Shown here: piece after piece, positions 1 through 64,000 of the stretch
Position numbering within the stretch: the stretch's first letter is position 1
Layout of the letters: every line of letters begins with the position of its first letter
Virus record (IMG/VR): IMGVR_UViG_3300027819_000006
DNA: 64,000 nt
DNA from: a virus
Taxonomy: Duplodnaviria; Caudoviricetes
Direction: 5' to 3' (one strand)
Program-made: the position numbers and the translations under genes
The notes under the pieces: generated by a model
Seen by the model: the letters and a program-made list of their open reading frames with translations, nothing else
Database searches by the model: none
Told to the model about the DNA's origin: nothing

Positions 1-276
1 CCTGTAAGTTACTAACATGTTGAACTTAGCAAGTGCTATGATTGTACTGATTCTTGATCCTCCGAATACAAATTTGCTCATTATATCTTCTATAGCTATA
101 TGGTCTATAGAATGCTGCTGTTTCAAATCATTGAAAACTTTATCTACACTATCAATTTTTTCGTATACATCTTTGCATTTTGAAAGATTGATGAAATCAC
201 ATAGAAGCAAACTTCTGTTTTGATCTAAAATGCTATATCCAATAGTAAGAGTTGAGATGTCAAGACCTAATATCAA
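1..276 (-). CDS. ruvC: RuvC-like Holliday junction resolvase (3' end beyond window edge)
   Basis: Manual minus-strand translation from TTG at 276: MILGLDISTLTIGYSILD...HIAIEDIMSKF; has the RNase H-fold LGLD and IAIE catalytic motifs. Not in the ORF track. Confidence 0.8.
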   Translation of the reverse strand, partial: MILGLDISTLTIGYSILDQNRSLLLCDFINLSKCKDVYEKIDSVDKVFNDLKQQHSIDHIAIEDIMSKFVFGGSRISTIIALAKFNMLVTYR

Positions 277-944
277 ACTATTCTCCACACTAAATCCTCT
301 TCTCCATTCCAAATTCTTACAATTCTATATCCATTTCTTTTTGCTAAATTGTTTTTATATATGTCATTATCAGTTCCGAATGGATAATTATGATAATATT
401 TTCCATCTACTTCCACCAACATGTTAAAATCTGGTAGATAAAAATCAAATGTTCTTGTTTCTATTCTTTTTTGTTTAACATAGTTAATATTGCTCTCTAT
501 CAATATAGATTCTACTTTTAATTCTGGTTTAGTGTCACAAAATTTTGCAGGTATTTTTCTATTACCATTTTCATAACTTTTTTTATTTCCTTCTGATATA
601 TTTTTTTTCCCTTGCTCAGATACTTTTCTACCCTTAGTTTTAATAGACATGTTCTTTTTTTGTTCATCTGTCCATTTATTTCCATAATTAGAATTTTTAT
701 CTCCAGTTCTAAGTTTAGCTGCTTTTGAAAGTTTCTTTATGCTTTCTTCTGAAAAGGTCCTTCCATAAAAAGAATTTTTATCTCCAGTTCTAAGCTTTAG
801 AGCTTTGATCTTACCTTCTCTACCACATTCTTTAGAACAATATTTTTTAAATATATTTTCATAACATTTAGCATATTTGCAATATACTATAAATTCTAAA
901 TTACAATTGGCACATATAAAGCTTTTAGGTATTAATACTCTCAT
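273..944 (-). CDS. Homing-type endonuclease, Zn-ribbon + NUMOD3 repeats + Vsr/DUF559 catalytic domain
   Basis: Repeated KLRTGDKNSxYG motifs; TKPE..V, FDFYLPD, LVEVDGKYYH, YRIVRIW. Confidence 0.85.
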   Translation of the reverse strand: MRVLIPKSFICANCNLEFIVYCKYAKCYENIFKKYCSKECGREGKIKALKLRTGDKNSFYGRTFSEESIKKLSKAAKLRTGDKNSNYGNKWTDEQKKNMSIKTKGRKVSEQGKKNISEGNKKSYENGNRKIPAKFCDTKPELKVESILIESNINYVKQKRIETRTFDFYLPDFNMLVEVDGKYYHNYPFGTDNDIYKNNLAKRNGYRIVRIWNGEEDLVWRIV

Positions 945-1026
945 TCTATTCTCCTTTTATAATAAATATAAAGAGAGAATAGAAAATTACATCAAGTTAA
1001 ATACATCCATCCCACAAACTAAAATA

Positions 1027-1476
1027 TCATTCCTCCTCTATTTTCATCTTCACTATGTCAGAAGATTTAAAGAAAGAAGCGACTGGAGGCTCTTGTTTTT
1101 TAACTAAAGATGGATTTGACATTTCAATAAGTCTTTTAGGTCCAACACCTCTTTCATTTAGAATTCTCATTAAATCAGATTCTTTTGTAGATTCATCTTT
1201 TTCATCATCAGATGAAATATCTAATATCTTGGGTATTGTACCTAATAGTTTTGTAATGTTGTCTGTAGCTTTTTGTGCAATCTCAAGATATGAAGCGGGT
1301 TTATCTCCATTCATAAATAGACCCTCATCATCATCAATCATAGCTTTATATTCTTTAAAAGTACTTAAAGCTTCATTTCTTTCTTCTAGAGCATTTGTTA
1401 CTACTATCTTAAATATATCTTCTAGTGTTACATCTCCATAGAGCTTAATACTCTTTACTTCTTCTACATTGTTCAA
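1027..1476 (-). CDS. hypothetical protein
   Basis: 149-aa ORF with a GGAG RBS, in a co-directional operon. Confidence 0.65.
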   Translation of the reverse strand: MNNVEEVKSIKLYGDVTLEDIFKIVVTNALEERNEALSTFKEYKAMIDDDEGLFMNGDKPASYLEIAQKATDNITKLLGTIPKILDISSDDEKDESTKESDLMRILNERGVGPKRLIEMSNPSLVKKQEPPVASFFKSSDIVKMKIEEE

Positions 1477-1491
1477 AATACTTCTCCGATT

Positions 1492-1797
1492 TTAATTTTC
1501 TTCATTTTCAATGTCATAATTCTCATTGACATTTTTAAGATAACCATTAATTTCTGCTAATCTATGAACAAAATCTTGTATGACTGGGTCATTGCTATAT
1601 ATTTCTCTGCTAAGTAAATCATTACAAGCAATTCTAAAATCTCTAAACATTGGAATAAGAGAATCTAAATTTAATTCTCTTTCTTGTGAATAGTTTAGAG
1701 ATCTATTCAGAAGAATACCAAGTAGAGTATTAATTCCAATACTTATTATCAGACAAATAATTAGAATGATCATGTTTTCTCCACAAACGTTATCCAA
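1492..1797 (-). CDS. hypothetical protein with N-terminal transmembrane helix
   Basis: Hydrophobic IIILIICLIISIGINTLLGILL stretch. Confidence 0.6.
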   Translation of the reverse strand: MDNVCGENMIILIICLIISIGINTLLGILLNRSLNYSQERELNLDSLIPMFRDFRIACNDLLSREIYSNDPVIQDFVHRLAEINGYLKNVNENYDIENEEN

Positions 1798-2411
1798 GAA
1801 TCAGTGAAACTCAATAATCTATATAATTTATTCTTAGAATATAAAACTTCTTTATTTTGATTTTCTGGAACATAAAGTCCATCATGATGTAAAATGCTAT
1901 CATATTCTTGATTTGATAACTTTACACTACTCTGCATCAATATTCTAACACTTCTCTGAGCATGAGTAAGTCCATCTTTCAGTTCTTCATTCCATTTATA
2001 CATCTCTCCAAGTTTATTTCTTCTCCACTCATCATCCTGGACTATGTATTGAGGAACTCCGTCTAGAGTTCCTATCTTGCCAATATCATGAAATAGTCCA
2101 CATAATATAAGACTACTTTTTGAAACATCTTCATCATCTATAGATAGAGCAGAATGCATTTTCATCAAAAGTTTAGTCTGCTCTACTGAATGCATAACCA
2201 ACCCGCCAGGATATGCTCCATGATAATCTTCTTTTGTAGAAGCTGGACATGAAAAATATCTGTCTCCAATAGATTCTAGCATTGCTTCAACTGATTCTTT
2301 TCTGTCATCTAGCATAGAAATCAGTCCATATGTAGCATTAACGTATTTCTCTACATCAATTTTCATGTTTCTCTTTCTTTCTTTATCTATATATTTTTTG
2401 AAATCTGACAT
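1770..2411 (-). CDS. HD-domain phosphohydrolase (YhaM-like)
   Basis: YHGAYPGGLVMHS, LFHDIGK and ILHHDG motifs. Confidence 0.8.
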   Translation of the reverse strand: MSDFKKYIDKERKRNMKIDVEKYVNATYGLISMLDDRKESVEAMLESIGDRYFSCPASTKEDYHGAYPGGLVMHSVEQTKLLMKMHSALSIDDEDVSKSSLILCGLFHDIGKIGTLDGVPQYIVQDDEWRRNKLGEMYKWNEELKDGLTHAQRSVRILMQSSVKLSNQEYDSILHHDGLYVPENQNKEVLYSKNKLYRLLSFTDSWITFVEKT

Positions 2412-2415
2412 ATAG

Positions 2416-3024
2416 TTATTTTTCTAAGAATAGATTACACTGATGAATTTCAAAAGCTTGTTTGCATGTGTTTTTACATGTCTTGCATAGCTTTGCTTCT
2501 TTTATCCAGAAATAATAGTTTGATACTTCTTCTAGTACTTTGTTATAATCTATCTCTGTAAATTCATCTGAAACTTTGAGTCTATATATTAGCTTCCATC
2601 CAGTATCTGTTTTCTCTAATATATCTCCAACGTTGAAACTTATATTTTCTTCTGCAAGTTCACTTTTTGATAATCTGTAGAATGTCTCATTTAAAAAGTC
2701 TAATAAGATATAACCTCTTTTTATTGGCACATTGAAAAAGAAGTCAGAAACTTTAATGCATAGAAGAGTAGTCTTTATGTCAAATTTTTTATACTCTAAA
2801 TAGATAGGTTTCAAATTAGTGTTCTTTGAATCACGTTTCTGTTCATTTATGATTTCTTTATGAGCACTTTTAAATTTAGAGACTACACTTTTAACATTTT
2901 CTGTAAAAAATCCACTTCTCAGACTATAAAAATGACTCTTGACAGCTTTGTTTTTTGAATCTACTGGATGCACATCTATTAATTCTAATCTATCCACCAG
3001 TGTGGTACTGTTCTTCTTGTCCAT
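2416..3024 (-). CDS. hypothetical protein
   Basis: 202-aa ORF with C-terminal CxxCxxxC. Confidence 0.6.
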   Translation of the reverse strand: MDKKNSTTLVDRLELIDVHPVDSKNKAVKSHFYSLRSGFFTENVKSVVSKFKSAHKEIINEQKRDSKNTNLKPIYLEYKKFDIKTTLLCIKVSDFFFNVPIKRGYILLDFLNETFYRLSKSELAEENISFNVGDILEKTDTGWKLIYRLKVSDEFTEIDYNKVLEEVSNYYFWIKEAKLCKTCKNTCKQAFEIHQCNLFLEK

Positions 3025-3455
3025 TTTGCTAAATGTCTCTTTTCTTTGTTGTAGTAGTTTCTATATGATTCAACAGCATTTTCTGTTTTGCAATAATCAG
3101 GCATGCATAGAGGAACAGATGTTAGCTCTTCTGAATCAAATTTCAGCAAACGTTTGTTGCTATCAACCCATTCTAATATTTTAGAACAAGCATGAATCTT
3201 GCCATATCTAAAAGTGTATTCATAACATATGTTCTGTGCTAATTTTAACAATAGATTAAAATTTTTTAAACTGTGTCTACACCATTTAGAGCAAGGATGA
3301 TTTTTATGTACTAATTTGTATGGAGCTTCTAAATTCTGCAACCAGAAAGCTGAGCATAACATCTGACAACTTTCAATCTGCATTTTAAGAATGTGGCGGT
3401 CAACATAGAATCTGACCGCCAATTCAGGATTTTCATCTAGATAGAATACATTCAT
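2985..3455 (-). CDS. Pyrimidine-dimer DNA glycosylase / endonuclease V-like protein
   Basis: MNVFYLD..P, KMQIESCQMLCSA, HKNHPCSKW and YRNYY motifs typical of the phage family. Confidence 0.65.
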   Translation of the reverse strand: MNVFYLDENPELAVRFYVDRHILKMQIESCQMLCSAFWLQNLEAPYKLVHKNHPCSKWCRHSLKNFNLLLKLAQNICYEYTFRYGKIHACSKILEWVDSNKRLLKFDSEELTSVPLCMPDYCKTENAVESYRNYYNKEKRHLAKWTRRTVPHWWID

Positions 3456-3459
3456 CTGT

Positions 3460-4257
3460 TTAGAATCTTACTTTAAATCCATTACCATAGAATTGAATCT
3501 TATCATCATGCTTCTTATGTCCAAAAATCAGAGCATCAACAATATTCATTGCATAGATGCCCGCTGCCACATAAGTAGCTCCTCTGCGATAAGTCTTCCA
3601 ATCCTGTCCCTTGAAATTATTTTTCTCAAGTACATAGCAAGTGCCTGCTGCTAGACCTGCAAGAGTTGCTGTAGTTGCATAGAATACTCCTGGTCCAACT
3701 CTACCCTGTCTGATCTGTCCCCATCCAGGATATACAGCACTATGGACAACTGCATCGAATCGATATGCAATTCCCTTGCCTACACTTGCAATAAGAGAGG
3801 GACTATTCTTCTGCTTCTTAAATAGAATATAGTAATGCTGAGCAGCCTTTCCATTCTGAGCAGAAACTTCTGTATAATCAGCAACAAAAGCCAACCCATT
3901 CAATTTTGCTGCATTAAATACGACTGTAGCTTCTGTGGCAAGACTCTCTGCTTGAGCAGTAACTTTTACATAGTCTACAAGATTATCAGTCGATCCTTGC
4001 TGTGTTGCCATAATATATTTACGTACAGCATCTACACGAGCTTTCAGCTTTGCTTGCTCATAATTGACATCAATTGCATCTCCTTTATAATAGTCAAAAT
4101 AATCACTATTGGGAAGTGCATAAACCCATTTAGGAGCTGTAATTACATTAACTACTGTATTTTGATTTTGCTGAAAATTGTAATATGGTTGAGCATCTGT
4201 CTTTGAAGAAACAAAAACTGTCAGCATAAGTGCTGATGCAACAATAAACTTTTTCAT
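3460..4257 (-). CDS. Secreted/membrane protein
   Basis: Signal peptide MKKFIVASALMLTVFVSS; SAVYPGWGQ followed by hydrophobic helices. Confidence 0.6.
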   Translation of the reverse strand: MKKFIVASALMLTVFVSSKTDAQPYYNFQQNQNTVVNVITAPKWVYALPNSDYFDYYKGDAIDVNYEQAKLKARVDAVRKYIMATQQGSTDNLVDYVKVTAQAESLATEATVVFNAAKLNGLAFVADYTEVSAQNGKAAQHYYILFKKQKNSPSLIASVGKGIAYRFDAVVHSAVYPGWGQIRQGRVGPGVFYATTATLAGLAAGTCYVLEKNNFKGQDWKTYRRGATYVAAGIYAMNIVDALIFGHKKHDDKIQFYGNGFKVRF

Positions 4258-4269
4258 CTGAATTCTCCT

Positions 4270-4941
4270 TTAGCGTTTTAATCGTTTCTCAACTATGTCA
4301 TTACGCTTCTTTTTATATTCTTCAGGCATAATTTCATCTTCTGCATTTTCATCTAGCAATTCATCTTCTAATTTTACTGCTTCTTTACCTATTGCATCAG
4401 ACCATAGATCTTTATATTTTAACTTTAAGCATTCTATTTCTAATGCCAATTCTTTTTTTTCTTTCTGTCTGTTTTTGTTTGTTTGTTTCAGTAACCTTTT
4501 CTTTTCGCACTCTTCCTCCTTTCTAAGATCATTTAATGCTTGACACCTGTCTAAATCTAATTTAAGAACTTCTATTGTAGCATCATCGTCTAAAAATAAA
4601 CATTTAGTTGTTGCATATCTATCTTTACTATATTTTCTATATAGAAAAACATCATAACAAGAACTTCTATTATTTATAACTGATAGAAATTGATAAAAAT
4701 CATTTTTAGTAATCTTAAATTTATATAATTCATGGCTAATCAAAAAATTTACGTTTCTGTCGGAGAAAATATCTAGCTCTACATAGTGGGCTAAACATTT
4801 CTTCCAATTTTTACCACCATAAAATCTGTTTACAATTCCAACTTTTGCTATTGAACCTGTAACATAGTCACCAAATTCTAGCTGAGCAATTTTATGTTTA
4901 ATAGAATGATCTATAATCTCGTTAGTATAGAGCCATTTCAT
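4270..4941 (-). CDS. hypothetical protein
   Basis: 223-aa ORF with charged C-terminus, downstream of a predicted promoter. Confidence 0.6.
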   Translation of the reverse strand: MKWLYTNEIIDHSIKHKIAQLEFGDYVTGSIAKVGIVNRFYGGKNWKKCLAHYVELDIFSDRNVNFLISHELYKFKITKNDFYQFLSVINNRSSCYDVFLYRKYSKDRYATTKCLFLDDDATIEVLKLDLDRCQALNDLRKEEECEKKRLLKQTNKNRQKEKKELALEIECLKLKYKDLWSDAIGKEAVKLEDELLDENAEDEIMPEEYKKKRNDIVEKRLKR

Positions 4942-4973
4942 GAGTTATATCAACCTTTCTTTTTATATAGTTA

Positions 4974-5002
4974 AATATAAACAATCTATGTTATAAAGTA
5001 AA
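4974..5002 (-). promoter_or_regulatory. sigma70-like early promoter
   Basis: Minus strand TTTACT-17 nt-TATATT; the same motif recurs 7 times in the window. Confidence 0.75.
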
Positions 5003-5005
5003 CAA

Positions 5006-6139
5006 TTATTTCACAATTATACCAATATTTTTTATATAATCATATCCATGATCAAGTAGCCATTTTTTCATCTTTTTACTTACCCATATTTCTGATATTG
5101 TGGCTGATAGCTTTCCTGTATCTACTATAACTTCATTTTGCCCATGAAACTGAAATTGTTTCTTAGTTTCATAACTCAATTCTGTAAAATCTATTATAAC
5201 TTGTTCTGGTTTTATACTTGTGCACACTAAAAAATTTATAGAATTTAAAGACATAGTGAATGTTTTTGCTATTTGTGGTGTAGTGCTCCAAGAAGATTCT
5301 TTACCTCTAGATAATAATATTTTGTTGCCGACATAAATATCTTCTATATTTTTTAATCCTATATATTTTTTTATTTTTTTTAAAATATATTCTATAGTAG
5401 CTTCTTCGTAACTTACTATATCATCAATATCTAATCCGAATCCTCTATATATTTTTTTTGATTCATATTGCTTTGATAAATTTGTTTTAAGCCACTCTTT
5501 TACACCTTTATTCATTTTTACTTCTGCACTGTTTGTATATTTTTTCAATTCATCCACTACAAATTTAGGGAATTCTATATCTATATTTGAATCTTTTGAA
5601 AATCTTTTTAGCATCCCATCTATTAAAGTTAAATTGTTTTTTATTTTTTCAAAATCAGCCCACATAGTAGGATGCTCATCATTTATTGTTTTGTAATTTA
5701 TAAATCCATCATAATAATTTAAAAATTCTTCAGAAATTCTTTGCATAATTTCATTTGTAATATTTAAATTTCCCATTTTGAGTTTTTCATATATATATGT
5801 TATCAGTGATTCATTGTCTATATCGAGATTATAATATGATTTTATATTTTCAGACTCTATTATGTTTTTGTTTAAAGCATTTCTAAATTCTCTAATATTT
5901 TTTATGTCGAATAAATTCAAGATTTTATCAGATTTATAAATAAAATTATATGATGGTCTAGCCATTGAAAAACTAGCAATATTTTTTTTAAAAGACATAT
6001 AATCTTTTTTGTCCACTATTTGTATATATTTTCCTAATTCTAGTTCATAATTCTGTAAATTATCAATTGATGATTTTAAATAAATATATGAATATCCAAT
6101 TTGGTGTTCTATCAATAGTTGTTTTAATCTCAATTTCAA
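5006..6139 (-). CDS. Putative ADP-ribosyltransferase-fold protein (R-S-E type)
   Basis: IYRG ... ESSWSTTPQIAKTF ... QNEVIV in the expected order and spacing. Confidence 0.5.
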   Translation of the reverse strand: MKLRLKQLLIEHQIGYSYIYLKSSIDNLQNYELELGKYIQIVDKKDYMSFKKNIASFSMARPSYNFIYKSDKILNLFDIKNIREFRNALNKNIIESENIKSYYNLDIDNESLITYIYEKLKMGNLNITNEIMQRISEEFLNYYDGFINYKTINDEHPTMWADFEKIKNNLTLIDGMLKRFSKDSNIDIEFPKFVVDELKKYTNSAEVKMNKGVKEWLKTNLSKQYESKKIYRGFGLDIDDIVSYEEATIEYILKKIKKYIGLKNIEDIYVGNKILLSRGKESSWSTTPQIAKTFTMSLNSINFLVCTSIKPEQVIIDFTELSYETKKQFQFHGQNEVIVDTGKLSATISEIWVSKKMKKWLLDHGYDYIKNIGIIVK

Positions 6140-6166
6140 TTTTCTCCATTAAAAATTATATTCGTA

Positions 6167-6388
6167 TTAAACATGTTCATCTACATTAGTTTTAATAGAA
6201 TTCATACTTGCTAATTTTTCATTGACCATCTCTAATTCTTGTCCATAATTGTTTAATTGTATTACAAGTTTCTTGACAAGATTTTCTGTTTCTACTACTC
6301 GTTTATGTAGAGCAATCAGAACCTCTGTGGGTTCAACTTCATCTGGTCGTATACCATATTTGTTAATTAGCATTATTTTCTTCAACAT
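6167..6388 (-). CDS. hypothetical coiled-coil protein
   Basis: 73-aa ORF, co-directional. Confidence 0.5.
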   Translation of the reverse strand: MLKKIMLINKYGIRPDEVEPTEVLIALHKRVVETENLVKKLVIQLNNYGQELEMVNEKLASMNSIKTNVDEHV

Positions 6389-6857
6389 CCTTTGCTACGA
6401 TTGTTAATTTTTTAGTATTCTTTGTCATCATATCTATAGTACTCAGTTTACTATTTCTTACTTTTTCATTTCTATGCAGTATAACAGAATCTATGCTATA
6501 AGTTCTTGAAGCACCATTTGGATCAACTACAGTTACAGCTTTATCACTTACTCCCATCAACTTAAAATAGTCATTATTCTTGTATCCAGCTACTTCTAAT
6601 ATTGCTCCAACATCTTCTAGTTTTGGAGTCAGCTCTTTTGGATAATCTTTATATACTTCAAATTTTCTGCCATACAGCCATTCTTTTTCAATAGTTTCTA
6701 GTTTGCCATATTTGACAGTTTTGTGAAATTTACTCTGTCTTTTCTTTCTGGTTTTTTTAGATGCAGTATCAGTTTTTACAACTTCTTCATTAGCTGCAGT
6801 AACAACTTCTTTTGCTTTATTTTTAGATTTATTTTTGCCACCTTTTCTTCTACCCAT
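6363..6857 (-). CDS. hypothetical basic protein
   Basis: 164-aa ORF with Lys/Arg-rich N-terminus and a GGAG RBS. Confidence 0.6.
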   Translation of the reverse strand: MGRRKGGKNKSKNKAKEVVTAANEEVVKTDTASKKTRKKRQSKFHKTVKYGKLETIEKEWLYGRKFEVYKDYPKELTPKLEDVGAILEVAGYKNNDYFKLMGVSDKAVTVVDPNGASRTYSIDSVILHRNEKVRNSKLSTIDMMTKNTKKLTIVAKDVEENNAN

Positions 6858-7236
6858 CTAGTTCTCCTTTGGGTTCATTGATGACAAAATTGAATTTATA
6901 GCCTTCAGATTCTGTTTTAATGATCTGTATATCAAATTGAGCTAATAGATTCATCAAATTGCCTTTGCAACCTTCCCACATAATATACAAAAGTCTGTTG
7001 AATTCAGAATTGTCTTCATCTTTATTCGACAGACTTATGATATTTGATATGATTAAACAACTTTTATAGACATCAGAATTTACTAACTCTTCTTCTGACA
7101 TCTTTTCATCTATTTTGTTTCTTAATACATCATAATAATTGTTTAAACGTGCTCTGATTAGATTCAATCTACTGTTTAGAGTATCTTCGGATATATCTAT
7201 CAGATTGTCTAATTCTTGTTCGAGATCTTCTTCCAC
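6850..7236 (-). CDS. hypothetical protein
   Basis: 128-aa acidic ORF. Confidence 0.55.
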   Translation of the reverse strand: MEEDLEQELDNLIDISEDTLNSRLNLIRARLNNYYDVLRNKIDEKMSEEELVNSDVYKSCLIISNIISLSNKDEDNSEFNRLLYIMWEGCKGNLMNLLAQFDIQIIKTESEGYKFNFVINEPKGELDG

Positions 7237-7344
7237 TTAAAATGATCCTTTCTATTTTTTTGAAAACTTTTAAAAGCTGAAATATGAATTCTGCTGCTAC
7301 TAACCAGTTGCTTTAAGGGAGACTGCAGCATCACAAATCAGCTT

Positions 7345-7875
7345 TTAAAAGTTCTCATTATTCTCGATTCCATCATGCACCTCGTATTGTTTAGTCTCCT
7401 TATTGAATACAAGATGTGTCAGTTTTTCCTCTTCATATGCATCAAAATTATTTTCGTCAGCAGAATAGTTGACAGAACTTCTCTGTAAAATGCTTCTGAT
7501 TTGTGTCAGTTTCAGAGGCACAAAAAATGTAGGCAGAGCGGGATTTATCAAAATATTATCTAAAATGCTGACAGTCTCAGGATTTAACATAGTCTGTAAA
7601 TACATCAAAGATAGATTGGCACAAACTATATGTTCACCAAAATTATTCAGTAATAGTTTTCTATTTCTGTTCATGAAAGCATGAGCTATATTGAAATCTG
7701 TAAATGCTACTATTCCATAAGAATTATTCACTCCAACAGTTAGCAGGGCTGTACCAAATAGATTGCCGATGAACCACAGCTTGTTGTTGTTCTTAGATAT
7801 TTTGTCTAATACGATTTGAGCAGATAATAATCCAGGTTTACTTTCTATTTCGTCTGTCGTCATTTTTAATATCAT
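7345..7875 (-). CDS. hypothetical protein (possibly SseB-like)
   Basis: 176-aa ORF with a VAFTD motif; family uncertain. Confidence 0.5.
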   Translation of the reverse strand: MILKMTTDEIESKPGLLSAQIVLDKISKNNNKLWFIGNLFGTALLTVGVNNSYGIVAFTDFNIAHAFMNRNRKLLLNNFGEHIVCANLSLMYLQTMLNPETVSILDNILINPALPTFFVPLKLTQIRSILQRSSVNYSADENNFDAYEEEKLTHLVFNKETKQYEVHDGIENNENF

Positions 7876-7985
7876 CTATAAAATCCTCTGTAATATTATA
7901 AATATACTACTAAGTTTTAAAAAAGTACATTTTCACAATAACATAATAACAATAAACTATAAACACTTTAGTATACATCTGTATA

Positions 7986-8942
7986 CTATTGTTTGTTTAA
8001 ACTTCTCAACACAAAATTGGTATATGGATTATGTTTTGAAATCATAATACCTATAAAACTCTTACTAATTTGTTTTTTATATTTCAATTTTGAATAACAT
8101 ATTAATAATTCTACTATATCTTCAATAAATTTATTATCATGATGCTTGAAATCAGGATTATCATTGTAATAACATAAAAATCTATTATACTGTTCAATTT
8201 CTTTTAATTCATCAATCCAAGAAATCATTTTGCTACTTTCAAAATTCATCTTATTTTGAATTGTTGTTTCTACATCATTTATTTGTTGTACTTTTTCAAA
8301 TTCTGTTTCATACAAATGTAAACTATTAACTATATGTGTATATGTTCCAATTTCTATTCCTAATTCTGTAGCAAACATCTCCTGTATCATTGTAAAATTA
8401 AACAAATCATTTGGAAATCCAAAATATATATCATTACTTCTCATGTGAGAAATCATATTAAGTTTATTATTTCTTATAAAAAATTGAAAATCAATTGTAC
8501 ATGGCACATCTTTAGTATTAATGAAATCTATTTGTGGGTCCAAAATAGTCATGACTGCTTGACGTGTGTCAATATCTTTCAATTTATTCAAAACATATTC
8601 AAATTGATCTATATTTCTATTTCTCAATCTTTTTCCATATGCACCATGTAATGTTCTGCCATTATCAGAATATTTTAACATTTTAGAATTATAGAATGTC
8701 AACATTTTTAAATCATCTTGGCCAGACACTATCCACAACCATTCTGCAATAGAAAATGCCATATTCATATTTCTAATTGTGTCATAAAATATTCTATCAT
8801 GTGGATTATTAACTATTATTGTACATGGAGATATTTCTAATGTATTCATCCCTCTTGGAGAAACTTTTTTACCATGTTCAAAAACATTGTCTATTACTTT
8901 TTTATATCCTGTAGATATTCCATCAATTTCAATAATTTTCAT
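7986..8942 (-). CDS. Thymidylate synthase-family enzyme, probable dCMP hydroxymethylase
   Basis: DTRQA, DVPCT (catalytic Cys), RSNDIYFGFPND, HIVNSLHLYE; Asp at the position of E. coli ThyA Asn177. Confidence 0.75.
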   Translation of the reverse strand: MKIIEIDGISTGYKKVIDNVFEHGKKVSPRGMNTLEISPCTIIVNNPHDRIFYDTIRNMNMAFSIAEWLWIVSGQDDLKMLTFYNSKMLKYSDNGRTLHGAYGKRLRNRNIDQFEYVLNKLKDIDTRQAVMTILDPQIDFINTKDVPCTIDFQFFIRNNKLNMISHMRSNDIYFGFPNDLFNFTMIQEMFATELGIEIGTYTHIVNSLHLYETEFEKVQQINDVETTIQNKMNFESSKMISWIDELKEIEQYNRFLCYYNDNPDFKHHDNKFIEDIVELLICYSKLKYKKQISKSFIGIMISKHNPYTNFVLRSLNKQ

Positions 8943-10129
8943 ATGTCACTTAAATTTGTTAGAATTTTATCTAATTTATTTATGACGATCTCAGAAGAAT
9001 AATTTGATAAATAGAAATTTTTTACATTTTCTATTGTACAATCATATGGATGATTAACATAATAACATATTTTTTTAACATAAGATTGTATATCTTCACA
9101 CAACCCACTATAATTATCTGGTACCATTTCTTTGTATCCTGAATGATTTGGAAGAATAACTATGTAATTAGATAATATACTTTCTGCTATAGACATAGAC
9201 CAACATCCACCATTATTTGAAAATGTAGATACAGACATGTTGCATTCTTTTAAAACTTTATTGTATTCTTCTCTAGATAAGTTATTTTTAAGAATTATTT
9301 TAATGTGTTTTGTGTCTTTTAATGGTATATCATTTCTAGATGATAATTTACCACTAACATCTGTAAATATTACTTCTATTTTATTTTCTAAAAATTGTTC
9401 TAATTCTATTAAAATGTTTAAAAATTTTTTGAAAGCATCATCATAATACCTCATTGTAGAAATTCTATGATTATATAAAATTTTAATATCTCGATTATAT
9501 CCTGAATTAAAAAGATTTTCTTCATTTATAATTGGTTGAACCGCAAACAATTTATCAAAACAACTTTCATCTTTATTTCTTAACATCAATGGAAAAGTTT
9601 TAATAAATTGTTCTTTAATTTGTAAAATTGCAAATTTAGAATTGCATAGATAAGCATCAGACAACAACAATCCTTCAAGTTGTCTAATAAAATATGGACA
9701 TCTTGCATCTATTTTTGAATATTCATATGTATCTATCCAATGATTATATGCAACTACTTTAATTTTGTCTATTAATTTTTCTTCCAACAACAATGTTTTC
9801 CAGTTATTTACTAATGTGGGATTGTTTTCAAATATAATATCAGGTTGAAATTCTATGATCATGTTTGAATATTTTTCTGAATCCCAATCATATCTAGAAC
9901 TGAATACTCTTTTATTAAAATTTGTCATAATGAATGAAACATTTTCCGCATGAACATACTTACTTCCATGTGGTATCAAAATTAGAAATTTGTATTTGTT
10001 TGGCAAATATTTATTACAACCATTAACTATATTAGTGAAAAAGTTAAAATTAGAATCATTCTCTAAAAGAAACTCATGTGTATCTTTTGATATACAACTA
10101 AGTTGAGGGTTCCACAATATTGTTTTCAT
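8939..10129 (-). CDS. GT-B fold glycosyltransferase
   Basis: Two Rossmann-like halves; ILYNHR, and WSMSIAESILSNYIVILP resembling the GT-B E-x7 signature. Confidence 0.65.
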   Translation of the reverse strand: MKTILWNPQLSCISKDTHEFLLENDSNFNFFTNIVNGCNKYLPNKYKFLILIPHGSKYVHAENVSFIMTNFNKRVFSSRYDWDSEKYSNMIIEFQPDIIFENNPTLVNNWKTLLLEEKLIDKIKVVAYNHWIDTYEYSKIDARCPYFIRQLEGLLLSDAYLCNSKFAILQIKEQFIKTFPLMLRNKDESCFDKLFAVQPIINEENLFNSGYNRDIKILYNHRISTMRYYDDAFKKFLNILIELEQFLENKIEVIFTDVSGKLSSRNDIPLKDTKHIKIILKNNLSREEYNKVLKECNMSVSTFSNNGGCWSMSIAESILSNYIVILPNHSGYKEMVPDNYSGLCEDIQSYVKKICYYVNHPYDCTIENVKNFYLSNYSSEIVINKLDKILTNLSDI

Positions 10130-10653
10130 TTAGATTTGTCAACAATAAATTGCATTATTTGACTTATTTCATCTGATAAACACTCAGAATCAGTATACAA
10201 TTTTATTGTATTACATTTAGTCCAAATATAAAAATCTTTCTTGTACATATCATGCAACAATTTTATGTTGTCTTTATTAACAAATTCATCATCATATTTA
10301 TACTTCATTCTCAAACAAATTATAATAAAAGTATTTAATTCACTAAATTTTTTGTCTACTAATTCTAAAATTTCTTCATTGGTTTCTCTATTAAACACTT
10401 TTGAATAGACATACTCTGACGGAAAAGCTCTATCAAATATTACAGAGGTATTAGTTTGTTTCAAAAAATCTACAATATATGTTTGATCATATATCATAGC
10501 ATCTTTAAAATTAAATTTGTTATCTGTAAACAGTGTTTTTTCTTTAATTTCATCTAAAGATCTTTTGAACACCGGAATGTTTAATATTTCAGACATTCTA
10601 CTTGCAATTGTAGATTTTCCTACTCTGTCTGGACCCTCAAAAATTAATATCAT
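10126..10653 (-). CDS. dNMP (thymidylate-like) kinase
   Basis: IFEGPDRVGKST P-loop; IFDRAFPSEYVY. Confidence 0.85.
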   Translation of the reverse strand: MILIFEGPDRVGKSTIASRMSEILNIPVFKRSLDEIKEKTLFTDNKFNFKDAMIYDQTYIVDFLKQTNTSVIFDRAFPSEYVYSKVFNRETNEEILELVDKKFSELNTFIIICLRMKYKYDDEFVNKDNIKLLHDMYKKDFYIWTKCNTIKLYTDSECLSDEISQIMQFIVDKSK

Positions 10654-10932
10654 CTAAACCTCTAGTTTTGGTACATTAACCATTTCACTTCTAGATTTTG
10701 TTTGATCATAATAATGTCTAATTTCAAAATGAGATTCACTAATATCTTCTATAAATTTTTTTATAGCAATTTCTCTATTACAGTTTCTATTTGATAATAT
10801 TGAAACTTCTTGTTTGTTTTTAAATATTACTGTAGTGTCTATATACTTTATATAACAAATATATTCACCATATGCATATTGTATATTAAATGTTATATCA
10901 TCTCTAGTATCAATAAATTGTTCTATTGTCAT
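10654..10932 (-). CDS. hypothetical protein
   Basis: 92-aa ORF abutting its neighbours. Confidence 0.5.
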   Translation of the reverse strand: MTIEQFIDTRDDITFNIQYAYGEYICYIKYIDTTVIFKNKQEVSILSNRNCNREIAIKKFIEDISESHFEIRHYYDQTKSRSEMVNVPKLEV

Positions 10933-10936
10933 AATT

Positions 10937-11989
10937 TTATAAAAATACCTTTTCAGTTATAGATGAATTTTGAGAAGCTTGTAACCAATCATCATAATTC
11001 CAATTAGCTACATTATATCTATCACACATTTTACAAACACTTTCTTGTGCATTATATACTCTATTTCTAATTTTCTTTGCTCTTTCAGATATCCAAATTT
11101 TATTTATGTCTTCTTGTAATACATTTCCCATTACAATTGATGGATCTCTTATAAATGAACCATTGTCCCGAGCCATTCTACAACAATTTAGAATATCTCC
11201 ATTTGCATCACAAAATATATGAACCCATGGCATTATACAAAGTGGTGGTGTTTTTCTATCCAATAAACTTATAAAACTTTTAATATTAGTTTTATATTTA
11301 GTTTTAACACAAAGTGCTTCATCTACATATTCTTTAACTTTATTCTTATCTATATTATTTACCTGCAACTCTGACCAAGTATGTAATGGATAAAAATTAT
11401 TTTCAATTTCTAATTCTTCATTACACATTGTTAATATATCTTTCATCTCATGTATGTTGACTGTAGATATCGTAGAATTACACCGTATTCTTAAGTTTGG
11501 ATTATATTCATTCTTAAGTTTATTCAACAGTTTAATATTTTCTTTTACAGATTTAAGTGTATTTACTCCTCTAGTAGCTGTATATATTTTTTCAGATGCT
11601 CCATCTATAGATATAGAAATCCAATTAGAATTTATTACGAATTTTTCTGTGTTAAATCTACTACCCCACAAACATGCAGTAAGTGTGCCTGTACCCAATC
11701 CAATATTGTGAGCAGTTTCTAAAAATTCGATAAAATTTTCATGTGCAGGAGGATCTCCGCCTGAAAAAACTACAGTATTTGCAGGATTAAAATTAGCCCA
11801 TTGAATTATGTTTAATACAATATCTTTTGGCAGTTTTACATCAGGCCAATCAGGTTTACGACATCCTATACATCTTTGATAACATTTATTTAGAATATTA
11901 AGTTGTATTGATAGTGGTAGATATGTATTTGTAGATTTTGTTTCTATAGCATTTTTAATATTTTTATAATATGGATACAATTTGTCCAA
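10937..11989 (-). CDS. Radical SAM enzyme with SPASM/twitch domain
   Basis: CYQRCIGC (CxxxCxxC), FSGGDP, ISIDG; C-terminal C-x15-CC...CKMC. Confidence 0.9.
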   Translation of the reverse strand: MDKLYPYYKNIKNAIETKSTNTYLPLSIQLNILNKCYQRCIGCRKPDWPDVKLPKDIVLNIIQWANFNPANTVVFSGGDPPAHENFIEFLETAHNIGLGTGTLTACLWGSRFNTEKFVINSNWISISIDGASEKIYTATRGVNTLKSVKENIKLLNKLKNEYNPNLRIRCNSTISTVNIHEMKDILTMCNEELEIENNFYPLHTWSELQVNNIDKNKVKEYVDEALCVKTKYKTNIKSFISLLDRKTPPLCIMPWVHIFCDANGDILNCCRMARDNGSFIRDPSIVMGNVLQEDINKIWISERAKKIRNRVYNAQESVCKMCDRYNVANWNYDDWLQASQNSSITEKVFL

Positions 11990-11990
11990 T

Positions 11991-12836
11991 TTATTTCTCC
12001 AGTGTATTGTAAACTTTTTTCATATTTTTACGATACAAATCAATATCATTACCTTGTCTCATTATATATGATGGGTGAAATATTTTTGCAATTCTATAGT
12101 CTTTAAATAAATTACTGTTGCATATTATATCATGTACAAAATTTCCCAAACACACAATAAATTCAGGATTTAGTATATGTAATTCTTTTTGTAAATATTT
12201 TAAACTGTTGTCCAAACGTTCATCTAATATTTTATCTTCAGGAAACACTCCACATTTAAATATATTTGTATACCAATTTTTAGTACCAAATACTAGATTA
12301 GACAATATTCTAAACAATAGACAATTTTTGCCTTGAGTATATACTCTTGTTTTTGTATTGTAATAAGTATTTGACTCATTCGATAATCTAGATTTACTTG
12401 GAGCTTCACCTATAAAAACATACCTTGGATGTAAAAATCCAGATGGCAGTGAAACATCGCCTTTGTCAAATTTTGTGTCAATGTAATATTCTTCATTATA
12501 ATACAGTGACCAAATATTTGTCAAATTTAATATATCATTATCACATGACGTTGGTAATGTAAGAAATGGATAAATGTTAAATTTTGTTATATCACCATTA
12601 TTATATAAAAAACATAAATCATGTTCATTTGTTAAAATTTCTTTATTTTCTAATTTCCAATGACAAAAATTGAATTTTTTAATCAGATAGTCTTCAAATT
12701 TACATAATTTATCTCTACCATTATTTCTTTTAAATTCTAACAATTCTTGTATATTTGTATTTTGTATATCAATAACACTATTAGTTGTTATCAGTTTCAT
12801 TTCTTTGCAACATTTTTTTGTTGTTTTTAGTAACAA
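11991..12836 (-). CDS. Uracil-DNA glycosylase superfamily protein (family 4-like C-terminal domain)
   Basis: VFIGEAP, YTNIFKC, IVCLG, IFHPSY. Confidence 0.75.
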   Translation of the reverse strand: MLLKTTKKCCKEMKLITTNSVIDIQNTNIQELLEFKRNNGRDKLCKFEDYLIKKFNFCHWKLENKEILTNEHDLCFLYNNGDITKFNIYPFLTLPTSCDNDILNLTNIWSLYYNEEYYIDTKFDKGDVSLPSGFLHPRYVFIGEAPSKSRLSNESNTYYNTKTRVYTQGKNCLLFRILSNLVFGTKNWYTNIFKCGVFPEDKILDERLDNSLKYLQKELHILNPEFIVCLGNFVHDIICNSNLFKDYRIAKIFHPSYIMRQGNDIDLYRKNMKKVYNTLEK

Positions 12837-13719
12837 TGTTGAATTGTTTCAATATTGGTATATATAATTTTTTATTACTTCCAGCTGCATAATGTATCAT
12901 TACAGGTGCATTTAACATTTTCTTTTGTATTTTTGAAGTATCTTTTAATTTGGTTAAAATTAATCTTACTTCACCGTTTTCATAAGTAAACTTATTGTTA
13001 TTGTCTTTGATTATTTTTTTAAAATACCAATTCCAAAATTGATCTGCAAAAAAAGATTTTGAAACATAACCATCTTTTTTATATCCATTTTCATATTTGT
13101 AATAGTGTTGTTTAAATATGTTCATTAAAAAATCATTGGCATAAAATTTATTAAGATAGTCAATCATCCTGTCTTCAAACGTATATGTAAATGTTCCTGC
13201 ACCAAGTGTATCTGAGTTATATTCATCAACTGAAATGTCTAATTCAAATATATTTCTATATTCATAAAACTGTTGTGGAATATTGTTTTTATCATATTTA
13301 TTAAACGGTACACGAATAAATGCATTGTCATATTTAAATAATAAAGAAGCATCCTGATATATAACAATATCATCATCTGTCATAACTATCTTGTCTGTCT
13401 TGTCACTGAAGTATATTGGTATCGTAAATTGTGAATTATATCTATAGTAATTAAAAAACAACTTTGCATCTATGTTTAAAGGATTTAATTTACTAATTGC
13501 TTTTGTGTCGATGTCTTTAGAATCATATATACAATAATTATTTTTTATAGAACTACATTTACTATTCATAATCATTTTATCTATTTCTTTTCTTTTGTCC
13601 ACATTTCTAGTATCATTTACAAAATGAAATAACACATTGTTGTCTGTTTCTTTGGGATATTTATATAGTAATAACTCTAACATATCCATATCATTTTGTA
13701 ATATAATTAAATCTTTCAT
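12781..13719 (-). CDS. GT-A fold glycosyltransferase-like protein
   Basis: VMTDDDIVI (DxD) and a late MIHYAAG motif, as in GT8-like enzymes. Confidence 0.55.
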   Translation of the reverse strand: MKDLIILQNDMDMLELLLYKYPKETDNNVLFHFVNDTRNVDKRKEIDKMIMNSKCSSIKNNYCIYDSKDIDTKAISKLNPLNIDAKLFFNYYRYNSQFTIPIYFSDKTDKIVMTDDDIVIYQDASLLFKYDNAFIRVPFNKYDKNNIPQQFYEYRNIFELDISVDEYNSDTLGAGTFTYTFEDRMIDYLNKFYANDFLMNIFKQHYYKYENGYKKDGYVSKSFFADQFWNWYFKKIIKDNNNKFTYENGEVRLILTKLKDTSKIQKKMLNAPVMIHYAAGSNKKLYIPILKQFNIVTKNNKKMLQRNETDNN

Positions 13720-16037
13720 TTGTTTCCGTTTAAAAGATTATCTATGTTCATTATTGAAAAATCAGCTTGATCTTGGGTATATTTCCATGTTTTGAATCCC
13801 AACATTATTTCATTCTTATCATTTTTGTAAAATCTTATTAAATACAATCCATTCAATATCAAATTTTTTATGAATGAATACAATCCTGTAAATATTGGAA
13901 ATGACAATTTTGTATTATTCATATCACTTACTTGAATAAATGCCATATCATTTTTGTTTTTATCTTTCATTTCTCTTTTACTATCTATTTTTACCACTAC
14001 ATATGCTTCCTCATCTTTTGAATTTTGAAATTCTTCAAATTCACATATATTTAAATCTTTAAAAAATGAACATGATGTTTTATGTATTTCATAAAATTCT
14101 ACAATTTTTTTGGCTTGTTTCATCACTTTTACTTCACTTTGTTTGTTTATGAATAAAACATTGCCATACAATTCTTCCTCAAAAATTGATAGTTCATCAT
14201 TAGTGAATTCTTTTACAGCTAAATTATCAGCATCTTTTTCAAATCTATCATGATTTGAAATATATCTTTTTTTTCTTTTTTCATTGTTTTCTGAATAAGA
14301 TGAACCATATAACTCTAATTCATGTATTAATTTATTTCTATTTTCAGTCCCATGTAAAGAATCAAATGCACCAAGTTTAATCAAATTTATGATATTTTTA
14401 TTACCACATTTTAAATTTCTATACAAAAAGTCTCTGAAAGATTTATAATTACCATTTTTTTCTCTATCTTCTATGATAACTGTAGGAGATTTTTCTCCCA
14501 TGCCCTTTATTTTGCTAAATGGTAATCTTATAGAATTTTGTTCAATACTAAATTCTAAAAATGAATTGTTTGTATCCGGTTGTAATATATTAATTTTAGT
14601 ATTTCTTATTTCTTTTACAGCTGTAACAAAATCCTCTTTACCACTATATGATAATGTAGCTGTATAAAATTCAAGCGGATAATGTGTAGCAAGATATGCT
14701 GTTTGATATGAAATCATGGAATAGCTAAAAGAGTGGGCCCGATTGAAAGAGTACCCTGCATGATTCATTATTTTTTTCCACAAATCTTCTGCAACTTCCT
14801 TTTTACATCCATTAACAATTGCATTGCTTACAAATTTATTTTCAAACTCTTTCCATTCTTTGTGAACTTTTTCCATGTCTAAAGACTTGCTTCTTTTAAC
14901 AACAGATTTTCTAAATGCATTTATTTCTGGCCAGGTAAATCCGCCCAATTCTTTACATAAAATCATAAAATCATCTTGAAAACATACAATAGAATATGTT
15001 TCTTTTAAAACTTTTTCTATAATTGGATGTTCATATGCAATCAACTCAGGACTATGTTTTCCTTTTGCATATTCATCCAGCATTCCAGATCTTAATGGAC
15101 CAGGTCTATATAATGCAGCTATAACAGCAATGTCTACAAAACAATCAGGTATTATTTTTTTTGCTAATTTTCTAATACCATTCTCTGTAAATTGAAATAT
15201 GCCACAAAAATTTCCATCTTGAAAAACATGTTTAAAAACTTGTTGATCTTTTATGTCTATATTATTTGGATGAAATCTTTTTACTATTTCTTTGTAGTCA
15301 ATACATTCTTTTTTTGATATTAATCTATATGTATGGTCCAAAACTCTTAATGTACTTAATCCCAACACATCAAATTTTAAAAATCCAAATTCAGACAATG
15401 TTTTAGATGCTACACCTTCAGTATAAGCAGTTTGCATCACTCTTTTACCATCATCTCCAGCAGTAGATTGTAATGGCATTTTTTTATATAAATCATCAGC
15501 AATACATATACCAGCAGCATGTTTACCCAATGATCTATTTTTACCAAACAACACTTTAAATGTTTCTTCAATACCATCAGCAGATTTAACAAAATTAACA
15601 AATGTTGGTGAATATTCTGACAATTCATCAAATCCTATTTTAATCGTAGATTTGTCTTGATCGTTGTTGTCATGATATATTTCAGATAATTCTATAGAAA
15701 TATTTTTTGTAATTTTATTCATTTCTTCAAATGAACGTCCATATATTCTACCAATATCTTTTACTAAGTTTCTATAAGAAAATGTACCATATAAACTTAC
15801 TTGAGCAACATTATCTTCATGATATCTTTGTTTTAGATATGTTTTTATTCTATCTGGATATTCCCAATCCATGTCGATATCTGGAAGTTCTGAATTGTGT
15901 GAAATTATATATGTATTTCCGAGTTGAGATATTTGATATGAATGGACATTTTCAATTTCTAAATCATATACAATTCCATCATAATCTATTTCTTCTATAG
16001 ATGAAACTTTATGAAAATTTACATTTTCAATATCCAA
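13716..16037 (-). CDS. dnaE: DNA polymerase III alpha, C-terminal part, with N-terminal C-intein
   Basis: ELPDIDMD, GKHAAG, LKFDVLGL, ALYRPGP, YSFNRAHS; preceded by ...VYDLEI...ISHN/S. Confidence 0.95.
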   Translation of the reverse strand: MDIENVNFHKVSSIEEIDYDGIVYDLEIENVHSYQISQLGNTYIISHNSELPDIDMDWEYPDRIKTYLKQRYHEDNVAQVSLYGTFSYRNLVKDIGRIYGRSFEEMNKITKNISIELSEIYHDNNDQDKSTIKIGFDELSEYSPTFVNFVKSADGIEETFKVLFGKNRSLGKHAAGICIADDLYKKMPLQSTAGDDGKRVMQTAYTEGVASKTLSEFGFLKFDVLGLSTLRVLDHTYRLISKKECIDYKEIVKRFHPNNIDIKDQQVFKHVFQDGNFCGIFQFTENGIRKLAKKIIPDCFVDIAVIAALYRPGPLRSGMLDEYAKGKHSPELIAYEHPIIEKVLKETYSIVCFQDDFMILCKELGGFTWPEINAFRKSVVKRSKSLDMEKVHKEWKEFENKFVSNAIVNGCKKEVAEDLWKKIMNHAGYSFNRAHSFSYSMISYQTAYLATHYPLEFYTATLSYSGKEDFVTAVKEIRNTKINILQPDTNNSFLEFSIEQNSIRLPFSKIKGMGEKSPTVIIEDREKNGNYKSFRDFLYRNLKCGNKNIINLIKLGAFDSLHGTENRNKLIHELELYGSSYSENNEKRKKRYISNHDRFEKDADNLAVKEFTNDELSIFEEELYGNVLFINKQSEVKVMKQAKKIVEFYEIHKTSCSFFKDLNICEFEEFQNSKDEEAYVVVKIDSKREMKDKNKNDMAFIQVSDMNNTKLSFPIFTGLYSFIKNLILNGLYLIRFYKNDKNEIMLGFKTWKYTQDQADFSIMNIDNLLNGNK
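15894..16037 (-). other. Split intein C-terminal fragment (48 aa)
   Basis: Block F VYDLEIENVHSY; block G HN followed by Ser+1. Confidence 0.9.
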
Positions 16038-17138
16038 TTTTCACCTTCTTTGATGTAGACATTATCATTTAAATTTTTCATATGCCATTTATGTTTGTTG
16101 GCACACAAACTATTGCAATATGTTTTTTTCTTAGAATTTTTCGTAACTTTACCAATAAGAAAATATTCATTACATCCAATACATCTTTTATAATATTGTT
16201 TTTCTAAATATTTTATTGAATCTTCATATTTTAATTCTAAATTTGATATTACATTTATTAACTTGGAATTTACAAGTAATTTATAAAAATCATTTTGATA
16301 TATAACTTTCAAATTTTTTATAAAATTATTTTGTATATATTGATATTTTTTTTCTATTTCTTCTGTTTTAAAGCCCTTCAGTTCTATATATTCATCTTCA
16401 TCTATTATATAAAAATCAGGAGTATATGATTTGAATCCAATATCAAAAGTTTTAGGATGAAAAACGTAATTTTTATTAATATAAATAAGATATCTTATAA
16501 AATTTGCTTCAAAACTTGAGTGACACAATTCATTAATATCATCTCTATAACCAATAAATCCTCTTGAATATATTTTTATTTGTCCATTTGATTGAGCTAA
16601 AAATTGACATTTTCTAGAACAAAATCTTTTTTTTGCAGATGTTTTTTTTATCTATCCTTATATTAAATTATTACAAGATATATATTCACATTTTTTTTCT
16701 ATAGTACTTTGTTGTATTTTATTATTTTTGAATGTTTTTTTACACTCTGTGGAACAAAATTTTTCAGCAGCCATGACTCTTTTATTCAGCTTAGATATAT
16801 AATAAGTTATCCCACAATTTTTACAAATTACTTCTAATTTATTATATTCAAATTTTAATTTGTTCAAGATAGTTGTATTTATATCTACAAATGTTTGAAC
16901 AGCATTTAACATAAATATCATTTTTGTATATTATAAATTTATTTTTGCAAACTATACATTCCTTTTCTATTAATATTGCATTTTGTAAATTGATATCTAT
17001 TAAACTTGTATTTCTATAATTTTTAGTACATTCTATTGAACAACAATTAACATTACCAATTGTATCAAATAAACTTTTACAATTTAAGCATTTTTTCTGC
17101 ATTTTTTCACCTGTTTGAAAGATTATATAATATATCAT
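16019..17138 (-). pseudogene. Fragmented Cys-rich/PD-(D/E)XK endonuclease between the dnaE halves
   Basis: Three overlapping ORFs with repeated CxxC...CSxxC zinc motifs, ending in SSFEANF...YTPDF...IELKG. The last frame extends upstream as KKRFCSRKC, which indicates frameshifts. Confidence 0.7.
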
Positions 17139-17166
17139 TCAAAGCAAAAAAATACAAAAAAAATAT

Positions 17167-17445
17167 TTATTTTTTTACCTCAACTAGATAATCGTTTAAT
17201 GTGATATCACATGCTAATTTGTATTCAATTTTATCTTTATTATATACTAATAATCTATGATTCTTTGTACATATTATAAAATCATCATGATATTTTATCT
17301 TCAAAAGCTTTTCTTTCTTGTTGTATTTAAAAACATTTTTTACTATATCTTCACTATTTATATTTTTTACAATGTCATTCTTAATTACTTTATTAATTTG
17401 TTTTACAGAATCATTCATCATTATTTTTGTAGTTGGTACCAAACA
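17167..17445 (-). other. Split intein N-terminal fragment (92 aa)
   Basis: Block A CLVPTTKI; block B CTKNH. Confidence 0.9.
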
Positions 17446-18774
17446 TCTACCTGGACTTAGAAATCGTTCAAACATAATATCATATTTAATAGGATCCAAA
17501 GCTATTATATCTAACAAATGAAGCAATAAAGATCCCCCACCTGATCCTCTTCCGGGTCCTGCTAATTGATTCTGTAAACCATATTTATAAATATCATAGA
17601 TTATATAAAAATATGTTCCCAAATTTCTTTCTTGTATTGTACTTATTTCAGTCTTTAATCTATCTACATATACTTTGTTTACATGTAAATTTCTATCTTT
17701 CAAATTTTTTATAGCAACTTTAGTCAAAATTTGCATACATTCTTCTTCAGACAACTCAATATTGTTTTCATCATATACAACAGGTATTTTTAAAGATCTG
17801 TCTAAATGTATTGTGTCTATGATAGTAGATAGTTGGAATGAGTTATCTATGGCTTCTTCTACATTTATCTTGTTTATATCTTTTGAAAATATACTAGCAG
17901 AAGATAGTATTTCTTCTGCACTCTTCAAATAAAGATTTTCACATTTAAATTCATCATTAACAAGTGTTTCATTATCTAATTTTGTTTTTTCTAGTTCTTC
18001 ATCTGTCATATTCATCATTTTATTACCCTCAAGCATCTTAAGTATATCATAAATTTTATGATGCTCTTGTTTAATATAATGAGAATCTGTAGTAACTATA
18101 TAAGGTATTTTTAAAAATTTATTTATTTTCAACAATATCTTGTTGTATGTATCTTGCCATGGTATTTCATTAAATTGTAATTCTAAAAAGTACCTATCTC
18201 CAAATACACTTTTCCACCATTCTACTTCTTTCACAACATTATTTATATTTATATTTTTGCCATCTGTAGAAGCAATTCTACTAATTGGTCCTGCAATACA
18301 AGAGCTTGTAGTTATTATACCTTCATTGTATTTTTCTAGTAATTTTTTGTCTATTCTTGGTTTTCTATAAAATCCATATTTATGTGATAAAAAATTGAGT
18401 TGAAATATATTTTCCAACCCAACATTATTTTGTGCCAATAATACTACATGTGCATAACTATTTACCTTTTTTCTTCTACCTTTTAATTCTTCTTTGCTTA
18501 AAGTTTCTTTTAATTCATCTAATTCTTTTCTATCATTTGCATTTTTTTCCAAATCATTTACTAAATATGCTTCAATACCAAAAATGTGTTTAGTTACAAA
18601 ATTGTTCTTTTCTGCAGCTGTATAAAAATCAGCTATACCATTAAGATTACCATGATCTGTTAGTGCAATTGCATCTATATTTTTATCAATAGCAGTTTTT
18701 ATAATTTCTGCAGGTTTTGCAAGTCCGTCCTGAATACTTGCATCTGAATGATTGTGAATAGATGCATATTTCAT
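17167..18774 (-). CDS. dnaE: DNA polymerase III alpha, N-terminal part (PHP domain), with C-terminal N-intein
   Basis: HNHSDAS, ALTDHG, GPGRGSGGGSLL, FERFLSPGR, then CLVPTT. Confidence 0.95.
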   Translation of the reverse strand: MKYASIHNHSDASIQDGLAKPAEIIKTAIDKNIDAIALTDHGNLNGIADFYTAAEKNNFVTKHIFGIEAYLVNDLEKNANDRKELDELKETLSKEELKGRRKKVNSYAHVVLLAQNNVGLENIFQLNFLSHKYGFYRKPRIDKKLLEKYNEGIITTSSCIAGPISRIASTDGKNININNVVKEVEWWKSVFGDRYFLELQFNEIPWQDTYNKILLKINKFLKIPYIVTTDSHYIKQEHHKIYDILKMLEGNKMMNMTDEELEKTKLDNETLVNDEFKCENLYLKSAEEILSSASIFSKDINKINVEEAIDNSFQLSTIIDTIHLDRSLKIPVVYDENNIELSEEECMQILTKVAIKNLKDRNLHVNKVYVDRLKTEISTIQERNLGTYFYIIYDIYKYGLQNQLAGPGRGSGGGSLLLHLLDIIALDPIKYDIMFERFLSPGRCLVPTTKIMMNDSVKQINKVIKNDIVKNINSEDIVKNVFKYNKKEKLLKIKYHDDFIICTKNHRLLVYNKDKIEYKLACDITLNDYLVEVKK

Positions 18775-18786
18775 GATAAACCTTTC

Positions 18787-19152
18787 TTAATATTTTTCAT
18801 CAACTCTCTTGTTATTTTTATCATTTTTACTTATATACAAATTAGTAATTTTATCTGCATCAATATTAGACAATATTAACAATTCTAAAAATAGATGTAG
18901 TGCATCAACTAATTCTTCTTCATATTCTTCTCTATTAAAATCTTTTATTTCAGATACTCTATTTGGTCTATTTTTTAAATGATATATTGCTTCAAATAAT
19001 TCTTGTGTAATATGAAAAACACATTCTCTTACAGTCTTTACATCATTTTTTACAGATAAATCTAGTGGAAATTGTGGAAGAAATCCAAGATTTACATATC
19101 TTTTCATTAATTTTGTTTGTAGATTAAACAACATGTCTAATTTGTCACTCAT
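18787..19152 (-). CDS. All-alpha NTP pyrophosphatase (dCTPase/dUTPase-like)
   Basis: QELFEA ... EEELVDALHLFL motif of the MazG/T4 gp56 superfamily. Confidence 0.7.
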   Translation of the reverse strand: MSDKLDMLFNLQTKLMKRYVNLGFLPQFPLDLSVKNDVKTVRECVFHITQELFEAIYHLKNRPNRVSEIKDFNREEYEEELVDALHLFLELLILSNIDADKITNLYISKNDKNNKRVDEKY

Positions 19153-19155
19153 CTA

Positions 19156-19647
19156 TCATATCTCCAGTTTAACTGTTTCAACATTATATTGTTTTAAAAA
19201 ATCTAACCCCTCTGTTAAACGGTATTCTTCTAAATATTTAAATATTTTAATTCCAGATGCTACCAATAATCTTGCACACGATATACAGGGAGTCATAGTA
19301 CAATAAATTGTTGAACCAAAAACAGAAACTCCTTGCATGTTAGAATATGATATTGCATTTTGTTCAGCATGTATTGCACGTAAACAACTATTTTGACTAT
19401 CTTTACCACATATGCTTTCACCATTCTCTAATTCTATACAATTTATATCACCAGAAACAGGACCATTTATTCCTAAAGATATAATCCTATTGTTTTTTAC
19501 TATCAAAGCAGCCTGTTTAGTTTTTGCACAACTAGATCTATAGGATACTATTTTAACTATAGATGAAAATATGTCATCCCATGATGCTCTAGATTTTTCA
19601 TATTTTTTATCTAGTTGTTCAAATAAAAATTTGTTATCAAATAACAT
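19156..19647 (-). CDS. dCMP deaminase
   Basis: HAEQNA and PCISC zinc motifs. Confidence 0.9.
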   Translation of the reverse strand: MLFDNKFLFEQLDKKYEKSRASWDDIFSSIVKIVSYRSSCAKTKQAALIVKNNRIISLGINGPVSGDINCIELENGESICGKDSQNSCLRAIHAEQNAISYSNMQGVSVFGSTIYCTMTPCISCARLLVASGIKIFKYLEEYRLTEGLDFLKQYNVETVKLEI

Positions 19648-19649
19648 TG

Positions 19650-20072
19650 TTACTCTTGAAATATAGTTTTTGTGTTTTCATCATATACTACTTTACCAGT
19701 TTTCATATTAATTATTTGATTTTCTTTAGTGATATATTTTAATAATTGCCCATTAGAGCAATGTCTAAAAATTTCATGTATAGTTTTATATTTTTTAGCC
19801 AAAGTCTGTATAGTTCCTTCAAACTGAAGACCTGCACTGCTATAGTTAGCTTTCTTGTTGTGAGCTTCCTTTTCAAATAAATTAATGATTCTTTCTGAAC
19901 TCAATTGCTTACTTCTCCACTTATCATGATTTGTAGGATCTGTTTTTGTTGCTCTATTATGTAATTCTCTATCTATTCCGCTTAAAGAATCTGTCTCGTA
20001 TTTTGTATCGATGCCAGCATAATGTTCAGCTTTCTTAATAACTTCTTTCAACAGATTCCTATTCATTTTCAT
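19650..20072 (-). CDS. hypothetical protein
   Basis: 140-aa ORF, co-directional. Confidence 0.55.
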   Translation of the reverse strand: MKMNRNLLKEVIKKAEHYAGIDTKYETDSLSGIDRELHNRATKTDPTNHDKWRSKQLSSERIINLFEKEAHNKKANYSSAGLQFEGTIQTLAKKYKTIHEIFRHCSNGQLLKYITKENQIINMKTGKVVYDENTKTIFQE

Positions 20073-20079
20073 ATCCTTT

Positions 20080-20625
20080 TCAGATTAAGAATTGTGAAAA
20101 TCTTTTGAATTGAGAATTTATCATTATGTATCTTAAATGCGTACCATCTCTTCTGCTAACTATATATGGAAGTTTTGTAAATGCTACTTTAGGTTCTATG
20201 TAACCTACTTCTATATAATTAAGTTTTCCATCCTCTTTTAATAAAATCGAGAGTGCGTATAAACTGGTGTCTTTAAAATAGTCCTTTTCGCTACCAATAA
20301 AAATTCTAATTTTGTTTTCTTCTATCAGTGGGCATTTTAAATCAATATTCTTTCCATTTTCATCTATAAAATCAATACCATTTCTGTCGAATTCACTGCC
20401 TCTTTCTGGCTGTATGATATCACCATTTCTTTTCTTCTTGTACATGACTTCGCCTAAAATTCCTACAGCAAAACTCTCTGTGTTAACTCTATCAGGATAT
20501 TTTGTCTTAACTACTTTTGAAGCCTCATCTATATCTTTTTTTGTTACTCTCAATCTTTTGCTACTTAATATGATCTCGTGCAATTTGCTGCTCAAAAGTG
20601 TTCTCCAAATGTTATAGTTTTTCAA
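20080..20625 (-). CDS. Putative PD-(D/E)XK nuclease
   Basis: GILGE ... GIDF ... NIDLK pattern. Confidence 0.45.
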   Translation of the reverse strand: MKNYNIWRTLLSSKLHEIILSSKRLRVTKKDIDEASKVVKTKYPDRVNTESFAVGILGEVMYKKKRNGDIIQPERGSEFDRNGIDFIDENGKNIDLKCPLIEENKIRIFIGSEKDYFKDTSLYALSILLKEDGKLNYIEVGYIEPKVAFTKLPYIVSRRDGTHLRYIMINSQFKRFSQFLI

Positions 20626-21360
20626 ACATCATCACATATTCATGTTTGAAAAGTAAAGTTCCCCAAGCTAAAGACCTGTATGTTCTTAACGGTTCATTTT
20701 TACTATTTTGTGTTTCTCCAAAATCTTTCACAGCTACAAACGTACATTTATATCCATTATTCTCTATTATATCTGCTAGTTTACTTGATAATCTATACCA
20801 AGAAGACTTGTAATAAACATCGCCGATAACTAAACATATTAAAGATTCTGCATCTGTAAAAATGTTTATATTTTGTATAACAGAAGAAAATTTAACTAAA
20901 AAATCTTCAACAGAATAATTACTTAAATCTAATTCATCTTCAGAAAATTTTATAATATTTGTATATGGAGGATGTAACATCACTAAAGATGGTTTTATAA
21001 TATTTTTTCATGCATCATTTTTACTTCAGCTATATTAGATATGTCACATTTAATTATAGAGTCTCGAGTTGGATTCAAATCTGAAGATATGCATTTTCTG
21101 TTTAGTTTTTTACAAACATCTATAGTTGTTCCAGATCCAGCAAATGGATCAAATACTGTATCTCCTTCTTTTGTAAATCTTATCACTGCTTGCTTAACTA
21201 TGTCGGGATGGAAATTACCATGAAATTTATTATCTCCACAATTGTCTCTATCTACAAATTTTCCAATCCATATAGATGAAATCCAGATAATATTATCTTT
21301 AATTTGTTTCCAATTATTTTTAATATCAGCAGAAGTTTTCTTATGATATTTTGTTAACAT
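20612..21360 (-). CDS. N4/N6 DNA methyltransferase, split by a frameshift near 21003-21008
   Basis: FDPFAGSGTT (motif I) in the upstream ORF and HPPY (motif IV) in the downstream ORF; one extra A in the A6 run joins them (HEKNIIKPSLVMLHPPY). Confidence 0.8.
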
Positions 21361-21367
21361 TTTTTAT

Positions 21368-21799
21368 TTATTCTAACCCTAGTTCATGTCTTGTTTTAAT
21401 CAGATCAATCCTTTTCAGCTTATTTTCTTCTGACAAATCTTCATATCTACTCTCATTAATGTCAAAATTCTTAACATCAAAAAGTGTTCTGCTGTCATTC
21501 ATGCATACTATTAGATACTCATCGTTATCAGTTTTGTAGTGCAGACAAAGACCTCCTATTCCATTCTCATCATGCGATGGAAATATTTTTTTAAAACAAG
21601 AAAATTCTATTTTTTCCATTAATACTAAACAATTGCTTATAGCAATTCTATTTGGATGTTCAAAATCGCCATCCCAAGTTTCTTTAAAGTTATTGTATAG
21701 AGCTTCTACTCTTTCTTCATGAGATAAATCATCAGTATTCAGTGTGAGATTGTCTTTGTTTATCACTTTATTCTCTCTATGAACATTTTGAATAGCCAC
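21368..21799 (-). CDS. hypothetical protein
   Basis: 143-aa ORF. Confidence 0.55.
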   Translation of the reverse strand: MAIQNVHRENKVINKDNLTLNTDDLSHEERVEALYNNFKETWDGDFEHPNRIAISNCLVLMEKIEFSCFKKIFPSHDENGIGGLCLHYKTDNDEYLIVCMNDSRTLFDVKNFDINESRYEDLSEENKLKRIDLIKTRHELGLE

Positions 21800-24677
21800 A
21801 TGATATGCACACGCTGCAGCCGTTCTCCAATTTTAAACTTTTAGTATAACATTTAGGACAATCTAAATAGTTTAAAATTATTGTGGTTTTTTCATCAAGT
21901 TTAGCTAAATAATTTTTTATATTTTTCTTCTCTTCTTCATCTGTTATTTCTTCTGAAGAATAGCATGTAAGATTTTTATTTGAAATATCTGATTTTATAG
22001 CATCTATATCTTTTTCAGTCAAATTGTTTACTTTTTTTCTACTAACAAACATGTCTAATGCTACACTGATTGCTTTTGAAACAGAGTTCATATAATGTCT
22101 ATTATCATTACAATCATACCACCATACTCCCTGATTAGGAGATTCTATCTTCTTCAGATGGTTTATGATAAAAGTCATGTCTTCTGTTCGTCTCATTAGA
22201 GCAGATAGCAATATAGAGATAGTCTTTACATCTGTGTCATCTTTGCCATGAGAATTTACAAATATTTCAAATGGTCTGTTAGGATTGTCAGTAAAAGAAT
22301 TGATTGTTATGTATAAGTTTCTGTCAGGATCACATGGGATTTTGTAAGTTTCTCCTTTCAGAACTCTATCTCTTTTCTTTTTCTTTTCAGGTTTTGTAAC
22401 AACTTTTTTCTCAGTATCCAACAAATTCCAAAACTCTTTGTTCACAGCTTGCTGTATATCTGTATCTAATGGTTTACTATTTTCTATCAAATTTTCTGCA
22501 ACTTTATTCATTTCTTCTAACATCTTTGATTCTATGCCTGAAAGTATTTCATCTGAAGAATTAGCAGCTTCTAAAGTTTGTACTATTTTATCTAATTCTT
22601 CTGTGTTATCTTTCATTATTCTCATTTTTTCATTGAATTCTTTTTCTGTTTTCAACCCTTTGTTTTTGAATTCATCAGATATCAAAACTCCTTCTCTAGA
22701 TCCTTCTCTATATACTGTTATAGATTTTAATCCATCTTTCCAAGCTTGTCTATATATCTGATCTACAATGGCTACTGGAATATCATTTTTTAAGGACACA
22801 GTACTAGATATACTATTATCAATATATCTCTGAACGACTGACTGCAATTTAACTCTATAGAATGGATCTATATCGTGAGATGTTATTACATAATCTGGAA
22901 GTTTTGAATAATCTTCAAATAATTCTTTAATAACTCCAGGATATGTTTTAAACTCTTTGAAAGTTTCGCCATCAGCTTGTCTAACTCTTCTAGCATAAGA
23001 TTTAGCGAACAGAGGTTCGATTCCCGAAGACACTCCGACAGTCATGTTATTTTTTTCTTCACAGCCATTCCTGCAAATTATAGAGCCAGTCCCAACAGGA
23101 GCTACAGTAGTTAAAAATGAATTTCGAATGCCAAATTCTTTTAAAGTAGCTACTATATTAGATTCTATTCCACAATTAGTAGAATGATCTTCTATCCATC
23201 TTTGTACAAATTCAGATTTAGACCATTTTTCAAAATTGAATAATAAGAAAGATTTCTTTTCTTTTGCTAGTTCTACAGAAGTTTCATAAGCTGAATTTCT
23301 AAAAGTTTTCATTACTTCTTCAGTGAATTTTAAAGCTTCTTCAGAATCATATTTTATTTCTAATCTTATCAAACAATCTGCTAACCCTGTTATTCCTAAC
23401 CCTATTCTTCTTTCATTTAAAACAGTTTCTTCTTGCTGAGGTAAAGCATGTTTTCCTTTATTCCAGTCTATTACATTGTCTAAAAATCTTACAGCAATTT
23501 TAACATCTTTAAAGAAAGAATCAAAATTGAATTTATGTTTTTCAATACCAGCTACATTTATGCCAGTTATATAAACATATTTACTTAAATTCATATGTCC
23601 AAGATCACATGCAGAAAATGCACCTAAGAATTGCTCTCCGCATGGATTGACTGATATAGCTGGATTACAATACCATAGAGCATCATTTCTTCTATGATTA
23701 TCAATCAGCAGAATTCCTGGTTCTGCATGCTCATGAGCATTTCTAATCAATTCATCCCAAATATCTCTTGCTTTTACTATTTTAATTATCTTTGGATTAT
23801 CAGAATCTATTGGCCATTTTTGTACAAAATCCGTATCATTTTCAACAGCTTTCATAAATTCATCTGTTATCATCACAGAAATATTAGCATGCTCTACTAA
23901 CTTATACAGATTATTTCTATTTTTTTTATCTTCTTCATTGACATAATCTATTTTGCCCAATATTTTCTTTACATTAATGAATGACAAGATTGATGGATTC
24001 TGGACACTCATCGTGAGCATCAGAGCTCCTCTTCTTAGTTTCTGATGCACTGTATGTGTAGATTCAGACATCAAATTCATAAAAGAGCATGGTCCTGGTG
24101 AGAATCCACCAGAATTTTTAACCGGCATTCCTTCTGGTCTTAATACATCTAGAGAAGTTCCTACACCTCCAGTTGAACGAAAAACAACTGCCGACTCTTT
24201 TAGCCAAGTATAGATACCTTCTAAAGAATCAGCCGGTATTTTGTATTTATTTAATACAGAATCATCAAATGCATTACTATAATCTATTAATTCAAATTTT
24301 TCATCTGTATCTATATACCATCTTTCCCAATCTATTGTTTCTCGAATTGGTATAACATAACAATTCATTGCTGTTACTTTTTCATCTCTTCCAAGAGCAT
24401 AGTTTATTCTACCACCTGGTATAAATTTCCAATCATCTAATAGATTATAGAATTCGTTATACCAGTGTTTCACTCTTGAATCTATAGAATTAGCTGTTTG
24501 TTCTCCATATTCTCTTTCAATATTTGCTGCAGCACTAGCTAGTCTTTTCCACATATCTGAAGGATGATTTTCATTATCCATTAGATATTTATCTATTAGA
24601 ACTTGGCTAGCTAATTCATCTCCATTGTAGTAGTCTAAAATCTTATTATATCTATCTTGTTTTTGCTCTTCAGTCAT
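21777..24677 (-). CDS. nrdJ: Class II (B12-dependent) ribonucleotide reductase
   Basis: FIPGGRI, NCYV, RRGALM, NPCGEQ, RRIGLGITG, TVAPVGT; C-terminal TSCPD/Zn ribbon CPKC..CISC. Confidence 0.92.
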   Translation of the reverse strand: MTEEQKQDRYNKILDYYNGDELASQVLIDKYLMDNENHPSDMWKRLASAAANIEREYGEQTANSIDSRVKHWYNEFYNLLDDWKFIPGGRINYALGRDEKVTAMNCYVIPIRETIDWERWYIDTDEKFELIDYSNAFDDSVLNKYKIPADSLEGIYTWLKESAVVFRSTGGVGTSLDVLRPEGMPVKNSGGFSPGPCSFMNLMSESTHTVHQKLRRGALMLTMSVQNPSILSFINVKKILGKIDYVNEEDKKNRNNLYKLVEHANISVMITDEFMKAVENDTDFVQKWPIDSDNPKIIKIVKARDIWDELIRNAHEHAEPGILLIDNHRRNDALWYCNPAISVNPCGEQFLGAFSACDLGHMNLSKYVYITGINVAGIEKHKFNFDSFFKDVKIAVRFLDNVIDWNKGKHALPQQEETVLNERRIGLGITGLADCLIRLEIKYDSEEALKFTEEVMKTFRNSAYETSVELAKEKKSFLLFNFEKWSKSEFVQRWIEDHSTNCGIESNIVATLKEFGIRNSFLTTVAPVGTGSIICRNGCEEKNNMTVGVSSGIEPLFAKSYARRVRQADGETFKEFKTYPGVIKELFEDYSKLPDYVITSHDIDPFYRVKLQSVVQRYIDNSISSTVSLKNDIPVAIVDQIYRQAWKDGLKSITVYREGSREGVLISDEFKNKGLKTEKEFNEKMRIMKDNTEELDKIVQTLEAANSSDEILSGIESKMLEEMNKVAENLIENSKPLDTDIQQAVNKEFWNLLDTEKKVVTKPEKKKKRDRVLKGETYKIPCDPDRNLYITINSFTDNPNRPFEIFVNSHGKDDTDVKTISILLSALMRRTEDMTFIINHLKKIESPNQGVWWYDCNDNRHYMNSVSKAISVALDMFVSRKKVNNLTEKDIDAIKSDISNKNLTCYSSEEITDEEEKKNIKNYLAKLDEKTTIILNYLDCPKCYTKSLKLENGCSVCISCGYSKCS

Positions 24678-25025
24678 CTATTTCTCAGTTTTAAAAGTTA
24701 GTATATAGTCAAAATCATTTCTGTCAATGTGTTTTATTGTAAATTCTCTTAAAGCTTTTGCTCCTAATTCTATTTCATTTACAACATATCCTGTAGGATC
24801 TAGTGATTGCATTTTTATATTTCTTGAATCATGCATTAATATGTATTCTGTGAGAATGCATTGAGCAGCATAATCTATTAAATCGTATAGAGTTATGCTA
24901 TTAAAAATATTTGGCAAACTTCTTGTAAATCCTACAGGTTTATCATCTATGAATAGAAGATATCTGTTTTTCTTTGCAGACTCATATTGAGCTACATTTT
25001 CACTTGTCATTTTTAATCTGCTCAT
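24678..25025 (-). CDS. hypothetical protein
   Basis: 115-aa ORF. Confidence 0.55.
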   Translation of the reverse strand: MSRLKMTSENVAQYESAKKNRYLLFIDDKPVGFTRSLPNIFNSITLYDLIDYAAQCILTEYILMHDSRNIKMQSLDPTGYVVNEIELGAKALREFTIKHIDRNDFDYILTFKTEK

Positions 25026-25419
25026 TCAATTCTATAAAGAAAAATTTAGCTGCGCTGATCAAGTTCATAAAAGATTTAGCTTTGAATGTTAGAACTGACT
25101 GCTCATCAGCAAATAAACTTTTTCTTTCTACTAACTGTCCATCTTTTTTAATATGTTCTGGAATGCTCACAACTTTTAAATACCATACATCTTCGAACAT
25201 TTCTGAAGCTCTGCCCCAGGGTTCAAATTCTTGTTTAAAGCTTATTTCGAACTCATCTAATGTTTGATATTCATGCCTAAGAACTCTATATTCCATCATC
25301 AATCTTTTTAATTCTGTCACAGGCAAATATTCTTGTTTATCAGACATGTAGCGATCAAAATCATTATTTCTTTTACTCTGCAAAGAATTAACTTTTGAAT
25401 CTATGTCTGAAACTTTCAT
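25000..25419 (-). CDS. hypothetical protein
   Basis: 139-aa ORF. Confidence 0.55.
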   Translation of the reverse strand: MKVSDIDSKVNSLQSKRNNDFDRYMSDKQEYLPVTELKRLMMEYRVLRHEYQTLDEFEISFKQEFEPWGRASEMFEDVWYLKVVSIPEHIKKDGQLVERKSLFADEQSVLTFKAKSFMNLISAAKFFFIELNEQIKNDK

Positions 25420-25640
25420 ACACCATAAATCCTCTCTTGAGTACCGCTTTCATGAGTAACCCATAGCTCAAATTCAATTTTCTGGTTGAATCTGGGTTTT
25501 GAATTATTCTTCATCTCTTGACATATTCTTCTCATTTTTTCTTCTGAAGTCTTGTGTTTTGGTGCAGACATAACTACAGAAGTAGAAATACCTTCTAGTC
25601 CATCATATAAAATTTCATTTATGAAAAATCTTGCATTCAT
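25416..25640 (-). CDS. hypothetical protein
   Basis: 74-aa ORF with a GGAG RBS. Confidence 0.5.
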   Translation of the reverse strand: MNARFFINEILYDGLEGISTSVVMSAPKHKTSEEKMRRICQEMKNNSKPRFNQKIEFELWVTHESGTQERIYGV

Positions 25641-25812
25641 CTATTACTCCTTATTAATTCTACATTGATACAAAAAATAATGCAAATAATAGCCAAGCTA
25701 CACAAGCCAATATCTTTGATAAAAATGATACTAGATGCAATATATTCATGCAAACTATCGGCCACCCTAATAGCCAGACTAATATCGTTAGTGCTTTGAA
25801 ATTTTTATCCAT

Positions 25813-26052
25813 TTAATATTTCCCTTTATTGCTAAACCAGTTTCCGACCCAGTTAAACATTACTTTTCCAGTATATAGTCGTGTGCATTCTGTATTTCCG
25901 CAATTATTACAATATGGAATAACTTTAGAAGCATCTTTTATTCCTTTACCTTTATCAGAACTCCACTCATCATATTCTTTGAAAGACATTTCAACTTCCC
26001 ATATTCTTTTGCATTTATTGCACTGAAAATCATAAATTGGCACAAAAATCAA
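25813..26052 (-). CDS. FmdB-like zinc-ribbon protein
   Basis: PIYDFQCNKC ... CNNCG. Confidence 0.7.
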   Translation of the reverse strand: MIFVPIYDFQCNKCKRIWEVEMSFKEYDEWSSDKGKGIKDASKVIPYCNNCGNTECTRLYTGKVMFNWVGNWFSNKGKY

Positions 26053-27452
26053 TCACCTCTATCTGCTTTGAAATCATCATAGAGCTTACCCAATTTTGCT
26101 CTAACAGTTTGTTGGGGATCTAAATATTCTGAACTACTCTGATCTTGTCCTTGTTCATTGATTTCATTAGTTATATCTATAAAGCTTGTAGCTGTATCTA
26201 TAAAAACATTATATATCTGACCATCTTTACCGATTCTATTTTTAGCAATATATAGTTTGCCATGATTTGTCAATTTATCTTTCAGACTTCTTGAAAAACT
26301 CATTACGAAATCTGCAACTTGAGCTTTAGCATAAGATTCACCAATTCTGTCTAAAGTTATTATTTCCTCATTATTTCCCATCCTATTACTCTGAGAAGCA
26401 CTCAAGATTGGGAGTTGCAATTCACCAGACATCCTTCTCAAATCTTCATATATTGCCTCTACTTCAAATCTTTTCTGTTCATATCCCCTTTTTGAAAGCA
26501 TTAAATCTGCATAATCTACAATCACTAATCCTGGTTTAAAACCCGATGAAAGCAATCTTCCTAAGTGAAATCTAAGAGTATTTACAGTAGCAGATTTAGT
26601 AGGATATTCTTTAATAATTAATTTGCCACCTTTAAACTGACTTAATTTTTCTTCCGCTTCTTCAGCTCTTTCTCTGATTTTCTTTATCGGAATTCCTGTA
26701 ATTCTTGCATCATATCTATTTCCAATATTTCTTTCAGATAATTCAAAACTATAATGAACTACATCTATACCAGCTTTCAGAGCACCATATCCAAGATTAA
26801 TTAACCAGAAACTTTTGCCCCCACCAGTTGGAGCTAATATTATAGCAAGTTCTCCTCCAGCAAATCCACCATCTAGACAATCTATATCATCTAGTTGTTT
26901 GAATCCTGTAGGTACTGCTTTTCTAATATTTATTTGAGTTCTAATATTCAACCCTTCAAAATAATCATGCCCTAAATCTATACTTGTTCCAATTTTTAGA
27001 GCATCTTCTACTGTCTTGAATATTTTTTCAAATCTTGAATCATCACCAGTTTTCAATAAATCAACAGATCTTAATATAGCATGTTCCATTGATTTATTTT
27101 TGCAGAATTCAAAAACTTTATCTTTAGTCTGTTCTAATTCTTTTACATTCACTTTATGCTCTATATCAAATAGAGCTTTTAAAATCAATTCTTTTAGATC
27201 ATCATCTGGATAATATGCTATTTCTACTTTTACTGCATCAAATGTTGGTAAACATTGATATTTTTCGTAGTACTTTTTAATCTCATTCCATATTACTTTA
27301 TGAGGTTCAGATCCAAAATATTCAGATTTTAGAACTTCATATACATTATCAAAAAATTTAGCATCTGTTAGTGCACTTTGTAAAGTTTTTGTTTGAAAAT
27401 CAATTCCAAACATTGAAAATGTATCATAGTGGTTAGACATCAAGTTCTCCAA
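26049..27452 (-). CDS. dnaB: Replicative DNA helicase (DnaB/gp41 family)
   Basis: APTGGGKS, FELSE, VIVDYADL, SASQSNR, IAKNR. Confidence 0.92.
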   Translation of the reverse strand: MENLMSNHYDTFSMFGIDFQTKTLQSALTDAKFFDNVYEVLKSEYFGSEPHKVIWNEIKKYYEKYQCLPTFDAVKVEIAYYPDDDLKELILKALFDIEHKVNVKELEQTKDKVFEFCKNKSMEHAILRSVDLLKTGDDSRFEKIFKTVEDALKIGTSIDLGHDYFEGLNIRTQINIRKAVPTGFKQLDDIDCLDGGFAGGELAIILAPTGGGKSFWLINLGYGALKAGIDVVHYSFELSERNIGNRYDARITGIPIKKIRERAEEAEEKLSQFKGGKLIIKEYPTKSATVNTLRFHLGRLLSSGFKPGLVIVDYADLMLSKRGYEQKRFEVEAIYEDLRRMSGELQLPILSASQSNRMGNNEEIITLDRIGESYAKAQVADFVMSFSRSLKDKLTNHGKLYIAKNRIGKDGQIYNVFIDTATSFIDITNEINEQGQDQSSSEYLDPQQTVRAKLGKLYDDFKADRGD

Positions 27453-28550
27453 AATGTGTTATTGTTCTTCGAATATCCATATTGCCAAGATGTATCAAAA
27501 TCATAAAAAGTATCTATCCATTTATCTACTTTCTGTTGAGATAGATCATCTTCTACTGTTAAATATCTTGTTGTAACTGCATTGAATGTTGGTTCTACTG
27601 AAAATGTTTTTTCTATTGAGTCTATTGCTGCGAGGCTTATATTTGGTTCAAGAAGCTGTATAAGTTCTTGATTTTGTTGAAGTGTTGCTATATTTTCTTC
27701 TGTTATGTACTTTTCATATCTCTTATTTATTTTGCTCTCCTGTTTAGCATATTGTACAATATCGTTGATCTCATATTTTCTTTCAGAAGACAGAAATGGA
27801 AAATCTTTCAACACTGTTTTCTCACCTACTCTTGGTATTCCTTTGATATTATCAGCATCTCCAGTAAAGCATTTTATTATGATATAATTCTGAGGATAAC
27901 ATTTAACATAATTAACTAAATAGTTGTATGTGATTATTTCACCATATGTTTTTAAATTATCCCCTTTCTTATTTAAAACTGGAGTTGCTTCTTTTGTTAA
28001 ATCTTTTCCAATTGCTATATTCCCATCTAATATGTCGTTTGCTAATATGTTTCTTTTTACTGGTCTCAACAATTTAGTATGCTTATCTATTAGCTGATAG
28101 TAATCTCTATCAGTAGATAGAATTATTTTTTCATAATTGCTACTTTTAAATACTTTGTTACAGCTATATGCTATGACATCATCTGCTTCTAGATAGTCTA
28201 TACTGAACTGGTAAAATGGAAATGAATTGACATATTTTTTCAATCTTATCAATTCACTTTTTATTGCTGCTCTTTCAACATCTGGATCAGTAAACATTTT
28301 TCTATTAAATCCTGAACTTTTGCGCCCTGCTTTATATTCTGCTAATAGTTTTCTTCTTCTTTCTGCTGAACCCTTGCCTTCCCAATAGAAACATACTATA
28401 TCAGGTTTTAATCTATTCATAACTCCTAATATGCTATCTATAGAAGTTATATATCCTCCTGTATGTTCACCATTATCATTACATAGAGAAGAAGCGCAAA
28501 AATTTCTAAAAAAAAAGGTTCATGCTATCAATTAACAGCACTGTTTTCAA
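27440..28550 (-). CDS. 5'-3' exonuclease / flap endonuclease (Pol I N-terminal type); frameshift in the A9 run at 28508-28516
   Basis: TTG start at 28550 gives MKTVLLIDSMNL; removing one T joins it to FFRNF...EADDVIA...STDRD...GDADNIKGIPRVGEKT. Confidence 0.85.
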
Positions 28551-29404
28551 TTATATTATTCTCCATTCTTTATGAATTTCATTATCCCAAATACGTATCA
28601 ATTTATATCCATACTTTTTTGCTAACTGGTTTTTATATTCATCATTTTTCATTATTTCTTGCCACATCTTAGGTCTACATTCTTCATATCTAGCATGCCA
28701 ACAACAACCATCTAATTCAATCAATGTATTATAATCAATTAAAAATCATAACATTTATTTTCTAATCTATATTGCTGTTTGAAATTTATGTTCATACTTT
28801 TTAATATTTCTTTAACTTCTAGTTCTGGCTTAGATATCGATACATTATGGTGAGTAGATAAATAATTCAATCTAGCATCTGACATTTTAAGCTTAGATGC
28901 TTCAGAATGTGCTCTTCCATAAGCAGCTGATAATTCACCAGTTAGGCCATACTGCGAATGATTTTCTCCTCTCAGATGATCATTACAGTACTGATCCCAT
29001 ACTTTAACTCCTTCAACTTCTCCGAATGTTTTAAATATAAAAGATTTTTGACTGTGATGTTTACTTCCTTTCTTCATATTAGCTTTATGCTCTTCAGTTT
29101 TCTCCTTTCCTTTCATTGAAAGACTGATTTTATTTCTAGAAAAATCAGAAGTTATTTCAGCTAATTCAAATTTTGTTAAATATTCAGCTGTTGTCATATT
29201 ATGTTTATCTAACAAGTGTTGAGCATTTACTCTTCTGAATTTTTCATGACATATTAAGCATTCGACAGTTCTTTCTATATCATTTATTTTATTTTCTGCT
29301 TTTATTTCAGCTTGACAATCTTTACATATTCCACATTTATTTGTTACTCCTAATGGTTTAATTTTACATACAGAGCATCTTTCATTATTCTTAAATCCTC
29401 TCAT
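28551..29404 (-). CDS. NUMOD3 + Vsr/DUF559 endonuclease (frameshift near 28741-28745)
   Basis: SKPELEV...CYDF, continuing in a shifted frame as LIDYNTLIELDGCCWH...LIRIWD...EWRII*. Confidence 0.8.
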
Positions 29405-29420
29405 CTTATTTCTCCAACTA

Positions 29421-29506
29421 ACAAACCAATTAGTGACGTCCTAATAGGTAGACCTACAGGCTAATTGGTTTGTAATATATTTATATTTAAGCCTATTAGA
29501 ACGTCA
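29421..29506 (-). promoter_or_regulatory. Structured two-stem leader, copy 1
   Basis: Inverted repeats 29421-29433/29461-29473 and 29434-29448/29492-29506, interleaved; U.G wobble on the minus strand. Confidence 0.8.
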
Positions 29507-29536
29507 TATATAAATATACTATGAGAAATAAAAGAA

Positions 29537-29590
29537 TTACAAATTATGAGAATCTACTAAAAGTATTGTTCTTTTTGAATTGTTGTCCAT
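29537..29590 (-). pseudogene. Truncated duplicate N-terminus of the 5'-3' exonuclease
   Basis: AAGGAG RBS then MDNNSKRTILLVDSHNL*; compare MKTVLLIDSMNL at 28550. Confidence 0.75.
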
Positions 29591-29649
29591 TAAACTCCTT
29601 GTATTTATAAATATCACTTTCAAAGCTTATAAGACATGAAGAACAAACT

Positions 29650-29689
29650 AAAATGGTAACCATTTTTAATTAAAATAGTTACTATTTTA
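29650..29689. repeat. Two tandem imperfect 17-19 bp palindromes
   Basis: AAAATGGTAACCATTTT and TAAAATAGTTACTATTTTA. Confidence 0.6.
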
Positions 29690-29757
29690 AAACAAATTGT
29701 CTATTCATTTATGACTGAGGATACTCATTTAAAAAATCAACATTATCAGATATTTCA

Positions 29758-30315
29758 TCAACTATAAATTTGATCACATGAATGTCCTCTAAATGTTTGA
29801 GCTTCTTTTTCATACCATTCTTCTGGATGAGTCAAAAAAGAATTTGGTATAGAAAATCTTCTATCTACTCCATATTCTTTATCTTCATACAGATAATCAA
29901 ATGCTTCTTTATAAGACAATCCTTCAGACAGCTTCTGATTAAAATCTTCTCTCAATGGAATACTAGAATTTGATTCACCCTTTACAGGTCTTGAAGCTAA
30001 TTTATCAGAATTTCCATCAATTTTTTCACCACATTCATAGCAATAAATACATTTATCTATTGTATTGATGAAAAAACTGACATTCAATTTGCTATATAGA
30101 TGATTAGCTATATCACTTGTTGCAGTGTACAAATATTTTCTACTTGTCCTTTTTATTGCTAGTGCTTGAAAATAGCATGATTCATAATGCCATTTTCTGT
30201 GAAGATCTCTAAGTTGGTAATCTTGTAGTTTCATAGTTTTAACAATTTCATAAAAATACCCATGCTCATCATAAATGGCATGCCAGAAGTGAATACTGAA
30301 AAGAATGTGATACAA
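29758..30315 (-). CDS. hypothetical protein
   Basis: 185-aa ORF with CxxCxxC. Confidence 0.5.
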   Translation of the reverse strand: MYHILFSIHFWHAIYDEHGYFYEIVKTMKLQDYQLRDLHRKWHYESCYFQALAIKRTSRKYLYTATSDIANHLYSKLNVSFFINTIDKCIYCYECGEKIDGNSDKLASRPVKGESNSSIPLREDFNQKLSEGLSYKEAFDYLYEDKEYGVDRRFSIPNSFLTHPEEWYEKEAQTFRGHSCDQIYS

Positions 30316-31082
30316 ATTATGGCTGAGCTTGTATCGCCAAAACGCATCTTGTTCAGTAATTAAATTAGCTTTCTATCTCTCAAACAATTTAGAAATAAAA
30401 TAATCGCTGGGCCAAATGCTGCATACACAAAAGAATAAATTAATCCCCATTGATGGCTCATGCTATAGAAAAATAACAGAGCATATAGAATAGCATTGAG
30501 AGCACAATAATATCCTGAGTACATTATTCAGCCCTTCATATCAAATGTAGACTCATACATAGTTCTCATCTTAGCATCTATGAAGCTCTGAGATGACCAT
30601 AGAACAAACTTAAGTCTTTGTTTATATAATCTATTTAACTTAGCTTTATAGTTGATCAGATGTACATCTTTGATCATCTAGTTAACTATGGTTAACATAG
30701 CTACAACTTCATTGTTATGCAAGAATACTTTGTAGTCAGAAATTGTTACATTTTCCATGTGCACATTGTTGTGATTCTTTACTCCAAAATCTAAAATTCC
30801 ATTCATTCTCTGTGTTAACTCTTCGTAGTTTTTACATTTCAGTTGCAGATAAAAAGTGCTGTTCATTTATTCTCCTTTCTGAGTGTTAATTTAGATCAAC
30901 TCCTACAACATCGACAGGATAACGTGCAATATTCACTACAACCTTCTTCCGAGGATTCAGTTTAGAAGACTTTGTCATCTGAACAATCTTCATGCCGTTG
31001 ACAATTGTTTGTGAGAAATGGATATTTGTAGCATTCATTTTTTTAAGTCTCCTATGTGTTAAGTTGTTGCATTCAATGGTTA

Positions 31083-31111
31083 AATATAAACAATCTATGT
31101 TCAAAAGTAAA
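31083..31111 (-). promoter_or_regulatory. sigma70-like early promoter
   Basis: TTTACT-17-TATATT with the conserved spacer ATAGATTGTT. Confidence 0.75.
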
Positions 31112-31117
31112 CAGTTT

Positions 31118-31567
31118 TTAATTCCACAGTGCTCTAAAATATATTGCAAAATTCATTAATCCTTCATTTATTATTTTTTCATTAGCTTCGAACAACTCTT
31201 GTGAAAAATGTCCATCTACATAGTCTATATCAAAATGATCATCTTCTCTTTTAATCAGTTCAAATGCTTCTATCATAGATTGCAATTTATCTTGCCATTC
31301 AGCAGAATATTTTACATCTCTTTCTTTTGATTCTTCTGTAGTCAGCTTTTGAGTGTCGTTATAATCAGAGAAAAAACATCCAGGAATTGTAGCATCTCCA
31401 TATTTCTCTTTAAATAATTTCAGCTTTGGAAGTACAAACTCTACTATAGCATGATCTAAATTCCAAATCTGAATATCTGAATAGCCTCTGAATGTTTTTT
31501 GTAGAAACATTTTGATTCTAAATTTATAGTCTGATATAGTATAAAGTATTCTATGTAAATGTATCAT
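31118..31567 (-). CDS. hypothetical phage protein
   Basis: 149-aa ORF (WNLDHAI...LPKL...GL..F..YF..LW). Confidence 0.6.
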   Translation of the reverse strand: MIHLHRILYTISDYKFRIKMFLQKTFRGYSDIQIWNLDHAIVEFVLPKLKLFKEKYGDATIPGCFFSDYNDTQKLTTEESKERDVKYSAEWQDKLQSMIEAFELIKREDDHFDIDYVDGHFSQELFEANEKIINEGLMNFAIYFRALWN

Positions 31568-31818
31568 ATTAGATCCCTCTGATGTAGGTCTTCAATTTCT
31601 TCTCTTGTCAATCGTTTCAACACACATTTCGGAATGCCTTCTTTGCAGTTTCCATTCATATAGAAAGAAGCTTCTTTTAGGTAAGCTTTCTTGTCTATTA
31701 ATGGTAAGTCATCAAAACCTGTATATTCTGCTAACTCATTAATGCTCCACAGTCTATCTTCTCTTTTATCTTCTTCAAACATTATCTGAGCAAATCTTTG
31801 TACAGAAAGTTGAGACAT
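31564..31818 (-). CDS. hypothetical protein
   Basis: 84-aa ORF with a GGAG RBS. Confidence 0.55.
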   Translation of the reverse strand: MSQLSVQRFAQIMFEEDKREDRLWSINELAEYTGFDDLPLIDKKAYLKEASFYMNGNCKEGIPKCVLKRLTREEIEDLHQRDLI

Positions 31819-31833
31819 TCTGAAAATCTCCTT

Positions 31834-32283
31834 CTATGAAAGAGGTTCATATACTACTATTCTACATTCACAATCTGAAAGTGTTAACTCGATTTGTTCT
31901 TTAACTGTTTTCCATTCTAAATTGCCTAATCCACAGCCTAATGCTGGAATTGCTATTGATTCAATATTTAACCTGCTCATTTCAGCTTTCATAGCAGTCA
32001 GTCCTTGAGTAATATATTCCATTTTAGAATCATCTTTAAAATGATCTTTTGTAGGAAAATTGACAATGTAGACAAAATCTCTATCTAGATTATGAGTAAC
32101 TAGAACTCTACCAGTAGTCAGCTCATCTTCTACACAAGCATCATAATATTCTTTGAAATTATCTGGATATCTGATCCTAAATTGTTTTGCCAGACCTGCT
32201 CCCATTACACCTACACAATTTACAGTATTCACAATAGCTTGAGTTCCAGCATCAAAAATGTTACCTTTAGTGTAAGTTATCAT
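31834..32283 (-). CDS. Macro domain protein (DarG-N-like ADP-ribosylhydrolase)
   Basis: GNIF, IVNTVNCVGVMGAGLA, IVNFPTK, SIAIPALGCGLG. Confidence 0.88.
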   Translation of the reverse strand: MITYTKGNIFDAGTQAIVNTVNCVGVMGAGLAKQFRIRYPDNFKEYYDACVEDELTTGRVLVTHNLDRDFVYIVNFPTKDHFKDDSKMEYITQGLTAMKAEMSRLNIESIAIPALGCGLGNLEWKTVKEQIELTLSDCECRIVVYEPLS

Positions 32284-32391
32284 GTTTTGCTCCTTATTTT
32301 GTCATAGACATCTGTGAAGCATGAAAATGTACAGTATTCACAAAAATTAATGATTTAATAAACAATAAAAAATTTTAACATAGCAAAAACT

Positions 32392-32703
32392 CTATATTCG
32401 TGTTAATATCAGATAGTTTAGTTGCTGATTTGAAATTACTTGATTTGCTAATTTTCTATTTATGACAACATCAGATTTGCCATATCTATTTTTCAGAACT
32501 CTGACTCCTCTGTTCAAGAACACAAAAACTACATCATTCATTTCTAAATCTATGTTCTGTTTTATAGCAGCTAAGTTTTGTGCAATGTCTTGTTGATTGT
32601 TAGCTCTGTTAACTCTTCGAATTAAATCATTTTCATGAATACAGAGTATTTTCATTTCACAACCTTTCTGCAGTAATCGTACATTGCTATTGCTGAGGCA
32701 CAT
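32392..32703 (-). CDS. hypothetical protein
   Basis: ORF; true start is probably the internal MKIL. Confidence 0.5.
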   Translation of the reverse strand: MCLSNSNVRLLQKGCEMKILCIHENDLIRRVNRANNQQDIAQNLAAIKQNIDLEMNDVVFVFLNRGVRVLKNRYGKSDVVINRKLANQVISNQQLNYLILTRI

Positions 32704-33179
32704 CCCACGTTAAGAGATCTAATAGACCCCTGCATTCTGATAAAAATTATATCATTACACATGTCTAAAATATCTTTTGAAATTCCCAGCTGTTCTTCTC
32801 CAAATAACATTAGAACATGTTTATCTGCTTGCCATTCATAAGTCTCTATGGACTTTGAATTCTCTACATTATCAATCCCAACTGTATAGAATTGTTTGAA
32901 AAATGTTTCTAAATCTGTATCTATTGGCAAGTGTACAATCTTTTCATAGTGATTAGTTCCTACACAACCTCTTCTGTCAAATCTTTTGTTGCCATAGATA
33001 AATATTTGTTTAGCTAGAAATGCGTTGCAGTTACGAACGATAGATCCTAAATTGAAATCGTGGTGAATATTTACACAGAATACAGAAAAATTGTGTCTCT
33101 TTGCATCAAGGTCTGAAATTATTTCAGAATGAAGCCAATAATGATAGTAGTTGCAGATATTTCTGGTTTCTTTTTGCAT
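32652..33179 (-). CDS. SpoU/TrmH family RNA 2'-O-methyltransferase
   Basis: NLGSIVR, LFGEEQLGI, SLNVGCASAIAMY (SPOUT motifs). Confidence 0.85.
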   Translation of the reverse strand: MQKETRNICNYYHYWLHSEIISDLDAKRHNFSVFCVNIHHDFNLGSIVRNCNAFLAKQIFIYGNKRFDRRGCVGTNHYEKIVHLPIDTDLETFFKQFYTVGIDNVENSKSIETYEWQADKHVLMLFGEEQLGISKDILDMCNDIIFIRMQGSIRSLNVGCASAIAMYDYCRKVVK

Positions 33180-33200
33180 TATAAAACCCTTTAGATAAAT

Positions 33201-33506
33201 TTAATCTATATCCTCTTCTGATTCACACATTTCAATGAGCCCAGTGAAAATATCTATCAACTTGTTTGAAAAGTTGTTGATTGCAAAACCAATATCTGTT
33301 GCAACTTTACTTGAGAACTGTTCTACTATCTGTAGCTGCTCAACCTGATGTCTTTTTGTTATTTGGCAAATACGCTTGAGAAAAACTGCTTTCTGTTCAT
33401 CGGTAATAGATTCAATGACAAAATCATCTTCTGGTTCATTGATCATATAGCTCATGATATCAACTCTTTCTCTTAAAAGAAACTGCAGGATAGACCTTGA
33501 CATCAA
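33201..33506 (-). CDS. hypothetical protein
   Basis: 101-aa ORF. Confidence 0.5.
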   Translation of the reverse strand: MMSRSILQFLLRERVDIMSYMINEPEDDFVIESITDEQKAVFLKRICQITKRHQVEQLQIVEQFSSKVATDIGFAINNFSNKLIDIFTGLIEMCESEEDID

Positions 33507-33831
33507 AAACTTCAGAATTCACTGTATCTGAAACATCTAAATTTTTCTTGAGTTCCTTTGAAATTGAATGAGAAACTTTTGTTTCGACATACTTGCTATA
33601 CATATCACCAAAGAAAGATTTTAAAACATTCTCATCATTACTTTTGAAACTGAAAGACTTCCTCCAGAGAATTTCACAAATTGCAGTATCACCATCAAAA
33701 AGAGCTTTTGTACTATTAGATTTTTCAATCATACAAGATCTAATTTGTCCAAGTCTAAATGACAATTCTGCAATTTGATCTTGAATGTCAATAGCTTCAT
33801 CGATCAATCTTGCAATAGAGTCTGAATTCAT
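33460..33831 (-). CDS. hypothetical protein
   Basis: 123-aa ORF with a GGAG RBS. Confidence 0.55.
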   Translation of the reverse strand: MNSDSIARLIDEAIDIQDQIAELSFRLGQIRSCMIEKSNSTKALFDGDTAICEILWRKSFSFKSNDENVLKSFFGDMYSKYVETKVSHSISKELKKNLDVSDTVNSEVFDVKVYPAVSFKRKS

Positions 33832-33842
33832 TTTATAACTCC

Positions 33843-34043
33843 TTAACGAGAGTCATCCATCATTGCAAAAGCTTGCCCATTTTCCACAATCCACATTCCA
33901 TACTTGTCTTTTGGCAGTTTACGATTCAGATATTCAACCTTGATAGTAGCAGATTTTTCAGAAAGTTCGCTATAAAGAGTTCTGAGATATTGATAATTTC
34001 CATTCTTCATTTGCAAGTAGAGATTGACATCGAAGAGTCTCAT
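33843..34043 (-). CDS. hypothetical protein
   Basis: 66-aa ORF. Confidence 0.45.
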   Translation of the reverse strand: MRLFDVNLYLQMKNGNYQYLRTLYSELSEKSATIKVEYLNRKLPKDKYGMWIVENGQAFAMMDDSR

Positions 34044-34054
34044 TTTTTCTTATC

Positions 34055-34282
34055 CTATGAGATGAGATTCATTACTACATCTTCTCTAAAGCTATAAACA
34101 TTTTTTGGACATATTGGGCTATCATCAGAAGTTATAGCTTTTATAATACCCGTCTTAAAAAGATTTGTAGATAGTACTGTATATTCAACTCCATCAACAT
34201 AAAACTTTTTTCCTAACGGAGAACCCTTACCATTAAAGCGCTTTTCAGTAAGATTTTTAAAATATTCCTCTAGATTGTTCAT
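34055..34282 (-). CDS. hypothetical protein
   Basis: 75-aa ORF directly after a promoter and a GGAG RBS. Confidence 0.55.
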   Translation of the reverse strand: MNNLEEYFKNLTEKRFNGKGSPLGKKFYVDGVEYTVLSTNLFKTGIIKAITSDDSPICPKNVYSFREDVVMNLIS

Positions 34283-34324
34283 TTGAATTCTCCCGTTTAA
34301 GTTATAACCATTTTGTAATGTTTA

Positions 34325-34353
34325 AATATAAACAATCTATGAACGAATGTAAA
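34325..34353 (-). promoter_or_regulatory. sigma70-like early promoter
   Basis: TTTACA-17-TATATT. Confidence 0.75.
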
Positions 34354-34424
34354 CAAAAAAGATTAAACTCCGACAAAATAATTCATCAGAGCTTTTAATT
34401 TTCTACCTTATTCACAGATAAAAT

Positions 34425-34862
34425 CTATCTCAAAACAATTTCTCTGATCTTTTGCTTAACTTCTTCTCTATTAAGATTTATATCATGCTCCCAAAATCTT
34501 AGCAATTGAAACCCTCTCTTTCTAGCTAACCAATTTTTGACAACATCATTTCTTTTATTCTTCAATTGCATATAATTCTTATTTTCATTCATCTCATCAG
34601 AACCATGCCAATAATCTCCATCAACTTCTATAAGGATGTTTTTGCTCAGAATTCTAAAGTCATATACTTTCCAGCTATTGATGAAATTTATTGGATACTC
34701 AATTTCAAATTCTATTCCAAGCTCTGTTAAAATGCAAGACATCTCTTCTTCTGGAGCAGTTCTTTTTCTATTCTTTCTTTGTGGTTCTCTAAAAGTAACT
34801 CTGCCTTCTTTTCTCTTGTTTTTCAGAAATTTTACAAATGTCTTCTTAAAGCCTCTCTTCAA
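34425..34862 (-). CDS. Stand-alone Vsr/DUF559 endonuclease-domain protein
   Basis: TAPE, VYDF, IEVDGDYWH, LLRFWE. Confidence 0.8.
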   Translation of the reverse strand: MKRGFKKTFVKFLKNKRKEGRVTFREPQRKNRKRTAPEEEMSCILTELGIEFEIEYPINFINSWKVYDFRILSKNILIEVDGDYWHGSDEMNENKNYMQLKNKRNDVVKNWLARKRGFQLLRFWEHDINLNREEVKQKIREIVLR

Positions 34863-34871
34863 GCATAATCT

Positions 34872-35300
34872 CTATTTTGATCCCTCAGGAGATTCATCAG
34901 GATCTATGATCTTACCTAAATTTTCAGAAACATGATTTGATGCATTCTGTATCATGTCATTTATCATGGCATTTCCGCCTCCAGGAACTTGTTCTGCTAT
35001 CAGACTAAGTTTGGTTTCTACATCTTGTCTAGCTATAAATCTCTGTAATACCTCAAATAAATATACTTGAGCTTCACAGAAATTAGCTTGTGCACTCTTG
35101 ATTCTCTTACACTGTTCAAGAATTTCCATTGGATCAGTTAAATCTAAAAATTCTCTTTTTGTAGATAGTAATTGTAGAGCTGCATATACGTTGTCTAATT
35201 GGTTTTTGACACTGTCATATATTTGAGTTACAGAACTGATTGTTAGATTAACATCTAATCTTTGTTCTTTATTTACATTTTTACCATTGCTTTTTTTCAT
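34872..35300 (-). CDS. hypothetical protein
   Basis: 142-aa ORF. Confidence 0.55.
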   Translation of the reverse strand: MKKSNGKNVNKEQRLDVNLTISSVTQIYDSVKNQLDNVYAALQLLSTKREFLDLTDPMEILEQCKRIKSAQANFCEAQVYLFEVLQRFIARQDVETKLSLIAEQVPGGGNAMINDMIQNASNHVSENLGKIIDPDESPEGSK

Positions 35301-35318
35301 TATATAGCTTTCTATTTG

Positions 35319-35912
35319 CTAAAATTGTTTAATATATGTGAATGATGCTCTTCTAAGTACTTTGTCAGCATAATTTGTAGTGCTAAATTTGTTTCCTTTA
35401 TTGTATCTCTCTAATGCTCTTACTAGATTATTGTTTTCTATTTTCAGACACCACTCTAAATGATTGATACCTGCTTTCAGATTTTCTTTTGTATTGTACA
35501 GATCATAACCTCTTACTCCATATATTTCAGCTGTAGCAGGTTTTACTTGCATCAGACCACGAGCATTTTTATTAGATTTACTATTTGTATTGAAATCTGA
35601 TTCTATGCTGATAATGCTGAAAACTATTGCAGGATTGATTTTCTTGTTTGTAGACATAAAATAGATGTATATAGCAAGAGTAGTATCAATTTTAAATTCT
35701 TTGGCATAAAGTTTAGATTTATTTATATGTTGTTCGAGTATTTTTGTTCTATGTTCTATGTCCTGTATTTTAGAGTTCAGTTCTGATATCTTTGTATTAT
35801 TTTTATCGATAATTTCTAATTTCTTTATGTAGCTCAAGCTACACACCATAAAGACAAAAATAATAAATACAGATAGAGAAATCTTTATAGTGAATAGAGC
35901 TTTAAACAGCAT
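35319..35912 (-). CDS. Membrane-anchored lytic transglycosylase (SLT)
   Basis: N-terminal TM helix and coiled coil; IESDF, ARGLMQV, ALERYNKG. Confidence 0.85.
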   Translation of the reverse strand: MLFKALFTIKISLSVFIIFVFMVCSLSYIKKLEIIDKNNTKISELNSKIQDIEHRTKILEQHINKSKLYAKEFKIDTTLAIYIYFMSTNKKINPAIVFSIISIESDFNTNSKSNKNARGLMQVKPATAEIYGVRGYDLYNTKENLKAGINHLEWCLKIENNNLVRALERYNKGNKFSTTNYADKVLRRASFTYIKQF

Positions 35913-36636
35913 TTTCTAGAGTAATAAAAAAATCTTTTTCTAAATTTAAATTAGAAGCATGACAAATTCCAGAGCCATTAACAATAGCTAAACGTCTAGC
36001 CTTTACATCAGAAATCCATTTAGGATTTGCAGTTTCTGCTCTTTTAATAGCTATTATAGTAAGTTTTTGAACTTCATCAGTTATATTCTGTTTTACAAAA
36101 GTTTGCAATATATCTAATTTCATTGTATCAGAAATTCCACCTTGCTGTGTTCTCAAATCGAAGAACATCGCTGCCGCTCTTTGAGACTTAACCTGGTATA
36201 TTGGCATCATAGCCAAAGCTTTATCAAATACATTTTTAGCAACTTTCAACTGAATTTGTTGCATTTCATTAGTCTGACCTAATTTATAGAATCTATCTTT
36301 CCATTCTGGTAATATTTTATTATTTGTTTGTATTGCAGCTGACCAAGCTACTTGTGATTGTATATCTGTTTTATTCAACATCTCTTTAAAAGTAGCCGAA
36401 CCATTGCCAAAAATATTATCTACTATAGCACTATGACTCTGAATCATTTCTTTTAAAAGTGGTTGTAATGATCCTTGTCCTAAACAAAATTGTAAACATC
36501 CAAATGAAAAACCTTGTCCGTCAAAATTTCCACTCATGCCACTATAACTTTCAAGTGGCATTTTACCTGTCTCTATAAAACTTGTAAGAGCTACACACTT
36601 CTCTAATAATGTAGAGTCTTTATTTAATCTATTCAT
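35902..36636 (-). CDS. Lysozyme-like peptidoglycan hydrolase (putative endolysin)
   Basis: FIE...YSGMSGNFDGQGFSFGCLQ pattern; adjacent to SLT; ATG at 36636 follows a GGAG RBS. Confidence 0.55.
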   Translation of the reverse strand: MNRLNKDSTLLEKCVALTSFIETGKMPLESYSGMSGNFDGQGFSFGCLQFCLGQGSLQPLLKEMIQSHSAIVDNIFGNGSATFKEMLNKTDIQSQVAWSAAIQTNNKILPEWKDRFYKLGQTNEMQQIQLKVAKNVFDKALAMMPIYQVKSQRAAAMFFDLRTQQGGISDTMKLDILQTFVKQNITDEVQKLTIIAIKRAETANPKWISDVKARRLAIVNGSGICHASNLNLEKDFFITLENAV

Positions 36637-37477
36637 ATAATTCTCCAAAGTTTATTAACATCACTTTCCCATATTCTAACTAATTTATAACCATATTTTT
36701 TAGCTAATTCATTTTTTAATTGATCTATTTCTATTTTTATTTTCTGAAATTCGTTTACTGGTCCATTTGGATAATATTCAGGATTACAATGATGATAATT
36801 GCCGTCTACTTCTACTAGTATATTAAAATCTTGTAAATAAAAATCATAATATCTGTTTTCGATCTTGAATTGATTTTCATACCTAATATTACTTTCTATA
36901 TTTTTTCTACTGATTCTTCTACTTTTGAAGTTCTTCTATGCCAATCTTTAGCTACTTTTTCTTTCCACATTTTTTCAGCTATTTCTATACCAAAACTTTT
37001 AGCCCAAAAATCTTTGACTGTTTTGCCATACATCACATTCTTTGAACCTTTTTTATCATCTGACATTTTTAGCAATCTATCATCTGTATTCTTATTTAAC
37101 CCGTCATTCCAGTTTTTACCACCATTTTCATAAAATAAAATCATGCCTGCAGAAGTTTTATTTCCATGTATTTTTACTCTCTCATCTGTTTCTTTTGTAA
37201 GACCTTTATTCCAAGCACCCGATTTGACAAAACCAATTTTTAAAATGCTATTACGACATCCATAACATCTATTATTAGGTCCTTTCACTTCTTTATTACA
37301 GTCATTTTCTATACATTTATATTTATCTAATTTCAGAATTTCAAACCAATATTTTTTAGAATTTACCTTATGTTTTGCTCCAACATGACCAAATAAAGCA
37401 TTATAGCTTTTGAAAACTTTCTTGCAAATAAAACATGATGGTAGTGGATTATTACTTTTATATTCACTTATATTCAA
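36633..37477 (-). CDS. Zn-finger/NUMOD3 + Vsr endonuclease (frameshift near 36900)
   Basis: WNKGLTKET and WNDGLNKNT repeats; the shifted frame continues YYDFYLQD..LVEVDGNYHH...LVRIWE...LWRII*. Confidence 0.8.
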
Positions 37478-37497
37478 TCTATTTCTCCTATAATAAA

Positions 37498-37583
37498 AGC
37501 CAAGCAATTGTAATCTACAATAGACTATGAATCTAGTAGTTGCTTGGCTCAAACTATTGGTTAAGTTTATTGTAGATTACAAT
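37498..37583 (-). promoter_or_regulatory. Structured two-stem leader, copy 2
   Basis: Inverted repeats 37498-37507/37540-37549 and 37507-37522/37568-37583. Confidence 0.75.
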
Positions 37584-37619
37584 ATAAATATATTTATAAG
37601 AGAAATAAATGCAAATCAC

Positions 37620-37769
37620 TCACTGCTGGATAGGGCCATACGAAATTCCCATGAGATCGAAATTTCCAGAAATGCAGCTGTAACACTCGGGTGGCATCTT
37701 ACTGTTTTCAATAAATCCAGTGAGACAGACTACCTTTTCTAATAGAGATGAATCTTTAGTTAATTTCAA
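37620..37769 (-). pseudogene. Truncated duplicate N-terminus of the lysozyme-like gene
   Basis: MKLTKDSSLLEKVVCLTGFIENSKMPPECYSCISGNFDLMGISYGPIQQ*; 29 of 48 residues identical to the start of 35902..36636. Confidence 0.9.
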
Positions 37770-37815
37770 ATTAACTCTCCATATTAATTGTTCAATATAA
37801 ATATATAATGCTAAT

Positions 37816-38115
37816 CTATAATGTCAGAACAGTATAGTCTCTTAACATTTGTCTGAACGGTGAAACTTTCTTTTTAGGATACAACTCTTCATCAGCTTTC
37901 ACAAAATCTTCATATTGTAGAGTAACAATATTCATATATTCGACATAGTCCATATCTTCTTTATTAACTTTCAGTTGTTTTACTCTTTCATTTTTAATCT
38001 GTACAGCTCTTTCTGCTATTTTTACTCTTTTAGCATAAACTGCGTTATCAAAATGAGCCACAATTGTTGGCATAAAAGCTATCAATATGAAAAGAACAAT
38101 GCAAGCTATGATCAT
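37816..38115 (-). CDS. hypothetical membrane protein
   Basis: N-terminal hydrophobic helix. Confidence 0.55.
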   Translation of the reverse strand: MIIACIVLFILIAFMPTIVAHFDNAVYAKRVKIAERAVQIKNERVKQLKVNKEDMDYVEYMNIVTLQYEDFVKADEELYPKKKVSPFRQMLRDYTVLTL

Positions 38116-38132
38116 TTCTATACTCCTCTTAT

Positions 38133-38181
38133 GTGAACTAATTCCACCTAAAGGTTGGAATCTTTCTTTTTGAAATTTTAT
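38133..38181 (-). mobile_element. 49-bp left-end/right-end relic of the IS605-like element at 59599..60995
   Basis: TCAAAAAGAAAGATTCC matches the element left end; CCTTTAGGTGGAATTAGTTCAC matches the right end; preceded by TTAC. Confidence 0.7.
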
Positions 38182-38558
38182 GTAAAATAAGCAATTGCTA
38201 AATAGTTACACAACAAATGAAATGTATTATCTGTAACAATGTAGACTAACCACTTAATAGATTCTATTCTGTCTGATCTCAGACCAGTGATTTCACAAAC
38301 TTTATGTTCATCAATACAATCTACATACATGTTTCTGAATTTGCAGAAAAATTTAGCCAATGAAAATCTATCTAGAATGAAATGACTGCTGAAAATTAGC
38401 AATACAGAAGCATAAGATAGATGTAGAAAATAAGCAAATGGAAGACTATATGTTATACAGTGAGTAATACAGATAAGAGAATCTTTAGACTTGTTTAAAG
38501 CCATTCTCTCAGTTTGCAACAGATAGTCTCCAACTAGATGACAGAGTAATTGTAACAT
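38178..38558 (-). CDS. DUF3307-like membrane protein
   Basis: CHLVGDYLLQ, HCITY, HFILDR, DNTFH. Confidence 0.7.
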   Translation of the reverse strand: MLQLLCHLVGDYLLQTERMALNKSKDSLICITHCITYSLPFAYFLHLSYASVLLIFSSHFILDRFSLAKFFCKFRNMYVDCIDEHKVCEITGLRSDRIESIKWLVYIVTDNTFHLLCNYLAIAYFT

Positions 38559-38756
38559 TTAATCTCTCTTCTTGATTATTGTTATATCTAGTGCAGTTTT
38601 CAAATAAAACATGACTGCAGGAATTGGTCCAATTACTAGAGAAATCAATATAGTAAAAATTATATCAAACAACGTTAAATCATACTTTTTTGAATCAGAT
38701 ATGATATTGAATGCAATTCCAGATATAGCCCATATAATATAAAGTAAGATTGACAT
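38559..38756 (-). CDS. small membrane protein
   Basis: Two hydrophobic helices. Confidence 0.5.
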   Translation of the reverse strand: MSILLYIIWAISGIAFNIISDSKKYDLTLFDIIFTILISLVIGPIPAVMFYLKTALDITIIKKRD

Positions 38757-39640
38757 TTATCCATTCTCCTGTAAATAATCATTTGTGATTTCTACTAATA
38801 GTTTGTCTATGGCTTTATCATTTGGTGAATACGGCAGATCACTAGTTTCATACAGCTCTTCCATTTCTTTATCATATTTCTCAGCAATTTCTATGATCTC
38901 TTCATATGTATATTTACCATTTCTAATAGCTAACAGTTCTTCTCTGTCATGCTCTCTGTAAGTAATAACTTGTTTATCTCTGTATTTCTATACCCATTCT
39001 CATGAGTCTGAAAAGATGAACACAGTGTTTTGTATCTACTTTATATTTTTCCTCTAACTCTGCTCTTTCTTTATTTCTGTTTTGCTTCCAATGCTCATAC
39101 TGTTCATATTTCTTTTTAGCATTCTCATATGCATCTTTATCAAAATAGTATCCGCCATTTTTAGTATATTCTTTTGGAATATCAAACATATTTGTTTCTA
39201 GCTTTTTCAGGTATTTCTCTGGTTCTGGCTTTGGCGGAGGATTATCTATCCAAACTTTATGCCCTTTTACTCTCTTAAGTTGACTATATGCGTAACCTGC
39301 GAAGCGGTGACGTGCTAATTTTGATAAAAATATATCTCTATTGTCAACCAATCTTTGTCCATTTGTCGCAGAATAGAATATTTTTAGGGTGTGAAAATAA
39401 AAGTTCTAAAACATTGGGATTGCAGTCTCTTGCAAGCTGAACAAACTTGTTTATAGAATATATTACAGTATCTGGCTCTTTATATTCTTGTTGCTCAAAT
39501 TTGTGCAGTCCATAGTAGAATTCTCGAGGTGCTATGCAAATCCCACGTATGTCTTCATCTGACAAAGAAGTAGAAATTCCATAGCCTATGCTGCCAGATA
39601 TACATTTGAAAATAGTTCTTTTTTCAATCCAATCAAACAT
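38757..39640 (-). CDS. Pol-beta-type nucleotidyltransferase, broken by two frameshifts
   Basis: GSIGYG...SDEDIRG, CNPNVLELL, FAGYAYSQL, HLFRLMRMG, then a shifted frame ELLAIRNGKY. Confidence 0.75.
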
Positions 39641-39842
39641 TTTTAATCCTTGTCATAAAATCTACAACAGCTACAGAAATATTTTGTAACAATTCTAATA
39701 GTTGTGTTTTAATTTTATCGTTGAAATCTTTAGAATCAAAAATGTAAGCGTTCATTTTCTTTATTTCATCTGGAATAGTTATAAGATTCTCAGACATAGC
39801 TGACTCCTTTGAAAGTTTTTAGCAACCATTTTGTAATGTTTA

Positions 39843-39871
39843 AATATAAACAATTTGCTATGAAAAGTAAA
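39843..39871 (-). promoter_or_regulatory. sigma70-like early promoter
   Basis: TTTACT-17-TATATT. Confidence 0.7.
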
Positions 39872-39880
39872 CAGATATTT

Positions 39881-40048
39881 TTAAACATCAATTATGGACT
39901 CTAAATAGTAATTTGGTAACATATCTTTGTTCATTTTCAAAATATTGTTAAAACATGAATCTAAAATGTAAGTATTTGCATAATCTGTATCATTTCTTAT
40001 AGATCTACCGCAGCCTTGAAGTATCTCGACGATCGTCTTCCACTGATA
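39881..40048 (-). pseudogene. Orphan duplicate C-terminus of the DinG-like helicase
   Basis: YQWKTIVEILQGCGRSIRNDTDYANTYILDSCFNNILKMNKDMLPNYYLESIIDV*; 36 of 55 residues identical to the end of 41364..42977. Confidence 0.92.
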
Positions 40049-40052
40049 ATTG

Positions 40053-41237
40053 CTATTTGCAGCTGCTTTCTTTGTCAGAGGGATTATAAACTCCTCTGTG
40101 CAGAATGTTTAAAGCAGCATTATAGTCTGCATCTAAACTTAGACCGCATTCCAGACATAAAAATTTATCTAATTTCCTATTTTCTTTATGTTTGAATCCA
40201 CATGAAGAACATTCCTGACTAGTATAGAAAGAAGAAACTTTCTTCAACTCTATACCCTGTTCTTCACACATCGACTGTAATTTTGAAATAGTTTTTGTAT
40301 AAGACCAATATTGCATTTTATTATTCATTTTCTTAGAATATTTTGATTTGTGTTTTACATTTTTCAAATCTTCTAAAACAACAATGGAGTTATTATAAAA
40401 ATCAATTTTATTGCATATTTCATTGATCTTATTATCTTTAAAAATAAGATATTGCTTATAATTTATAGACCCTCGTTTCATATTTGATAATTTAGTATAC
40501 AATTGTTTCATTTCTACACCATAGACATCATTGTTTGAAGAAACTAGAAGCTTATCATACCCGATGTCAAAAGCAACAGCAGCTTGCTGTTGTTTCAGCA
40601 TTATTTCTTTTTCATAAATAAATGTAATATAAAAATTACCATGTATTTTTCTTAGCAATATCGTATTTTTTCTATTCCAATTTTTGTATTTTAAAGATTG
40701 TTTATGTTGTTTGATAGGTAGATTAATTTTAAAAGCTCTTCTTTTGCTTTTTAAATATGGTAATTTTATGCCTATAAATTCATCAAAATGAGATGAAGAT
40801 TTATCATAACTTATAATTCTATAATCCATATTTATGCATATGTTTTTTATATTGATTCGTATTCTTGAAAATATATGATTTAATCGAAGCTCTGAAAATC
40901 TTTTACTCAGAAATTTTAACTGTCTATTATTTTTAGCGAAATATTTATAGCATTTTTTATATCTACTATATCTTTTATTTCTAGCATATCTAATATTAGA
41001 GCGTATTATTTCAGAAGCTTGTTTATGTATTATCTGTTTCCATCTTGAGTGTATTATTATGTTTGAGCTAACAGATTCAAAAAATTTAGCACTATTTAAG
41101 TCTGGTTTTTGCTTCAATATTTGTTCTATATAAAATATAAGATCTGTTTTATAGTCTTCAAAAACTTGCTCTAGCTGCTCTATCTTATTCTTATTAGAAA
41201 ATTTTAAAATGTGAGTGCTGCTTCTTTTTATAATCAA
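40053..41237 (-). CDS. tnpB: TnpB / Cas12f-like RNA-guided nuclease
   Basis: RuvC-I AFDIG, RuvC-II VLEDL, Zn finger CSSC..CLEC, RuvC-III DADYNAALNI; no tnpA nearby. Confidence 0.9.
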   Translation of the reverse strand: MIIKRSSTHILKFSNKNKIEQLEQVFEDYKTDLIFYIEQILKQKPDLNSAKFFESVSSNIIIHSRWKQIIHKQASEIIRSNIRYARNKRYSRYKKCYKYFAKNNRQLKFLSKRFSELRLNHIFSRIRINIKNICINMDYRIISYDKSSSHFDEFIGIKLPYLKSKRRAFKINLPIKQHKQSLKYKNWNRKNTILLRKIHGNFYITFIYEKEIMLKQQQAAVAFDIGYDKLLVSSNNDVYGVEMKQLYTKLSNMKRGSINYKQYLIFKDNKINEICNKIDFYNNSIVVLEDLKNVKHKSKYSKKMNNKMQYWSYTKTISKLQSMCEEQGIELKKVSSFYTSQECSSCGFKHKENRKLDKFLCLECGLSLDADYNAALNILHRGVYNPSDKESSCK

Positions 41238-41257
41238 GTATATATCTCAAATAAAAA

Positions 41258-41334
41258 TGCCAAGTATTGGATCTTAAAAGACTATATGTCTAAAGATACT
41301 TGGCAGTTGATGTCAAGCCTTTTAAGATCCAATA
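41258..41334 (-). promoter_or_regulatory. Structured two-stem leader, copy 3 (in front of tnpB)
   Basis: Inverted repeats 41258-41267/41296-41305 and 41265-41280/41319-41334; inner AGAC-N5-GTCT hairpin. Confidence 0.8.
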
Positions 41335-41363
41335 ATAAATATGAAATATAGAATAATGCAATA

Positions 41364-42977
41364 CTAAGCATCTATTATGGCATCTAAAAAATATTTTGGA
41401 AATAAATTTTTGTTCATTTTTAGCATATTATCGAAACAGGAGTCTAGAATGTAAGTTTTAGCATAATCATTTTCACTCCTTATAGATCTACCATAAGACT
41501 GTAATATTTCTGCTACAGATTTCCATTGATACCAGTCAGGCATAGTTTTCAATCTTTTCTTTACTTTTGGTGATGCTAAATTTGGAAATGGCACTTTGAC
41601 TATAATCTGAAATCTAGACAAGTCGTCTTTCAAATCTATACCATTTGTCATAGACGGAGATACAATCACTGAAGCATTTGTTGATTCATAATGCTCTTGT
41701 AGCTTGTCTTCTCTGTCATCTATATCGTGAAATATCAATCTATCATTATCAATACTGTGCATAATGATATTAGATATTTCGTAGCTATTAGTATGAATTA
41801 TGCCTTTTTCATTTTTGTGCTTATTCAAAATTGTATTTATAACTTGAGGTAAGTCTTTATAAGTATCATGTTTCTCTCTGTATGACAGCTTACCGATATC
41901 TAAATTGTACACCAATCTATTCTTGACTTCAAATGGAGAATCTAGACTCATATATGCTACATCTTGTTTTAGACCCATGTAATTTTTGAAGAAATTTTTA
42001 TTAAGAATAGTACCAGACATGAATATTACATGATCATAGTTCTTCCATATCATTTCTAGATGATCTTTGCCCCAGACTAATTCTGTTTTCAACACAGTCA
42101 AACCATCTTTATCTTTCTCTTTATAAAATACCCATTTTTCTGTATTATCTTCAGATTCATTTATAAATCTGTTAAATTTACAAATTACTTTATCTAAAAA
42201 TGAATAATCTTTTAATATTTTCAATTTTACATTTTGCACTGCAGCTAACTTGCATTGTTCTTTCAATTCTTTGTATCTAATATTTAAAACTGGTATTAGA
42301 TCATCAGTTACAAATTTAATATAAGTTTCTATTGATCCAATTCTATCAAGCTTAGACAGAAGTCTTGCATTTTTTATACCCCATCTGTTCATAGAACTTC
42401 TAGATATTGTGGAAGAAATGAATTCACAGAACACTTCTTCAAATGAATGTGCTTCATCTACGAATAGAACATTAGAACATCTTTTTTCTATAAATGTTGG
42501 AACATATATTAAATATGATAAGTAGACATGAAAATTTGCTAAACCCACTTTAGCATTTAAAAATTCTTCATATGCAGCTTTAGATGGACAGAAACTGCAT
42601 TCTGTTTTATTGAGCTTGTTTAAATCTTGTCCATCATCACAAGTCAGATTCCATTTTTCGCAGTTATAGTTATTCTTACCTTTGATACTTCTGATGAAAT
42701 CAAAATCAGCAGTATATTGATTTTGTAGAATTTTAGTATTAGTTAGAATATCAAATTTAGCATTTTTATCTATATTCTCAACATACCACTTCATTGCCAT
42801 GACAGCAAAATAACTCTTACCACACCCTACAGAAACGTCTAATAATAAAAATTTCTTCTTAGAATTGATTGACTCTTTGAAGAAATTTAACATCTGGTCT
42901 TGTTGCTGTCTTGGATTATGCTTTAGAGTGATCATAGAAAATAAATGAATGCACCTATTATAGGAATTTTGCTCCAT
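41364..42977 (-). CDS. DinG/XPD-like SF2 helicase
   Basis: VGCGKS, VDEAH, FMSGT, IIHTNSY, GIDL, KVPFP, QSYGRSIR. Confidence 0.88.
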   Translation of the reverse strand: MEQNSYNRCIHLFSMITLKHNPRQQQDQMLNFFKESINSKKKFLLLDVSVGCGKSYFAVMAMKWYVENIDKNAKFDILTNTKILQNQYTADFDFIRSIKGKNNYNCEKWNLTCDDGQDLNKLNKTECSFCPSKAAYEEFLNAKVGLANFHVYLSYLIYVPTFIEKRCSNVLFVDEAHSFEEVFCEFISSTISRSSMNRWGIKNARLLSKLDRIGSIETYIKFVTDDLIPVLNIRYKELKEQCKLAAVQNVKLKILKDYSFLDKVICKFNRFINESEDNTEKWVFYKEKDKDGLTVLKTELVWGKDHLEMIWKNYDHVIFMSGTILNKNFFKNYMGLKQDVAYMSLDSPFEVKNRLVYNLDIGKLSYREKHDTYKDLPQVINTILNKHKNEKGIIHTNSYEISNIIMHSIDNDRLIFHDIDDREDKLQEHYESTNASVIVSPSMTNGIDLKDDLSRFQIIVKVPFPNLASPKVKKRLKTMPDWYQWKSVAEILQSYGRSIRSENDYAKTYILDSCFDNMLKMNKNLFPKYFLDAIIDA

Positions 42978-43291
42978 TTATCAACAAATCTATCTTTCCA
43001 ATCTATTTCATTAGCTCGAATATAAATTCTATTTTCATCTTTTTCATCATACTCTATGTGATACAAATCAGTTTTAAAATATGCTTTACTTTCGCATAAC
43101 TTTATAATATGTTTTGCATCATCTACACATTCAATAGATATTTTTATATACTTTTTATCTCGCACTTTATCAAGCTCACGTAATCTTGAAAAATCAAAAT
43201 AGACGACTTTTTTTTCAGCATATTTTGCATTTTTCAATTGATTCAATTTATCTATGATTGAATCTACTATATCTTCTATACTTTCTGACAT
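42932..43291 (-). CDS. hypothetical protein
   Basis: 119-aa ORF. Confidence 0.5.
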   Translation of the reverse strand: MSESIEDIVDSIIDKLNQLKNAKYAEKKVVYFDFSRLRELDKVRDKKYIKISIECVDDAKHIIKLCESKAYFKTDLYHIEYDEKDENRIYIRANEIDWKDRFVDKWSKIPIIGAFIYFL

Positions 43292-43486
43292 TTATTCCTC
43301 TCTATTGTAATGAGACAAGTCTTTTATCAAATCTAAGTTTTTACCGCCTCTTCTTATATAATCTAATCCGCCGTCTGTAAATGTTTTATTTTCACATTTG
43401 CACATTTTAAAATCATGTCTATGCTTTGATTCTAAAATTTCTCCACAAGACAAACATTCACAGATATTTCTATACTGTTTTTGCAT
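43292..43486 (-). CDS. small Cys-rich phage protein
   Basis: CLSCGE..SKHRHDF..CKC...DGG..YIRR. Confidence 0.6.
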   Translation of the reverse strand: MQKQYRNICECLSCGEILESKHRHDFKMCKCENKTFTDGGLDYIRRGGKNLDLIKDLSHYNREE

Positions 43487-43948
43487 TTACTTATCTCCAT
43501 AAATCCACACAATTGGCCACAAAAATCCAACTTTTCTTATTTCAATATCTCTTTTAGCATCTACTACAGCACATCTTGCATTTGCCAAATCTTTATTTGC
43601 TTGTGCTAATTGATCTACAATAGTTCTAATTGGAGAATCAGCATTTGCTACTACGAGTAGATTGCCATTATCTATATTTTTATTATCTTTGATTAGTCCA
43701 GATAGTTCTTTGACTCTGTTATCAAGAATCTGAATTCTTTCAAATTGTGTCCTGAGAGTTGCTAAGTTTTTAAAATGGCTATCTGAATTTACAGCAAATA
43801 TCAGCGAAGAAAATAAAAATAGTACTATAGAAAAGAATGCATAAATTCCAGTTTCAAAATGCTCATTATCACTATTTGTTTCATTTCTTCTAATATATGC
43901 TAAACTTGCAAATAATAAGCATATAGAATATAAAAATATGAATAACAT
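43487..43948 (-). CDS. hypothetical membrane protein
   Basis: Two N-terminal TM helices plus a coiled coil. Confidence 0.55.
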   Translation of the reverse strand: MLFIFLYSICLLFASLAYIRRNETNSDNEHFETGIYAFFSIVLFLFSSLIFAVNSDSHFKNLATLRTQFERIQILDNRVKELSGLIKDNKNIDNGNLLVVANADSPIRTIVDQLAQANKDLANARCAVVDAKRDIEIRKVGFLWPIVWIYGDK

Positions 43949-43961
43949 TTCTATCTCCCTT

Positions 43962-44252
43962 TTAATTTCCAGATGACAGCATCAAAGTTTCTACAGAACC
44001 TAAAATTCTACTAATCATTCTTTTGTGATTTTCACAAGTTCTGATTTTATGTCTTATAAGAGATAGTTCTCCTCTTTGCTTATTTTCTAATGCTTCTGAC
44101 ATTTCATTGTGCAGAACAGAAATGTTCAAAGACTCTCCATCGTACTTCTTCCTTAATTGTAGCAGAATTTGCTCATAAGTAATATTATCTTCAGTATGAT
44201 TCATATGTAGTAGTGTCTTATAAAAGCTGTGCATTAGTGATATCTGAGCCAT
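43962..44252 (-). CDS. hypothetical protein
   Basis: 96-aa ORF. Confidence 0.45.
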   Translation of the reverse strand: MAQISLMHSFYKTLLHMNHTEDNITYEQILLQLRKKYDGESLNISVLHNEMSEALENKQRGELSLIRHKIRTCENHKRMISRILGSVETLMLSSGN

Positions 44253-45333
44253 CTTTTGTCTCAGAAAATATGATCTTGTTCAATCCAGTCTCTACTTTTG
44301 TGATTCTTTCTAAATTCTCTAAAAATCTCTGTGGTGTTCTGTAAGTCTTCAATTCTCTGTTAAATACAAATCTATACGGATTCAGTTCTATTTCTCTTGG
44401 TATCTGCCTTAGCACATCCATTTTATTGAATATTACATGAGTGCCTCCAATAGATTTAACAGCATGAATAATCTTGTCTAGATTCATTACACCAATTTTT
44501 CTTGGTCTACCAGTAGTTTCACCAACTTCTTGACCGATGTCTCTGATTAGAGATTCCATTCCTTTTTTAAAGATATATTCAAATGGTTGTTCTTTGAAGC
44601 CAGAATAAGTAGAATATACTTTACAAACTGCATATACATTTCTCAATAAGCTAACTGGCATGTTAAAAGTAGTAAAAAAATGTCCGGGATGCAAATGTGA
44701 GCTAGTGCAATATGGATAGGAGTCAGAATCTATAGAAATTTGCATCCCTTGACTCCCTTCTAGCAAACAGTTACCAGAAAACTTAGTACATTTATTGTGG
44801 TAGAAATCATCTTGTTCCATGTATACATCTTTTATTGTAAATCTGTCATTATACTGTTCTGATTTACCTGATTCAAATTCTTGATCTTTTATATCTTTTA
44901 ATCTAATTCCTGTTCTATTATATTTGTCGACATAGCATGGACCAATGCCTTGTCTAGTAGTTCCTATTTTTATATCTTTTCCATCATCCTCCAAATTCTT
45001 ATCAGTTATAATATGACACTTTGAAGATATAAACATTCTATCTTTTAGATCAAATATATTATAAAATTTATCATATTCATCAAAAAATTTCTTCAAATTT
45101 ATACAGCAGCCGGGTCCAATGATCACGTTTGTGCTCTTATTATATATTCCCGAAGATAGAAGATGGGTTACATATTTCTGCCCATCTGCATATACAGAAT
45201 GTCCAGCATTGCTCCCACCTGAATATCGGATACAATTTTTATAGTTTTCTGTATCGATGAGTCTTTTAGAAATCTTTCCCTTCGATTCGTCGCCTTTGTC
45301 TATTCCTATAACTGCATCTACAAATTTTATCAT
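44218..45333 (-). CDS. purA: Adenylosuccinate synthetase
   Basis: GDESKGK, GGSNAGH, GTTRQGIGPCY, EGSQG, TTGRPR, NKMDVL. Confidence 0.9.
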   Translation of the reverse strand: MIKFVDAVIGIDKGDESKGKISKRLIDTENYKNCIRYSGGSNAGHSVYADGQKYVTHLLSSGIYNKSTNVIIGPGCCINLKKFFDEYDKFYNIFDLKDRMFISSKCHIITDKNLEDDGKDIKIGTTRQGIGPCYVDKYNRTGIRLKDIKDQEFESGKSEQYNDRFTIKDVYMEQDDFYHNKCTKFSGNCLLEGSQGMQISIDSDSYPYCTSSHLHPGHFFTTFNMPVSLLRNVYAVCKVYSTYSGFKEQPFEYIFKKGMESLIRDIGQEVGETTGRPRKIGVMNLDKIIHAVKSIGGTHVIFNKMDVLRQIPREIELNPYRFVFNRELKTYRTPQRFLENLERITKVETGLNKIIFSETKDGSDITNAQLL

Positions 45334-46320
45334 AAAATCTTCAATTCTTTTAATTTATTTTTATCCCATAGTTCGATTGGAATTTTGATACACTCCTGTA
45401 ATAGTGCAGGATATTTTTCACTACCATCAAACCATCCTTTAACCTCTATTATTTTTAATATTTCCTTCTATATCATAAACTATAAAATCTGGTAAATAAC
45501 TTCTATCTCTTATTATACATATTCTAAATTGTTCATATTTCCAAATAATGTTATTATTGTCGAAATATTTAGCGACTTTTGCTTCCCAAGTAGATTTAAA
45601 ACATATACCATTATAATATATTTTCTTTCCATGAGCTCTTGGTTTGCCAAATCTGGGATTTTTAATCCCTTTGGCCACTCCCTTTGATTTTCTTGTATTG
45701 GAAACACTATTTGCTAATTTTATCAGCCTAACATCTGTTTCTTTAGTTAGCCCTTTTTGCCAAGATGTCCAGCCATTAGCTACTAATTCTTTTTTTCTAT
45801 CAGACATTCTTTTTTTAGTTTCTTCAGAATGATTTCTACCATAAAAAGAAGCATTCTCGCCTGTACAGGAACCTGTCAATATTTTAGTCATGCATCCTTT
45901 TTCATGCCATTCTCTAAATTTTTCATCTGTATCTTTAGTCTTTCCTTTTTGCCAATTCACTATATTTCCTAAAGCATACCCCTCTTTTATAACTTTCGAC
46001 ATATTGCTTCTATATTCTTCAGAAAATATTCGATGAGAATTTCTACAACCATAACACATATTGCACTCTGCTTTAACTTCATTAAGACATCCTTGAACAG
46101 CGCAATAATATGTTAAAGAAGCTACACATTCAGAGCATCTATCTCCTCTATATCCAGTTACTTTGCTTAATATATCTCCACAAGTAGTGCATCTTTTTCT
46201 GTTTTTATTATATTCTGCTGCTTCACATTCTTTGCAAAATTTACTTTTTCTTCTACCATCATAAATATTGTTGCATATATCAAAATTTGAACATTTCGTT
46301 ACTCTCATCTTCTTCTCCAA
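45330..46320 (-). CDS. Cys-rich/NUMOD3 + PD-(D/E)XK endonuclease (frameshift near 45445)
   Basis: WQKGLTKET repeats; FKSTWE...YLPDF, then a shifted frame IIEVKGWF. Confidence 0.78.
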
Positions 46321-46321
46321 C

Positions 46322-46415
46322 TAGTAAAGCCGATTAGTATCATCCTGATAGGGTATCCTACTGGCTAATCGGCTTTACTACAAAGTATATTTATGATTAA
46401 CCTATCAGAATGATA
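46322..46415 (-). promoter_or_regulatory. Structured two-stem leader, copy 4
   Basis: Inverted repeats 46322-46337/46365-46380 and 46338-46352/46401-46415; covaries with copy 1. Confidence 0.85.
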
Positions 46416-46449
46416 ATATAAATATACTCTTGGAGAAAAATAGTACATT

Positions 46450-46508
46450 TTAAGGTTGTAACTTTGCCTCATCGCCTGCCTCCCCTCATAGACGCAATCT
46501 ACATACAT
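46450..46508 (-). pseudogene. Truncated duplicate N-terminus of purA
   Basis: MYVDCVYEG, then after a 1-nt slip AGDEAKLQP*; compare MIKFVDAVIGIDKGDESKGK. Confidence 0.65.
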
Positions 46509-46512
46509 GCTT

Positions 46513-46818
46513 CTATTTCCTTTCTAACAATCCTTTTCTCAACTTTGCAATGAAATAATCTACACAATCTACTAAATCGTCAGAATCACTGTATTTATCT
46601 GCATAGTAATTCACAATCTTTGTTATCTGTTCACAGTTAAAATTCAGCATTCTAAATGCTTCATTTTTATCATGCTCTTTGATAACTTCTGGATAGTTAT
46701 CTGTTATAAATTTCTTACATTTTGCCATAGCTTCATCACATGCAGTAGATCTATCTGGCCACATTCTAGTTGCATATTCTACTTCTAGTATGTTCTCATA
46801 TAGCTCTAAAATGTTCAT
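46513..46818 (-). CDS. hypothetical protein
   Basis: 101-aa ORF. Confidence 0.5.
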   Translation of the reverse strand: MNILELYENILEVEYATRMWPDRSTACDEAMAKCKKFITDNYPEVIKEHDKNEAFRMLNFNCEQITKIVNYYADKYSDSDDLVDCVDYFIAKLRKGLLERK

Positions 46819-47000
46819 TATTCCTCCGCTACTGATATTTCAAAAATTTCATAGCCAAAGTTCTTAGCATAGAAATGCTCTTTCATTTCTTCATCTGCAT
46901 CTTCATAGCTATCATATAGTTTAACTTCATCATTCTCTTCTTCTATGGGTATTATTTTAGTGCCCTTCTGGTTGAACATCATCACGAAGAACATAGTTTT

Positions 47001-48713
47001 TCACTTTCTAATTGAGAATTCATACAGTTTATTTTCAGAGTAGACTACTACTTTCTGTCCATTATTGCTAATTATCATATTGTCTAGCAGCTTGCTGTCT
47101 TTTATGACTATGTTTCTATCATCTGACATGGCAGAATAGAATATTTCTATTGCTTTATCTTCTATTTGAGAAATAGCTATTCCAGTATCGAGTACAGTGA
47201 AATTAACATCTTCAAAATCAATGTCTTCTACTAACTGAGATTTATATGTTTTGAATTCTTCATTGAATTTTACTGTCAGTTTATATTTAATTCCATCCTT
47301 GAACATTATAAACATAATAATATTCTTACATTTTTTAGCATTCAATATCTTATAACCATCTAATTCTTTGACATGCAAAATAGAGCAGCTAGATCTATTA
47401 TTGAAATAGTACGGAATACTCAAATGTATTCTGCCAAATATATCTGTAGCGCAGAATTCACTATAGATAGTTGTAGCATTTTCTAATATATCCCAACTAT
47501 TCTTCACATTTGGAATGATTCTTCCATTTATTTCTTTGAACTGTATTTCTGATAATTTTCCAGCACTTATAGCATATAGTCTGTTTTCAGATACAAATTT
47601 CTTGTTCACTGCAATAAATACATTGTTTAGCATTTTCTTTTTGTTGCAGTTAAATTCTAATAGTCTATTCTTTACGCTAACAGCAATCCATACATCTTCA
47701 TCTAAAAATATTATATGATCATCTTTATTGCAGTTTGTAGTTATATGATTGAACAGAAATTTGTCTGACATGAATACAGCATCTCTGTTAAAAACATTTT
47801 TATAGAATGTAATATCTGATCCATATGTTTTTAATAGCTTGAATTCAAATTTATCACTACCAGTAATTACTTGAGTTGAAGATCTAACCACTGTAAATGC
47901 ACCGGTTACATATGGAGGCGCTAATCTTTCTCCTTTTTCAAATATTTTTAGAAACCATTCTTTGTAGTCTCCAGGAATGTGTGAAAAATTTCTAACATTT
48001 GCAGGTACAGATACATCTTTATTGAAGACAGAGATATTAGACTTCATTCTGCCCTCTAAATCTTTTTTCTGAAATTTTGGATGTGTTCCTTTATATGGAT
48101 GAATGCCTACAAACATCTGACAAGATATGATTCCAAAGCTGAACCAGTCAGATTCAGCATTGAATTGTTTAGCATGCCAGTCTCTGATAGATGGCATAAT
48201 TACAGTAGCAGGATAATGTGGAGTCTGATATGAATCTACATCTATGAAATATGGAATTTTAAATTTTTCATCTACTAAAAAATTGAAATCATTACAATCT
48301 ACAATCAGACATTTCTTGTCATGAATGAATTGAATAGTAGATTGCATCTCTTTTGTAAGTTCTAATATAATATTGGCATTTATACTATTCTGTGTCCAAA
48401 ATGAATTAGCAAATAGCTTGCACAGAGGCAGAGTATTTTCTACATAATCCATAGTAAAGCCAATATATTTGCTTTTTGAATCAAATATTTGATCTTTAGG
48501 GATTAGAACATTATTTTTATTTAAGCTTTTTAATTCTTGTATTTTATCAATAGCTATAGCATGTTTAGCATCTTGATATATTTTATAGACTACTCCATTC
48601 TTAGAATATAAATCTGCCTCTCCCCCAGCTCCAAGGAAATCGTTTTGAGAAAGAATAGTTTTAATTCCAGCTACAGAAACACTTAATTTGCTATTCATCT
48701 CTATTCTCCACAA
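47001..48713 (-). CDS. Ser/Thr protein kinase-like protein with beta-rich C-terminus
   Basis: LGAGGEA, VYKIY, IVDCNDFNFLV, FIDVDS, SDWFSF, GIHPYKG. Confidence 0.85.
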   Translation of the reverse strand: MWRIEMNSKLSVSVAGIKTILSQNDFLGAGGEADLYSKNGVVYKIYQDAKHAIAIDKIQELKSLNKNNVLIPKDQIFDSKSKYIGFTMDYVENTLPLCKLFANSFWTQNSINANIILELTKEMQSTIQFIHDKKCLIVDCNDFNFLVDEKFKIPYFIDVDSYQTPHYPATVIMPSIRDWHAKQFNAESDWFSFGIISCQMFVGIHPYKGTHPKFQKKDLEGRMKSNISVFNKDVSVPANVRNFSHIPGDYKEWFLKIFEKGERLAPPYVTGAFTVVRSSTQVITGSDKFEFKLLKTYGSDITFYKNVFNRDAVFMSDKFLFNHITTNCNKDDHIIFLDEDVWIAVSVKNRLLEFNCNKKKMLNNVFIAVNKKFVSENRLYAISAGKLSEIQFKEINGRIIPNVKNSWDILENATTIYSEFCATDIFGRIHLSIPYYFNNRSSCSILHVKELDGYKILNAKKCKNIIMFIMFKDGIKYKLTVKFNEEFKTYKSQLVEDIDFEDVNFTVLDTGIAISQIEDKAIEIFYSAMSDDRNIVIKDSKLLDNMIISNNGQKVVVYSENKLYEFSIRK

Positions 48714-49501
48714 TAAATAGCTGCTACAGACACATCGTCATAGTTGACAATTCCTTCTTTTTCATAATCTTTCATCAGTTTATACATTCGTCTTTTGACA
48801 AATTCACCAGTGTGATTCTTGAATGCTATAACATCTTTTACTACTCTGTCTATTGGAATATTTTCACCAGTGCTTTTGTTGAAGAAAGAAGATAATCCAT
48901 CAGAAGCAATGCAGACATATTTCAGATTTTTATATTGATGATCTCTAATCGTAAAAGTATAATCAAACGCATCGTTAAAATATTTGATCTCTTCTTCTAT
49001 TTTGTTATTGAAATATAGTTTTTCACTTTTTATAGAAACACTAGTTAACGAAGCTATATACTGATTTTGTCTATCTATATCGAAATAGTAACTTAAATAG
49101 AATGGAGCATTGTTAGAATATTTCAGTTCATAATGATATGTTTCATCATTTCCGTAACAAAATATTAGATTACCATCGCCAAAAATTTTTACATCTACAA
49201 GATCATCATTTACCTTACAAATTATTAGCGTTGCATCTAAACTTTCTTGCTCTAATCCTAATCTATCAATTGTTTCTTTACAATGTTCAAATACAGATAT
49301 ATCAAAATCATCATCTCTAACATGTCTTAGTACTTCTTTTTTAAAATGTTGTAACAACACTCTTGCTCCAATATCTGTATTTGGAGAAGATGAACAACCA
49401 TCTCCAATCATTACAAAAGGAAATGGTTTCATTACAGATAGAGCATAATCTTGACAGATGTGATGTTGTCTAGTTCCTGTGAAGAAACAGTCAGAGTTCA
49501 T
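48701..49501 (-). CDS. PP2C-like phosphatase
   Basis: ICQDYA, GDGCSS, LDATL, FGDG, IASDG, DDVSVA. Confidence 0.85.
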   Translation of the reverse strand: MNSDCFFTGTRQHHICQDYALSVMKPFPFVMIGDGCSSSPNTDIGARVLLQHFKKEVLRHVRDDDFDISVFEHCKETIDRLGLEQESLDATLIICKVNDDLVDVKIFGDGNLIFCYGNDETYHYELKYSNNAPFYLSYYFDIDRQNQYIASLTSVSIKSEKLYFNNKIEEEIKYFNDAFDYTFTIRDHQYKNLKYVCIASDGLSSFFNKSTGENIPIDRVVKDVIAFKNHTGEFVKRRMYKLMKDYEKEGIVNYDDVSVAAIYCGE

Positions 49502-49503
49502 AG

Positions 49504-49851
49504 TTAATATGTTTCTTTATAGAGATAGCTCATAACATCAAGTAAAGAATGAATGACACCTCTTAATCTGTCAATTTCATTTTCTAATTCTCTATCAGAT
49601 CCATACATCATATCTTGAAGATTGTTTCTATCTCTTTCTACTGTCTCAATAATATCTACTAACTCTTCTTTCAATATATTATCTAACTGTGTTCTGTCTA
49701 TATTGATTCTTAGATGCTCTGTTTTATGCTTATCGACAATATTTTTGAAAGTTCTTTTTCTATTTCTTTTTTCATAGTCTTTTTCATTTTCTCTTGGAGC
49801 AGTAGCAGCTAATAGAGCATCTATTTCATCTTGACTTAGAATATCTGGCAT
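49504..49851 (-). CDS. Hypothetical protein with a FliM/FliY-like N-terminal peptide
   Basis: Starts MPDILSQDEIDALL, followed by a coiled coil. Confidence 0.6.
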   Translation of the reverse strand: MPDILSQDEIDALLAATAPRENEKDYEKRNRKRTFKNIVDKHKTEHLRINIDRTQLDNILKEELVDIIETVERDRNNLQDMMYGSDRELENEIDRLRGVIHSLLDVMSYLYKETY

Positions 49852-49860
49852 TCAATGCTC

Positions 49861-51034
49861 CTAAAATGTTAATTGCTGTGATTTGTTGTTTATAATACAA
49901 TTTAAATCTTCTTTAAATAAAATATGATATATTTTAGATTCTTTTTCATATAAACGCAAAAAATTTGCTATTTTTACTTTGCTGTTTTCATATGTATAAA
50001 TTGATTTAACTTCTTCTATTCTTATCAAATTATCATTTTCGTCATATATGAAAAAATCGGGAGTATATGTAGTTCCATCTAGTTTATAAGTTATTTCTTC
50101 ATATTTTGATATAGAATCTAAAAATTGAGCTCTTTCTAGTTCATAAGATGATTTTAAATATGTTTTGTTATATATTTTGTCCATCTATCAGTATTAGTGT
50201 ATTTATCATGCCACATTAATAAAGCTGTTTTCAAACCATATTTTTCAATCCAAACATCGAAAACAGATTTACCATACATTCCATTATTTTTACCATAAGT
50301 TGGGCAAGTTTCGCCTGTCAGACCTAATCTGTACGGAATAATTTCTCCTGAAGCATATTTTATTTTTAATGCGTCAGAAATATTTTTTTACATTCATCTG
50401 ATAGAGGAATTCCAAAACTGTGTGATAATTCTCCAGTAAGACCTTTATTCCACTGAATTCTGCCATTAGCAAATTGATCTTTTAACGTTATAGATACATT
50501 TTCTGACTGTTTTCTAACTCCGTCGCTAGTTTCTTTAGTGAGACCAGTATTCCACTGAATTCTTTCATTGGCAAACTGATATTTTAAAGTTTCTGAAATC
50601 TGCTGCTTCTCTTCTTCAGTGTGTAATCTTCCAAAATTATGGCATAGTTCTCCAGTCAATCCATAATTCCATGCATTTTCTCCTCTAGTTTTTTCATTTC
50701 TGTCTTCCCATCTCCCACTTCCTTCTTCTTCTCCATATTTTTCTATTATTACATTTTTTATTCCTCTACAAAAGACACTATGTTCTGACATATATTCAGA
50801 TAATTTGTAGTTATTACACTTCCGACATAGTTCTGCACTTCTGTTCTTTTTGTTTCCACATTTGCAAAATTTTAAAGATAGATAATACGATAAATTAGTG
50901 TTATTTTTTATTTCGATACTGAGATCTTCTATTTTATTAATGTTTTTATCTATTTTATAGTCACATTCTTTACAAACATTAGTAATATTGTTGAGCGATA
51001 ATTTGTTTGTGTTGCATATGCTGCATAATTTCAA
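49861..51034 (-). pseudogene. NUMOD3 + PD-(D/E)XK endonuclease with several frameshifts
   Basis: WNxGLT(G/K)E repeats in 50366..51034; LKSSYE...YTPDF...IEEVK in 49861..50184; shifted frames link the two. Confidence 0.75.
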
Positions 51035-51046
51035 GTTATTTCTCCA

Positions 51047-51128
51047 AATAATAAAGCCTATAGTAATTGGTACAGAAATAATATTGCTATTAAGTCTTCA
51101 CTATAGGCTTTATTATTTCTGTACCAAT
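51047..51128 (-). promoter_or_regulatory. Structured two-stem leader, copy 5
   Basis: Inverted repeats 51047-51064/51100-51117 and 51066-51080/51114-51128. Confidence 0.75.
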
Positions 51129-51146
51129 ATAAATATATTAAGAAAA

Positions 51147-51908
51147 TTAAAATACAAGCTGTTGCGATTTATTAGGATTTCCCAAGCTTGTACTTGTACT
51201 TGAGATACTGCGAGAAATGAATGCACACAATTTAGCCAATTTACCAGGACTAGCCTCACCAACATCAATGTACTGAGTCAAATTAGCTTCATCTTTAAAC
51301 TTATTCAGCACGTAACTACAAATTCCATCTTGAGTGTTAATTCCTACTAGAACTGTGATCATTGACTCAAGCTTCTCTTCTTTTGTCACTTTTGCAACCT
51401 GATCTCTAATCATAGATGGAGTAACTCTTGAAGCATTATCTACACCATCAGTGATAATAAACATAATAGCATTTACAGTATAGTCTTGATCAGATAGCAA
51501 CTGTCCATATTTTACAGTGGAAGCTACTGCATCAAATGTGGCATCATATAGAGAAGTCATTCCTCCGCAGTTGAAAGGAAGATAATCTTTATCTACATCA
51601 ATTTCATTTAAATTCTTGAATCCATGAATCTCCTTTACTCCAATTCCAGAATTGAATTGGAGAGCTCGTACAAGAATATTTTCAGACTTTGGTGCTTTCT
51701 TGCAAGAATTGACTGCACTTTTAAGTGCATCTAAAAGATTGTTTGCAAATGGTTCTACTGAACCTGTAATATCTGTTACGATTGATACAAGAGTATATTC
51801 TGTTTCTGTTAGAGCATCAGGTCTGACAGCAGAGAATGTAAATGATCCATCTGCAGCTGTGAAATTCTGCATGCTACCATCTGCATTTTGATTAAGGAAC
51901 TTAGGCAT
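51147..51908 (-). CDS. von Willebrand factor A domain protein (TerY-like)
   Basis: DITGSV (MIDAS-like), GGMTSLYDA, FIITDG. Confidence 0.85.
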   Translation of the reverse strand: MPKFLNQNADGSMQNFTAADGSFTFSAVRPDALTETEYTLVSIVTDITGSVEPFANNLLDALKSAVNSCKKAPKSENILVRALQFNSGIGVKEIHGFKNLNEIDVDKDYLPFNCGGMTSLYDATFDAVASTVKYGQLLSDQDYTVNAIMFIITDGVDNASRVTPSMIRDQVAKVTKEEKLESMITVLVGINTQDGICSYVLNKFKDEANLTQYIDVGEASPGKLAKLCAFISRSISSTSTSLGNPNKSQQLVF

Positions 51909-52284
51909 TTTGTTCTTCTCCTTTTTGTTTATCTGCTAGTTCAATAGCTTTTAAATAGCGGTTAATAGCTTTATCTGAGTCTAATAAATATGAAGTATGT
52001 GAATCTTTGTCATATTGAATAGACACCGCTTCTACTTCATATTTATTAACTTTTACTGCTCCATCATTCGATGAATAATCATTTAAATTCTTATTCAAGA
52101 CTGTCATAGCATACAAATTCAAAGGATCTAGTCTACCATTTTTATTTGTAAATGTTCCAACTAGTAGTTTTTCATGTTTAGGATCAAGATTTTGTGGAAG
52201 TCTGTCATCCCTAACATCTTCTAGAAACTTGATCACCTTATTCCAATTCTTGTGTAAATTCTTTACTTTCATTTTTAGCTCCAA
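51901..52284 (-). CDS. hypothetical protein (paralog of next ORF)
   Basis: EKLLVGT..NKN...DP..L and YLL...KAI.R.LK shared with 52275..52607. Confidence 0.6.
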   Translation of the reverse strand: MELKMKVKNLHKNWNKVIKFLEDVRDDRLPQNLDPKHEKLLVGTFTNKNGRLDPLNLYAMTVLNKNLNDYSSNDGAVKVNKYEVEAVSIQYDKDSHTSYLLDSDKAINRYLKAIELADKQKGEEQNA

Positions 52285-52607
52285 TCATTTTTAAAAGAAT
52301 CTATTACTTTTAACATTCTCTTGATAGCTTTTTCTCTTGGTAATAGATAGGGCATCTTTGTCATACCATCATAATCATGGAACATACTTGAAAAATCAAA
52401 TTCAAAATCTACTATATGAAATGATTCATTTCTAATGTCTTCATAACTATATCTCATCTTTTCATGAAGAAATAGACCAATTGGATCTACTTTATTGTTT
52501 TTATTGCACCATGTCCCTACAAGAAGTTTTTCTGGCATAGAATCATCATTCTGAACTTTTACAAGAAAATTTCTGAATTGCTTTAGAGTTACTCTTTTAG
52601 ATTTCAT
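52275..52607 (-). CDS. hypothetical protein (paralog of previous ORF)
   Basis: Same shared motifs. Confidence 0.6.
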   Translation of the reverse strand: MKSKRVTLKQFRNFLVKVQNDDSMPEKLLVGTWCNKNNKVDPIGLFLHEKMRYSYEDIRNESFHIVDFEFDFSSMFHDYDGMTKMPYLLPREKAIKRMLKVIDSFKNDWS

Positions 52608-52619
52608 TTTTGTATCTTT

Positions 52620-53411
52620 CTATTTTAGAAATTTATCATGAGTAGTTAAATTAAGTCCTCTTTTTACTAGTGAATCTAAAACTTTATTTGTATTATCCTC
52701 AAATCCAGGAATAATAGAACAACAATCTTTCACTAGATGTATTTTTTGAATATTCTCTTCTCCAAAATTGGCACAAATGTCGATCAAACTATACAATACG
52801 CAATGTGATAAAGCTTCGCCATAGAACCCAATTACATCGGCTCTCTGTAAAGTCTCAATTAATCTAACATTTAATTGAGTTGAGGGATCGTTTGAGTCAG
52901 GGACATCTGCAACCAACACACCAAAATGTTCCGTCGTGTAGTTGCTCCCCTTGGTAACGTAATCTACCATAGCAACTCCTTTTTCCCATTCAAGAAGCTG
53001 TTCTGCTACTGGAGAGATAACTGTAGCTCCGACGGACCCTATGAGGCAATGCGGTGGCCAAATACAAAGTTTATATCTGCCATTCTTTGCCAATGTCTCA
53101 GTATATGTTAGCATCTTTTGTGTTTCAGCAGGATTTGAAGGTTTCCATACTCCATTTTTTACATCTTCATAAGAAATAATAGTAAATGGATTCGGATGAT
53201 TTCCTTTTGAGTCTACCCAGAAAATAGGATGTGCTACGTCGTAGAAATGATGAGTATCTAGCGTTACATGGTAGTCATCTACTCTGTCTCGAATTCTTTC
53301 CATCATTTTAACCATTCTCAAAACATCTTGATCAGCACCAGGAACAAATAGCTCTCCACTTGGTGAACAAAATGATACCTGTGTGTCGATCATTAAACAT
53401 TCTATTTTCAT
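52620..53411 (-). CDS. pncA: Nicotinamidase (isochorismatase family)
   Basis: IDTQVSF, TLDTH, WPPHC, TKG, GEALSHCV. Confidence 0.85.
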   Translation of the reverse strand: MKIECLMIDTQVSFCSPSGELFVPGADQDVLRMVKMMERIRDRVDDYHVTLDTHHFYDVAHPIFWVDSKGNHPNPFTIISYEDVKNGVWKPSNPAETQKMLTYTETLAKNGRYKLCIWPPHCLIGSVGATVISPVAEQLLEWEKGVAMVDYVTKGSNYTTEHFGVLVADVPDSNDPSTQLNVRLIETLQRADVIGFYGEALSHCVLYSLIDICANFGEENIQKIHLVKDCCSIIPGFEDNTNKVLDSLVKRGLNLTTHDKFLK

Positions 53412-54295
53412 ATTAGTCTCCATATTAATTTAACTTCATCTTCCCAGACTCTAACTATTCTATCTATAACCATTGTTTTTAGCAACATTATTTTTATTAT
53501 GATCACTGGCAATTCTCTCTTTCCAGTTAAATGGTTTTTATATCCCTCTCTACAATGCCAATAATTTCCATCTACTTCTATAAGTATATTATAATCAATT
53601 AATAAAAAATCATAAACACTATACCTATTAGTGATTTCATCTAATATAAAGAATTGTTTTTTAAAATTTATGTTACACTCTATAAGCAGCTGCTCCATTT
53701 CTAATTCACATTTAGTAGTTTGATATTTTCGATTGCATAAAGATTTAGCAGCAGATAAAGATCTTTTAGCTTTTTCTTCTTCACCCATTACTCTACCTTT
53801 AGTTGTAATACCTCCATCTTGATAAAATTTTTTCAAACCCTCTGATATTTTATTTTTTGTTTCATCAGAACTAATTCTTTCAAAATTCCAGTGTAATTCA
53901 CCAGTTAACCCTTTATTAAATTGTGTTTCAGATATCTTATTGTTTCTTTCTATCCACATCTGCTCAGCTATTTCTATTCCATGTTTTAGAATCCAAATAT
54001 CTAAAACAGATTTTTCAAAAGTTCCATTTCTAGATCCAGAACTTGCACACTTTCTACATCTTACTCCTGCACTCTTTACTTGATTTTCACAATTTTCTTC
54101 TATACAATAATATATACGATGTTTAGGACATTTAAATTCTCCTTTTAAAATTGATTTTTGATATACTCTAGAAGTGCAGTTTTCTTCTGAACAATACGTG
54201 CTATTTACTGCTGAATGATATCCACAAGTGTTTTGGCCTTTTTCAACAGCACGTACACTAGCTTCATTATTGCATTTATCAACGACACATTTCAC
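53408..54295 (-). CDS. Cys-rich/NUMOD3 + Vsr endonuclease
   Basis: GTG start after GGAG; TKCE, YDFLLID, IEVDGNYWH, RVWE, LIWRLI*; compensating indels near 53460-53520. Confidence 0.8.
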   Translation of the reverse strand: MKCVVDKCNNEASVRAVEKGQNTCGYHSAVNSTYCSEENCTSRVYQKSILKGEFKCPKHRIYYCIEENCENQVKSAGVRCRKCASSGSRNGTFEKSVLDIWILKHGIEIAEQMWIERNNKISETQFNKGLTGELHWNFERISSDETKNKISEGLKKFYQDGGITTKGRVMGEEEKAKRSLSAAKSLCNRKYQTTKCELEMEQLLIECNINFKKQFFILDEITNRYSVYDFLLIDYNILIEVDGNYWHCREGYKNHLTGKRELPVIIIKIMLLKTMVIDRIVRVWEDEVKLIWRLI

Positions 54296-54317
54296 TTTTC
54301 TTCTCCATAAATAAATA

Positions 54318-54398
54318 TGCCAAGCTGTGTACTCCAAAATAGACTGTTAAGTCTAAAGGCAGCTTGGCAATAGATTTATGAATCTATTTTGGAGTACA
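54318..54398 (-). promoter_or_regulatory. Structured two-stem leader, copy 6
   Basis: Inverted repeats 54318-54327/54360-54369 and 54328-54343/54383-54398; inner TAGAC-N6-GTCTA hairpin. Confidence 0.82.
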
Positions 54399-54518
54399 AT
54401 ATAAATATATTTGACAGAGAAGAAAAGACACTACATTGTAAAACTCCTTTTATTTGGTTGGTTGTTTTGATCTGTCTATTCTATATAATATTTGAGTATA
54501 GTTTTATAAACTCTATTT

Positions 54519-55763
54519 TTACAAAACCCTCTTAAGATTAGAGTTTGGTCTTGGACCTCTACCAACTTTATGGACTTCTGTCATAGTATCAATTGTATCT
54601 CCTACAGCTACAACATCCGCGCCGGCCATTCTCATATGCTCATCCCATGAACATTCTCCGCAGCCAATCCCGTCAAATAGCTTCCAGTCTTCTCCCCAGA
54701 ATTCCTGGCACAATTTCTCATATTCTAAAAATGCTTTTACTTTTTCTATATTGCCAAAACCTGAAGATAGCAAAATCTTTACATGTGGGAATCCACTGAA
54801 ATTTAGAGTATTTCTCAATCTATGAACTCCAATTGCTGCAACTCCTTTGCATAGATAGAATTTATTGTAGTCATTCACATCATCAAATGGCAAGAATCCA
54901 TTATCATACAAAATACCTTGCATGAAATTTTCACCACAAGTATCTACTCTTACATAGTCTAAATTGCTTCCTACTTTATCTAAACATTTAGCAGTATCCA
55001 GTGAGTCTGAATATTCATGATTGTTATAATCTATTAGAGCAATTCTTGGTACAGATTTATCAATGTGCTTATCAAATGCTAGAGTTGAATTTACTACAGC
55101 ATTTTCCATTCCATATTTCCAAGCATAAATATTTTCTAGTGCATGTGGAATAGTTCCTACTCCCAACTTATTTTCATCTGCTGCACCAATATCTGTAGAA
55201 CAATCATCTGCTCCACCATCAAATGCAGCCTTTGCAATTTCAGCATCCAATTCCCAGCCCCAATGTCTAGCACCCATGTAGATGAGTTTTCTATCTTTGC
55301 CAATAAGCTCTCTAATTTCTGAGAATGTCTGAAAAGTATTATCTAATATATGTTTTTCTACATATTTCTTATGCTCATCATAATGAGCTTGCTGAATATC
55401 ACTATTTATAGCATGCAGATAATTGCATGAAGCATGTAGAGTAGTTTCTCTTGAAATTACTCCAAGGTACATTGTTTCCAACTCAATAATATCTTGAATT
55501 TTAGCTTCAATGATCATGCAAGTTTCTTTTGGAGCATAATTATCTCCTTCAGATAAAGAATATATTCTTGCATCTGTCAGCTTTGAATATTTTTGTAGAA
55601 TTTCAAGAGCTTCATTTAAGCCATGTATCTGGTTATTGTTAGATTTTCTCACAAATACTTGCATTCTGACAAATGGATTGAGATTATCAGCTTTTAGAAT
55701 CTCATTTGATCTGAGAAAATATTTGTCTGTATATGGACGATGATCAATTTGCAAATTGAACAT
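54519..55763 (-). CDS. pncB: Nicotinate phosphoribosyltransferase-like protein
   Basis: TDKYFLRS, MGARH, GTIPHAL, LIDY, VRVDT, LLSSG, DGIG. Confidence 0.78.
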   Translation of the reverse strand: MFNLQIDHRPYTDKYFLRSNEILKADNLNPFVRMQVFVRKSNNNQIHGLNEALEILQKYSKLTDARIYSLSEGDNYAPKETCMIIEAKIQDIIELETMYLGVISRETTLHASCNYLHAINSDIQQAHYDEHKKYVEKHILDNTFQTFSEIRELIGKDRKLIYMGARHWGWELDAEIAKAAFDGGADDCSTDIGAADENKLGVGTIPHALENIYAWKYGMENAVVNSTLAFDKHIDKSVPRIALIDYNNHEYSDSLDTAKCLDKVGSNLDYVRVDTCGENFMQGILYDNGFLPFDDVNDYNKFYLCKGVAAIGVHRLRNTLNFSGFPHVKILLSSGFGNIEKVKAFLEYEKLCQEFWGEDWKLFDGIGCGECSWDEHMRMAGADVVAVGDTIDTMTEVHKVGRGPRPNSNLKRVL

Positions 55764-55965
55764 TGGAACTCCTTTCTAACTTTTTATGCATGAAATCTAA
55801 AAAGTTTAAATATAGCGCCATAAACATTTCTCTTTCACTTAAATTTTTTAGAAAATCATTATTAGTTAATGAAAGAGTTTTAGAGAATTCATCTGCATAT
55901 AGAGTTAAATTTTTTAGATAATTTTCTACGAAAACATTTGGTTGTTCTTTTGGTGTTGAGTGCAT
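55744..55965 (-). CDS. hypothetical protein
   Basis: 73-aa ORF directly after a promoter. Confidence 0.45.
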   Translation of the reverse strand: MHSTPKEQPNVFVENYLKNLTLYADEFSKTLSLTNNDFLKNLSEREMFMALYLNFLDFMHKKLERSSNVQFAN

Positions 55966-55982
55966 TAGTTTACTCTATAGTT

Positions 55983-56011
55983 AATATAACAAATTAGACA
56001 TCGAAAGTAAA
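55983..56011 (-). promoter_or_regulatory. sigma70-like early promoter
   Basis: TTTACT-17-TATATT. Confidence 0.65.
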
Positions 56012-56058
56012 CAGATATTTCGTAAATAATCAAAATTATTGTATTTATTTACTTTGAC

Positions 56059-57312
56059 ATGTATATTTATAATATGGAAACAAAAATGCTAATAGTAGAG
56101 AAACATATAATAGATAAAAATCATAAACAATGGAAAACTATTGATAATTTATGCTTGTTATCTAAAAATCTATATAATCGAGCTCTGTTTCTTATAAATG
56201 AACACTATGAAAAAGAATGTAAATTTTTAAGATACAGCAAGTTAGATAAATATATTAGAGAAACTGACAAAGAACTGTATTGTGCTCTGCCAAACAACAC
56301 ATCTCAAAGAATAATAATCAAACTAGATCAGAATTTCTTAAATTTCTTTGCTGCTTTAAGATCTTGGAAAAAAGATAAGTCAAAATTTTTAGGATGCCCA
56401 AGACCTCCAAAATATAAAGAGAAAAATGGTAGAAATTTACTTATATTTACTACTAGACAAGCCAAAATTAAAGAAGGATATATTCATTTTCCTAAAAGGA
56501 CTGGTTTGCAGCCCATTAAAACAAATGTGAAAAAACTCTGTCTAGTCGAAATCGTACCTCAAGCATCTTGCTATATAGTGAGTATAATGTATGAAAAAGA
56601 AATTTTAGATCATAAATTGAATAAAGATAATTACTTAGGAGTAGACTTAGGAATAAATAATTTAGCAACAATTACTTCAAATCAGCCTGGATTAAGTCCA
56701 ATTCTGGTTAATGGTAGAATTTTAAAATCTATCAATAGTTACTACAATAAGAAAAAAGCTAAACTTCAGTCTAGTTTAGAGAAGAATCATAAAAAAAAGA
56801 CTAGTAATAGAATTAAAAAATTAGCTCTAAAAAGAAATAATAAAATAGAATATTATATGCATCATGTTTCAAAATTTATTGTTACTCACTGTATACAAAA
56901 CGATATTAGCAATATAGTTATAGGTTATAATGAGGGTTGGAAACAAGAAGTGAATATGAGTAGAAAAAATAATCAAAATTTTACAATGATTCCATTCTTA
57001 AAGCTAATAAATCAGATCAAATATAAAGCTAAATTAAACTCTATTGAAGTTATAGAAATGGAAGAATCTTATACTTCTAAATGCTCAGCATTAGATTTAG
57101 AATCTATTGAGAGACATGAAGAATATATTGGAAAAAGAGTAAAAAGAGGTCTGTTCCAATATTCAAAAGGTCTCATTAATGCTGACGTCAATGGTTCTCT
57201 AAACATTCTCAGAAAAGTAATTGGCAATGATTTTATAAATCTAGTCAATATAGGCTGTGTTAGTCAACCAGTGAAGATCGATTTTTCACAAACAAGAGCA
57301 ATCTTGAGCTAA
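56059..57312 (+). CDS. tnpB: TnpB (IS605/IS1341 OrfB family), the only long plus-strand gene
   Basis: SKNLYN, PPKYK, LGVDLGINN, IVIGYN, EESYTSKCS, NADVNGSLNI. Confidence 0.92.
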   Translation: MYIYNMETKMLIVEKHIIDKNHKQWKTIDNLCLLSKNLYNRALFLINEHYEKECKFLRYSKLDKYIRETDKELYCALPNNTSQRIIIKLDQNFLNFFAALRSWKKDKSKFLGCPRPPKYKEKNGRNLLIFTTRQAKIKEGYIHFPKRTGLQPIKTNVKKLCLVEIVPQASCYIVSIMYEKEILDHKLNKDNYLGVDLGINNLATITSNQPGLSPILVNGRILKSINSYYNKKKAKLQSSLEKNHKKKTSNRIKKLALKRNNKIEYYMHHVSKFIVTHCIQNDISNIVIGYNEGWKQEVNMSRKNNQNFTMIPFLKLINQIKYKAKLNSIEVIEMEESYTSKCSALDLESIERHEEYIGKRVKRGLFQYSKGLINADVNGSLNILRKVIGNDFINLVNIGCVSQPVKIDFSQTRAILS

Positions 57313-57316
57313 AGGT

Positions 57317-58438
57317 TTATTTTGAAACTTTAATAGCAATAACTCTATCATCCCATATACCCCCTCTAACTTCTTCTATAGTTTTAGAGTTCAAGTATGA
57401 TAAGCAGCTTCGAAGCCCATTGCTGAACCTATGAACTACATCTACAACAGATTCTCCAGTATATGGAACTAATGTTTCTTTACCTTCGACAAATAGATTC
57501 TCTTTATTGCCATCCCATAGATCATATTCTTCAACTACTTCTTTTGAAGCCATACCTCTAAATTTTTTGAATTTACCAGTAATATGTTCCCCTGGTGGTA
57601 ATCTATTATAATCAGCCTGAGCTTCTATTCGCGTTCTTCCACTTAAATATTGAATTTTATCAAATATTTCTCCTGGTGTTTCTTTACATCCTGCAAATAT
57701 TCCACCACAAATTACAGCATCAGCACCAGCAACAATTGCTTTTGTCAAATCTCCAGGTTCTCTGATTCCGCCATCTAAAAGTATAGATGGACGACCGGGG
57801 TTCTGTCTAATATCATCTTGAGCCAATTGCCAGTTTCTAACAGCTTTCCAAGCATAATGTAGAGCAGTTACTGGAGGGCATCCGATTCCCGTAGTAGAAG
57901 AAGTAAGACAAGCGCTGCCCGTGCCCACAGAATGTCTAACCGAATCTGCACCTATAGATATAGCTCTTGATACAGATTCTTTTGTTAAAGTATTTCCAAT
58001 TGTTACATCTGTATGTGGATAATTTTCTTTAAACCAAATTGTGAAATCTCTAACCTTGTCCATTAATCCATTAGCACAATCTAAAACAAATAGATTAGGT
58101 GTGCAAACTGACCATAGAGCAGATATTCTCTTTTCATAATCTTTCAGCCCAATTGCTACATAGCATTTACCAGACTGTTTCTTTATTTGCTCTGCTTTAT
58201 CTACTTGCTCTTCTATAGGCATGAATCTGTGTAAAATACCTGCAGCTCCCATACTATTCATTGCCACACAAGACTCTACACTAGAAACTGTATCCATTGG
58301 AGACAGAATTAATGGATAGTCTATTTCTATATTTCTAGAAAGTTTTGTTTTCAGAGATACTTCTTTTCTAGAATTTATAGAAGAGAAGCGAGGTAGAATC
58401 TGGATATCTGAGAATCTCAGTCCTTCATATATGCTCAT
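57317..58438 (-). CDS. guaB: IMP dehydrogenase / GMP reductase
   Basis: SPMDTV, LDCANG, VGTGSACLT, LDGGIR, FRGMAS, VEG. Confidence 0.9.
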   Translation of the reverse strand: MSIYEGLRFSDIQILPRFSSINSRKEVSLKTKLSRNIEIDYPLILSPMDTVSSVESCVAMNSMGAAGILHRFMPIEEQVDKAEQIKKQSGKCYVAIGLKDYEKRISALWSVCTPNLFVLDCANGLMDKVRDFTIWFKENYPHTDVTIGNTLTKESVSRAISIGADSVRHSVGTGSACLTSSTTGIGCPPVTALHYAWKAVRNWQLAQDDIRQNPGRPSILLDGGIREPGDLTKAIVAGADAVICGGIFAGCKETPGEIFDKIQYLSGRTRIEAQADYNRLPPGEHITGKFKKFRGMASKEVVEEYDLWDGNKENLFVEGKETLVPYTGESVVDVVHRFSNGLRSCLSYLNSKTIEEVRGGIWDDRVIAIKVSK

Positions 58439-58460
58439 TTAATTCGCCTATAAAAAATTG

Positions 58461-58790
58461 TTAAAAAAAGTGTTTCACTAACATGAAAAATGAAGTGAAT
58501 ATAGATATTAATATGATAGATGCTAAAAGAAATACTATACCCCACTTAAACAGAAACAGAAATATTCTGAACAAGATAGGAATCCAAAACATTAAATGCA
58601 AAGTAATTATAGACCAAAAAGCTATACATATCGCTTGCCACTCTAAACTTCGAACAGCTTCTATTCCATGAGCAGGAACTTTAAAGACATATTCAAGAAT
58701 ACCCTCTGCAATCAGAAAAAATATAATGAATATAAAAATCTGTACTATTACTGAAACTATAGTCAGGAATTCTAAAATTTTTCTTATCAT
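58461..58790 (-). CDS. membrane protein
   Basis: Three hydrophobic helices. Confidence 0.55.
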   Translation of the reverse strand: MIRKILEFLTIVSVIVQIFIFIIFFLIAEGILEYVFKVPAHGIEAVRSLEWQAICIAFWSIITLHLMFWIPILFRIFLFLFKWGIVFLLASIILISIFTSFFMLVKHFF

Positions 58791-58832
58791 ATCAGTAACC
58801 CTTTGTTATAGATTGTTTAGTTCTTATAGTTA

Positions 58833-58861
58833 AATATAAACAATCTATGTTCAAATGTAAA
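58833..58861 (-). promoter_or_regulatory. sigma70-like early promoter
   Basis: TTTACA-17-TATATT. Confidence 0.75.
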
Positions 58862-59028
58862 TAAAAATTTTAGTCTGTATCATGTATTACGTACACTCCT
58901 AAAACCCAAGCAACTATGGATAAGAAAAGCCAACTATCAGAATGTTGAACATACAGAATCAATTTGCACAATACTGGCCATCCTAACATCCATAGAACTA
59001 GAGCAATCTTTTTCATTTTATCTCCGTT

Positions 59029-59445
59029 TCACTCTACATATAGCATTCCAAATCCATCCTCTAAACTATAAAATACTTTCTTTATCCCTATCTGCTTAAT
59101 CAGCTTCTGACAAATCTTACAAGGTTTTGCATTCTTCATGATTCTATTTCTGTCCTCTCTATATGTATAGAGCACAGCCTTTGAAGACAGGTCACCAAAT
59201 CGAAATGAATTATATGAACAGACTACATCTGCCTCTGCATGTGTTCCATTACAATAAGAGGGATAAATCTTGTTTATTGTATGGGTTTTATATCCATTGC
59301 ATGCTGCAATTATCTTATTCTTTGCAATGACTAGACAAGCTCCAACTCTTGTCTGATGATCTGAATTGAGCATAATCTCACGAGCAATGTTGAAGTACTT
59401 ATTTTTGAGAACAATTTCTTTTGACATTTGCGTGTGGGGCTCCAT
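59029..59445 (-). CDS. Cytidine/dCMP deaminase-like protein
   Basis: HAEADV and PCKIC. Confidence 0.8.
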   Translation of the reverse strand: MEPHTQMSKEIVLKNKYFNIAREIMLNSDHQTRVGACLVIAKNKIIAACNGYKTHTINKIYPSYCNGTHAEADVVCSYNSFRFGDLSSKAVLYTYREDRNRIMKNAKPCKICQKLIKQIGIKKVFYSLEDGFGMLYVE

Positions 59446-59598
59446 ATTAAAAAACCTTAGTTATAGATATGCTTTGCAATGAGAGGCTTATTAATTTCTG
59501 AAATATGAAGAGGACAATTTGCAAATTTAGCTAAAACTGATGCATACTCAAAAGCATCTTGAGGATATGGCCCTTCTGAAGATTTGCTATCATAAGTA

Positions 59599-60995
59599 GT
59601 GAATTAATTCCACCTAAAGGATGGAATCTTCCTGCTTCATAGAAGCTGACTTATTTTTGATACTTAAAGTATCATCAGCAGAGGTCAATTTCTCCACAGG
59701 CTTAAAGTCCCTATGTTCCATAGGTATATAAGATTGATTATTTTTACCAACCAATAAAATTGTTTTTGCAGCTTTTATATCTCTATCTTCTTCGAAATTA
59801 CATACATCACATTTGAAAATTCTATCTTTAAGAGTTAAATTTTCATTTATTACACCACATTTATAGCACATCTTTGTAGTAGGGAACCATTTGTCTACAA
59901 TATAAACATTATTAGATGATTTTAATTTAGATTTTATTTTTCCAAGATAACTATGCTGTACTTGTTTCCCAAATAAACCTTTATGCCAACCTCTTAAATT
60001 CTCATCTTGCATAAAGACTCTTAAGTGATTTGTTAGAAGATAGTTTACTAATTTATTGGCAGCATCATTTTTTTTATTTGTTATTTTCTCATACTCTTTC
60101 TGAATTTTAATTCTCAGCTTATATCTATTGTTTGAGTTCTTTTTTGATTTTGCAAGTTTTCTTTGCAATCTTTTAAGATGCTCAGATTCTTCAATAAAGC
60201 AGTTGAAAATTTCACCCTCAGAAGTAGTAACATTGTTTTTGATACCAAAATCAAGACCTAAATCTTGTTTATTACAACAACTATTTAGTTTTTCAAATGT
60301 TACAAATTCAAAACATGTTAATTTTATATAATAACCAGAAGCTTTTTTTACTAGTTTAGCATTTGCTAAATCATAATTATCTTTAATTTGTTCTAATCCA
60401 TGAACTTTTAGAGGTTTCTTTATATTGAAAATCTTAATTTTATTTTTATTTATTATCTTATGTGTATTACCATATTGCGACAGTTCAATAGAGTTATATT
60501 CTCTTTTAAATTTAAGTTTACCGATTTTATGACCATTTCTTTTTAAAACAGATAAAGATTTTATATTTTGATAAACGAGTTTTATCAAATCTTGTTTACA
60601 TTTTGATGGCAGATATTTTAATTCTTTTTCAATGAACTTGTCTTTATATTTTACTAGTATGTTTTTTATTTTGTAGTTTACATCTGATATATTATCTTGA
60701 GCAAGAATATAATTGTACAACCATTTAGCTTCTACAAACCACATTTTTAATTGCTCTTCTTGTTGTTTGTTTAAAGATGATTGATCAATTTTAAGCTCAA
60801 AAACTTTGCATCGCTGAGATTGTCTTTTAATTCTTGTCTTTCTAAGAGATTCTTTGATTTTATTTCTTTTTGACTCATTCATATAGTTTAAATCTTATAT
60901 AGTTTTGTTTATATAAATATACATGAGAAAAATTAAAAAACATTCAAAAATTCATATTCCACATAAATGTCGGAATCTTTCTTTTTGAGAATTAC
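59599..60995 (-). mobile_element. Non-autonomous IS200/IS605-type element (tnpB only)
   Basis: Subterminal ATTCC...GGAAT hairpins at both ends; right end TTCAC; inserted 3' of TTAC with no duplication. Confidence 0.75.
59614..60882 (-). CDS. tnpB: TnpB
   Basis: AKWLYN, LGLDFGIK, FMQDE, PTTKMCYKC, CDVC, DRDIKAA. Confidence 0.9.
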   Translation of the reverse strand: MNESKRNKIKESLRKTRIKRQSQRCKVFELKIDQSSLNKQQEEQLKMWFVEAKWLYNYILAQDNISDVNYKIKNILVKYKDKFIEKELKYLPSKCKQDLIKLVYQNIKSLSVLKRNGHKIGKLKFKREYNSIELSQYGNTHKIINKNKIKIFNIKKPLKVHGLEQIKDNYDLANAKLVKKASGYYIKLTCFEFVTFEKLNSCCNKQDLGLDFGIKNNVTTSEGEIFNCFIEESEHLKRLQRKLAKSKKNSNNRYKLRIKIQKEYEKITNKKNDAANKLVNYLLTNHLRVFMQDENLRGWHKGLFGKQVQHSYLGKIKSKLKSSNNVYIVDKWFPTTKMCYKCGVINENLTLKDRIFKCDVCNFEEDRDIKAAKTILLVGKNNQSYIPMEHRDFKPVEKLTSADDTLSIKNKSASMKQEDSIL

Positions 60996-61126
60996 GTAAG
61001 ATAAGTCATGATATGACCATCATCGATCAAAAGATGAACCTTTTCTCTTGTGTCGAAACTAATAATTACTCTATTTAAATTCTTCATTGCAATCTCCTTG
61101 TTTAATTTTATAACCATTTTGTAATA

Positions 61127-61155
61127 AATATAAACAATCTATACTTAAAAGTAAA
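61127..61155 (-). promoter_or_regulatory. sigma70-like early promoter
   Basis: TTTACT-17-TATATT. Confidence 0.75.
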
Positions 61156-61235
61156 CAATTTTGTTCAAATTCCAAAAATAAATGCTGTACTAAAAATTAA
61201 TTAGCACAGCATTTACATTCAACTTCTAACAATCT

Positions 61236-61445
61236 CTAAACTCCAAACAATCCCTTTCTTGAAAGAGATCCAAACAATTGTAACAATGTAACAAGATCTG
61301 GACTATTAAACAATTTCACCCATTGTATTCTATTCTGAGATAATGTCTGAATTTCTTTTAAAGCTTTATCCATTCTTTCATTATCTGCTTTTAGTCTTTC
61401 ATATTCAGCAAAAACGTCTACATTTACAGCATCACCTTGTGCCAT
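61236..61445 (-). CDS. hypothetical protein
   Basis: 69-aa ORF with a GGAG RBS. Confidence 0.5.
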   Translation of the reverse strand: MAQGDAVNVDVFAEYERLKADNERMDKALKEIQTLSQNRIQWVKLFNSPDLVTLLQLFGSLSRKGLFGV

Positions 61446-61460
61446 GAATTCTCCTTTCTC

Positions 61461-62624
61461 TTAAACATCTACTGCTTCTGTTGAAGTCAATTCTTCTACT
61501 AGAACATCTTCATCTCTTTTTGATGGATCTTGCTCAACAAATAAAACATCTTTAATTCTTGTTCTTAAAAATTCATTGATTTCTTTGTTTTCTTCTTTTC
61601 TTATAAAATCTGAAAATTCTTTATTTTTGAACTCTATAATTTGACCATTGAAATCAATAGAGGATTTTTGTTTACTTATTTCTTTAACAACCTGTAACTC
61701 TCTTAGCATATCTAACCATGTTTCTTCTTCTATAATCCCTCTATTATAATACATATTTAATAAACATTCTCTGAATGGTGGCCCCAATTTATTTTTTTGT
61801 ACTCTTACTTTTATAGAAGCACCAATCGTATCTGTACCAATCTTAATTTTTCCAGCACTATATAATCTTAATCTGACAGAAGCATGAAAAGGAATAGCAA
61901 GTCCTCCAGATTCTGTGAACGGATCGACGAAAGCTGGTGCACCAATTTTACATCTAAGTTGATTGAGAAATACCAATGCTATTCTTTCTCTACCAATATA
62001 TCTAATAATCTTTCTAAGACCTTGTCCAATTAATCTAGCTTGAAGACCCATTGTAGATTCTCCATATTCATTCTCTAATTCTTTTCTTGTTGATGTTGCA
62101 GCTACAGAATCCCAAACTATACAGCATAATTTATCCTTATAATCTGTTCTAATTTTTTTTATTATAGCTTCCATTGCTATAAAAACATCTTCTGTAGAAT
62201 CTACTTGAATATATATCATCTCTCTTTTCTCTGGATCTAATCCTATCATTTTTAGAAAAGAAAAATCAGCTGTATTCTCTGTATCAATTAAAACTGGAAT
62301 ACCACCTCTATCTTTGCAATTTTTAAGTATCATATAACCCAGTAGACTTTTTCCAGTTGCGCTTTCTCCTGCACATGTACTCAAACGACCGACAGGAACT
62401 CCACCATGCTCTCTGTTGTTCGATATAATTGTATCTAATATTACAGATCCAGTAGATATAAACTCTTTTACCTCAGATGGAATGTCCTCATCACCAAGAA
62501 CATATGCAACATTTCCTAATTGTTTATTCAGAGAACTTACTATATCTTCAAATGCTGCTGATGGGGCACTTCCTGTGTTCCCATCTTCAGTATAATTTTG
62601 TTTTAATAATGATTTTCTTCCCAT
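61461..62624 (-). CDS. recA: RecA/UvsX recombinase
   Basis: GESATGKS, IDTE, VWDSVAA, FLNQLR, SGGLAIPFHASVRL, KNK. Confidence 0.92.
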   Translation of the reverse strand: MGRKSLLKQNYTEDGNTGSAPSAAFEDIVSSLNKQLGNVAYVLGDEDIPSEVKEFISTGSVILDTIISNNREHGGVPVGRLSTCAGESATGKSLLGYMILKNCKDRGGIPVLIDTENTADFSFLKMIGLDPEKREMIYIQVDSTEDVFIAMEAIIKKIRTDYKDKLCCIVWDSVAATSTRKELENEYGESTMGLQARLIGQGLRKIIRYIGRERIALVFLNQLRCKIGAPAFVDPFTESGGLAIPFHASVRLRLYSAGKIKIGTDTIGASIKVRVQKNKLGPPFRECLLNMYYNRGIIEEETWLDMLRELQVVKEISKQKSSIDFNGQIIEFKNKEFSDFIRKEENKEINEFLRTRIKDVLFVEQDPSKRDEDVLVEELTSTEAVDV

Positions 62625-63544
62625 TATTTCTTCTTCCCTTTGGCCATCAGTTCTTCAAATTGCTTTTCAATATCATCTTCTACTTTTGTACCATCTAAAA
62701 CTTCTTCATCAGAATCTTCTTTTGCAGGAGACGAGTCTTCTACAACTGTCTTTTCAGTAGAGAAATTCTTGATAGTCCCCTCTTTGACATCTGTATTTGT
62801 ATCTTTAAATTCCAATGATGGATCTAGATAAGTATCAAGTGCTTTCTTCATATCTTCTCTAGACTTGAATTTAAATATTTCATATAGATCTGGAACTGTT
62901 TCTAACATTGTCTTTACTTCTTCAGTTGAAGCTGCTAATGAAGAATCAGCAAATGCTAACTTGATATCTGTCTTACCATAGGGAGGATTTATAACTTTTG
63001 AAATTGCTTCATACTTGAAATCTCTACCTTTTCTTAGATCAAGAATATCAATATTAGACTGTGCTGCATCTTTGATATTTTTTAAAATATCTACGTATAC
63101 AGTTTTACTTAGACCCAACCATCTGACTCCTTGATCTTCTTCTCCTCTAACTACTATTGGTGTGTAAATTCTTAATGAAGATGCAATTTTCTTGAATAGA
63201 TCTAATTTTTCTTTTGCATCTTCACCTTGCTTATCTTTTGCATAATCTTGCCAGATTGTAGTTGCAAACTCACACATGATACAATCTTCACTTTTCATTC
63301 TAGCTGGGCACAAAAAATTCCCATTGATTCCATAATGGAAGTACATTTCAATGAACGGAAGCTCATCAGACTTTCCAGGAATTGGGACTATTCTAATCTC
63401 ATAGCTTCTTTTTGTTTTACCAGCATCAGGTTTCCATAACCTATTTTTTTGCTGAGAATCATCTCCTTGCGTTTTTTGTTTTGGTTCAAGCCTCTCTAAA
63501 GCTGCATTAATTTTCTTCATGTCTATCATGTTACTAAATTTCAC
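62624..63544 (-). CDS. Single-stranded DNA-binding protein (T4 gp32-like)
   Basis: LWKP, IRIVP, HYG, C..C..C zinc site, DLRKGRDF, acidic C-terminus; next to recA. Confidence 0.8.
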   Translation of the reverse strand: MKFSNMIDMKKINAALERLEPKQKTQGDDSQQKNRLWKPDAGKTKRSYEIRIVPIPGKSDELPFIEMYFHYGINGNFLCPARMKSEDCIMCEFATTIWQDYAKDKQGEDAKEKLDLFKKIASSLRIYTPIVVRGEEDQGVRWLGLSKTVYVDILKNIKDAAQSNIDILDLRKGRDFKYEAISKVINPPYGKTDIKLAFADSSLAASTEEVKTMLETVPDLYEIFKFKSREDMKKALDTYLDPSLEFKDTNTDVKEGTIKNFSTEKTVVEDSSPAKEDSDEEVLDGTKVEDDIEKQFEELMAKGKKK

Positions 63545-63762
63545 TCCTAAATTGATTGTTTGTTTTTGTTGTTGTTGTTTTGCTTCTATTTTTGAACCTA
63601 ACCACTTCTACTTCTTGTTACATTTGCTCCTGACTATTTTTAAAATTATTATGCTGCTGTTAATCACCTCTTTTCTGTTTGATAAAAATGAAAAGCTCAC
63701 TATGGTTTGTGCAAATTATAGCAACCATTAATGAGCTTATTGTTGTATCTGTTTTTAAAACT

Positions 63763-63984
63763 TTATCTGTTCAGTTTAAACTTTGGTTTAACAAAAATTC
63801 TTTTAATCATTCTGAACAGAATTTGTATCTGCATTAGAAACCATAGTATAGCTATTAGAATTAGGACTGCAACAAAAAATAGAATTATACATCCAATAAA
63901 TATAAGTGGAATTGCTACAGTTAATCCAACATATGCTGCTACTGCATAGATTAACCATTTTAGAGGAAGAATCAGTTCTGACAT
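63763..63984 (-). CDS. small membrane protein
   Basis: Long hydrophobic stretch. Confidence 0.5.
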   Translation of the reverse strand: MSELILPLKWLIYAVAAYVGLTVAIPLIFIGCIILFFVAVLILIAILWFLMQIQILFRMIKRIFVKPKFKLNR

Positions 63985-64000
63985 TTTTGATTCTTTCTAT

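Follow-up and report, generated by a model that had tools for sequence, protein, structure and literature searches.

The question raised by this region is how nuclease genes have come to lie directly beside full-length phage genes while a second, diverged copy of one end of the same gene is present on the far side of the nuclease. The stretch analyzed (64,000 nucleotides, hereafter the window) belongs to a ~272 kb contig of 29% GC from an uncultured groundwater jumbo phage, and all of the cassettes, stubs and target genes are on its minus strand. A sequence-only reading of this DNA had proposed that such cassettes invade a gene and rebuild its end, leaving the old end behind as a stub. Our analysis confirms the observation of duplicated gene ends in part and lends partial support to this interpretation, with the cassettes probably constituting end-replacement homing units of the WHO or fungal mobile-ORF type that reside in a jumbo phage. 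The features involved are as follows.

29537-29590, minus strand: stub with RBS, ATG, 17 codons of a FEN/5'-3' exonuclease N-terminus (MDNNSKRTILLVDSHNL) and a stop (assigned from sequence)
28551-29518, minus strand: FEN-locus cassette with promoter-like TATATTTATATA (29507-29518), interleaved-stem leader and nuclease
27440-28550, minus strand: FEN gene with recoded N-terminus, TTG at 28550, MKTVLLIDSMNLFF (assigned from sequence)
37620-37805, minus strand: stub with native promoter (37794-37805), RBS, TTG and 49 codons of a 244-aa peptidoglycan-hydrolase-like gene
36633-37619, minus strand: cassette with promoter (37581-37592), leader and nuclease from TTG 37477
35902-36636, minus strand: 244-aa target gene, codons 1-50 (36487-36636) forming a recoded, AT-rich N-terminus
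41364-42977, minus strand: DinG/Rad3-like helicase; the resident duplicated tail is the final 55 codons (41367-41531), starting at the invariant WY.WK
40049-41345, minus strand: cassette with TnpB preceded by a promoter-like motif and a leader of interleaved stems (41238-41345)
39881-40048, minus strand: stub of 55 helicase C-terminal codons and a stop, 4 bases past the tnpB stop
46450-46508, minus strand: probable PurA N-terminal stub (MYVDCV..GDEAK), GC-rich (GC 0.46)
45330-46426, minus strand: cassette with promoter (46415-46426), leader and nuclease from ATG 46308
44218-45333, minus strand: purA (adenylosuccinate synthetase; PF00709, E 1.3e-66), start coupled to the nuclease stop
51147-51908, minus strand: 253-aa protein of unknown function (phrog_7371), ending ...NPNKSQQLVF
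49861-51137, minus strand: cassette with promoter (51126-51137), leader, nuclease and stub
53408-54449, minus strand: sixth locus, with orphan RBS AGGAG (54444-54448), ATG (54434-54436) and TAG, then promoter (54398-54409), leader and nuclease

Analysis of the six nuclease genes bears out the proposed common layout, as each is preceded by a homologous promoter and a leader of two interleaved stems. A TATATTTATATT-type motif is present in all six cassettes (four copies are exact, one has a single mismatch and that of the TnpB cassette is looser), and the six homologous leaders contain inverted repeats A (15-19 bp) and B (10-16 bp) that are interleaved such that A3' abuts B3'. The motif also occurs ahead of the native stub start at 37794 and is thus a phage promoter type that is not specific to the cassettes. 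The nucleases are of a Vsr/DUF559 type, a second PD-(D/E)XK type and one TnpB. These had been described as three unrelated catalytic families, which holds for TnpB, with its RuvC fold, but is overstated for the others because the Vsr/DUF559 and PDF...EVK nucleases have the restriction-endonuclease-like fold in common. The FEN-locus enzyme combines a zinc-finger/NUMOD3 region with a Vsr/DUF559-like domain, that of the 244-aa gene combines a C2H2 zinc finger with Vsr/DUF559 (DUF559 at 25.3 bits, above the cut-off of 20.6), those beside purA and the 253-aa gene pair NUMOD3 with PDF...EVKG and PDF...EEVK, respectively, and that of the sixth locus, from GTG 54295, is Vsr/DUF559-like. TnpB (40053-41237, 394 aa) is the only nuclease frame that reads intact; it matches PF07282 (E 6.7e-20), and the D, E and D in AFDIG, VLEDL and LDADYN can be read as the RuvC catalytic residues. 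Given DUF559/Vsr scores above the Pfam cut-off, NUMOD3 motifs, the PF07282 match of TnpB and a catalytic domain that matches PDB 3r3p (I-Bth0305I; E 0.006), the nuclease identities are consistent with homing enzymes. An Rfam search of the window found no intron.

The cassettes are closely fitted to the genes that they adjoin, with an overlap of nuclease stop and target start that is precise at four loci. For example, the nuclease stop overlaps the ATG of purA at 45333, that of the 244-aa gene at 36636 and that of the next gene at 53411 in the sixth locus, and the FEN RBS (start 28550) sits within the final codons of its nuclease. At the 253-aa gene, the stub constitutes the final 9 codons of the nuclease itself (49861-49887, NNKSQQLTF and stop) in frame with it, and its stop abuts the RBS of the next gene; the intact paralogue in L005 has a different ending after ILFKEDL.

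Duplicated gene ends had been reported at five loci. They are clear at the helicase (39881-40048 versus 41364-41531, 36/54 amino acids identical, E 8e-24) and at the 244-aa gene (37620-37769 versus 36487-36636, 62% over 47 amino acids, E 4.5e-14), and short but significant at the FEN gene (29537-29590 versus 28550, frameshift-aware score of 40, where 1500 null windows reached at most 32; p < 0.001) and the 253-aa gene (49861-49887 versus 51147-51173, 7/8 amino acids and the stop, score of 35, where the null reached at most 27; p < 0.001). The PurA stub is a probable duplicate and no firmer than that because the match requires a one-base frameshift (frameshift-aware p about 0.007, and not significant without it). 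At the sixth locus, the duplicate comprises nothing beyond the orphan RBS followed by ATG and TAG, making this a weak candidate stub. Two of the gene names proposed earlier also need amending: neither Pfam nor PHROGs confirms "vWA" for the 253-aa protein, and homologues of the 244-aa protein, named "lysozyme", carry peptidoglycan-binding domains. The proposal that stubs break off at conserved motifs stands for the helicase (WY.WK, invariant across the helicase family), FEN (LLVDSxNL) and PurA (GDExK). The boundary of a stub may mark the cut site, as had been proposed.

The mode of divergence between copies is informative. Base identity is 55-73% for the helicase and the 244-aa gene, with pS of 0.72 and pN of 0.16 in the former and pS of 0.88 and pN of 0.26 in the latter. 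Synonymous sites are saturated whereas the amino acids are conserved, meaning that divergence took place between functional genes in separate lineages and that purifying selection acted on both copies afterward. In the helicase stub, the difference is concentrated beside the junction: the first 13 codons (GC3 0.69) share 56% of bases with the resident copy, compared with ~74-83% for the remainder. This stub also has a Cys at a position that is Tyr in 117 of 117 homologues. The duplicated tail is absent from all 79 helicase relatives, and a search for a naive helicase allele found none.

An empty allele was found at one locus, that of the 244-aa gene, in a distant relative. This related phage contig (L093; 65% amino acid and 69-72% base identity) has the stub-type N-terminus and the gene body contiguous, as the sequence-only reading had predicted for cassette-free relatives, with its bases 1963-2146 aligning to the stub and promoter (window 37804-37621) and bases 2148-4295 to the gene body (window 36486-34312), which is collinear from 36486 downstream. 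The window therefore holds a 1134-base insert (36487-37620) that consists of the nuclease and 50 recoded codons. L093 and the stub have in common, unlike the resident copy, the codon count, a GISYGP motif and a GC3-rich patch (GC3 of 0.69 in L093, 0.58 in the stub and 0.08 in the resident copy, which is AT-recoded there), and the L093 N-terminus is modestly nearer the stub than the resident copy (~63% versus 56% of bases). Together with the pS and pN values, this supports the core claim that the nuclease brings along a gene end of diverged, recoded sequence and that the stub is the old end.

Frameshifts are present in all five protein endonuclease cassettes: a -1 shift in the T run at 28741-28745 of the FEN locus, shifts near 36900-36935 (244-aa gene) and 45455-45470 (purA), at least two beside the 253-aa gene, and two that compensate each other around an internal out-of-frame stretch at the sixth locus. 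The five therefore appear to be fixed elements in decay. An extra T in a T9 run near 28510, precisely where the stub breaks off, also frameshifts the rebuilt FEN gene, and Pfam 5_3_exonuc_N matches the ORF at 27440-28420 from profile position 46 onward only. Present-day activity of the protein nucleases is doubtful because of these frameshifts in the five cassettes and the FEN gene. Elsewhere in this phage, cassettes of these families are intergenic or split small genes and have no rebuilt end.

Beyond the architecture, the mode of divergence, the one empty allele and the recoding beside the junction, all seen directly, we infer cleavage, allele discrimination, a repair route and a role for the stub as a homology arm. 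Each mobile unit would combine a nuclease gene, a phage-type promoter of its own and a structured leader, and would adjoin a full-length target gene that carries a diverged, recoded copy at the end facing the nuclease. During mixed infection, a naive allele of that gene would be cut by the nuclease in a conserved motif near the gene end, and the break would be repaired from the cassette-bearing genome with the gene body as one homology arm and the stub plus the sequence beyond as the other. Repair would thereby bring in both the nuclease gene and a resistant gene end, displacing the old end as an untranslated stub, with no intron or intein required.

A different view of the same stubs is that they are passive scars, left when a free-standing nuclease of the T4 Seg/Mob kind, located next to the target gene in a donor, crossed into a phage whose divergence precluded homologous repair on one side and the far end was joined illegitimately, with no propagating unit involved. 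Copies as dissimilar as these are a poor substrate for homologous repair, stub length ranges between 3 and 168 bases, a one-base scar marks the junction in the FEN gene, the 79 helicase relatives lack the arrangement, and the same nuclease families occur without stubs. This explanation is nevertheless unlikely, as it does not readily account for the same geometry at five or six loci or for the precise stop-start overlaps, and the contrast between the first 13 codons of the helicase stub and its distal part looks like site-focused recoding or co-conversion instead of a random join. A further alternative is a local tandem duplication with drift in one genome, or a chimera of two strains, given that the duplicated segments lie within 1.5 kb and the data are metagenome assemblies. 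Saturated synonymous sites with conserved amino acids are not what an untranslated copy would keep, and L093 defines a clean insertion. A chimera, which the sequence-only reading had itself raised, is contradicted by the ENA, Logan and JGI assemblies, which are 100% identical over their overlaps with the window, by even read depth and by contigs that span the junctions. Tandem duplication and chimerism are thus largely refuted and very improbable.

At the helicase, a somewhat stronger if still doubtful possibility is that TnpB did not cause the duplication and that an IS607-type element moved instead, through the action of a recombinase or through recombination of two element copies. One copy downstream of a complete helicase and another inside the helicase of a different lineage could, by crossing-over within the element, yield the duplicated tail. 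An upstream serine recombinase in a relative (L092) places the lineage in the IS607 type, and two other copies in the phage merely split small ORFs. Additionally, ATTAT-like words occur at the left flank and right end of three compared copies; the 3' end of the cassette has a conserved hairpin (AGAGGAG...CCCTCT) and terminal AATTAT, and 18 bases unrelated to the helicase separate the hairpin from the stub. Against this, there is no transposase gene within the window, the left end lacks ~50 bases found upstream of the sister copy's promoter, the layout is that of the protein-nuclease cassettes, and divergence is concentrated exactly in the would-be guide target stretch. End replacement by homing remains our preferred reading.

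The "new mobile system" that had been claimed is of a kind already known, since the proposed mechanism matches WHO elements and mobile-ORF gene hybrids. In the WHO elements that inhabit yeasts of the genera Torulaspora and Lachancea (Coughlan et al. 2020, eLife; PMC7282813), a nuclease gene adjoins a full-length target. At each integration a resistant copy takes the place of the gene end, while the old end persists beyond the nuclease gene as a fragment that serves as a homology arm, and splicing is not required. WHO nucleases are intein-derived LAGLIDADG enzymes with zinc fingers that act on the 3' end of nuclear yeast FBA1, whereas the present cassettes reside in a phage, encode nucleases of the Vsr/DUF559, another PD-(D/E)XK and TnpB types, and involve both 5' and 3' ends of several genes in one genome, where tandem clusters were not seen. 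In fungal mitochondria, mobile ORFs form gene hybrids (Allomyces atp6; Glomus atp6, atp9, cox2 and nad3; PMC3630166), with cob/atp6 partial duplications described as well (PMC6279837). The insertion consists of a foreign C-terminus and an endonuclease ORF; downstream of it remains the native C-terminus, which resembles relatives more than the inserted copy does (PMC3630166). Some of these ORFs are in phase with the gene, as is the case at the 253-aa gene; their nucleases are LAGLIDADG or GIY-YIG and the cases that we found described are C-terminal, whereas the phage has N-terminal cases with translational coupling plus a common promoter and leader.

Among phage systems, intronless homing by T4 Seg/Mob nucleases involves a free-standing gene that adjoins the gene it cuts, co-conversion of flanking markers, and expression from a late-type promoter with RNA structure (PMC2988022). 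These elements differ in sitting cleanly between genes, and that review makes no mention of a duplicated end (the word stem "duplicat" is absent from it). The likeness to I-Bth0305I and Vsr-like (EDxHD) enzymes extends to the catalytic domain (PDB 3r3p; Pfam DUF559/Vsr) and to modular DNA-binding repeats, although the 3r3p entry is labelled a mobile intron protein and the phage genes are free-standing. With TnpB/omega-RNA homing of IS200/IS605 and IS607 elements (PMC13565253), the helicase cassette shares TnpB, the D, E and D read as RuvC catalytic residues, a conserved 3' end followed by variable flank, and relatives that pair with a serine recombinase; it differs in having no transposase and no standard left end, and in carrying a replacement gene tail. 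Our literature search found no description of a TnpB element with such a tail, nor any account of a gene-end-replacing nuclease strategy in phages. What is new here relative to these systems is the number of loci, the use of both gene ends, the common leader and the TnpB version.

Six nuclease genes lie within 28.5-54.5 kb of the window, and in all six cassettes the nuclease gene adjoins a full-length target gene. The nuclease stop and target start overlap at loci 1, 2, 4 and 6, while at loci 3 and 5 the cassette begins 9-15 bases past the target stop. We call the old, displaced gene end the stub and the recoded end in the full-length target gene the resident copy.

Stubs and candidate stubs at the six loci (minus strand)
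Locus 1, FEN: ribosome-binding site, ATG and 17 codons (…LLVDSHNL, stop) upstream of cassette 1; the resident gene reads MKTVLLIDSMNL…
Locus 2, 244-aa peptidoglycan-hydrolase-like gene: first ~49 codons repeated upstream of cassette 2 (E 4.5e-14), with their own promoter, ribosome-binding site and start
Locus 3, helicase: last 55 codons repeated 4 bases past the tnpB stop (36/54 aa, E 8e-24)
Locus 4, PurA: GC-rich MYVDCV…GDEAK upstream of cassette 4; a one-base shift is needed
Locus 5, 253-aa protein: tail NKSQQLVF and stop; NKSQQLTF and stop closes the cassette 5 reading frame
Locus 6, gene at 53411: an orphan AGGAG-N8-ATG-TAG only

Short stubs were scored by frameshift-aware alignment, with 1500 random windows of this phage as the null. 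FEN reached 40 (null maximum 32) and the 253-aa tail 35 (null maximum 27), both with p < 0.001, and PurA scored 28 (p about 0.007). The short FEN and PurA stubs were not recognized by Pfam. The sequence-only reading had proposed duplicated ends at five loci; this stands for the helicase, the 244-aa gene, FEN and the 253-aa protein, with PurA the weaker case given its p value and the frameshift it needs. Homologues of the 244-aa protein have peptidoglycan-binding domains. The cassette 5 nuclease has an intact paralogue on L005, a further contig of this phage (L005 436-1584), that has a different end.

The source is a phage contig of ~272 kb and 29% GC from groundwater metagenomes, with nearly all genes on the minus strand. 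The sequence-only reading had allowed that the duplicates might be assembly chimeras of two strains, and this explanation is rejected. The window is 100% identical to independently assembled pieces from ENA megahit (31364-52935), Logan (41268-52935) and JGI (39034-45719), the frameshift breaks that fall within overlapping assemblies are identical there, and the junctions of loci 1, 2 and 4 are each spanned by single contigs, with that of locus 3 spanned by JGI and ENA contigs. Thus, both the duplicates and the frameshifts are real.

A cassette-free allele was found at locus 2. P0242, which at 65% amino acid identity is nearest to the 244-aa protein among its homologues, comes from a related phage. 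That phage occurs in SRR32696699, SRR32696695 and ERZ1292616 and is represented by short contigs, L093-L096. Gene order downstream is as in the window (244-aa homologue, SLT, 143-aa gene, 146-aa gene), and there is no nuclease gene ahead of the 244-aa homologue. BLASTN aligned L093 1963-2146 with window 37804-37621, which holds the stub and its promoter (69%), and L093 2148-4295 with window 36486-34312, which holds the gene body and downstream genes (72%). Since these matches adjoin in L093, a stub-type N-terminus is contiguous with the gene body in the relative, and the window insert of 1134 bases (36487-37620) comprises the nuclease cassette plus a second, recoded N-terminus. The expectation that an empty allele would read as stub plus body was therefore borne out, at locus 2 only; searches of IMG/VR, metagenomes and helicase relatives returned no empty allele for the other loci. 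Among contigs of four groundwater and sediment runs covering 28400-48390 there was likewise no empty allele, these contigs being the same phage with each joint explained by paralogous repeats, and no useful relative emerged when IMG/VR was scanned with TnpB, the helicase and the two large stubs.

Details of the empty allele also side with the stub. It has the same codon count as the stub, with the resident 244-aa copy one codon longer, and it shares LTK and GISYGP with the stub where the resident copy has LNK and GFSFGC. Over 49 codons its base identity shows a modest preference, about 63% to the stub versus 56% to the resident copy. In codons 37-49, GC3 is 0.69 in L093 (0.19 for the whole gene), 0.58 in the stub and 0.08 in the resident copy. 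An origin of this GC3-rich stub patch as foreign DNA from a GC-richer phage was considered and dropped, because the cassette-free, AT-rich gene of the relative has the patch as well. The 13-codon patch (L093 2109-2147; window 37623-37660) lies at the motif where the window cassette sits.

The helicase shows the same kind of recoding. In the 13 junction-side codons, GC3 reaches 0.69 in the stub, compared with 0.15 for the resident copy and 0.19 for the genome on average, and base identity between the copies is 56% there versus 74-83% in the other 42 codons. Nothing comparable to this local GC3 excess occurs in helicase relatives. The simplest reading for the helicase and locus 2 is that naive, cassette-free alleles carry a distinctive GC-rich site and that the allele linked to the cassette has been recoded at that site, though the helicase patch may instead be foreign DNA from a phage of higher GC. 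A local duplication that then drifted is excluded by saturated synonymous change alongside a conserved protein (pS 0.72 and pN 0.16 for the helicase copies; pS 0.88 and pN 0.26 for the 244-aa copies), a pattern which, from these sequence comparisons, indicates that both copies diverged as working genes in separate lineages under purifying selection. The helicase stub has a Cys where 117/117 homologues have Tyr, and so has begun to decay. Both helicase tails are about equally distant from 119 homologues, the nearest of which are at most 49% identical, and the comparison singles out neither tail as the foreign one. Among 80 helicase-relative loci, 79 matched and none of these had a second C-terminus, and a degenerate DNA pattern of the stub found no match in a metagenome collection that apparently lacks even this phage.

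Inteins were also considered as a source of the helicase junction and rejected, as those present in some homologues lie at Walker A and not at the duplication site. Homologues P0090, P0105, P0110 and P0114 are about 651 aa long; P0114 has extra sequence aligned at Walker A and P0090 has an intein Pfam match. Within this gene family, Walker A is a distinct point of invasion. Additionally, the start of the helicase stub (40010-40048) contains a perfect 10-base palindrome, GACGATCGTC, that includes a PvuI-type CGATCG, is unusual for a 29% GC genome and is not found in the resident copy.

The nucleases themselves are of several types. Cassettes 1, 2 and 6 encode zinc-finger/NUMOD3 proteins with a Vsr/DUF559 domain at the C-terminus. 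Three copies exceed the Pfam cut-off of 20.6 bits for PF04480 (DUF559), with scores of 24.1, 27.0 and 25.3 bits: the cassette 2 domain, to which the 25.3 bits belong, and two paralogues (273-944 and 34425-34862); the cassette 1 fragment fell under it at 15.5 bits, and the cassette 6 nuclease is assigned as Vsr/DUF559-like from its similarity to the other copies. The 273-944 paralogue matches PDB 3r3p (I-Bth0305I) at E 0.006. Cassettes 4 and 5 combine NUMOD3 repeats with a distinct "PDF...E(V/E)VK" nuclease domain, which matches a PHROG family annotated as Holliday-junction resolvase (E 9e-7) and gives weak TnsA/NgoBV matches. Cassette 3 encodes a TnpB of 394 aa (PF07282, E 6.7e-20), in which the D, E and D of AFDIG, VLEDL and LDADYN are read as the putative RuvC catalytic residues. 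Vsr-like and PD-(D/E)XK-like domains have the restriction-endonuclease fold in common, so the catalytic families that had been described as three and unrelated are more accurately a single fold with two branches, and TnpB. The Vsr/DUF559 cassettes do not reside in a group I intron or intein and have their own promoter, leader and ribosome-binding site; no Rfam family, whether of introns, ribozymes, omega-RNA or any other kind, gave a match in the window at E up to 1.

A single promoter, leader and ribosome-binding site layout common to the six nuclease genes, as proposed from sequence, is upheld. All six leaders align and each starts just past a TATATTTATATT-type motif. Each contains a pair of inverted repeats, A (15-19 bp) and B (10-16 bp), whose arms interleave as A5'-B5'-A3'-B3', with A3' abutting or slightly overlapping B3', and is followed by a GGAG-type ribosome-binding site. 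The arm sequences vary among cassettes with pairing kept. This design also precedes TnpB and nuclease genes in L005 and TnpB in L093; between the window and L093 the TnpB leader is 87-90% identical and the ORF about 72-78%. No Rfam family matched the leader, and stem B was not called as a terminator by a simple terminator scan. The promoter motif is also found at 37794, ahead of the start native to the locus 2 stub, and thus belongs to the phage's own repertoire. In T4, homing endonuclease genes pair a late promoter with RNA structure (PMC2988022), and by analogy we infer that the shared leader may control expression. A module common to unrelated nucleases suggests one control device for selfish nucleases in this lineage. 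Separately, a conserved promoter block of ~55 bases (TTGTTTAC...TTGTTTATATTTAAACATTACAAAATGGTT) occurs ahead of several genes (31082-31130, 34307-34360, 39825-39886 and 61120-61175), and three of its occurrences, those near 31.1, 34.3 and 39.8 kb, are points at which short-read contigs break.

All five protein endonuclease genes contain frameshifts, several of them within short A or T runs, and the TnpB reading frame is uninterrupted.

Frameshifts in the protein endonuclease genes, read from the sequence (minus strand)
28741-28745
~36900-36935
~45455-45470
50184-50400
53440-53560

In cassette 6 the frame stays open with an internal stretch out of frame. These frameshifts fit decay after fixation, and they may alternatively reflect regulated slippage. 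In the rebuilt FEN gene, a T9 run (28505-28520, minus strand) contains one T too many, 14 codons past the gene's start and exactly where the stub breaks off, which is either a gene-inactivating repair scar or a slippage-corrected site.

Further copies occur outside the six cassettes. An intact Vsr/DUF559 and NUMOD3 nuclease of 223 aa (window 273-1040) lies immediately before a RuvC-like gene whose start overlaps the nuclease stop, and the ribosome-binding site of the nuclease is covered by a hairpin; an ATG-ATA-TTT-TAG overlapping the stop of the upstream gene could be a stub that preserves three codons of the RuvC-like start (MIL...). A free-standing, intact DUF559 nuclease of 145 aa that has no DNA-binding repeats is kept in position in the window (34425-34862) and L093 (3752-4192) at 79% identity, and may be domesticated. 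A RlaP-domain gene is a single 296-aa ORF in L096 (182-1072) and several short ORFs in the window (38772-39640), and is thus probably broken in the latter.

The TnpB lineage of the window is of IS607 type, because in a relative, L092, a serine recombinase (resolvase-type tnpA) overlaps tnpB; the window itself contains no transposase gene (tnpA). Two other copies have no rebuilt gene end.

TnpB copies without a rebuilt end
Window 59614-60882 (59450-61100 region)
L005 3700-5290, same phage

Both appear to interrupt small reading frames, indicating that TnpB cassettes also insert destructively, and the L005 copy has a promoter and leader as in the window cassettes. The left end of the helicase-locus element differs from that of its sister copy. 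At their 3' ends the window, L005 and L093 elements have a conserved hairpin (AGAGGAG…CCCTCT); after it come …CAAAGAAA, a stretch that varies among the three, and lastly AATTAT, which all three share. At the helicase the element ends directly at the stub (…AATTAT|CAGTGGAAG), so the GC-rich beginning of the stub would be the guide-like flank.

It is possible, if rather doubtful, that the helicase cassette practices RNA-guided end-replacement homing, with TnpB using a stub-derived omega-RNA guide and an immune recoded tail. The guide would come from the GC-rich patch at the beginning of the stub (its first 16-20 bases, CAGTGGAAGACGATCG...), directing TnpB to cleave the naive helicase gene in competing phages just ahead of motif VI. 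The cassette would then bring an AT-recoded tail made immune by ~7 mismatches in 16 target bases (stub-type CAGTGGAAGACGATCG versus resident-type CAATGGAAATCTGTAG). Folding of the 3' region gave a z-score of -1.25; neither an omega-RNA family nor a fold signal nor a motif adjacent to the target was established for this cassette, and the 18 bases between hairpin and stub have no second copy in the window. The helicase duplication may instead have arisen by recombination between two TnpB element copies. Were the RNA-guided reading true, TnpB would be a homing nuclease that works without a transposase, restores an essential gene and uses the promoter-and-leader module of the protein homing endonucleases of the same phage.

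The cassettes are a real finding and probably represent a known kind of mechanism. On this reading each nuclease would cut the naive allele and spare the resident one, and the stub boundary is a putative cut site, as the sequence-only reading had proposed. They suggest that homing independent of introns and inteins, known from yeast nuclei and fungal mitochondria, operates in phages too, where its targets would be central genes of replication and metabolism, either end of which could be affected, with at least two types of protein nuclease and possibly an RNA-guided one. Such events would explain why phage genomes contain short orphan fragments of genes and genes with mosaic ends, and patches that are GC-rich in naive alleles and AT-recoded in resident ones flag likely nuclease target sites. 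We found no description of end-replacement cassettes in phages in the literature, which is not proof that none exists.

The sequence-only reading had put the cassettes forward as a candidate new mobile system, but the idea is that of the yeast WHO elements and the mobile endonuclease ORFs (mORFs) of fungal mitochondria. In WHO elements the old 3' fragment serves as a recombination site (PMC7282813). In mORFs a foreign C-terminus and an endonuclease gene are inserted with the native C-terminus left downstream, and the native copy is closer to relatives than the inserted one (PMC3630166). Like these, the phage cassettes sit beside a full-length target with a diverged partial copy of its end on the far side of the nuclease. 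A review of T4 covers free-standing nucleases and does not describe duplicated ends (PMC2988022); unlike classical T4 Seg/Mob intronless homing, four or five of the phage loci have duplicated gene ends. What distinguishes the phage cassettes is the number of loci in one genome, the use of both gene ends, the shared regulatory module, one confirmed empty site and a possible RNA-guided member.

Follow-up and report, generated by a model that had tools for sequence, protein, structure and literature searches.

In the genome of a giant groundwater phage we identified a locus that was probably shaped by a homing endonuclease gene (HEG), free-standing and of the EDxHD/Vsr-like type, which would have homed to the start of a FEN (5'-3' exonuclease) gene, entered by a one-sided route and later decayed. 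In the window (the whole stretch of DNA that was analysed, 64 kb) all genes at this locus, and all features of the locus given below, are on the minus strand, in the order relic FEN start, HEG cassette, replacement FEN start with the FEN body, and a DnaB-like helicase gene (26049..27452, assigned by Pfam). An independent Logan assembly (~18x), made with a different assembler, gave an identical contig in which both of the lesions described below were reproduced, and identical fragments were present at 2-4x in two further groundwater sequencing runs. Two other runs, which matched in full, are probably the source data. A blastn search with positions 27400-29700 against 50,697 phage records returned zero matches.

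The upstream end of the locus carries the remains of the original FEN start. A short ORF of 17 codons, MDNNSKRTILLVDSHNL followed by TAA (29537..29590; ATG at 29588-29590, stop at 29537-29539), includes the Asp and Asn of motif I and is preceded, 4 nt before the ATG, by an AAGGAG ribosome-binding site (29595..29600). Further upstream lies GATATTTATAAATA (29602..29614), a candidate promoter box of the original exonuclease gene that contains TATAAATA; its core, GATATTTATA (29605-29614), agrees in 9 out of 10 bases with the TATATTTATA box that recurs 8 times on the minus strand of the window. The ribosome site and the promoter-like box had both been proposed in the preliminary description and both are present. 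The same description took the short ORF for a relic of the exonuclease start, a reading to be dropped if the ORF proved unrelated to the exonuclease starts of relatives. The relatives begin M-K-K-x-V-L-L-I-D-x-x-N-[LM]-F-I-R-N-F, and this ground for dismissing the relic therefore falls away. When scored with a position-specific matrix (PSSM) built from 58 distinct FEN N-termini, the relic 11-mer ranked 2 out of the 63,392 stop-free six-frame 11-mers of the window, only the restart being higher, and none of 5,000,000 random peptides reached its score. This rank and the match to the N-termini of relatives indicate that the ORF is a genuine exonuclease-start relic. Relic and restart are the two best-scoring FEN-start peptides of the window, the former stranded and the latter continuous with the gene, which is the two-diverged-copies layout of the mORF/gene-hybrid type, here with a +1 T frameshift in the continuous copy. 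The two are identical at 13 of 27 nt and differ by Ser TCT/AGC and Leu TTG/CTT swaps. The third peptide in the PSSM ranking is MINTLILIDGQNI at 50203, inside another decayed nuclease gene; a peptide this FEN-like is expected by chance ~0.2 times per window.

The end of the relic overlaps the cassette leader (29405..29542), which consists of a TGTA element, a T-rich stretch, a TATATTTATA box (29509-29518), interleaved inverted repeats (B, 29492-29505; A, 29461-29473; B', 29435-29448; A', 29421-29433) and a GGAG (29412-29415). The same leader plan precedes five nuclease genes of the window, and the fold of the leader has a z score of -3.3. The TGTA element is the TTGTAA at 29537-29542, which had been described as a -35-like hexamer supplied by the junction of relic and cassette. 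A sigma-70-like scan did find TTGTAA with an 18-nt spacer before TATATT; this AT-rich stretch gave 17 such matches compared with 10.2 +/- 2.9 in shuffles, and the TTGTAA-18-TATATT pair alone is not significant. Its origin at the junction is not supported. A TGTA element is found at a varying distance of 19 to 30 nt upstream of 6 out of 9 TATATTTATA boxes, one of them at a relic-free resident locus, which places the junction inside AATTTGTAA. The element is also present at both relic/cassette junctions, in the window and in the relative L008. TTGTAA is probably a component of the cassette promoter and not a product of the junction, and the last Leu codon may not originate in the relic.

The insert between relic and restart, described at the outset as a cassette, is a homing-endonuclease cassette, as indicated by a NUMOD3 match and a Vsr-like core. 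The N-terminal part of the HEG (28739..29404; 221 codons plus TAA) contains a Cys-rich ribbon, a ROS/MucR-type finger (PF05443, 26.8 bits with a cut-off of 25.4) and NUMOD3 (PF07460, 22.3 bits with a cut-off of 20.4), is 42-47% identical to the intact orthologue of L008, and ends ...CYDF, bearing the first catalytic Asp. The C-terminal part (28551..28745; 64 codons plus TAA, in another frame) holds the Vsr-like/EDxHD core and reads ...LIELDGCCWH...IRIWDNEIHKEWRII; a GGAG inside it (28561-28564) serves the FEN start. A nuclease profile made from 16 domain sequences, the C-part of the window included, matched I-Bth0305I (3R3P) at E = 2.7e-14, 3HRL (DUF559) at 4e-7 and Vsr (1CW0) at 3e-6, with a weak match to the DNA-binding domain of I-TevI (1I3J, E = 5e-3). 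The L008 orthologue alone matches 3R3P at 1.3e-4, and paralogs in the window exceed the Pfam cut-off for DUF559. The catalytic residues of the EDxHD family are the equivalents of Vsr Asp51, the family Glu, His69 and Asp97 (PMC2677866); the motifs ...YDF, IELDG, CCWH and RIWDNE are all present in the DNA, their equivalence to Vsr positions being read from motif alignment only. Judged from its sequence, the cassette nuclease is a free-standing enzyme of the EDxHD/Vsr-like (I-Bth0305I) type. DNA alignment with four paralogs, together with a three-frame reading, located a gap of 4 nt at 28737..28745, between the DF and E-x-D-G motifs. These nucleotides are missing in comparison with all four paralogs, and their absence shifts the frame and leaves the first Asp out of frame with the other motifs. 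Instead of the uninterrupted frame of an active HEG there are two frames (28739-29404 and 28551-28745), and the nuclease of the window is predicted to be dead. The long branch of this HEG in the family tree (1.14 compared with 0.39 for L008) is consistent with decay.

Immediately 3' of the nuclease stop, a TTG at 28548-28550 opens MKTVLLIDSMNL, the replacement FEN start (28506..28550), which consists of TTG, MKTVLLIDSMNLFF and an in-frame TAG and has the top PSSM score in the window. The preliminary description had the gene restart here from TTG and run on into FFR. The TTG start and the FEN-like peptide after the cassette are as described, but the run-on is not, since a T9 run leads into TAG; in fact both lesions of the locus, the split nuclease frame and the T9-broken restart, had been overlooked. 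The run (28508..28516) has one T in surplus, and frame 0 reads ...NLFF and then TAG (28506-28508). Because T8 became T9, the replacement start reads MKTVLLIDSMNLFF-stop; T8 in place of T9 would restore the family-typical NLFFRNF. T9 is the sole homopolymer of at least nine in the 64 kb (17 runs have exactly 8) and is identical in the Logan and ENA assemblies. The FEN body (27440..28516; RNFCASS..., +1 frame, 358 codons) runs down to 27440 and is otherwise intact. The FEN matches PF02739 at E = 1.5e-21 and keeps 33 of the 36 columns with at least 90% conservation, all acidic residues among them. Read with T8, it retains D8, E121, D123, D124, D147, D149 and D233, D8 being reachable only after a change of frame.

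Four other phage lineages (L008, L022, the P0009 contig and L009) have the same nuclease lineage next to the FEN start codon. The usual slot of this nuclease is directly 5' of that codon, where the last codons of the HEG hold the FEN ribosome site and the HEG stop abuts or overlaps the FEN start. With the window included, five lineages have an element or remnant at the FEN start and seven are empty (L005, L006, L007, L024, L025, L026 and the P0011 contig). L008, whose FEN is 41% identical to that of the window, has an AGGAG, a relic reading MMQKKKIVIVDVMNMFCKQ-stop, a TATATTTATA box and an intact orthologous HEG of 237 aa, the stop of which overlaps the FEN start (ATGA); relic and restart both carry the lineage-specific MFCKQ. 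In L022 an intact HEG lies between an unrelated upstream gene and the FEN gene, with no relic. The L009-L015 lineage has only the last ~50 HEG codons left, still joined to the FEN start, and retains the same remnant of the leader. The empty L024 has both flanks in common with L022 and L009. In a tree of 49 family members the three full FEN-linked HEGs, which are each other's reciprocal best hits, group as a single clade, with support of 98/90 for the window with L008 and 84/83 with L022 added, and the clade was recovered in 88% of bootstrap trees. FEN-DnaB synteny is kept in all relatives examined; the FEN-DnaB-RNR order is conserved and the upstream flank differs between lineages. As in intronless homing, no intron or intein surrounds the HEG and its presence at this one site is patchy.

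Between L008 and L009, near-identical DNA (97-100%) stops at the FEN start codon, and no long co-transferred FEN tract is visible in this pair. A sliding comparison of FEN proteins in 20-residue windows, between HEG-bearing phages and the empty clade, gave no mosaic boundary. In IMG/VR a 19-mer of the conserved 3' end of the nuclease gene hit nothing but the L009 lineage, apart from two chance matches, and a metagenome scan with the L008 nuclease found the L009 lineage only. The preliminary description had called for empty alleles. These exist at the level of the family, in the seven lineages named; for this phage itself no strain-level empty allele was found, its closest FEN relatives being only 47% identical, and no contig in the sequencing runs bridges an empty site, nor was any joint reported from them. 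One low-depth contig stops exactly at 29540, the relic/cassette boundary; at a depth of 2.4x its end does not count as evidence for an empty allele. Taken together, the intact, decayed and absent elements suggest a homing cycle in which entry was one-sided and illegitimate.

The codons of FEN motif I, already suggested in the preliminary description, are a plausible target of the nuclease. Two independent relic loci end here, 4 codons from each other: the window relic stops after N-L, the L008 relic after N-M-F-C-K-Q. Relic and restart of L008 have 79% DNA identity, and 7 out of 8 differences fall within five codons, V-D-V-M-N. I-Bth0305I, the prototype of the family, cuts immediately beside its own insertion site (PMC3239194). 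The Asn codon is AAC in the three starts that adjoin a full-length nuclease and AAT in each of the nine relic, empty or remnant alleles, and its wobble base alone sets nuclease-linked starts apart from every other allele; this association, of 3 and 9 alleles, was found after inspection of 27 columns and could equally be hitch-hiking. By eye, no convincing pseudopalindromic target like that of I-Bth0305I (TTxG-N6-CxAA) was seen in the relic region.

We propose that in a mixed infection the nuclease would have cleaved a FEN gene lacking the HEG, somewhere in the first 10-20 codons, which encode the metal-binding motif I, L-L-[IV]-D-x-x-N-[LM]-F, and that the break would have been repaired from an HEG-bearing genome. 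Homology on the right side would have been provided by the FEN gene and the conserved FEN-DnaB-RNR module, with the DnaB-like helicase gene as conserved right-hand neighbour. The upstream genes are not shared, so the left join would have been illegitimate, probably at a microhomology of 4-5 nt with the TGTA element at the left end of the cassette. Such a join would have stranded the promoter, ribosome site and first 16-17 codons of the recipient as a dead stub, and the FEN protein would now begin at the recoded start of the donor, 3' of the nuclease gene. In later decay the nuclease gene would have lost 4 nt, splitting it between two catalytic motifs, and the imported FEN start would have gained one T in its T8 run.

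The assignment of native and imported copies is based on context (the HEG makes up a conserved unit with the FEN start, and a separate ribosome site and box accompany the relic) and not on a phylogeny of 12-17 codons. The polarity might be the reverse, the restart and body being native and the cassette having brought in the relic as a scrap of a donor FEN start. At 17 codons the copies are too short to be placed in a lineage, the restart (V-L-L-I-D-x-M-N-L-F) agrees with the consensus of the family at large, and the DNA common to L008 and L009 stops at the FEN start codon as if the cassette ended there. However, the relic-free cassettes of L022 and L009 begin at the TGTA/promoter element after an unrelated gene, with no FEN scrap; the ribosome site and box of the relic are continuous with the upstream DNA, so that a donor scrap would have to carry both; and the MFCKQ common to relic and restart in L008 points to two alleles of the same lineage more than to a scrap of foreign origin. 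We consider this reversal unlikely. If the insert were instead a group I intron with a nuclease gene, the exonuclease would be made by splicing relic to body, and the relic joined to the T run would in principle yield ...VDSHNL-FFRNF. An Rfam 15 cmscan of 28300-29800 at E <= 1 returned only a chance snoRNA match and no intron model, the relic closes with a stop codon at the cassette promoter, and the same nuclease occupies a plain intergenic slot in L022 and L009. Moreover, the insert ends with a second, complete FEN start with a ribosome site, which an intron would not need. We consider splicing very improbable. We give hardly any credence to the view that the arrangement has no biological meaning and arose as an ORF by chance, by tandem duplication on the spot or by chimeric assembly. 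AT-rich DNA does abound in short ORFs and promoter-like matches, but against this view stand the PSSM result for the relic, the same layout in L008 and the identical contig from a second assembler, and the nucleotide identity of only 48% between the copies argues against a recent tandem duplication.

The preferred reading, homing by one-sided entry with later decay, leaves the state of the FEN gene to be judged separately. As it stands, a full-length protein would be obtainable only by transcriptional slippage on U9 or by a +1 shift at UUU_UAG; otherwise the gene would have died recently. It is possible, though we think somewhat against the balance of the evidence, that FEN is fully serviceable and that T9 serves for recoding (by slippage from U9 to U8, or by a +1 shift at UUU_UAG_A), giving a low and possibly regulated level of the enzyme. 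The sequence UUU_UAG_A is a possible +1 'shifty stop' and U9 a possible slippage site, and UUU_U followed by a stop is the classical 'shifty stop' layout. A minority of species have UUU_U at their RF2 shift site (PMC5009743), and runs of nine A or T are prone to slippage, selection against them appearing at nine in many bacteria (PMC1088944). Either route would give exactly the family-typical NLFFRNF, the other 358 codons are without further damage and keep the conserved columns, and the carrier population was assembled at ~18x and recurs at low depth in further runs. On the other hand, no relative has a T run or frameshift here, spontaneous mutations are most commonly of just this kind, the gain of one base in a T8 run, and no RNA run was found that contains this stretch. 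Nor does the site resemble the programmed +1 shift of RF2 (prfB), as it has UUU_UAG only, with no Shine-Dalgarno-like stimulator 5' of it and no conservation. Phage T4, in addition, is viable without its own FEN (RNase H). Unprogrammed, compensatory slippage at T9 is possible.

A bolder proposal, which we regard as doubtful, is that such cassettes act as natural 'start-replacement gene drives' on essential replication genes. The nuclease would recognize the motif I codons, the cassette would carry an immune, recoded start marked by the Asn AAC wobble base, the relic would give left homology for precise homing into naive alleles, and slippage at T9/UAG would keep FEN working.

HEGs normally invade essential genes harmlessly only by way of an intron or intein. 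This locus and its relatives point to a third route in phages, an element that carries a spare copy of the gene start. The stranded old start would mark the approximate cut point and thereby allow targets of uncharacterised nucleases to be predicted from sequence; such targets are of interest for rare-cutting enzymes and could help to explain the exchange of replication modules between phages. The empty, intact, frameshifted and truncated relatives form a natural record of a gain-decay-loss cycle at one site, across phages whose FENs are only ~40% identical. Unless the gene has just died, the T9 start would be a small case of an apparently conserved enzyme with slippage-dependent expression.

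The layout is a variant of an already known type, the endonuclease that comes with a replacement gene end. Mobile endonuclease ORFs of fungal mitochondria (Allomyces macrogynus atp6 type) bring a replacement end for the host gene and leave the displaced original nearby as a non-functional duplicate; there the 3' end is replaced and the enzymes are GIY-YIG or LAGLIDADG, whereas here an EDxHD-type enzyme accompanies the replacement of a 5' end, in a phage gene. With I-Bth0305I and the EDxHD family the cassette shares a Vsr-like C-domain, NUMOD3 N-terminal to it, and a host among phage replication and repair genes (PMC2677866, PMC3239194). Dassa et al. 2009 (PMC2677866) also described a hairpin-rich 5' leader, a T4-late-like promoter and a nuclease 3' end that overlaps the start of the downstream gene. 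In contrast to the described members, whose seats are group I introns (recA) or the gap between the two halves of a split intein ('fractured genes'), there is no intron or intein here; a duplicated, recoded start keeps the host gene whole and the old start persists as a stub. The copy in the window, moreover, is frameshifted. As with T4-like seg/mob genes and intronless homing (PMC2988022), the nuclease lies between genes and is patchy among related phages, flanking DNA would have been co-transferred, and relatives have the element intact, frameshifted, truncated or not at all. Unlike seg/mob, the enzyme family is different, the position is tied to a single start codon, that of the FEN gene, in phages with FENs only ~40% identical, and the entry event left a visible stranded gene start. 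In the one-sided homing experiments of Parker, Belisle and Belfort 1999, as summarised in PMC2988022, homology served on one side only and the other join formed at a microhomology after resection, in a laboratory system with engineered exon deletions; according to that summary, the authors proposed this as a route of mobile elements to new sites. Compared with the system as summarised there, the same mechanism may account for the left junction here, which is natural and is seen twice, in the window and in L008, with both joins at TGTA and 4 codons apart.

Every gene of the region is encoded on the minus strand, where the start of the flap exonuclease gene (FEN) appears twice. A promoter-like box, GATATTTATAAATA (29602-29614), and an AAGGAG ribosome site (29595-29600), both read from the sequence, precede a short ORF, MDNNSKRTILLVDSHNL, that is opened by an ATG at 29590 and closed by a TAA at 29537-29539. 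This stranded start, or relic, is followed by a 130-nt cassette leader that extends to a nuclease ORF, whose N-part of 221 codons (28739-29404) continues in a second frame as a C-part of 64 codons (28551-28745) ending in TAA. A TTG adjoining that stop, at 28550, opens the replacement start, or restart, MKTVLLIDSMNLFF; its frame ends at a TAG (28506-28508), and the FEN body (RNFCASS...) lies in a frame open from 28516 to 27440. A position-specific score (PSSM) derived from 58 distinct N-termini of FEN relatives was applied to all stop-free 11-mers in the six reading frames of the window. The restart ranked first (25.1 bits) and the relic second (17.1 bits) of 63,392, with the third-best 11-mer at 11.2, and none of 5,000,000 random peptides of window composition matched the relic score. 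The relic is also on the strand of the FEN body, 1 kb upstream of it and behind a strong ribosome site, and is judged to be a real FEN start. The relic with its ribosome site and the TTG restart, both proposed in the preliminary description, are thus upheld; the '(FFR)' continuation that it gave the restart is out of frame, since a T9 run and then the TAG intervene. We rejected chance or artefact as a reading of the locus, given the PSSM ranks, an identical independent assembly and the same layout in a related phage lineage, L008. A group I intron was likewise rejected, an Rfam search of 28300-29800 having returned no intron match.

The N-part of the nuclease carries a ROS/MucR-type zinc finger and NUMOD3, each over its Pfam cut-off, and the NUMOD3 region weakly matches the I-TevI DNA-binding domain. 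The C-part contains LIELDGCCWH...IRIWDNE, and its domain is common to four paralogs in the window (276-944, 34428-34862, about 36636-37552 and 53411-54283), those that are whole reaching the DUF559 cut-off. A 16-domain profile matched the catalytic domain of I-Bth0305I (3R3P, E = 2.7e-14), the DUF559 structure 3HRL (E = 4e-7) and E. coli Vsr (1CW0, E = 3e-6). By sequence, the insert nuclease is assigned to the EDxHD/Vsr-like homing endonuclease family (Dassa et al. 2009, PMC2677866; Taylor et al. 2011, PMC3239194). The leader consists of a T-rich stretch, a TATATTTATA box, two interleaved inverted repeats and GGAG, in that order, a plan common to this locus and four other nuclease leaders of the window.

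Alignment with all four paralogs indicated that 4 nt are missing from the nuclease gene between the DF codons and the E-x-D-G codons, placing the first catalytic Asp and the remaining active site in different frames. The window nuclease is therefore predicted to be dead, and this copy no longer able to home. The locus 2 nuclease (36636-37552), in another cassette of the window, is likewise in two frames and 4 nt short relative to its paralogs, at a different point about 20 codons further upstream; that sister genes should each have lost 4 nt independently is curious. Elsewhere in the window, a NUMOD3 nuclease gene at 49861-51034 is spread over three frames, with one frame change at an A7 run and a C-terminal domain YTPDF...EEVK (PD-(D/E)xK-like), and looks like a further homing nuclease, decayed or recoded. 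Inside it, on the minus strand at 50162-50203, is the mini-ORF MINTLILIDGQNI-stop, which resembles a FEN or PIN-type start and gave the third PSSM score (11.2; chance expectation about 0.2 per window).

The second lesion is a nine-T run at 28508-28516 (minus strand), which shifts the FEN body by one base relative to the frame of the TTG start. With T8 the gene would read MKTVLLIDSMNLFFRNF..., the family pattern M-K-K-x-V-L-L-I-D-x-x-N-[LM]-F-I-R-N-F. It is the sole homopolymer of at least nine in the 64 kb, where 17 A/T runs of exactly eight occur; the cap at eight is consistent with nine being the length at which A/T runs turn slippage-prone and are selected against (PMC1088944), and suggests such selection in this phage. 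Both lesions are identical base for base in a Logan independent assembly (two runs, ~18x) and in an ENA assembly. Those two runs are probably the source data of the window, so an assembler artefact is ruled out but a read-level error is not.

Among 38 relatives, 36 columns are at least 90% conserved, and the FEN body keeps 33 of them, all acidic residues included. Its first metal-binding Asp can be reached only with a frame change. Transcriptional slippage from U9 to U8, or a +1 shift at UUU_UAG_A (a 'shifty stop'), would provide one; a few species use UUU_U for the RF2 shift (PMC5009743). Both routes would restore exactly the family-typical sequence in front of an otherwise well-preserved body, but every FEN relative is free of a T9-type run, the shift site has no Shine-Dalgarno stimulator and mutations that add one base to T8 are common, and we consider rescue possible but rather doubtful. 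Alternatively, FEN may have been lost very recently; T4-type phages can do without this gene.

Empty alleles, which the preliminary description had looked to as a check, are present in seven related lineages (L005, L006, L007, L024, L025, L026 and the P0011 contig), where a plain FEN start comes right after an unrelated gene; the FEN relatives are at most 47% identical. In four further lineages (L008, L022, L009-L015 and P0009) a nuclease of the same kind abuts the FEN start codon. L008 has the relic-cassette-restart layout of the window: an AGGAG site and the relic MMQKKKIVIVDVMNMFCKQ-stop, which ends 4 codons further on, lead to a TATATTTATA box and then to a 237-aa nuclease, still intact, whose stop overlaps the FEN start. 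L022 has no relic, and its nuclease, intact at 207 aa, occupies the interval separating FEN from an unrelated gene. The sister lineage of L022, L009-L015, shares the upstream gene and a leader remnant, and of its nuclease gene only the last ~50 codons remain, still in fusion with the FEN start; L024 is a matching empty site with both flanks in common with L022 and L009. On the P0009 contig, the gene is of NUMOD3+DUF559 type (222 aa) and reaches 4 nt into FEN. Comparison of L009 (2461-2650) with L022 (148-833) indicates loss of the nuclease gene through one internal deletion, from the promoter box to the codons before I-L-I-E-V-D-G, the last ~50 codons being left as a FEN leader. Over the final ~60 nt of the nuclease gene, L008 and L009 match at 97-100%, against only ~50% DNA identity between their FEN genes.

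The three full-length FEN-linked nucleases (window, L008 and L022) are reciprocal best matches and form one clade among 49 family members (window with L008, 98/90; with L022, 84/83), the window nuclease on a long branch. In the FEN tree, a single well-supported clade unites the relic-free carriers with empty members, and the two relic-bearing phages branch outside it. P0094, a close relative of these nucleases in L023 (3001-3783; 39% identical to the L008 enzyme), lies among different replication genes, downstream of DnaG primase genes, indicating that the nuclease family changes targets. The order FEN-DnaB-(small genes)-RNR is kept in all relatives, the upstream flank is not, and FEN evidently forms the edge of a conserved replication module. 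For the genes just upstream of the relic (29709-30315; a 185-aa ORF and smaller ones), Pfam gave no match, and none of the relatives examined has a counterpart of them upstream of FEN.

As the best reading of the two relic loci, we infer a resident lineage and one-sided invasion. The nuclease lineage would be resident in front of FEN, and the relic loci would be invasions of lineages with a common right flank (FEN and DnaB) and an unshared left flank; the nuclease would break the FEN 5' codons, and repair would be guided by homology at the right flank and completed by an illegitimate join at the left. Illegitimate joins at microhomologies were shown experimentally for T4 intron homing with one-sided homology (Parker et al. 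1999, as described in PMC2988022). The reverse polarity, an imported relic and a native restart, is disfavoured, although 17 codons leave it a small chance: the relic has expression signals of its own and the relic-free resident cassettes have no FEN scrap on their left side. A TGTA element is found at both relic/cassette joins, 19-30 nt upstream of the TATATTTATA box in 6 of 9 boxes (chance in a given nine-position window, -28 to -20, ~5.5% per box) and as the leftmost part of the relic-free L022 cassette. The -35 hexamer that the junction had been thought to create is therefore more likely a cassette element serving as microhomology. The L008 FEN codons TTC-TGT-AAA themselves include TGTAA, AAT-TTG-T... 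in the window could be the source of a TTGT microhomology, and the last Leu codon of the relic may be part of the cassette. Before the 53k nuclease cassette (minus strand, ~54420-54450), AAGGAG, 8 nt, ATG and TAG lead directly into the cassette promoter, the ATGTAG overlapping a TGTA element; this looks like a host-gene start trimmed to its start codon, a one-codon 'relic'.

That the nuclease targets the motif I codons of FEN, as originally suggested, is reasonable but unproven. Four observations count in its favour, the first being that the relic ends of the window and L008 are 4 codons apart. Relic and restart are 79% identical in L008, with 7 of 8 differences within the five codons V-D-V-M-N, and share 13 of 27 nt in the window, with swaps at Ser (TCT/AGC) and Leu (TTG/CTT). 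Only one of 27 aligned nucleotide columns, the wobble position of the invariant Asn codon, separates the alleles: AAC in all three starts beside a full-length nuclease, AAT in the nine others, which are relics, empty alleles or remnants (1 in 220 for one column, ~0.1 allowing for 27). This split could have arisen through hitch-hiking. I-Bth0305I, which cleaves immediately next to its insertion site, accepts most single substitutions (PMC3239194), so immunity is unlikely to rest on one base alone.

The enzyme family, its leaders, free-standing homing, one-sided illegitimate repair and the gain-decay-loss cycle are already known, and Dassa et al. 2009 (PMC2677866) previously noted for the EDxHD family both hairpin leaders with T4-late-like promoters and a nuclease 3' end overlapping the downstream gene start. 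Added here are an EDxHD-type lineage that keeps to the FEN start codon in phages that have diverged deeply, a probable cut site bracketed by two independent relics, all stages of the gain-decay-loss cycle at one site, and a replacement start that is itself frameshifted, at the window's only 9-run.

Follow-up and report, generated by a model that had tools for sequence, protein, structure and literature searches.

Free-standing homing nucleases and TnpB proteins need to be expressed without harm to the genes that they occupy, and to our knowledge the hairpin of phage T4 is the only well-studied solution to this problem. The insertion sequences IS10 and IS50 are protected from external promoters by foldback inhibition, and IS200 carries a left-end terminator, upstream of the element's promoter, together with a stem-loop that occludes the ribosome-binding site (RBS). 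Single 5'-terminal stem-loops stabilize mRNA in the E. coli ompA leader and in B. subtilis/SP82. In T4-type homing endonuclease genes (I-TevI, I-TevII, I-TevIII, segB, and mobE of Aeh1), the RBS is sequestered by a hairpin in which a late or middle promoter is embedded (PMC2988022). T4-like phages also carry PeSL cassettes of conserved sequence, in which a terminator stem-loop is followed by an early sigma70-type promoter and for which a role in recombination has been proposed (PMC2839356, PMC4122927).

The genome considered here is that of an uncultivated groundwater jumbo phage of 272 kb, of which the window, the whole stretch of DNA that we analysed, covers 64 kb. The same leader fold, in different sequence, stands 5' of at least ten selfish nuclease genes of this one phage: six copies lie in the window, all on the minus strand, and four elsewhere in the genome. 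A first-pass annotation had described the six as a recurrent leader that diverges in sequence and is conserved in structure. Our analysis confirms this observation and supports an element of the mRNA strand that lies downstream of a promoter-like box and upstream of the RBS in mobile nuclease genes.

Results

Anatomy of the leader

All six sites display the same order: promoter-like TATATTTATAT, S1a, S2a, a mini hairpin, S1b, S2b, a U-rich tail, GGAG and the start codon. The two long, mutually exclusive hairpins S1 and S2 form a module of 75-95 nt, nested between the arms of a third, RBS-hiding stem, C:C*. S1 has 15-19 bp with at most one G.U pair per stem, and S2 has 10-16 bp and can be extended to 21 bp in copy 5. 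In every copy S1a starts 0-2 nt past TATATTTATAT, and 13-22 nt separate the end of S2b from the start codon. The gap between S1b and S2b (L3) is -3 to +1, i.e. the arms abut or overlap. This topology is common to the ten copies despite unrelated stem sequences. Between the leader types (I, II and III) the stems are unrelated and 11-mers are shared only at the promoter and the RBS, on which grounds a MITE- or REP-like repeat was rejected.

The elements are present where the first-pass annotation had placed them, except that copy 2 starts at 37497 and not at 37498. Type I comprises copies 1 and 4 (all coordinates refer to the minus strand). Copy 1 (29406-29531) precedes a 221-aa zinc-finger/NUMOD3 gene (28739-29404) and consists of C (29523-29531), the promoter motif (29508-29518), S1a (29492-29506), a promoter complement P* within loop L1 (about 29476-29488), S2a (29461-29473), S1b (29434-29448), S2b (29421-29433) and C*/RBS (29406-29414). 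Copy 4 (46308-46442), before a 289-aa NUMOD3/endonuclease-I-like gene (45439-46308), has C at 46430-46442, the promoter at 46416-46426, S1a at 46401-46415, S2a at 46365-46380, S1b at 46338-46352, S2b at 46322-46337 and C*/RBS at 46308-46320, with P* again in L1.

Three type II copies were found in the window. Copy 2 (37478-37609) precedes a 193-aa C2H2/HNH gene with a TTG start (36896-37477); its parts are C (37594-37609), promoter (37582-37592), S1a (37568-37583), S2a (37540-37550), S1b (37507-37522), S2b (37497-37507) and C*/RBS (37478-37493), the mini hairpin lying between S2a and S1b. Copy 3 (41241-41350) precedes a TnpB gene with a TTG start (40053-41237) and shows a weak C (41342-41350), a promoter variant (41332-41343), S1a (41316-41334), S2a (41296-41305), S1b (41265-41283), S2b (41258-41267), which shares 3 nt with S1b, and C* (41241-41249). 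Copy 6 (54295-54427) stands before a 295-aa HNH-like gene with a GTG start (53408-54295), with C at 54417-54427, the promoter at 54399-54409, S1a at 54381-54398, S2a at 54360-54369, S1b at 54328-54345, S2b at 54318-54327 and C*/RBS at 54295-54305. An ATG-TAG start-stop relic lies directly upstream of its C. Copy 5, of type III (51035-51137), precedes a 222-aa NUMOD3-like gene with a TTG start (50366-51034); its promoter lies at 51127-51137, S1a at 51111-51128, S2a at 51100-51112, S1b at 51066-51083 and S2b at 51052-51064.

In an exhaustive scan of both strands of the 64 kb for interleaved stem pairs, the combination of S1 >= 15 with S2 >= 10 occurs at these loci only, the remaining pairs being AT-rich noise of 9-14 bp; copy 5 escaped the scan solely through the overlap of S1a and S2a. 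The leaders fold with z-scores of -3.3 to -6.0 (versus 200 dinucleotide shuffles), and each computed fold contains only one of S1 and S2. Covariance models of Rfam 15, including HEARO/IscB omega-RNA, IS605-orfB motifs and self-cleaving ribozymes, gave no gathering-score match in the window or in sequence L005, and no match at E <= 1 in the region 28500-55000. Exact TATATTTATAT occurs 9 times versus 0.76 expected. This -10-only motif sits between C and C* in all copies, a position that makes it a putative promoter and sets its presumed start site.

A third stem predicted to mask the ribosome-binding site

Which stem hides the RBS? In most copies, sequence upstream of the promoter, or overlapping it, pairs with the SD/start region, so that C:C* spans the promoter. 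This pairing beats shuffles in seven of nine copies tested (p <= 0.04; three at 0 of 300), copies 3 and 5 not reaching significance. Copy 10, outside these nine, has a 10-11-nt C/C* complement, and C:C* covaries between the TnpB pair. On read-through RNA the modelled SD accessibility drops to 0.2-0.4, from 0.5-0.75, and breaking C restores it. In the thermodynamic models the SD and start region are equally accessible in the S1 and the S2 state. The proposal that the two long stems silence translation is therefore not supported; according to the models, silencing is done by the third stem, C:C*, and not by S1/S2. In copies 1, 4 and 7, promoter RNA can additionally pair with its complement (P:P*, 11-14 bp with covarying flanks); such a partner, able to block S1a, is demonstrable in type I only.

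As all modelled masking is attributable to C:C*, could S1 and S2 be mere packing? The leader would then be a long T4-type foldback in which S1, or S2 plus P:P*, folds the spacer of about 100 nt so that C meets C*, with S1 incidentally stabilizing the 5' end and no switching. Breakage of S1a or S2a indeed hardly alters modelled masking, and read-through folds close C:C* over S1 or S2 alike. We nevertheless hold this explanation to be rather unlikely: simple cassettes cope with a spacer of 13-16 nt that holds no packing structure, and neither the constant abutment of S1b and S2b nor the U-rich tail after S2 would be explained.

Covariation of both stems

Both stems show 3-7 compensated pairs per comparison and hardly any one-sided breaks (0-2 one-sided changes across comparisons), among copies that all come from one genome, are paralogous and may exchange sequence. 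For copies 1 and 4 we recover the four compensated pairs already noticed in S1, with two in S2, and the wobble kept at the same position, a T.G. The TnpB paralogs of copies 3 and 8, 67% identical, have leaders with six compensated pairs in S1 and an identical S2. Other type II pairs show 3-5 in S1 and 3 in S2, and copies 5 and 9 show 6 and 3. Copies 5 and 10 have homologous S1 stems and build S2 from different loop segments; therefore, selection acts on topology. Passive packing explains neither this rebuilding of S2 nor the upkeep of two exclusive stems, rather than one, by compensated change.

Alternatively, the stems might act in DNA, forming hairpins or cruciforms when it is single-stranded or supercoiled (e.g. 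in fork stalling or in recombination at the cassette borders), kept by intrastrand templated repair. The cassettes are mobile DNA, their stems, of 15-19 bp, are unusually perfect, each with no more than one non-Watson-Crick pair, and the outer S1 ends read TG...CA in seven of nine copies. Such an element is unlikely, however, given that polarity and register are fixed relative to promoter, SD and start codon, that no stem sequence matches the flanking targets, and that C:C* and P:P* are meaningful in RNA only. The core-stem mismatches in copies 1, 3, 4 and 6 moreover read G.T in the sense strand and A.C in its complement, so that G.U pairs fall on the mRNA strand, and the wobble of copies 1 and 4 is conserved although four other pairs changed. 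Correction of palindromes at the DNA level would likewise yield near-perfect long stems.

S1 and S2 exclude each other

The suspicion that S1 and S2 cannot both form proved correct. Copy 5 lacks a loop between S1a and S2a, its stems being strictly exclusive because S2a overlaps S1a, and arms also overlap in copies 2 and 3. Since they cannot coexist, S1 and S2 are a bistable pair and not a pseudoknot. The energies of the two states lie about 1-7 kcal/mol apart. In the models, the ensembles of copies 1, 8 and 10, and in part that of copy 6, flip when the 5' end is displaced by 3 nt; at equilibrium, the change from own-promoter to read-through RNA shifts S1 to S2 in copy 1 only, and partly in copy 2.

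Long regular helices at an operon junction, with S2 and the mini hairpin forming a rod of about 20-25 bp in copies 2, 4, 5 and 9, might also be sites for RNase III or another double-strand-specific enzyme. Cutting of such 15-25 bp helices, as in T7 or lambda N, would split the nuclease mRNA from the upstream message and change its stability or unmask the RBS. This leaves two exclusive helices and the U tail unaccounted for, and we consider it distinctly unlikely.

Very unlikely, too, is a true or partial pseudoknot in which the 5' end is buried, to give an exonuclease-resistant or ribosome-loading structure; the continuous S1b-S2b strand would carry S1 and part of S2 in a stack. A zero S1b-S2b gap would permit coaxial stacking, the 5' arm of S1 abuts the predicted 5' end, and L2 (12-17 nt) could span S1. 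However, L1 would have to bridge 25-33 bp with -2 nt in copy 5, 9-11 nt in copies 3, 6, 8, 9 and 10, and 9-20 nt overall outside copy 5; bases are common to both stems' arms in copies 2, 3 and 5; and helices longer than one turn would have to be threaded in order to interlock. An H-type RNA pseudoknot was rejected on these loop lengths, with L3 at -3 to +1 and the shared arms, and the pseudoknot entertained in the first-pass annotation is thereby excluded.

A portable module

The description of the downstream genes as nuclease genes is borne out by domains for copies 2 (HNH), 3 (TnpB), 4 (NUMOD3 with an endonuclease I/resolvase-like C-terminus) and 6 (HNH/homing-endonuclease PHROGs). It is weaker for copies 1 and 5, where the support is limited to DNA-binding modules of the NUMOD3 or zinc-finger kind and to a weak homology of these genes to those of the other copies. 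Type II leaders, with identical S2 and loop, precede TnpB and unrelated HNH genes alike. A TnpB-specific element was rejected, as HNH genes carry the same leader type and a second TnpB gene goes without it.

Nucleases of the same families also occur without S1/S2. The second TnpB-like gene (59614-60882, minus strand) has, within 60871-60935, the motif at 60911-60921 with TTTTTCTC upstream; a TnpB of another phage, 56% identical, likewise has no S1/S2 leader. Before the NUMOD3/DUF559 nuclease gene at 273-944 (minus strand) only the simple form is found (945-1026), with TTCTATTCTCTC, TATATTTATTAT and GGAGAATAGAA as C, promoter and C*. Simple C:C* stems also precede other nucleases in the source phage and in two other phages. 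As such cassettes exist without S1/S2, the two-hairpin part is a portable add-on module, common to unrelated nucleases such as TnpB and HNH proteins. The promoter motif further occurs at 37795-37805 before a short non-nuclease ORF, with a 14-nt leader free of stems (37769-37805, minus strand).

Although the order of promoter, structured RNA, U-rich tract and toxic nuclease gene, with sequence varying between cassettes, recalls type III toxin-antitoxin systems, a small RNA freed at the U tract that binds or restrains its own nuclease, as an antitoxin or as the scaffold suggested earlier, is highly improbable, since TnpB and unrelated HNH proteins are served by one leader type whose S2 and loop are identical, paralogous nucleases do without it, and there are neither tandem repeats nor unpaired nucleotides conserved across types.

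Discussion

We tentatively favor, at somewhat less than even confidence, the view that homing-nuclease cassettes carry a modular 5' leader which acts in cis, as RNA, and has two layers, the C:C* mask and a bistable S1/S2 gate. The outer layer is well supported by the modelling: C:C* would mask the ribosome site solely on transcripts reading in from the upstream host gene, and own-promoter transcripts, which lack C, would be translatable. The inner layer consists of two near-isoenergetic, exclusive hairpins set between the predicted transcription start, with which the 5' arm of S1 is flush, and the RBS; S2 is lengthened by the mini hairpin, which ties up S1b, and is followed by the U-rich tract.

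How might this inner layer work? On own-promoter transcripts S1 should form first, because S1b is made before S2b. As a 5'-terminal stem it would protect the message and prevent the terminator-like S2; where S1a is unavailable, S2 would form and curtail transcription or expression. In type I, pairing of promoter RNA with P* could lock S1a in a closed loop and so lead to S2. Our best guess from the sequence is that S1 is a 5'-terminal stabilizer or antiterminator set against a terminator-like S2. We infer from these features the switching between S1 and S2, as well as the transcription start, termination at S2, stabilization or antitermination by S1, and timing. The 8 nt 3' of S2b are 62% T (50/80) versus 31% in the background (P about 9e-9), the U run being absent in copies 1 and 4, and an alternative structure that excludes the terminator-like S2 exists in S1. 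S2 itself has a loop of 27-38 nt and modest GC content and forms a long rod with the mini hairpin; a terminator consensus scan of the leader strand reported none and did not flag S2. A terminator at S2 would be polar on essential host genes downstream. That S1/S2 is an origin-sensing RNA gate of two interleaved hairpins whose fold depends on the transcript's starting point, through which own-promoter RNA alone escapes the terminator-like hairpin and is stabilized, and which is swapped as a portable unit among TnpB, HNH and endonuclease-I-like nucleases, is a doubtful proposition on present data.

If the inner hairpins gate by transcript origin, they would provide synthetic operons with a compact insulator that needs no protein, and RNA family databases with a new entry. 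One genome offers at least ten natural replicates in which stems are rewritten often and topology is kept, nearly a ready-made mutate-and-rescue series. The leader further shows that domestication has given phage TnpB the cassette format of classical homing endonucleases.

How does the leader compare with known systems? With two hairpins that exclude each other and are about equally stable, and with a U-rich stretch between the second of them and the gene, the leader recalls attenuators and bistable leaders (terminator versus antiterminator). In attenuators the hairpins compete for a strand; here, exclusivity is mostly topological, each stem's arm lying in the other's loop, with strand sharing only in copies 2, 3 and 5. 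We found no leader peptide, ligand pocket or tRNA-binding feature in the leader, and no unpaired nucleotides conserved across types. PeSL cassettes resemble it as small portable modules of promoter and stem-loop, associated with variable, horizontally shuffled genes of large phages; they were rejected as a counterpart on the reversed order (promoter, then stems), the -10-only motif, the divergent stems and the specificity for nuclease genes. IS200/IS605 end hairpins or a TnpB omega-RNA were also rejected, the leader lying 5' of the gene and omega-RNA at the tnpB 3' end.

Like 5' stabilizers, S1 begins within 0-2 nt of the promoter motif and would thus be at the very 5' end of own-promoter transcripts, but the single hairpins of the ompA and SP82 type have no counterpart of S2. 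As in IS10, IS50 and IS200, a mobile element appears to shield its nuclease or transposase gene from outside transcription by RNA foldback over the RBS, joined in IS200 by a terminator hairpin. Unlike that of IS200, the terminator-like S2 lies downstream of the promoter and would need S1 as an escape, and termination here is predicted.

The closest likeness is to the T4-type hairpin: a mobile nuclease gene sits in a host transcription unit, the SD is paired with sequence 5' of its own promoter, the layout of C:C* is exactly the same, and only own-promoter transcripts would be translatable. T4 uses one compact hairpin, whereas here a two-hairpin module of 75-95 nt is placed between promoter and SD. 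The leader thus looks like an elaborated form of T4 homing-nuclease silencing, to which a further part, S1/S2, has been added.

Leader architecture

What recurs in front of the nuclease genes of this phage? At six minus-strand sites of the window the elements stand in identical order, and the succession of S1a, S2a, mini hairpin, S1b, S2b and ribosome-binding site (RBS) proposed in the first-pass annotation is seen at all of them; S1 and S2 denote two long interleaved stems, each with arms a and b. The 5' part consists of a pyrimidine-rich patch (TTTCTC-like), 3–7 nt, TATATTTATAT, and then S1a, 0–2 nt further on. The middle holds the spacer L1, S2a, a short segment (L2) that pairs with the 5'-most bases of S1b to give the mini hairpin, and S1b itself. 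S2b, abutting S1b, a U-rich tail, GGAG (GAGA in the TnpB copies) and the start codon complete the 3' part. When the window was scanned on both strands, the six leader loci were the sole interleaved stem pairs with S1 of at least 15 bp and S2 of at least 10 bp; copy 5 (c5) was missed for no other reason than the overlap of its S1a with its S2a. Minimum free energies of the leaders lie at z-scores of −3.3 to −6.0 relative to dinucleotide shuffles, with just one of the two stems usable per fold. The exact 11-mer promoter-like motif occurs 9 times versus 0.76 expected.

S1 opens with TG and closes with CA in 7/9 copies, and several S1a arms start with ATG or TTG and continue as a mini-ORF of 1–7 codons (ATG ACG TTC TAA in c1, for example); both traits probably just follow from the way the motif ends (...TAT(A)TG). 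Directly upstream of two cassettes (window 54428-54445 and L010:5330-5345), an SD is followed by ATG-TAG, a start-stop relic. The stop codon of the upstream ORF lies 0–10 nt before C, the upstream arm of a third stem, in c1, c2 and c5, and a stop codon seems to open the cassette at its 5' border.

Host genome and distribution of the leaders

The window is part of a 271,887-bp contig that belongs to an uncultivated, AT-rich phage (GC about 29%) sampled in groundwater metagenomes; all five sequencing runs that contain phage sequence are groundwater or sediment DNA. Among the replication genes of the phage are those for a DnaB helicase and for a PurZ-like adenylosuccinate synthetase (window 44218-45333; PHROG 1211). 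The PurZ-like gene suggests that the phage may swap adenine for 2-aminoadenine in its DNA. A second promoter-like block of ~40 nt, TTTAC(A/T)TT..CATAGATTGTTTATATTTAA, is found on the minus strand upstream of three ordinary genes (window 58791-58870, 34283-34360 and 4942-5005). It reads TTTACA-N17-TATATT, a sigma70-type arrangement, and probably represents the early promoter class of the phage.

Four additional leaders were reached through look-up of a TnpB paralogue and through protein look-ups that walked along contigs of the same genome. They lie at L005:6330-6430, L005:9906-9980 (a TnpB leader), L005:16720-16808 and L017:2362-2437. A decayed cassette at L005:13400-13880 retains a degenerate promoter, one hairpin (TAATAGAT...ATCTATTA) and a broken NUMOD3/endonuclease-I-like gene interrupted by stops. 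Genes behind the leaders include TnpB and HNH-type proteins; the others form a web of Zn-finger/NUMOD3 proteins, 24–35% identical, with differing nuclease ends. In six of the ten genes the start codon is TTG or GTG. Three TnpB-like genes lie in the window; counting the other parts of the genome that were read, there are at least four. One of them (window 56059-57312), the sole plus-strand gene in its part of the window, has an opposite-strand call in L010:15313-16539 and a sigma70-like TTGACA-N-TATAAT upstream.

Alignments divide the ten leaders into three sequence types: type I (c1, c4, c7), type II (c2, c3, c6, c8) and type III (c5, c10 and, loosely, c9). Two TnpB genes and two HNH genes, which encode unrelated proteins, have type II in common, so the leader is a mobile module, passing from one cassette to another. 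The TnpB leaders c3 and c8 share S2 plus the loop, at least 24 identical nt, and publicly available assemblies of the samples of origin are interrupted precisely at this common sequence (window 41268-41342 and L005:9906-9980); it is this repeat that ends the contigs. No cassette-free variant was found among the contigs aligned, only these assembly breaks.

Selection on pairing

Comparison within types points to selection on base pairing. The covariation of c1 and c4 reported in the first-pass annotation holds, with 4 compensated pairs in S1 and 2 in S2. Between c3 and c8, whose TnpB proteins are 67% identical, S1 carries 6 compensated pairs and S2 none, being identical; other type II pairs show 3–5 in S1 and 3 in S2, and c5/c9 show 6 and 3. 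One-sided stem changes number 0–2, and no pair is broken. In type II the GCCAAG/CTTGGC core of S2 is invariant, and the three outer pairs read TAT/ATA, CTG/CAG or CAA/TTG. The S1 stems of c5 and c10 are homologous; S2a of c10 is a segment (AAGACTTA...) that forms an unpaired loop in c5, which takes its S2a from another segment. Judged from these alignments, topology is what is conserved.

S1 and S2 as alternatives

Could both stems form together, as in the pseudoknot that had been suggested? Three properties rule this out: S1b and S2b are separated by −3 to +1 nt; L1 measures −2 nt in c5 and 9–11 nt in five other copies, against the 25–33 bp that a pseudoknot would have to span; and the arms have nucleotides in common in c2, c3 and c5. 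S1 and S2 are therefore alternatives, as the first reading had anticipated from the abutting or overlapping S1b and S2b. The two states differ by only about 1–7 kcal/mol when the remaining RNA is free to fold (the forced-fold S1 value of c7 is meaningless because of an internal A.G mismatch). When the 5' end is displaced by 3 nt, the predicted ensemble switches from one state to the other in c1, c8 and c10, and c6 shows a partial switch. Where S2 is the stem that forms, the mini hairpin lengthens it to a rod of 20–25 bp with a small apical loop.

A third stem masks the ribosome-binding site

Sequence upstream of the promoter-like motif pairs with the SD/start region (C:C*). We compared duplexes between the 45 nt ending at S1a and the segment from S2b to the start codon with shuffles in nine copies. 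C:C* pairing beats shuffles in seven of them, three with 0/300 shuffles better, and cognate duplexes average −13.8 kcal/mol versus −10.1 for non-cognate ones. In the TnpB pair C and C* have altered together (TATATTTCA/TGAGATATA versus ATCTCACAA/TTGTGAGAT), so C is more than part of a promoter, and it lies at a variable distance (3–7 nt) from the motif. Partition-function models leave SD-to-start 0.5–0.75 unpaired on RNA starting at S1a and 0.2–0.4 unpaired on RNA with 70 nt upstream; replacing C by its complement brings accessibility back. In these models, masking of the RBS is the work of C:C*. A direct translational switch between S1 and S2, by which the stems had been thought to silence translation, is rejected, as modelled SD accessibility is the same when either state is forced. 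A fourth stem, of S2b or the tail with the start codon or early ORF, did not exceed shuffles in any copy.

Possible role of the S1/S2 insert

Other nuclease genes, both in this genome (window 273-944, and L010:5398-6285) and in two other phages, are preceded by compact C-promoter-C* units that lack S1/S2; in front of TnpB 59614-60882 (window) and the DUF559 nuclease gene at L010:2846-3397 the promoter stands alone. S1/S2 can thus be present or absent, and where present it is inserted exactly between the predicted start site and the SD. S1a is flush with the promoter motif, and the 8 nt 3' of S2b are 62% T on a strand with 31% T (P about 9e-9); other 5' UTRs in this phage are A-rich.

We tentatively propose, with rather more doubt than confidence, that the insert is a gate. 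On RNA from the cassette's own promoter, S1 would form first, capping the 5' end and preventing the terminator-like S2 rod; with S1a tied up, S2 would form. In type I, L1 contains an 11–14-bp complement (P*) of the promoter region, with covarying flanks. The predicted fold of type I read-through RNA from upstream combines C:C*, P:P* and S2, with P:P* closing S1a into a 15-nt loop. As a general feature P* is rejected, being significant in type I only, and a general equilibrium dependence of the fold on the 5' end fails likewise, with a shift in c1 and c2 only. The gate is held no more firmly because S2 departs from a textbook terminator, a terminator here would be polar on downstream replication genes, fold and pairing tests found no read-through-specific block of S1a outside type I, and transcript ends are predicted.

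Passive packing is a rival to the gate, as are palindromes acting at the DNA level. In the core stems of c1, c3, c4 and c6 the non-Watson-Crick pairs read as G.U in the mRNA sense, which modestly favours RNA; the wobble noted earlier is real and at the same position in c1 and c4 (c7 has an A.G mismatch there), and the few A.C pairs are confined to stem extensions. Further rivals are an RNase III site, a partial pseudoknot capping the 5' end, and a released regulatory RNA. Stems as mimics of nuclease targets or matches to flanking genes are dismissed, since promoter and RBS apart only chance 11-mers were found.

Relatives and known systems

Rfam, where a known family might have accounted for the leaders, gave no match at gathering score or at E ≤ 1, and megablast against GenBank phages none. 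A leader-pattern search returned 0 matches in IMG/VR and 4 in JGI metagenomes, all chance. No close relative was found in GenBank phages, IMG/VR or a 5.8-billion-protein set: for DnaB no identity above 55% was seen, and the nearest nuclease homologues, 31–35% identical, are without the leader. To date the leader is known from a single phage genome, and both the weight of the evidence and the generality of the result are limited accordingly.

The two other metagenomic phages, unrelated, carry the motif TATATTTA(T/A)AT before NUMOD3/endonuclease genes (L007:19052-19136, minus strand; L002:9930-10001, plus strand), where a simple hairpin with arms on either side of the motif covers the SD. One of the two, a groundwater phage of 217 kb, has T4-like genes for portal and terminase; the other is a contig of 53 kb. 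The inner bistable S1/S2 pair had no counterpart in Rfam or the literature searched. The sole likeness to PeSL cassettes is the idea of a portable promoter/stem-loop module. The layout of C:C* is the one known for I-TevI, I-TevII, I-TevIII, segB and mobE (PMC2988022), and we group the outer stem functionally with the T4/IS10 foldback.

Follow-up and report, generated by a model that had tools for sequence, protein, structure and literature searches.

A probable homing-endonuclease cassette between a stranded and a replacement 5' end of a phage lysin gene

The closest published kind of arrangement to the one described here is that of the mobile endonuclease ORFs (mORFs) of fungal mitochondria, which make gene hybrids of atp6 in Allomyces macrogynus and of atp6, atp9, cox2 and nad3 in Glomus sp. 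(PMC3630166, where a 1994 Allomyces report is cited). In these hybrids, a foreign gene end is fused to the gene core while the native end is left stranded, and the native ends of Glomus are 91-98% identical to those of its relative (PMC3630166). The lysin locus of a phage from groundwater resembles them in two respects: an endonuclease ORF lies between two diverged copies of a gene terminus with no splicing involved, and one copy is fused in frame to the gene core (here an uninterrupted lysin gene of 244 codons). The stranded copy, probably the native one, may likewise be the nearer of the two to that of the nearest relative. In contrast, mORFs affect the 3' end of genes in organelle genomes and encode LAGLIDADG or GIY-YIG enzymes (PMC3630166), whereas here it is the 5' end of a phage gene and the enzyme is of the Vsr/DUF559 type. 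With a 5' end replaced, a ribosome-binding site and a start codon have to come with the cassette as well, and the last codons of the nuclease gene provide them. Moreover, the only relative at hand is about 64-69% identical, as against 91-98% in Glomus, so the assignment of the native copy is weaker here. We thus regard the lysin cassette as a 5'-end variant of the mORF-type hybrid rather than a strict member, as it sits neither at a 3' end nor in an organelle; a layout with a stranded gene end has hitherto been known mainly from fungal mitochondria, at the opposite (3') end of the gene.

Among phages, the locus is reminiscent of the free-standing seg and mob genes of T4-like phages ('intronless homing'), where a nuclease gene lies between or within phage genes and is absent from relatives (PMC2988022). 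Those homing endonuclease genes are under hairpin and late-promoter control, and the lysin cassette shares with them start/stop overlaps with neighbouring genes and a structured RNA leader by a phage promoter (PMC2988022). However, T4 elements lie between genes or split them (as mobE does in nrdA of Aeh1), whereas here an apparently imported 5' module rebuilds the target, and the review of these elements makes no mention of duplicated or remnant gene ends (PMC2988022). In ICP1-like vibriophages, too, parts of a published account describe many modular zinc-finger homing endonuclease genes in one lineage, located beside essential genes and marking recombination breakpoints; those parts deal with T5orf172 and HNH families and with exchange boundaries, and stranded gene starts with replacement modules are not described in them (PMC10055350). 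Finally, a Vsr-type catalytic domain in what is probably a mobile endonuclease of phage or metagenomic DNA is a feature shared with I-Bth0305I and the 'fractured gene' endonucleases. The genes for Vsr-like enzymes of the I-Bth0305I type (EDxHD, DUF559-related) lie within introns or separate two gene halves that carry split inteins, unlike the lysin cassette.

The lysin locus lies on a roughly 272-kb phage-like contig; the stretch of DNA analysed here, 64,000 nt in length, is referred to below as the window. A first-pass annotation of the window had claimed an unannotated, TTG-started ORF at 37620-37769 that stops at a G-x-x-Q motif and is 29/48 identical to the intact lysozyme-like protein. 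This ORF exists as described, on the minus strand, with a TTG start, a TGA stop and 49 codons, and a single BLASTP comparison with the intact lysin N-terminus gave 29/47 identical and 34/47 positive residues with no gaps (E 5e-18), close to the earlier figure. That it is unannotated agrees with public gene calls: the same DNA is present in three assemblies, and in none of them is the ORF called (one has just an antisense ORF there). The encoded stub ends in GISYGPIQQ, directly past the G-x-S-x-G-x-x-Q motif of the family and ahead of its invariant G-x-G-S-L-Q-P-L block.

The stub also retains the expression signals that had been attributed to it. An exact TATATTTATA box, originally that of the lysin gene, lies at 37805-37796 on the minus strand, and a GGAG ribosome-binding site at 37780-37777, seven bases upstream of the TTG at 37769. 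The box is promoter-like. A sigma-70-like scan also placed a 10/12 site over it (37827-37800), and 12 copies occur in the window against 1.7 expected, a number reached by none of 100 shuffles. Although E21 and D38, the probable catalytic residues, are retained, the stub is showing first signs of decay, with L-M at positions where all or nearly all homologues carry G-Q. Its stop lies 27 nt ahead of the next such box and is uncoupled from any start.

The only close relative, L001, is a metagenomic contig whose lysin is 65% identical and has no nuclease gene ahead of it; at the lysin loci of L001, L002 and L003 there is no nuclease gene before or within the lysin gene. Of the two N-termini, it is the stub to which this one empty-site relative aligns: the L001 leader and codons 1-48 match the stub at 68.9% nucleotide identity, after which the alignment jumps from window position 37621 to 36486, about 1.13 kb, taking it from the stub to codon 51 of the intact gene. 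From the gene body onward, through three more genes, positions 2816-4963 of L001 align to 36486-34312 at 71.8% nucleotide identity. As the alignment skips approximately 37619..36487, this segment is an insertion relative to L001. As L001 matches first the stub and then the intact gene from codon 50, the breakpoint falls at codon 49/50, near codon 48 where one had been suspected; the junction is defined by one comparison, with a single relative at about 70% nucleotide identity. Further, the stub and L001 have in common a TTG after GGAG, the length of the N-terminus and a similarly placed box, none of which is found in the intact copy; in L001 the lysin leader reads AGGAG then TTG, and an AT-rich box resembling that of the stub is found at comparable spacing from them. 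In our judgement the stub is probably the native 5' end of the lysin gene, severed by a free-standing homing-endonuclease cassette that inserted at codon 49/50. The runs listed as containing this DNA were five, all of them DNA runs from groundwater or sediment and none an RNA run. In four sequencing runs, we found no contig joining across the cassette and no nuclease-free variant of the phage. Three apparent joints in these runs, considered as an empty allele, proved to be 28-44-nt matches to paralogous nuclease genes.

Near the left end of the inserted cassette (36487..37619, minus strand, about 1.13 kb), some 120 nt (37604-37483) match the beginning of a paralogous cassette (54421-54301) at 71% identity. 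The inserted cassette carries its own exact copy of the TATATTTATA box (37583..37592, minus strand), which may serve as its promoter; the box also precedes the nuclease genes at 29509, 46417, 51128 and 54400. Directly after the box comes an interleaved inverted-repeat leader (37498..37582, minus strand) with arms A (37582-37568), B (37550-37540), A' (37522-37508) and B' (37507-37498), whose RNA is predicted to fold at -29.8 kcal/mol (z -4.15 relative to shuffles). The same layout of arms, with different arm sequences, is repeated in four other cassettes. Neither an intron nor any other credible RNA family emerged from Rfam at either of the two thresholds used, and the DNA of 35300-38600 had no match among 50,697 phage records.

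The nuclease gene is in two parts. Part A (36896..37477, minus strand) encodes zinc-finger and NUMOD3-like DNA-binding modules: it has weak C2H2 zinc-finger matches in Pfam, a match to a PHROG 'HNH endonuclease' family (E 2e-7), and distant homologues with which it has only NUMOD3-bearing segments in common. Its start is probably the TTG at 37477, after AGGAGA, which gives the 193 aa called in public assemblies; the longest ORF runs from 37552. Part B (36633..36914, minus strand) carries a Vsr-like/DUF559 nuclease domain (Pfam PF04480 over 36914-36636, 25.2 bits against a gathering cutoff of 20.6) and ends in LWRII and a stop. Among PHROG families, those named 'homing endonuclease' and 'HNH endonuclease' also match the nuclease, with E values as low as 1.5e-12, and the catalytic-residue motif E-x-D-G-x3-H ... 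K-N ... R-x-W is invariant across the five nuclease copies in the window, of which that at 54337-53408 is an intact one of 309 aa. On the strength of its nuclease domain and sporadic presence, the gene would be classed as a free-standing homing endonuclease of the Vsr/DUF559 type, although its reading frame is not intact. A sequence search of the PDB with an intact paralogue gave no meaningful match, so that kinship to the Vsr-like homing endonucleases rests on the Pfam family, and nothing close to the nuclease, whether donor or relative, was found among 5.8 billion proteins except itself.

The intact lysin ORF (35902-36648, minus strand) encodes 244 or 248 aa depending on the start, which is most likely the ATG at 36636 (244 aa) and not the TTG at 36648. 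Its first 50 codons (36487..36636, minus strand) are the replacement, probably imported N-terminus and carry E22 and D39, while the remainder, from codon 51 to the stop (35902..36486, minus strand), is collinear with L001. The presumed ribosome-binding site of the restarted lysin is a GGAG within the W-R codons of the nuclease gene (36643..36646, minus strand): in the sequence TGGAGAATTATATGA, this GGAG is followed by six bases and then by the lysin ATG, which overlaps the nuclease TGA (ATGA). The same layout of GGAG, six bases and ATG/TGA is found in three other nuclease copies of the window.

An AlphaFold model of the whole lysin (pLDDT 94.7) has GH46 chitosanases as its top Foldseek matches (E 1.4e-5, TM 0.64), with a further match to a chain of 4noo (the 'type VI secretion system in Vibrio cholerae' self-protection complex; TM 0.45-0.53), and a profile comparison gave a match to chitosanase 7c6c (E 3e-4). 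Residues E22 and D39 are invariant among 20 homologues, and are presumably the counterparts of E22 and D40, the catalytic pair in the N174 chitosanase from Streptomyces. The modelled fold and the N-terminal acidic pair thus suggest a lysozyme-superfamily glycosidase with a GH46 chitosanase/VgrG3-like fold, and homologues with PG_binding_1 domains, together with an adjacent SLT gene, point to peptidoglycan as its likely substrate. A protein search among phage records returned Thermus phages only, at about 31% identity, and in IMG/VR neither the lysin nor a two-sequence alignment retrieved any relative above 37% identity, leaving none of use for the junction.

At least four more genes of the window (a 5'-3' exonuclease, purA, a RuvC-like and a nicotinamidase-like gene) are arranged in the same order: a stub with its stop, then box, leader and nuclease, and a gene that begins anew at the stop codon of the nuclease. 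Their stubs differ in length (1, 3, about 17 and about 18 codons), and the frame of one is shifted. In the RuvC-like case, the stub begins with an ATG that shares bases with the stop codon of the resident gene upstream, and the stub is therefore the native part there.

How deep the split between the stub and its replacement goes is seen from a three-way comparison with L001. Over 144 nt, the stub shares 92 positions with L001 and 91 with the replacement, and the replacement shares 83 with L001; the three N-termini are nearly equidistant, sites common to two of the three splitting 6:5:5. In all three pairs dN is 0.29-0.35 (0.29 between stub and replacement) and dS is saturated; owing to this saturation dS is incomputable by NG86 and LWL85, and no dN/dS ratio is given. 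The stub and the replacement have thus diverged as deeply as the two phage lineages. Their differences fall at codon positions 1, 2 and 3 in numbers of 15, 10 and 28 (chi-square 9.8, 2 df, p about 0.008), a pattern that would fit allelic divergence under coding constraint. A search of 5.8 billion proteins for a donor allele found nothing like residues 1-52 of the intact lysin except itself, and a JGI metagenome scan with the 49-aa stub gave 405 pattern matches, none of which was confirmed.

Given this near star of three N-termini, the polarity could be the reverse, with the intact N-terminus native and the stub and its promoter imported along with the nuclease from an L001-like donor; in protein, the intact N-terminus is about as near to L001 (29/48 identical) as the stub is (31/48). 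We nevertheless consider this unlikely. The ATG of the intact copy is joined to the nuclease stop and draws its ribosome-binding site from the last nuclease codons, so that the nuclease and the intact N-terminus form one physical unit, as at the four other loci. The stub is the resident part at the RuvC-like locus, and here the TTG start, N-terminal length and leader are common to the stub and L001. Moreover, the intact N-terminus is farther from L001 (57.6% nucleotide identity) than the gene body is (70.3%).

That the lysin 5' end was duplicated in tandem within this phage and diverged, with the nuclease inserted between the copies independently, is a little less probable again. Such an origin would agree with two copies lying 1.1 kb apart in the same orientation, and with the five residues common to the stub and the intact copy but absent from L001. 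However, the inter-lineage depth of the divergence, the saturated synonymous sites and the third-position bias all argue against a recent local duplication, and a non-functional copy drifting for so long should have lost its frame and show no codon-position bias. A tree of 46 residues pairs the stub with L001, at modest support (UFBoot 83), and not with the intact copy, in disagreement with a recent tandem duplication. Finally, the nuclease lies exactly between the copies at four other genes, and independent coincidences of this kind are unlikely. The first-pass view that the replacement came from a distant allele is thus supported by the junction, the divergence and the codon-position bias, with the reservation that the N-termini are nearly equidistant.

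It is very unlikely that the stub has been kept because it does something by itself, either as a small protein or by being translated as a leader that adjusts expression of the nuclease or the lysin, even though its frame is open, its start, ribosome-binding site and box are intact, and its branch is the shortest on three-way distances. The stub stops at the very point where homology to the gene runs out, the changes at its conserved G-Q positions are radical, and its stop is uncoupled from any start; nor are the sister stubs, with their short and varied lengths and one frameshift, what would be expected of a conserved product. Least credible of all is that the 1.13-kb segment splices itself out as an intron that holds an endonuclease ORF, the stub being a true first exon, since, for all that the segment cleanly interrupts the gene at codon 49/50 relative to L001, no group I or II intron was matched in Rfam, either at the gathering threshold (in the window) or, for 36300-38000, with E values as high as 10 allowed, the segment ends in a complete, conserved and separately initiated N-terminus that makes splicing needless, and the stub has L-M in place of G-Q as well as a stop of its own.

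Returning to the stub as the severed native start, the following course of events may be envisaged. The cassette would bring its own promoter box, a leader able to form two hairpin states, and a nuclease gene built of modules, and the 50 differently spelled codons fused to the nuclease stop would rebuild the lysin N-terminus, both probable catalytic residues included, so that the gene stays functional without splicing. The nuclease would cut nuclease-free lysin alleles near codons 49-50, by the strongly conserved G-Q-G-S-L-Q-P-L-L-K-E block, and repair would copy the cassette from an occupied genome, with the stub as left and the gene body as right homology arm. An occupied lysin gene would be immune, because its target would be interrupted to one side by the cassette and differently spelled to the other. 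More broadly, and tentatively, at a level of confidence somewhat short of even, we suggest that this jumbo phage carries at least five splicing-free 'home-and-rescue' cassettes, of which that at the lysin locus is the best resolved. In each, the conserved W-R-I-I/V-stop coding sequence of a Vsr-type nuclease would act as a portable Shine-Dalgarno sequence and start codon, a recoded 5' module of the target would be dragged along, and the stub would be left as an arm for re-homing, making these cassettes a general 5' counterpart of the mitochondrial mORFs.

If the stub is indeed the severed native start, the locus shows how a selfish nuclease enters the reading frame of a gene that a groundwater giant phage needs, with neither intron nor intein, by means of a differently spelled copy of the displaced part and of translation signals in the last codons of the nuclease gene. 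The design resembles that of engineered 'cleave and rescue' gene drives, and the 'home-and-rescue' reading, if true, would make it a natural phage analogue of drives with a recoded rescue. It would also offer a route for swapping catalytic modules among distant phage lineages (here, both probable catalytic residues of the lysin), and would explain short unannotated ORFs that resemble gene starts in phage genomes. With several cassettes in one window, this phage is a good system for studying them, and since the stub marks the probable cleavage site, the nuclease target is directly testable.

The lysin copy of the cassette is itself probably a fixed, degenerating element. Three-frame translation shows that the reading frame changes between the DNA-binding part and the nuclease domain, at an A6 run (36901..36906, minus strand) that is one A short of an in-frame V-E-K-N-I-E-S, while the paralogues read through this position in one frame. 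The frame break is identical in three assemblies from different sources, so this copy of the cassette may never cut. We considered a programmed -1 frameshift at the A6 run and hold it to be less likely, as the heptamer is not in X-XXY-YYZ phase; unless a -1 slip does occur, the nuclease looks to have been inactivated by the loss of one nucleotide. Elsewhere in the window, an RlaP homologue and another nuclease gene are broken too, which, together with the out-of-phase heptamer, makes simple inactivation the likelier explanation.

The window belongs to a contig of about 272 kb from groundwater metagenomes, with the gene content of a large phage (helicase, DnaB, 5'-3' exonuclease, SLT transglycosylase, TnpB and many nuclease genes). 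At its lysin locus, which is encoded throughout on the minus strand, a 49-codon ORF with a TTG start (37769..37620) aligns without gaps to residues 7-53 of the intact 248-aa ORF (36648..35902; 29/47 identities, E 5e-18). It is preceded by a TATATTTATA box (37805-37796), a motif found 12 times in the window versus 1.7 expected, and by a GGAG (37780-37777), so the first-pass annotation was right both in reading this ORF as a stub of the lysin N-terminus and in stating that it keeps its original box and ribosome-binding site. Across the locus, the window is matched at 100% identity by three public assemblies of different origin. As well, a 158-nt contig from another groundwater run matches just the 32-nt box region 5' of the stub (37784-37815, two differences) and diverges into unlike sequence on both sides, which suggests that this promoter element is common to another genome or locus.

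Among 5.8 billion proteins the lysin has a single close homologue, P0002 (65% identity), encoded on three small metagenomic contigs (L001-L003), in which a 237-bp spacer and then a TnpB gene in opposite orientation lie 5' of the lysin, with no endonuclease there. BLASTN of L001 against the window returned two adjacent pieces: L001 2631-2814, which holds 38 nt of leader and lysin codons 1-48, matches the stub region (37804-37621, 68.9%), and L001 2816-4963 (codon 50 on, the SLT gene and two further genes) aligns to 36486-34312 (71.8%). In this empty-site relative, the N-terminal DNA in front of the gene body thus aligns with the stub, and the breakpoint proposed near codon 48 falls at codon 49/50, the three-way alignment switching between ...Y-G-P-x-Q and (W)-C-L-G-Q-G-S-L-Q. 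Compared with the empty site of L001, 37619-36487 (about 1.13 kb) is an insertion consisting of a leader, a nuclease gene and 50 replacement codons.

Within this cassette, 27 T-rich bases 3' of the stub TGA lead to a second TATATTTATA box (37592-37583) and a leader with an interleaved inverted-repeat pair (A 37582-37568, B 37550-37540, A' 37522-37508, B' 37507-37498), whose RNA fold beats 200/200 shuffles (z -4.15). The nuclease gene probably starts at TTG 37477 behind an AGGAGA ribosome-binding site; from there the ORF runs to 36896, with a weak match to a C2H2 zinc finger and only distant relatives, alike by segments, that bear NUMOD3, GIY-YIG or DUF559 domains. The frame breaks at an A6 run (36906-36901), past which the -1 frame is open for 93 codons and matches Pfam DUF559 (Vsr-like PD-(D/E)XK) above the curated cutoff, as well as PHROG homing-endonuclease families. 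Because window paralogues read through this position in one frame (...V-E-S-I-L-I-E-S-N-I-N-Y...), and one extra A would give back V-E-K-N-I-E-S-N-I-R-Y, the cassette carries a homing endonuclease gene disrupted by a frameshift. It ends in the codons L-W-R-I-I-stop (CTT TGG AGA ATT ATA TGA), of which W-R contain a GGAG six bases 5' of ATG 36636. This ATG overlaps the nuclease TGA and is the most likely start of the intact lysin. Given that the broken frame is present in every assembly, and that breaks also affect a second nuclease gene (29404-28551) and an RlaP homologue, this copy is probably fixed and decaying; no empty lysin allele of this phage occurred among four sequencing runs.

'Lysozyme-like lysin' is a fair description of the 244-aa protein, which has no significant Pfam match, although its homologues often bear PG_binding_1 domains; the next gene encodes the SLT transglycosylase. 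Its predicted structure (20-sequence alignment, pLDDT 94.7) resembles GH46 chitosanases (E 1.4e-5, TM 0.64) and, to a lesser degree, a chain of entry 4noo (Vibrio cholerae type VI secretion self-protection), and a profile search also matches a chitosanase. The invariant residues E22 and D39, which we liken to the GH46 pair E22/D40 of the Streptomyces N174 enzyme, are probably the catalytic pair, and both lie within the 50 swapped codons.

The same arrangement recurs in the window, where tblastn found five DUF559-type copies plus NUMOD-type nuclease genes: in every case checked, the downstream gene begins at or over the nuclease stop, and its stub lies 5' of the cassette box. Four sister stubs, all on the minus strand, lie just 5' of a nuclease cassette, each stopping directly before the T-rich/TATATTTATA element. 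These comprise 17 codons of the 5'-3' exonuclease (about 29545-29600; M-D-N-N-S-K-R-T-I-L-L-V-D-S-H-N-L-stop, restart M-K-T-V-L-L-I-D-S-M-N-L), about 18 frameshifted codons of purA with a G-D-E-x-K motif (46440-46510), three codons of the RuvC-like gene (1018-1029; ATG ATA TTT TAG, restart M-I-L-G-L-D) and one codon of the nicotinamidase-like gene (54431-54436; AAGGAG, seven bases, ATG TAG). At the RuvC-like locus the stub begins with an ATG that overlaps the stop codon of the resident gene 5' of it, which marks the stub there directly as resident sequence. The conserved nuclease C-terminus, W-R-I/L-I/V-stop, is spelled TGGAGA... and gives a GGAG 6-10 nt 5' of the downstream start; in 4/4 copies (276-290, 28551-28565, 36633-36647 and 53408-53422, minus) that start either overlaps the nuclease stop or adjoins it. 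Of these loci, that of the lysin has the longest stub, and it alone was compared with an empty-site relative. The second nuclease gene (28551-29404, minus), of DUF559/NUMOD type, is interrupted, in 221-aa and 57-aa pieces, and the exonuclease gene restarted behind it goes out of frame at a T9 run (28508-28516, minus; M-K-T-V-L-L-I-D-S-M-N-L-F-F-stop, then another frame), so that it is either rescued by transcriptional slippage or broken.

Form, phylogeny and position bear on which lysin N-terminus is native. Stub and relative share a TTG start seven to eight bases 3' of a GGAG, a similarly placed AT-rich box and an equal N-terminal length (M-x-L-T-K, versus M-N-R-L-N-K in the intact copy). Across 48 codons, identities are 92/144 nt for stub and relative, 91/144 for stub and replacement and 83/144 for replacement and relative; for the gene body, identity with the relative is 70.3%. 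A maximum-likelihood tree of a 46-residue segment with 12 outgroups gave (replacement,(relative, stub)) at a weak 83% ultrafast bootstrap, and since the sites common to two of the three N-termini split 6:5:5, they form nearly a star. The positional argument for the stub is stronger than the tree: the replacement N-terminus is physically tied to the nuclease by the ATGA overlap and by the ribosome-binding site inside the nuclease gene, while the stub is contiguous with upstream phage genes.

The divergence pattern speaks against a recent local duplication. All three N-terminal pairs have dN 0.29-0.35 and saturated dS, whereas the gene body has dN 0.26 and dS 1.17. Stub and replacement differ at 15 first, 10 second and 28 third codon positions (chi-square 9.8, p about 0.008), so most of their divergence dates from a time when both were still coding; over such a span, a dead copy should have lost its open frame. 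Early decay of the stub is seen in L-M in place of G-Q, present in all or nearly all homologues, and in N in place of a nearly invariant T. Saturated dS, third-position bias, coupling and the L001 junction together support the earlier proposal that the replacement came from a distant allele and not from a local duplication.

Two alternatives draw on there being one relative and a near-star tree: that the intact N-terminus is native and the stub imported, and that the lysin 5' end was tandemly duplicated independently of the nuclease. In view of the coupling between nuclease and replacement, of the sister loci and of how the copies have diverged, the former has only a slim chance, and the same evidence makes the latter similarly improbable. 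That the 1.13-kb segment is an intron is very unlikely, as it carries no ribozyme signal and the replacement N-terminus starts on its own, and a functional stub peptide is unsupported.

In replacement from a distant allele, the predicted nuclease would recognise nuclease-free lysin alleles around codons 49-50, at a site adjoining the conserved G-Q-G-S-L-Q-P-L-L-K-E coding block, which includes 18 nt identical in both lineages. Repair of the break would draw on an occupied genome, whose stub would provide the left arm and whose gene body the right one. An occupied gene may escape cutting because one half-site abuts the cassette and the other is recoded; just 5' of the junction, 12/30 nt of the intact copy differ from the relative. 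This logic is shared with mORF gene hybrids of fungal mitochondria, where the gene core has acquired a foreign C-terminus and the native one is left stranded beyond the endonuclease ORF (PMC3630166). The lysin cassette is mirrored to the 5' end and is therefore obliged to bring translation signals. Work on T4 phages has documented nuclease genes that are free-standing, overlaps of start and stop codons and hairpins with a regulatory role, but a review of it (PMC2988022) names no duplicated gene ends. The stub is confirmed, and its interpretation is supported by strong structural and moderate phylogenetic evidence; what is new compared with the known kind of element is the 5' end, the phage setting, the Vsr-type enzyme and the embedded ribosome-binding site.

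Nearby, the last 55 codons of the helicase gene (537 aa) are duplicated beyond a TnpB gene (40053-41237), the copies (39884-40048 and 41367-41531, minus) sharing 65% aa and about 79% nt identity. The arrangement parallels that of the lysin at the 3' end of a gene, with TnpB taking the place of the homing endonuclease; in L001, TnpB lies elsewhere, inverted, just 5' of the lysin promoter. The RlaP (PF10127) homologue (38772-39640, minus) occupies three reading frames through two 1-nt frameshifts, whereas that of L001 is intact (296 aa). Finally, a family of short intergenic repeats (35-85 nt, 80-94% identity) has copies at 39824-39886, 34306-34368, 61076-61158, 58830-58867, 31075-31113 and 4967-5010, and also at the end of L001.
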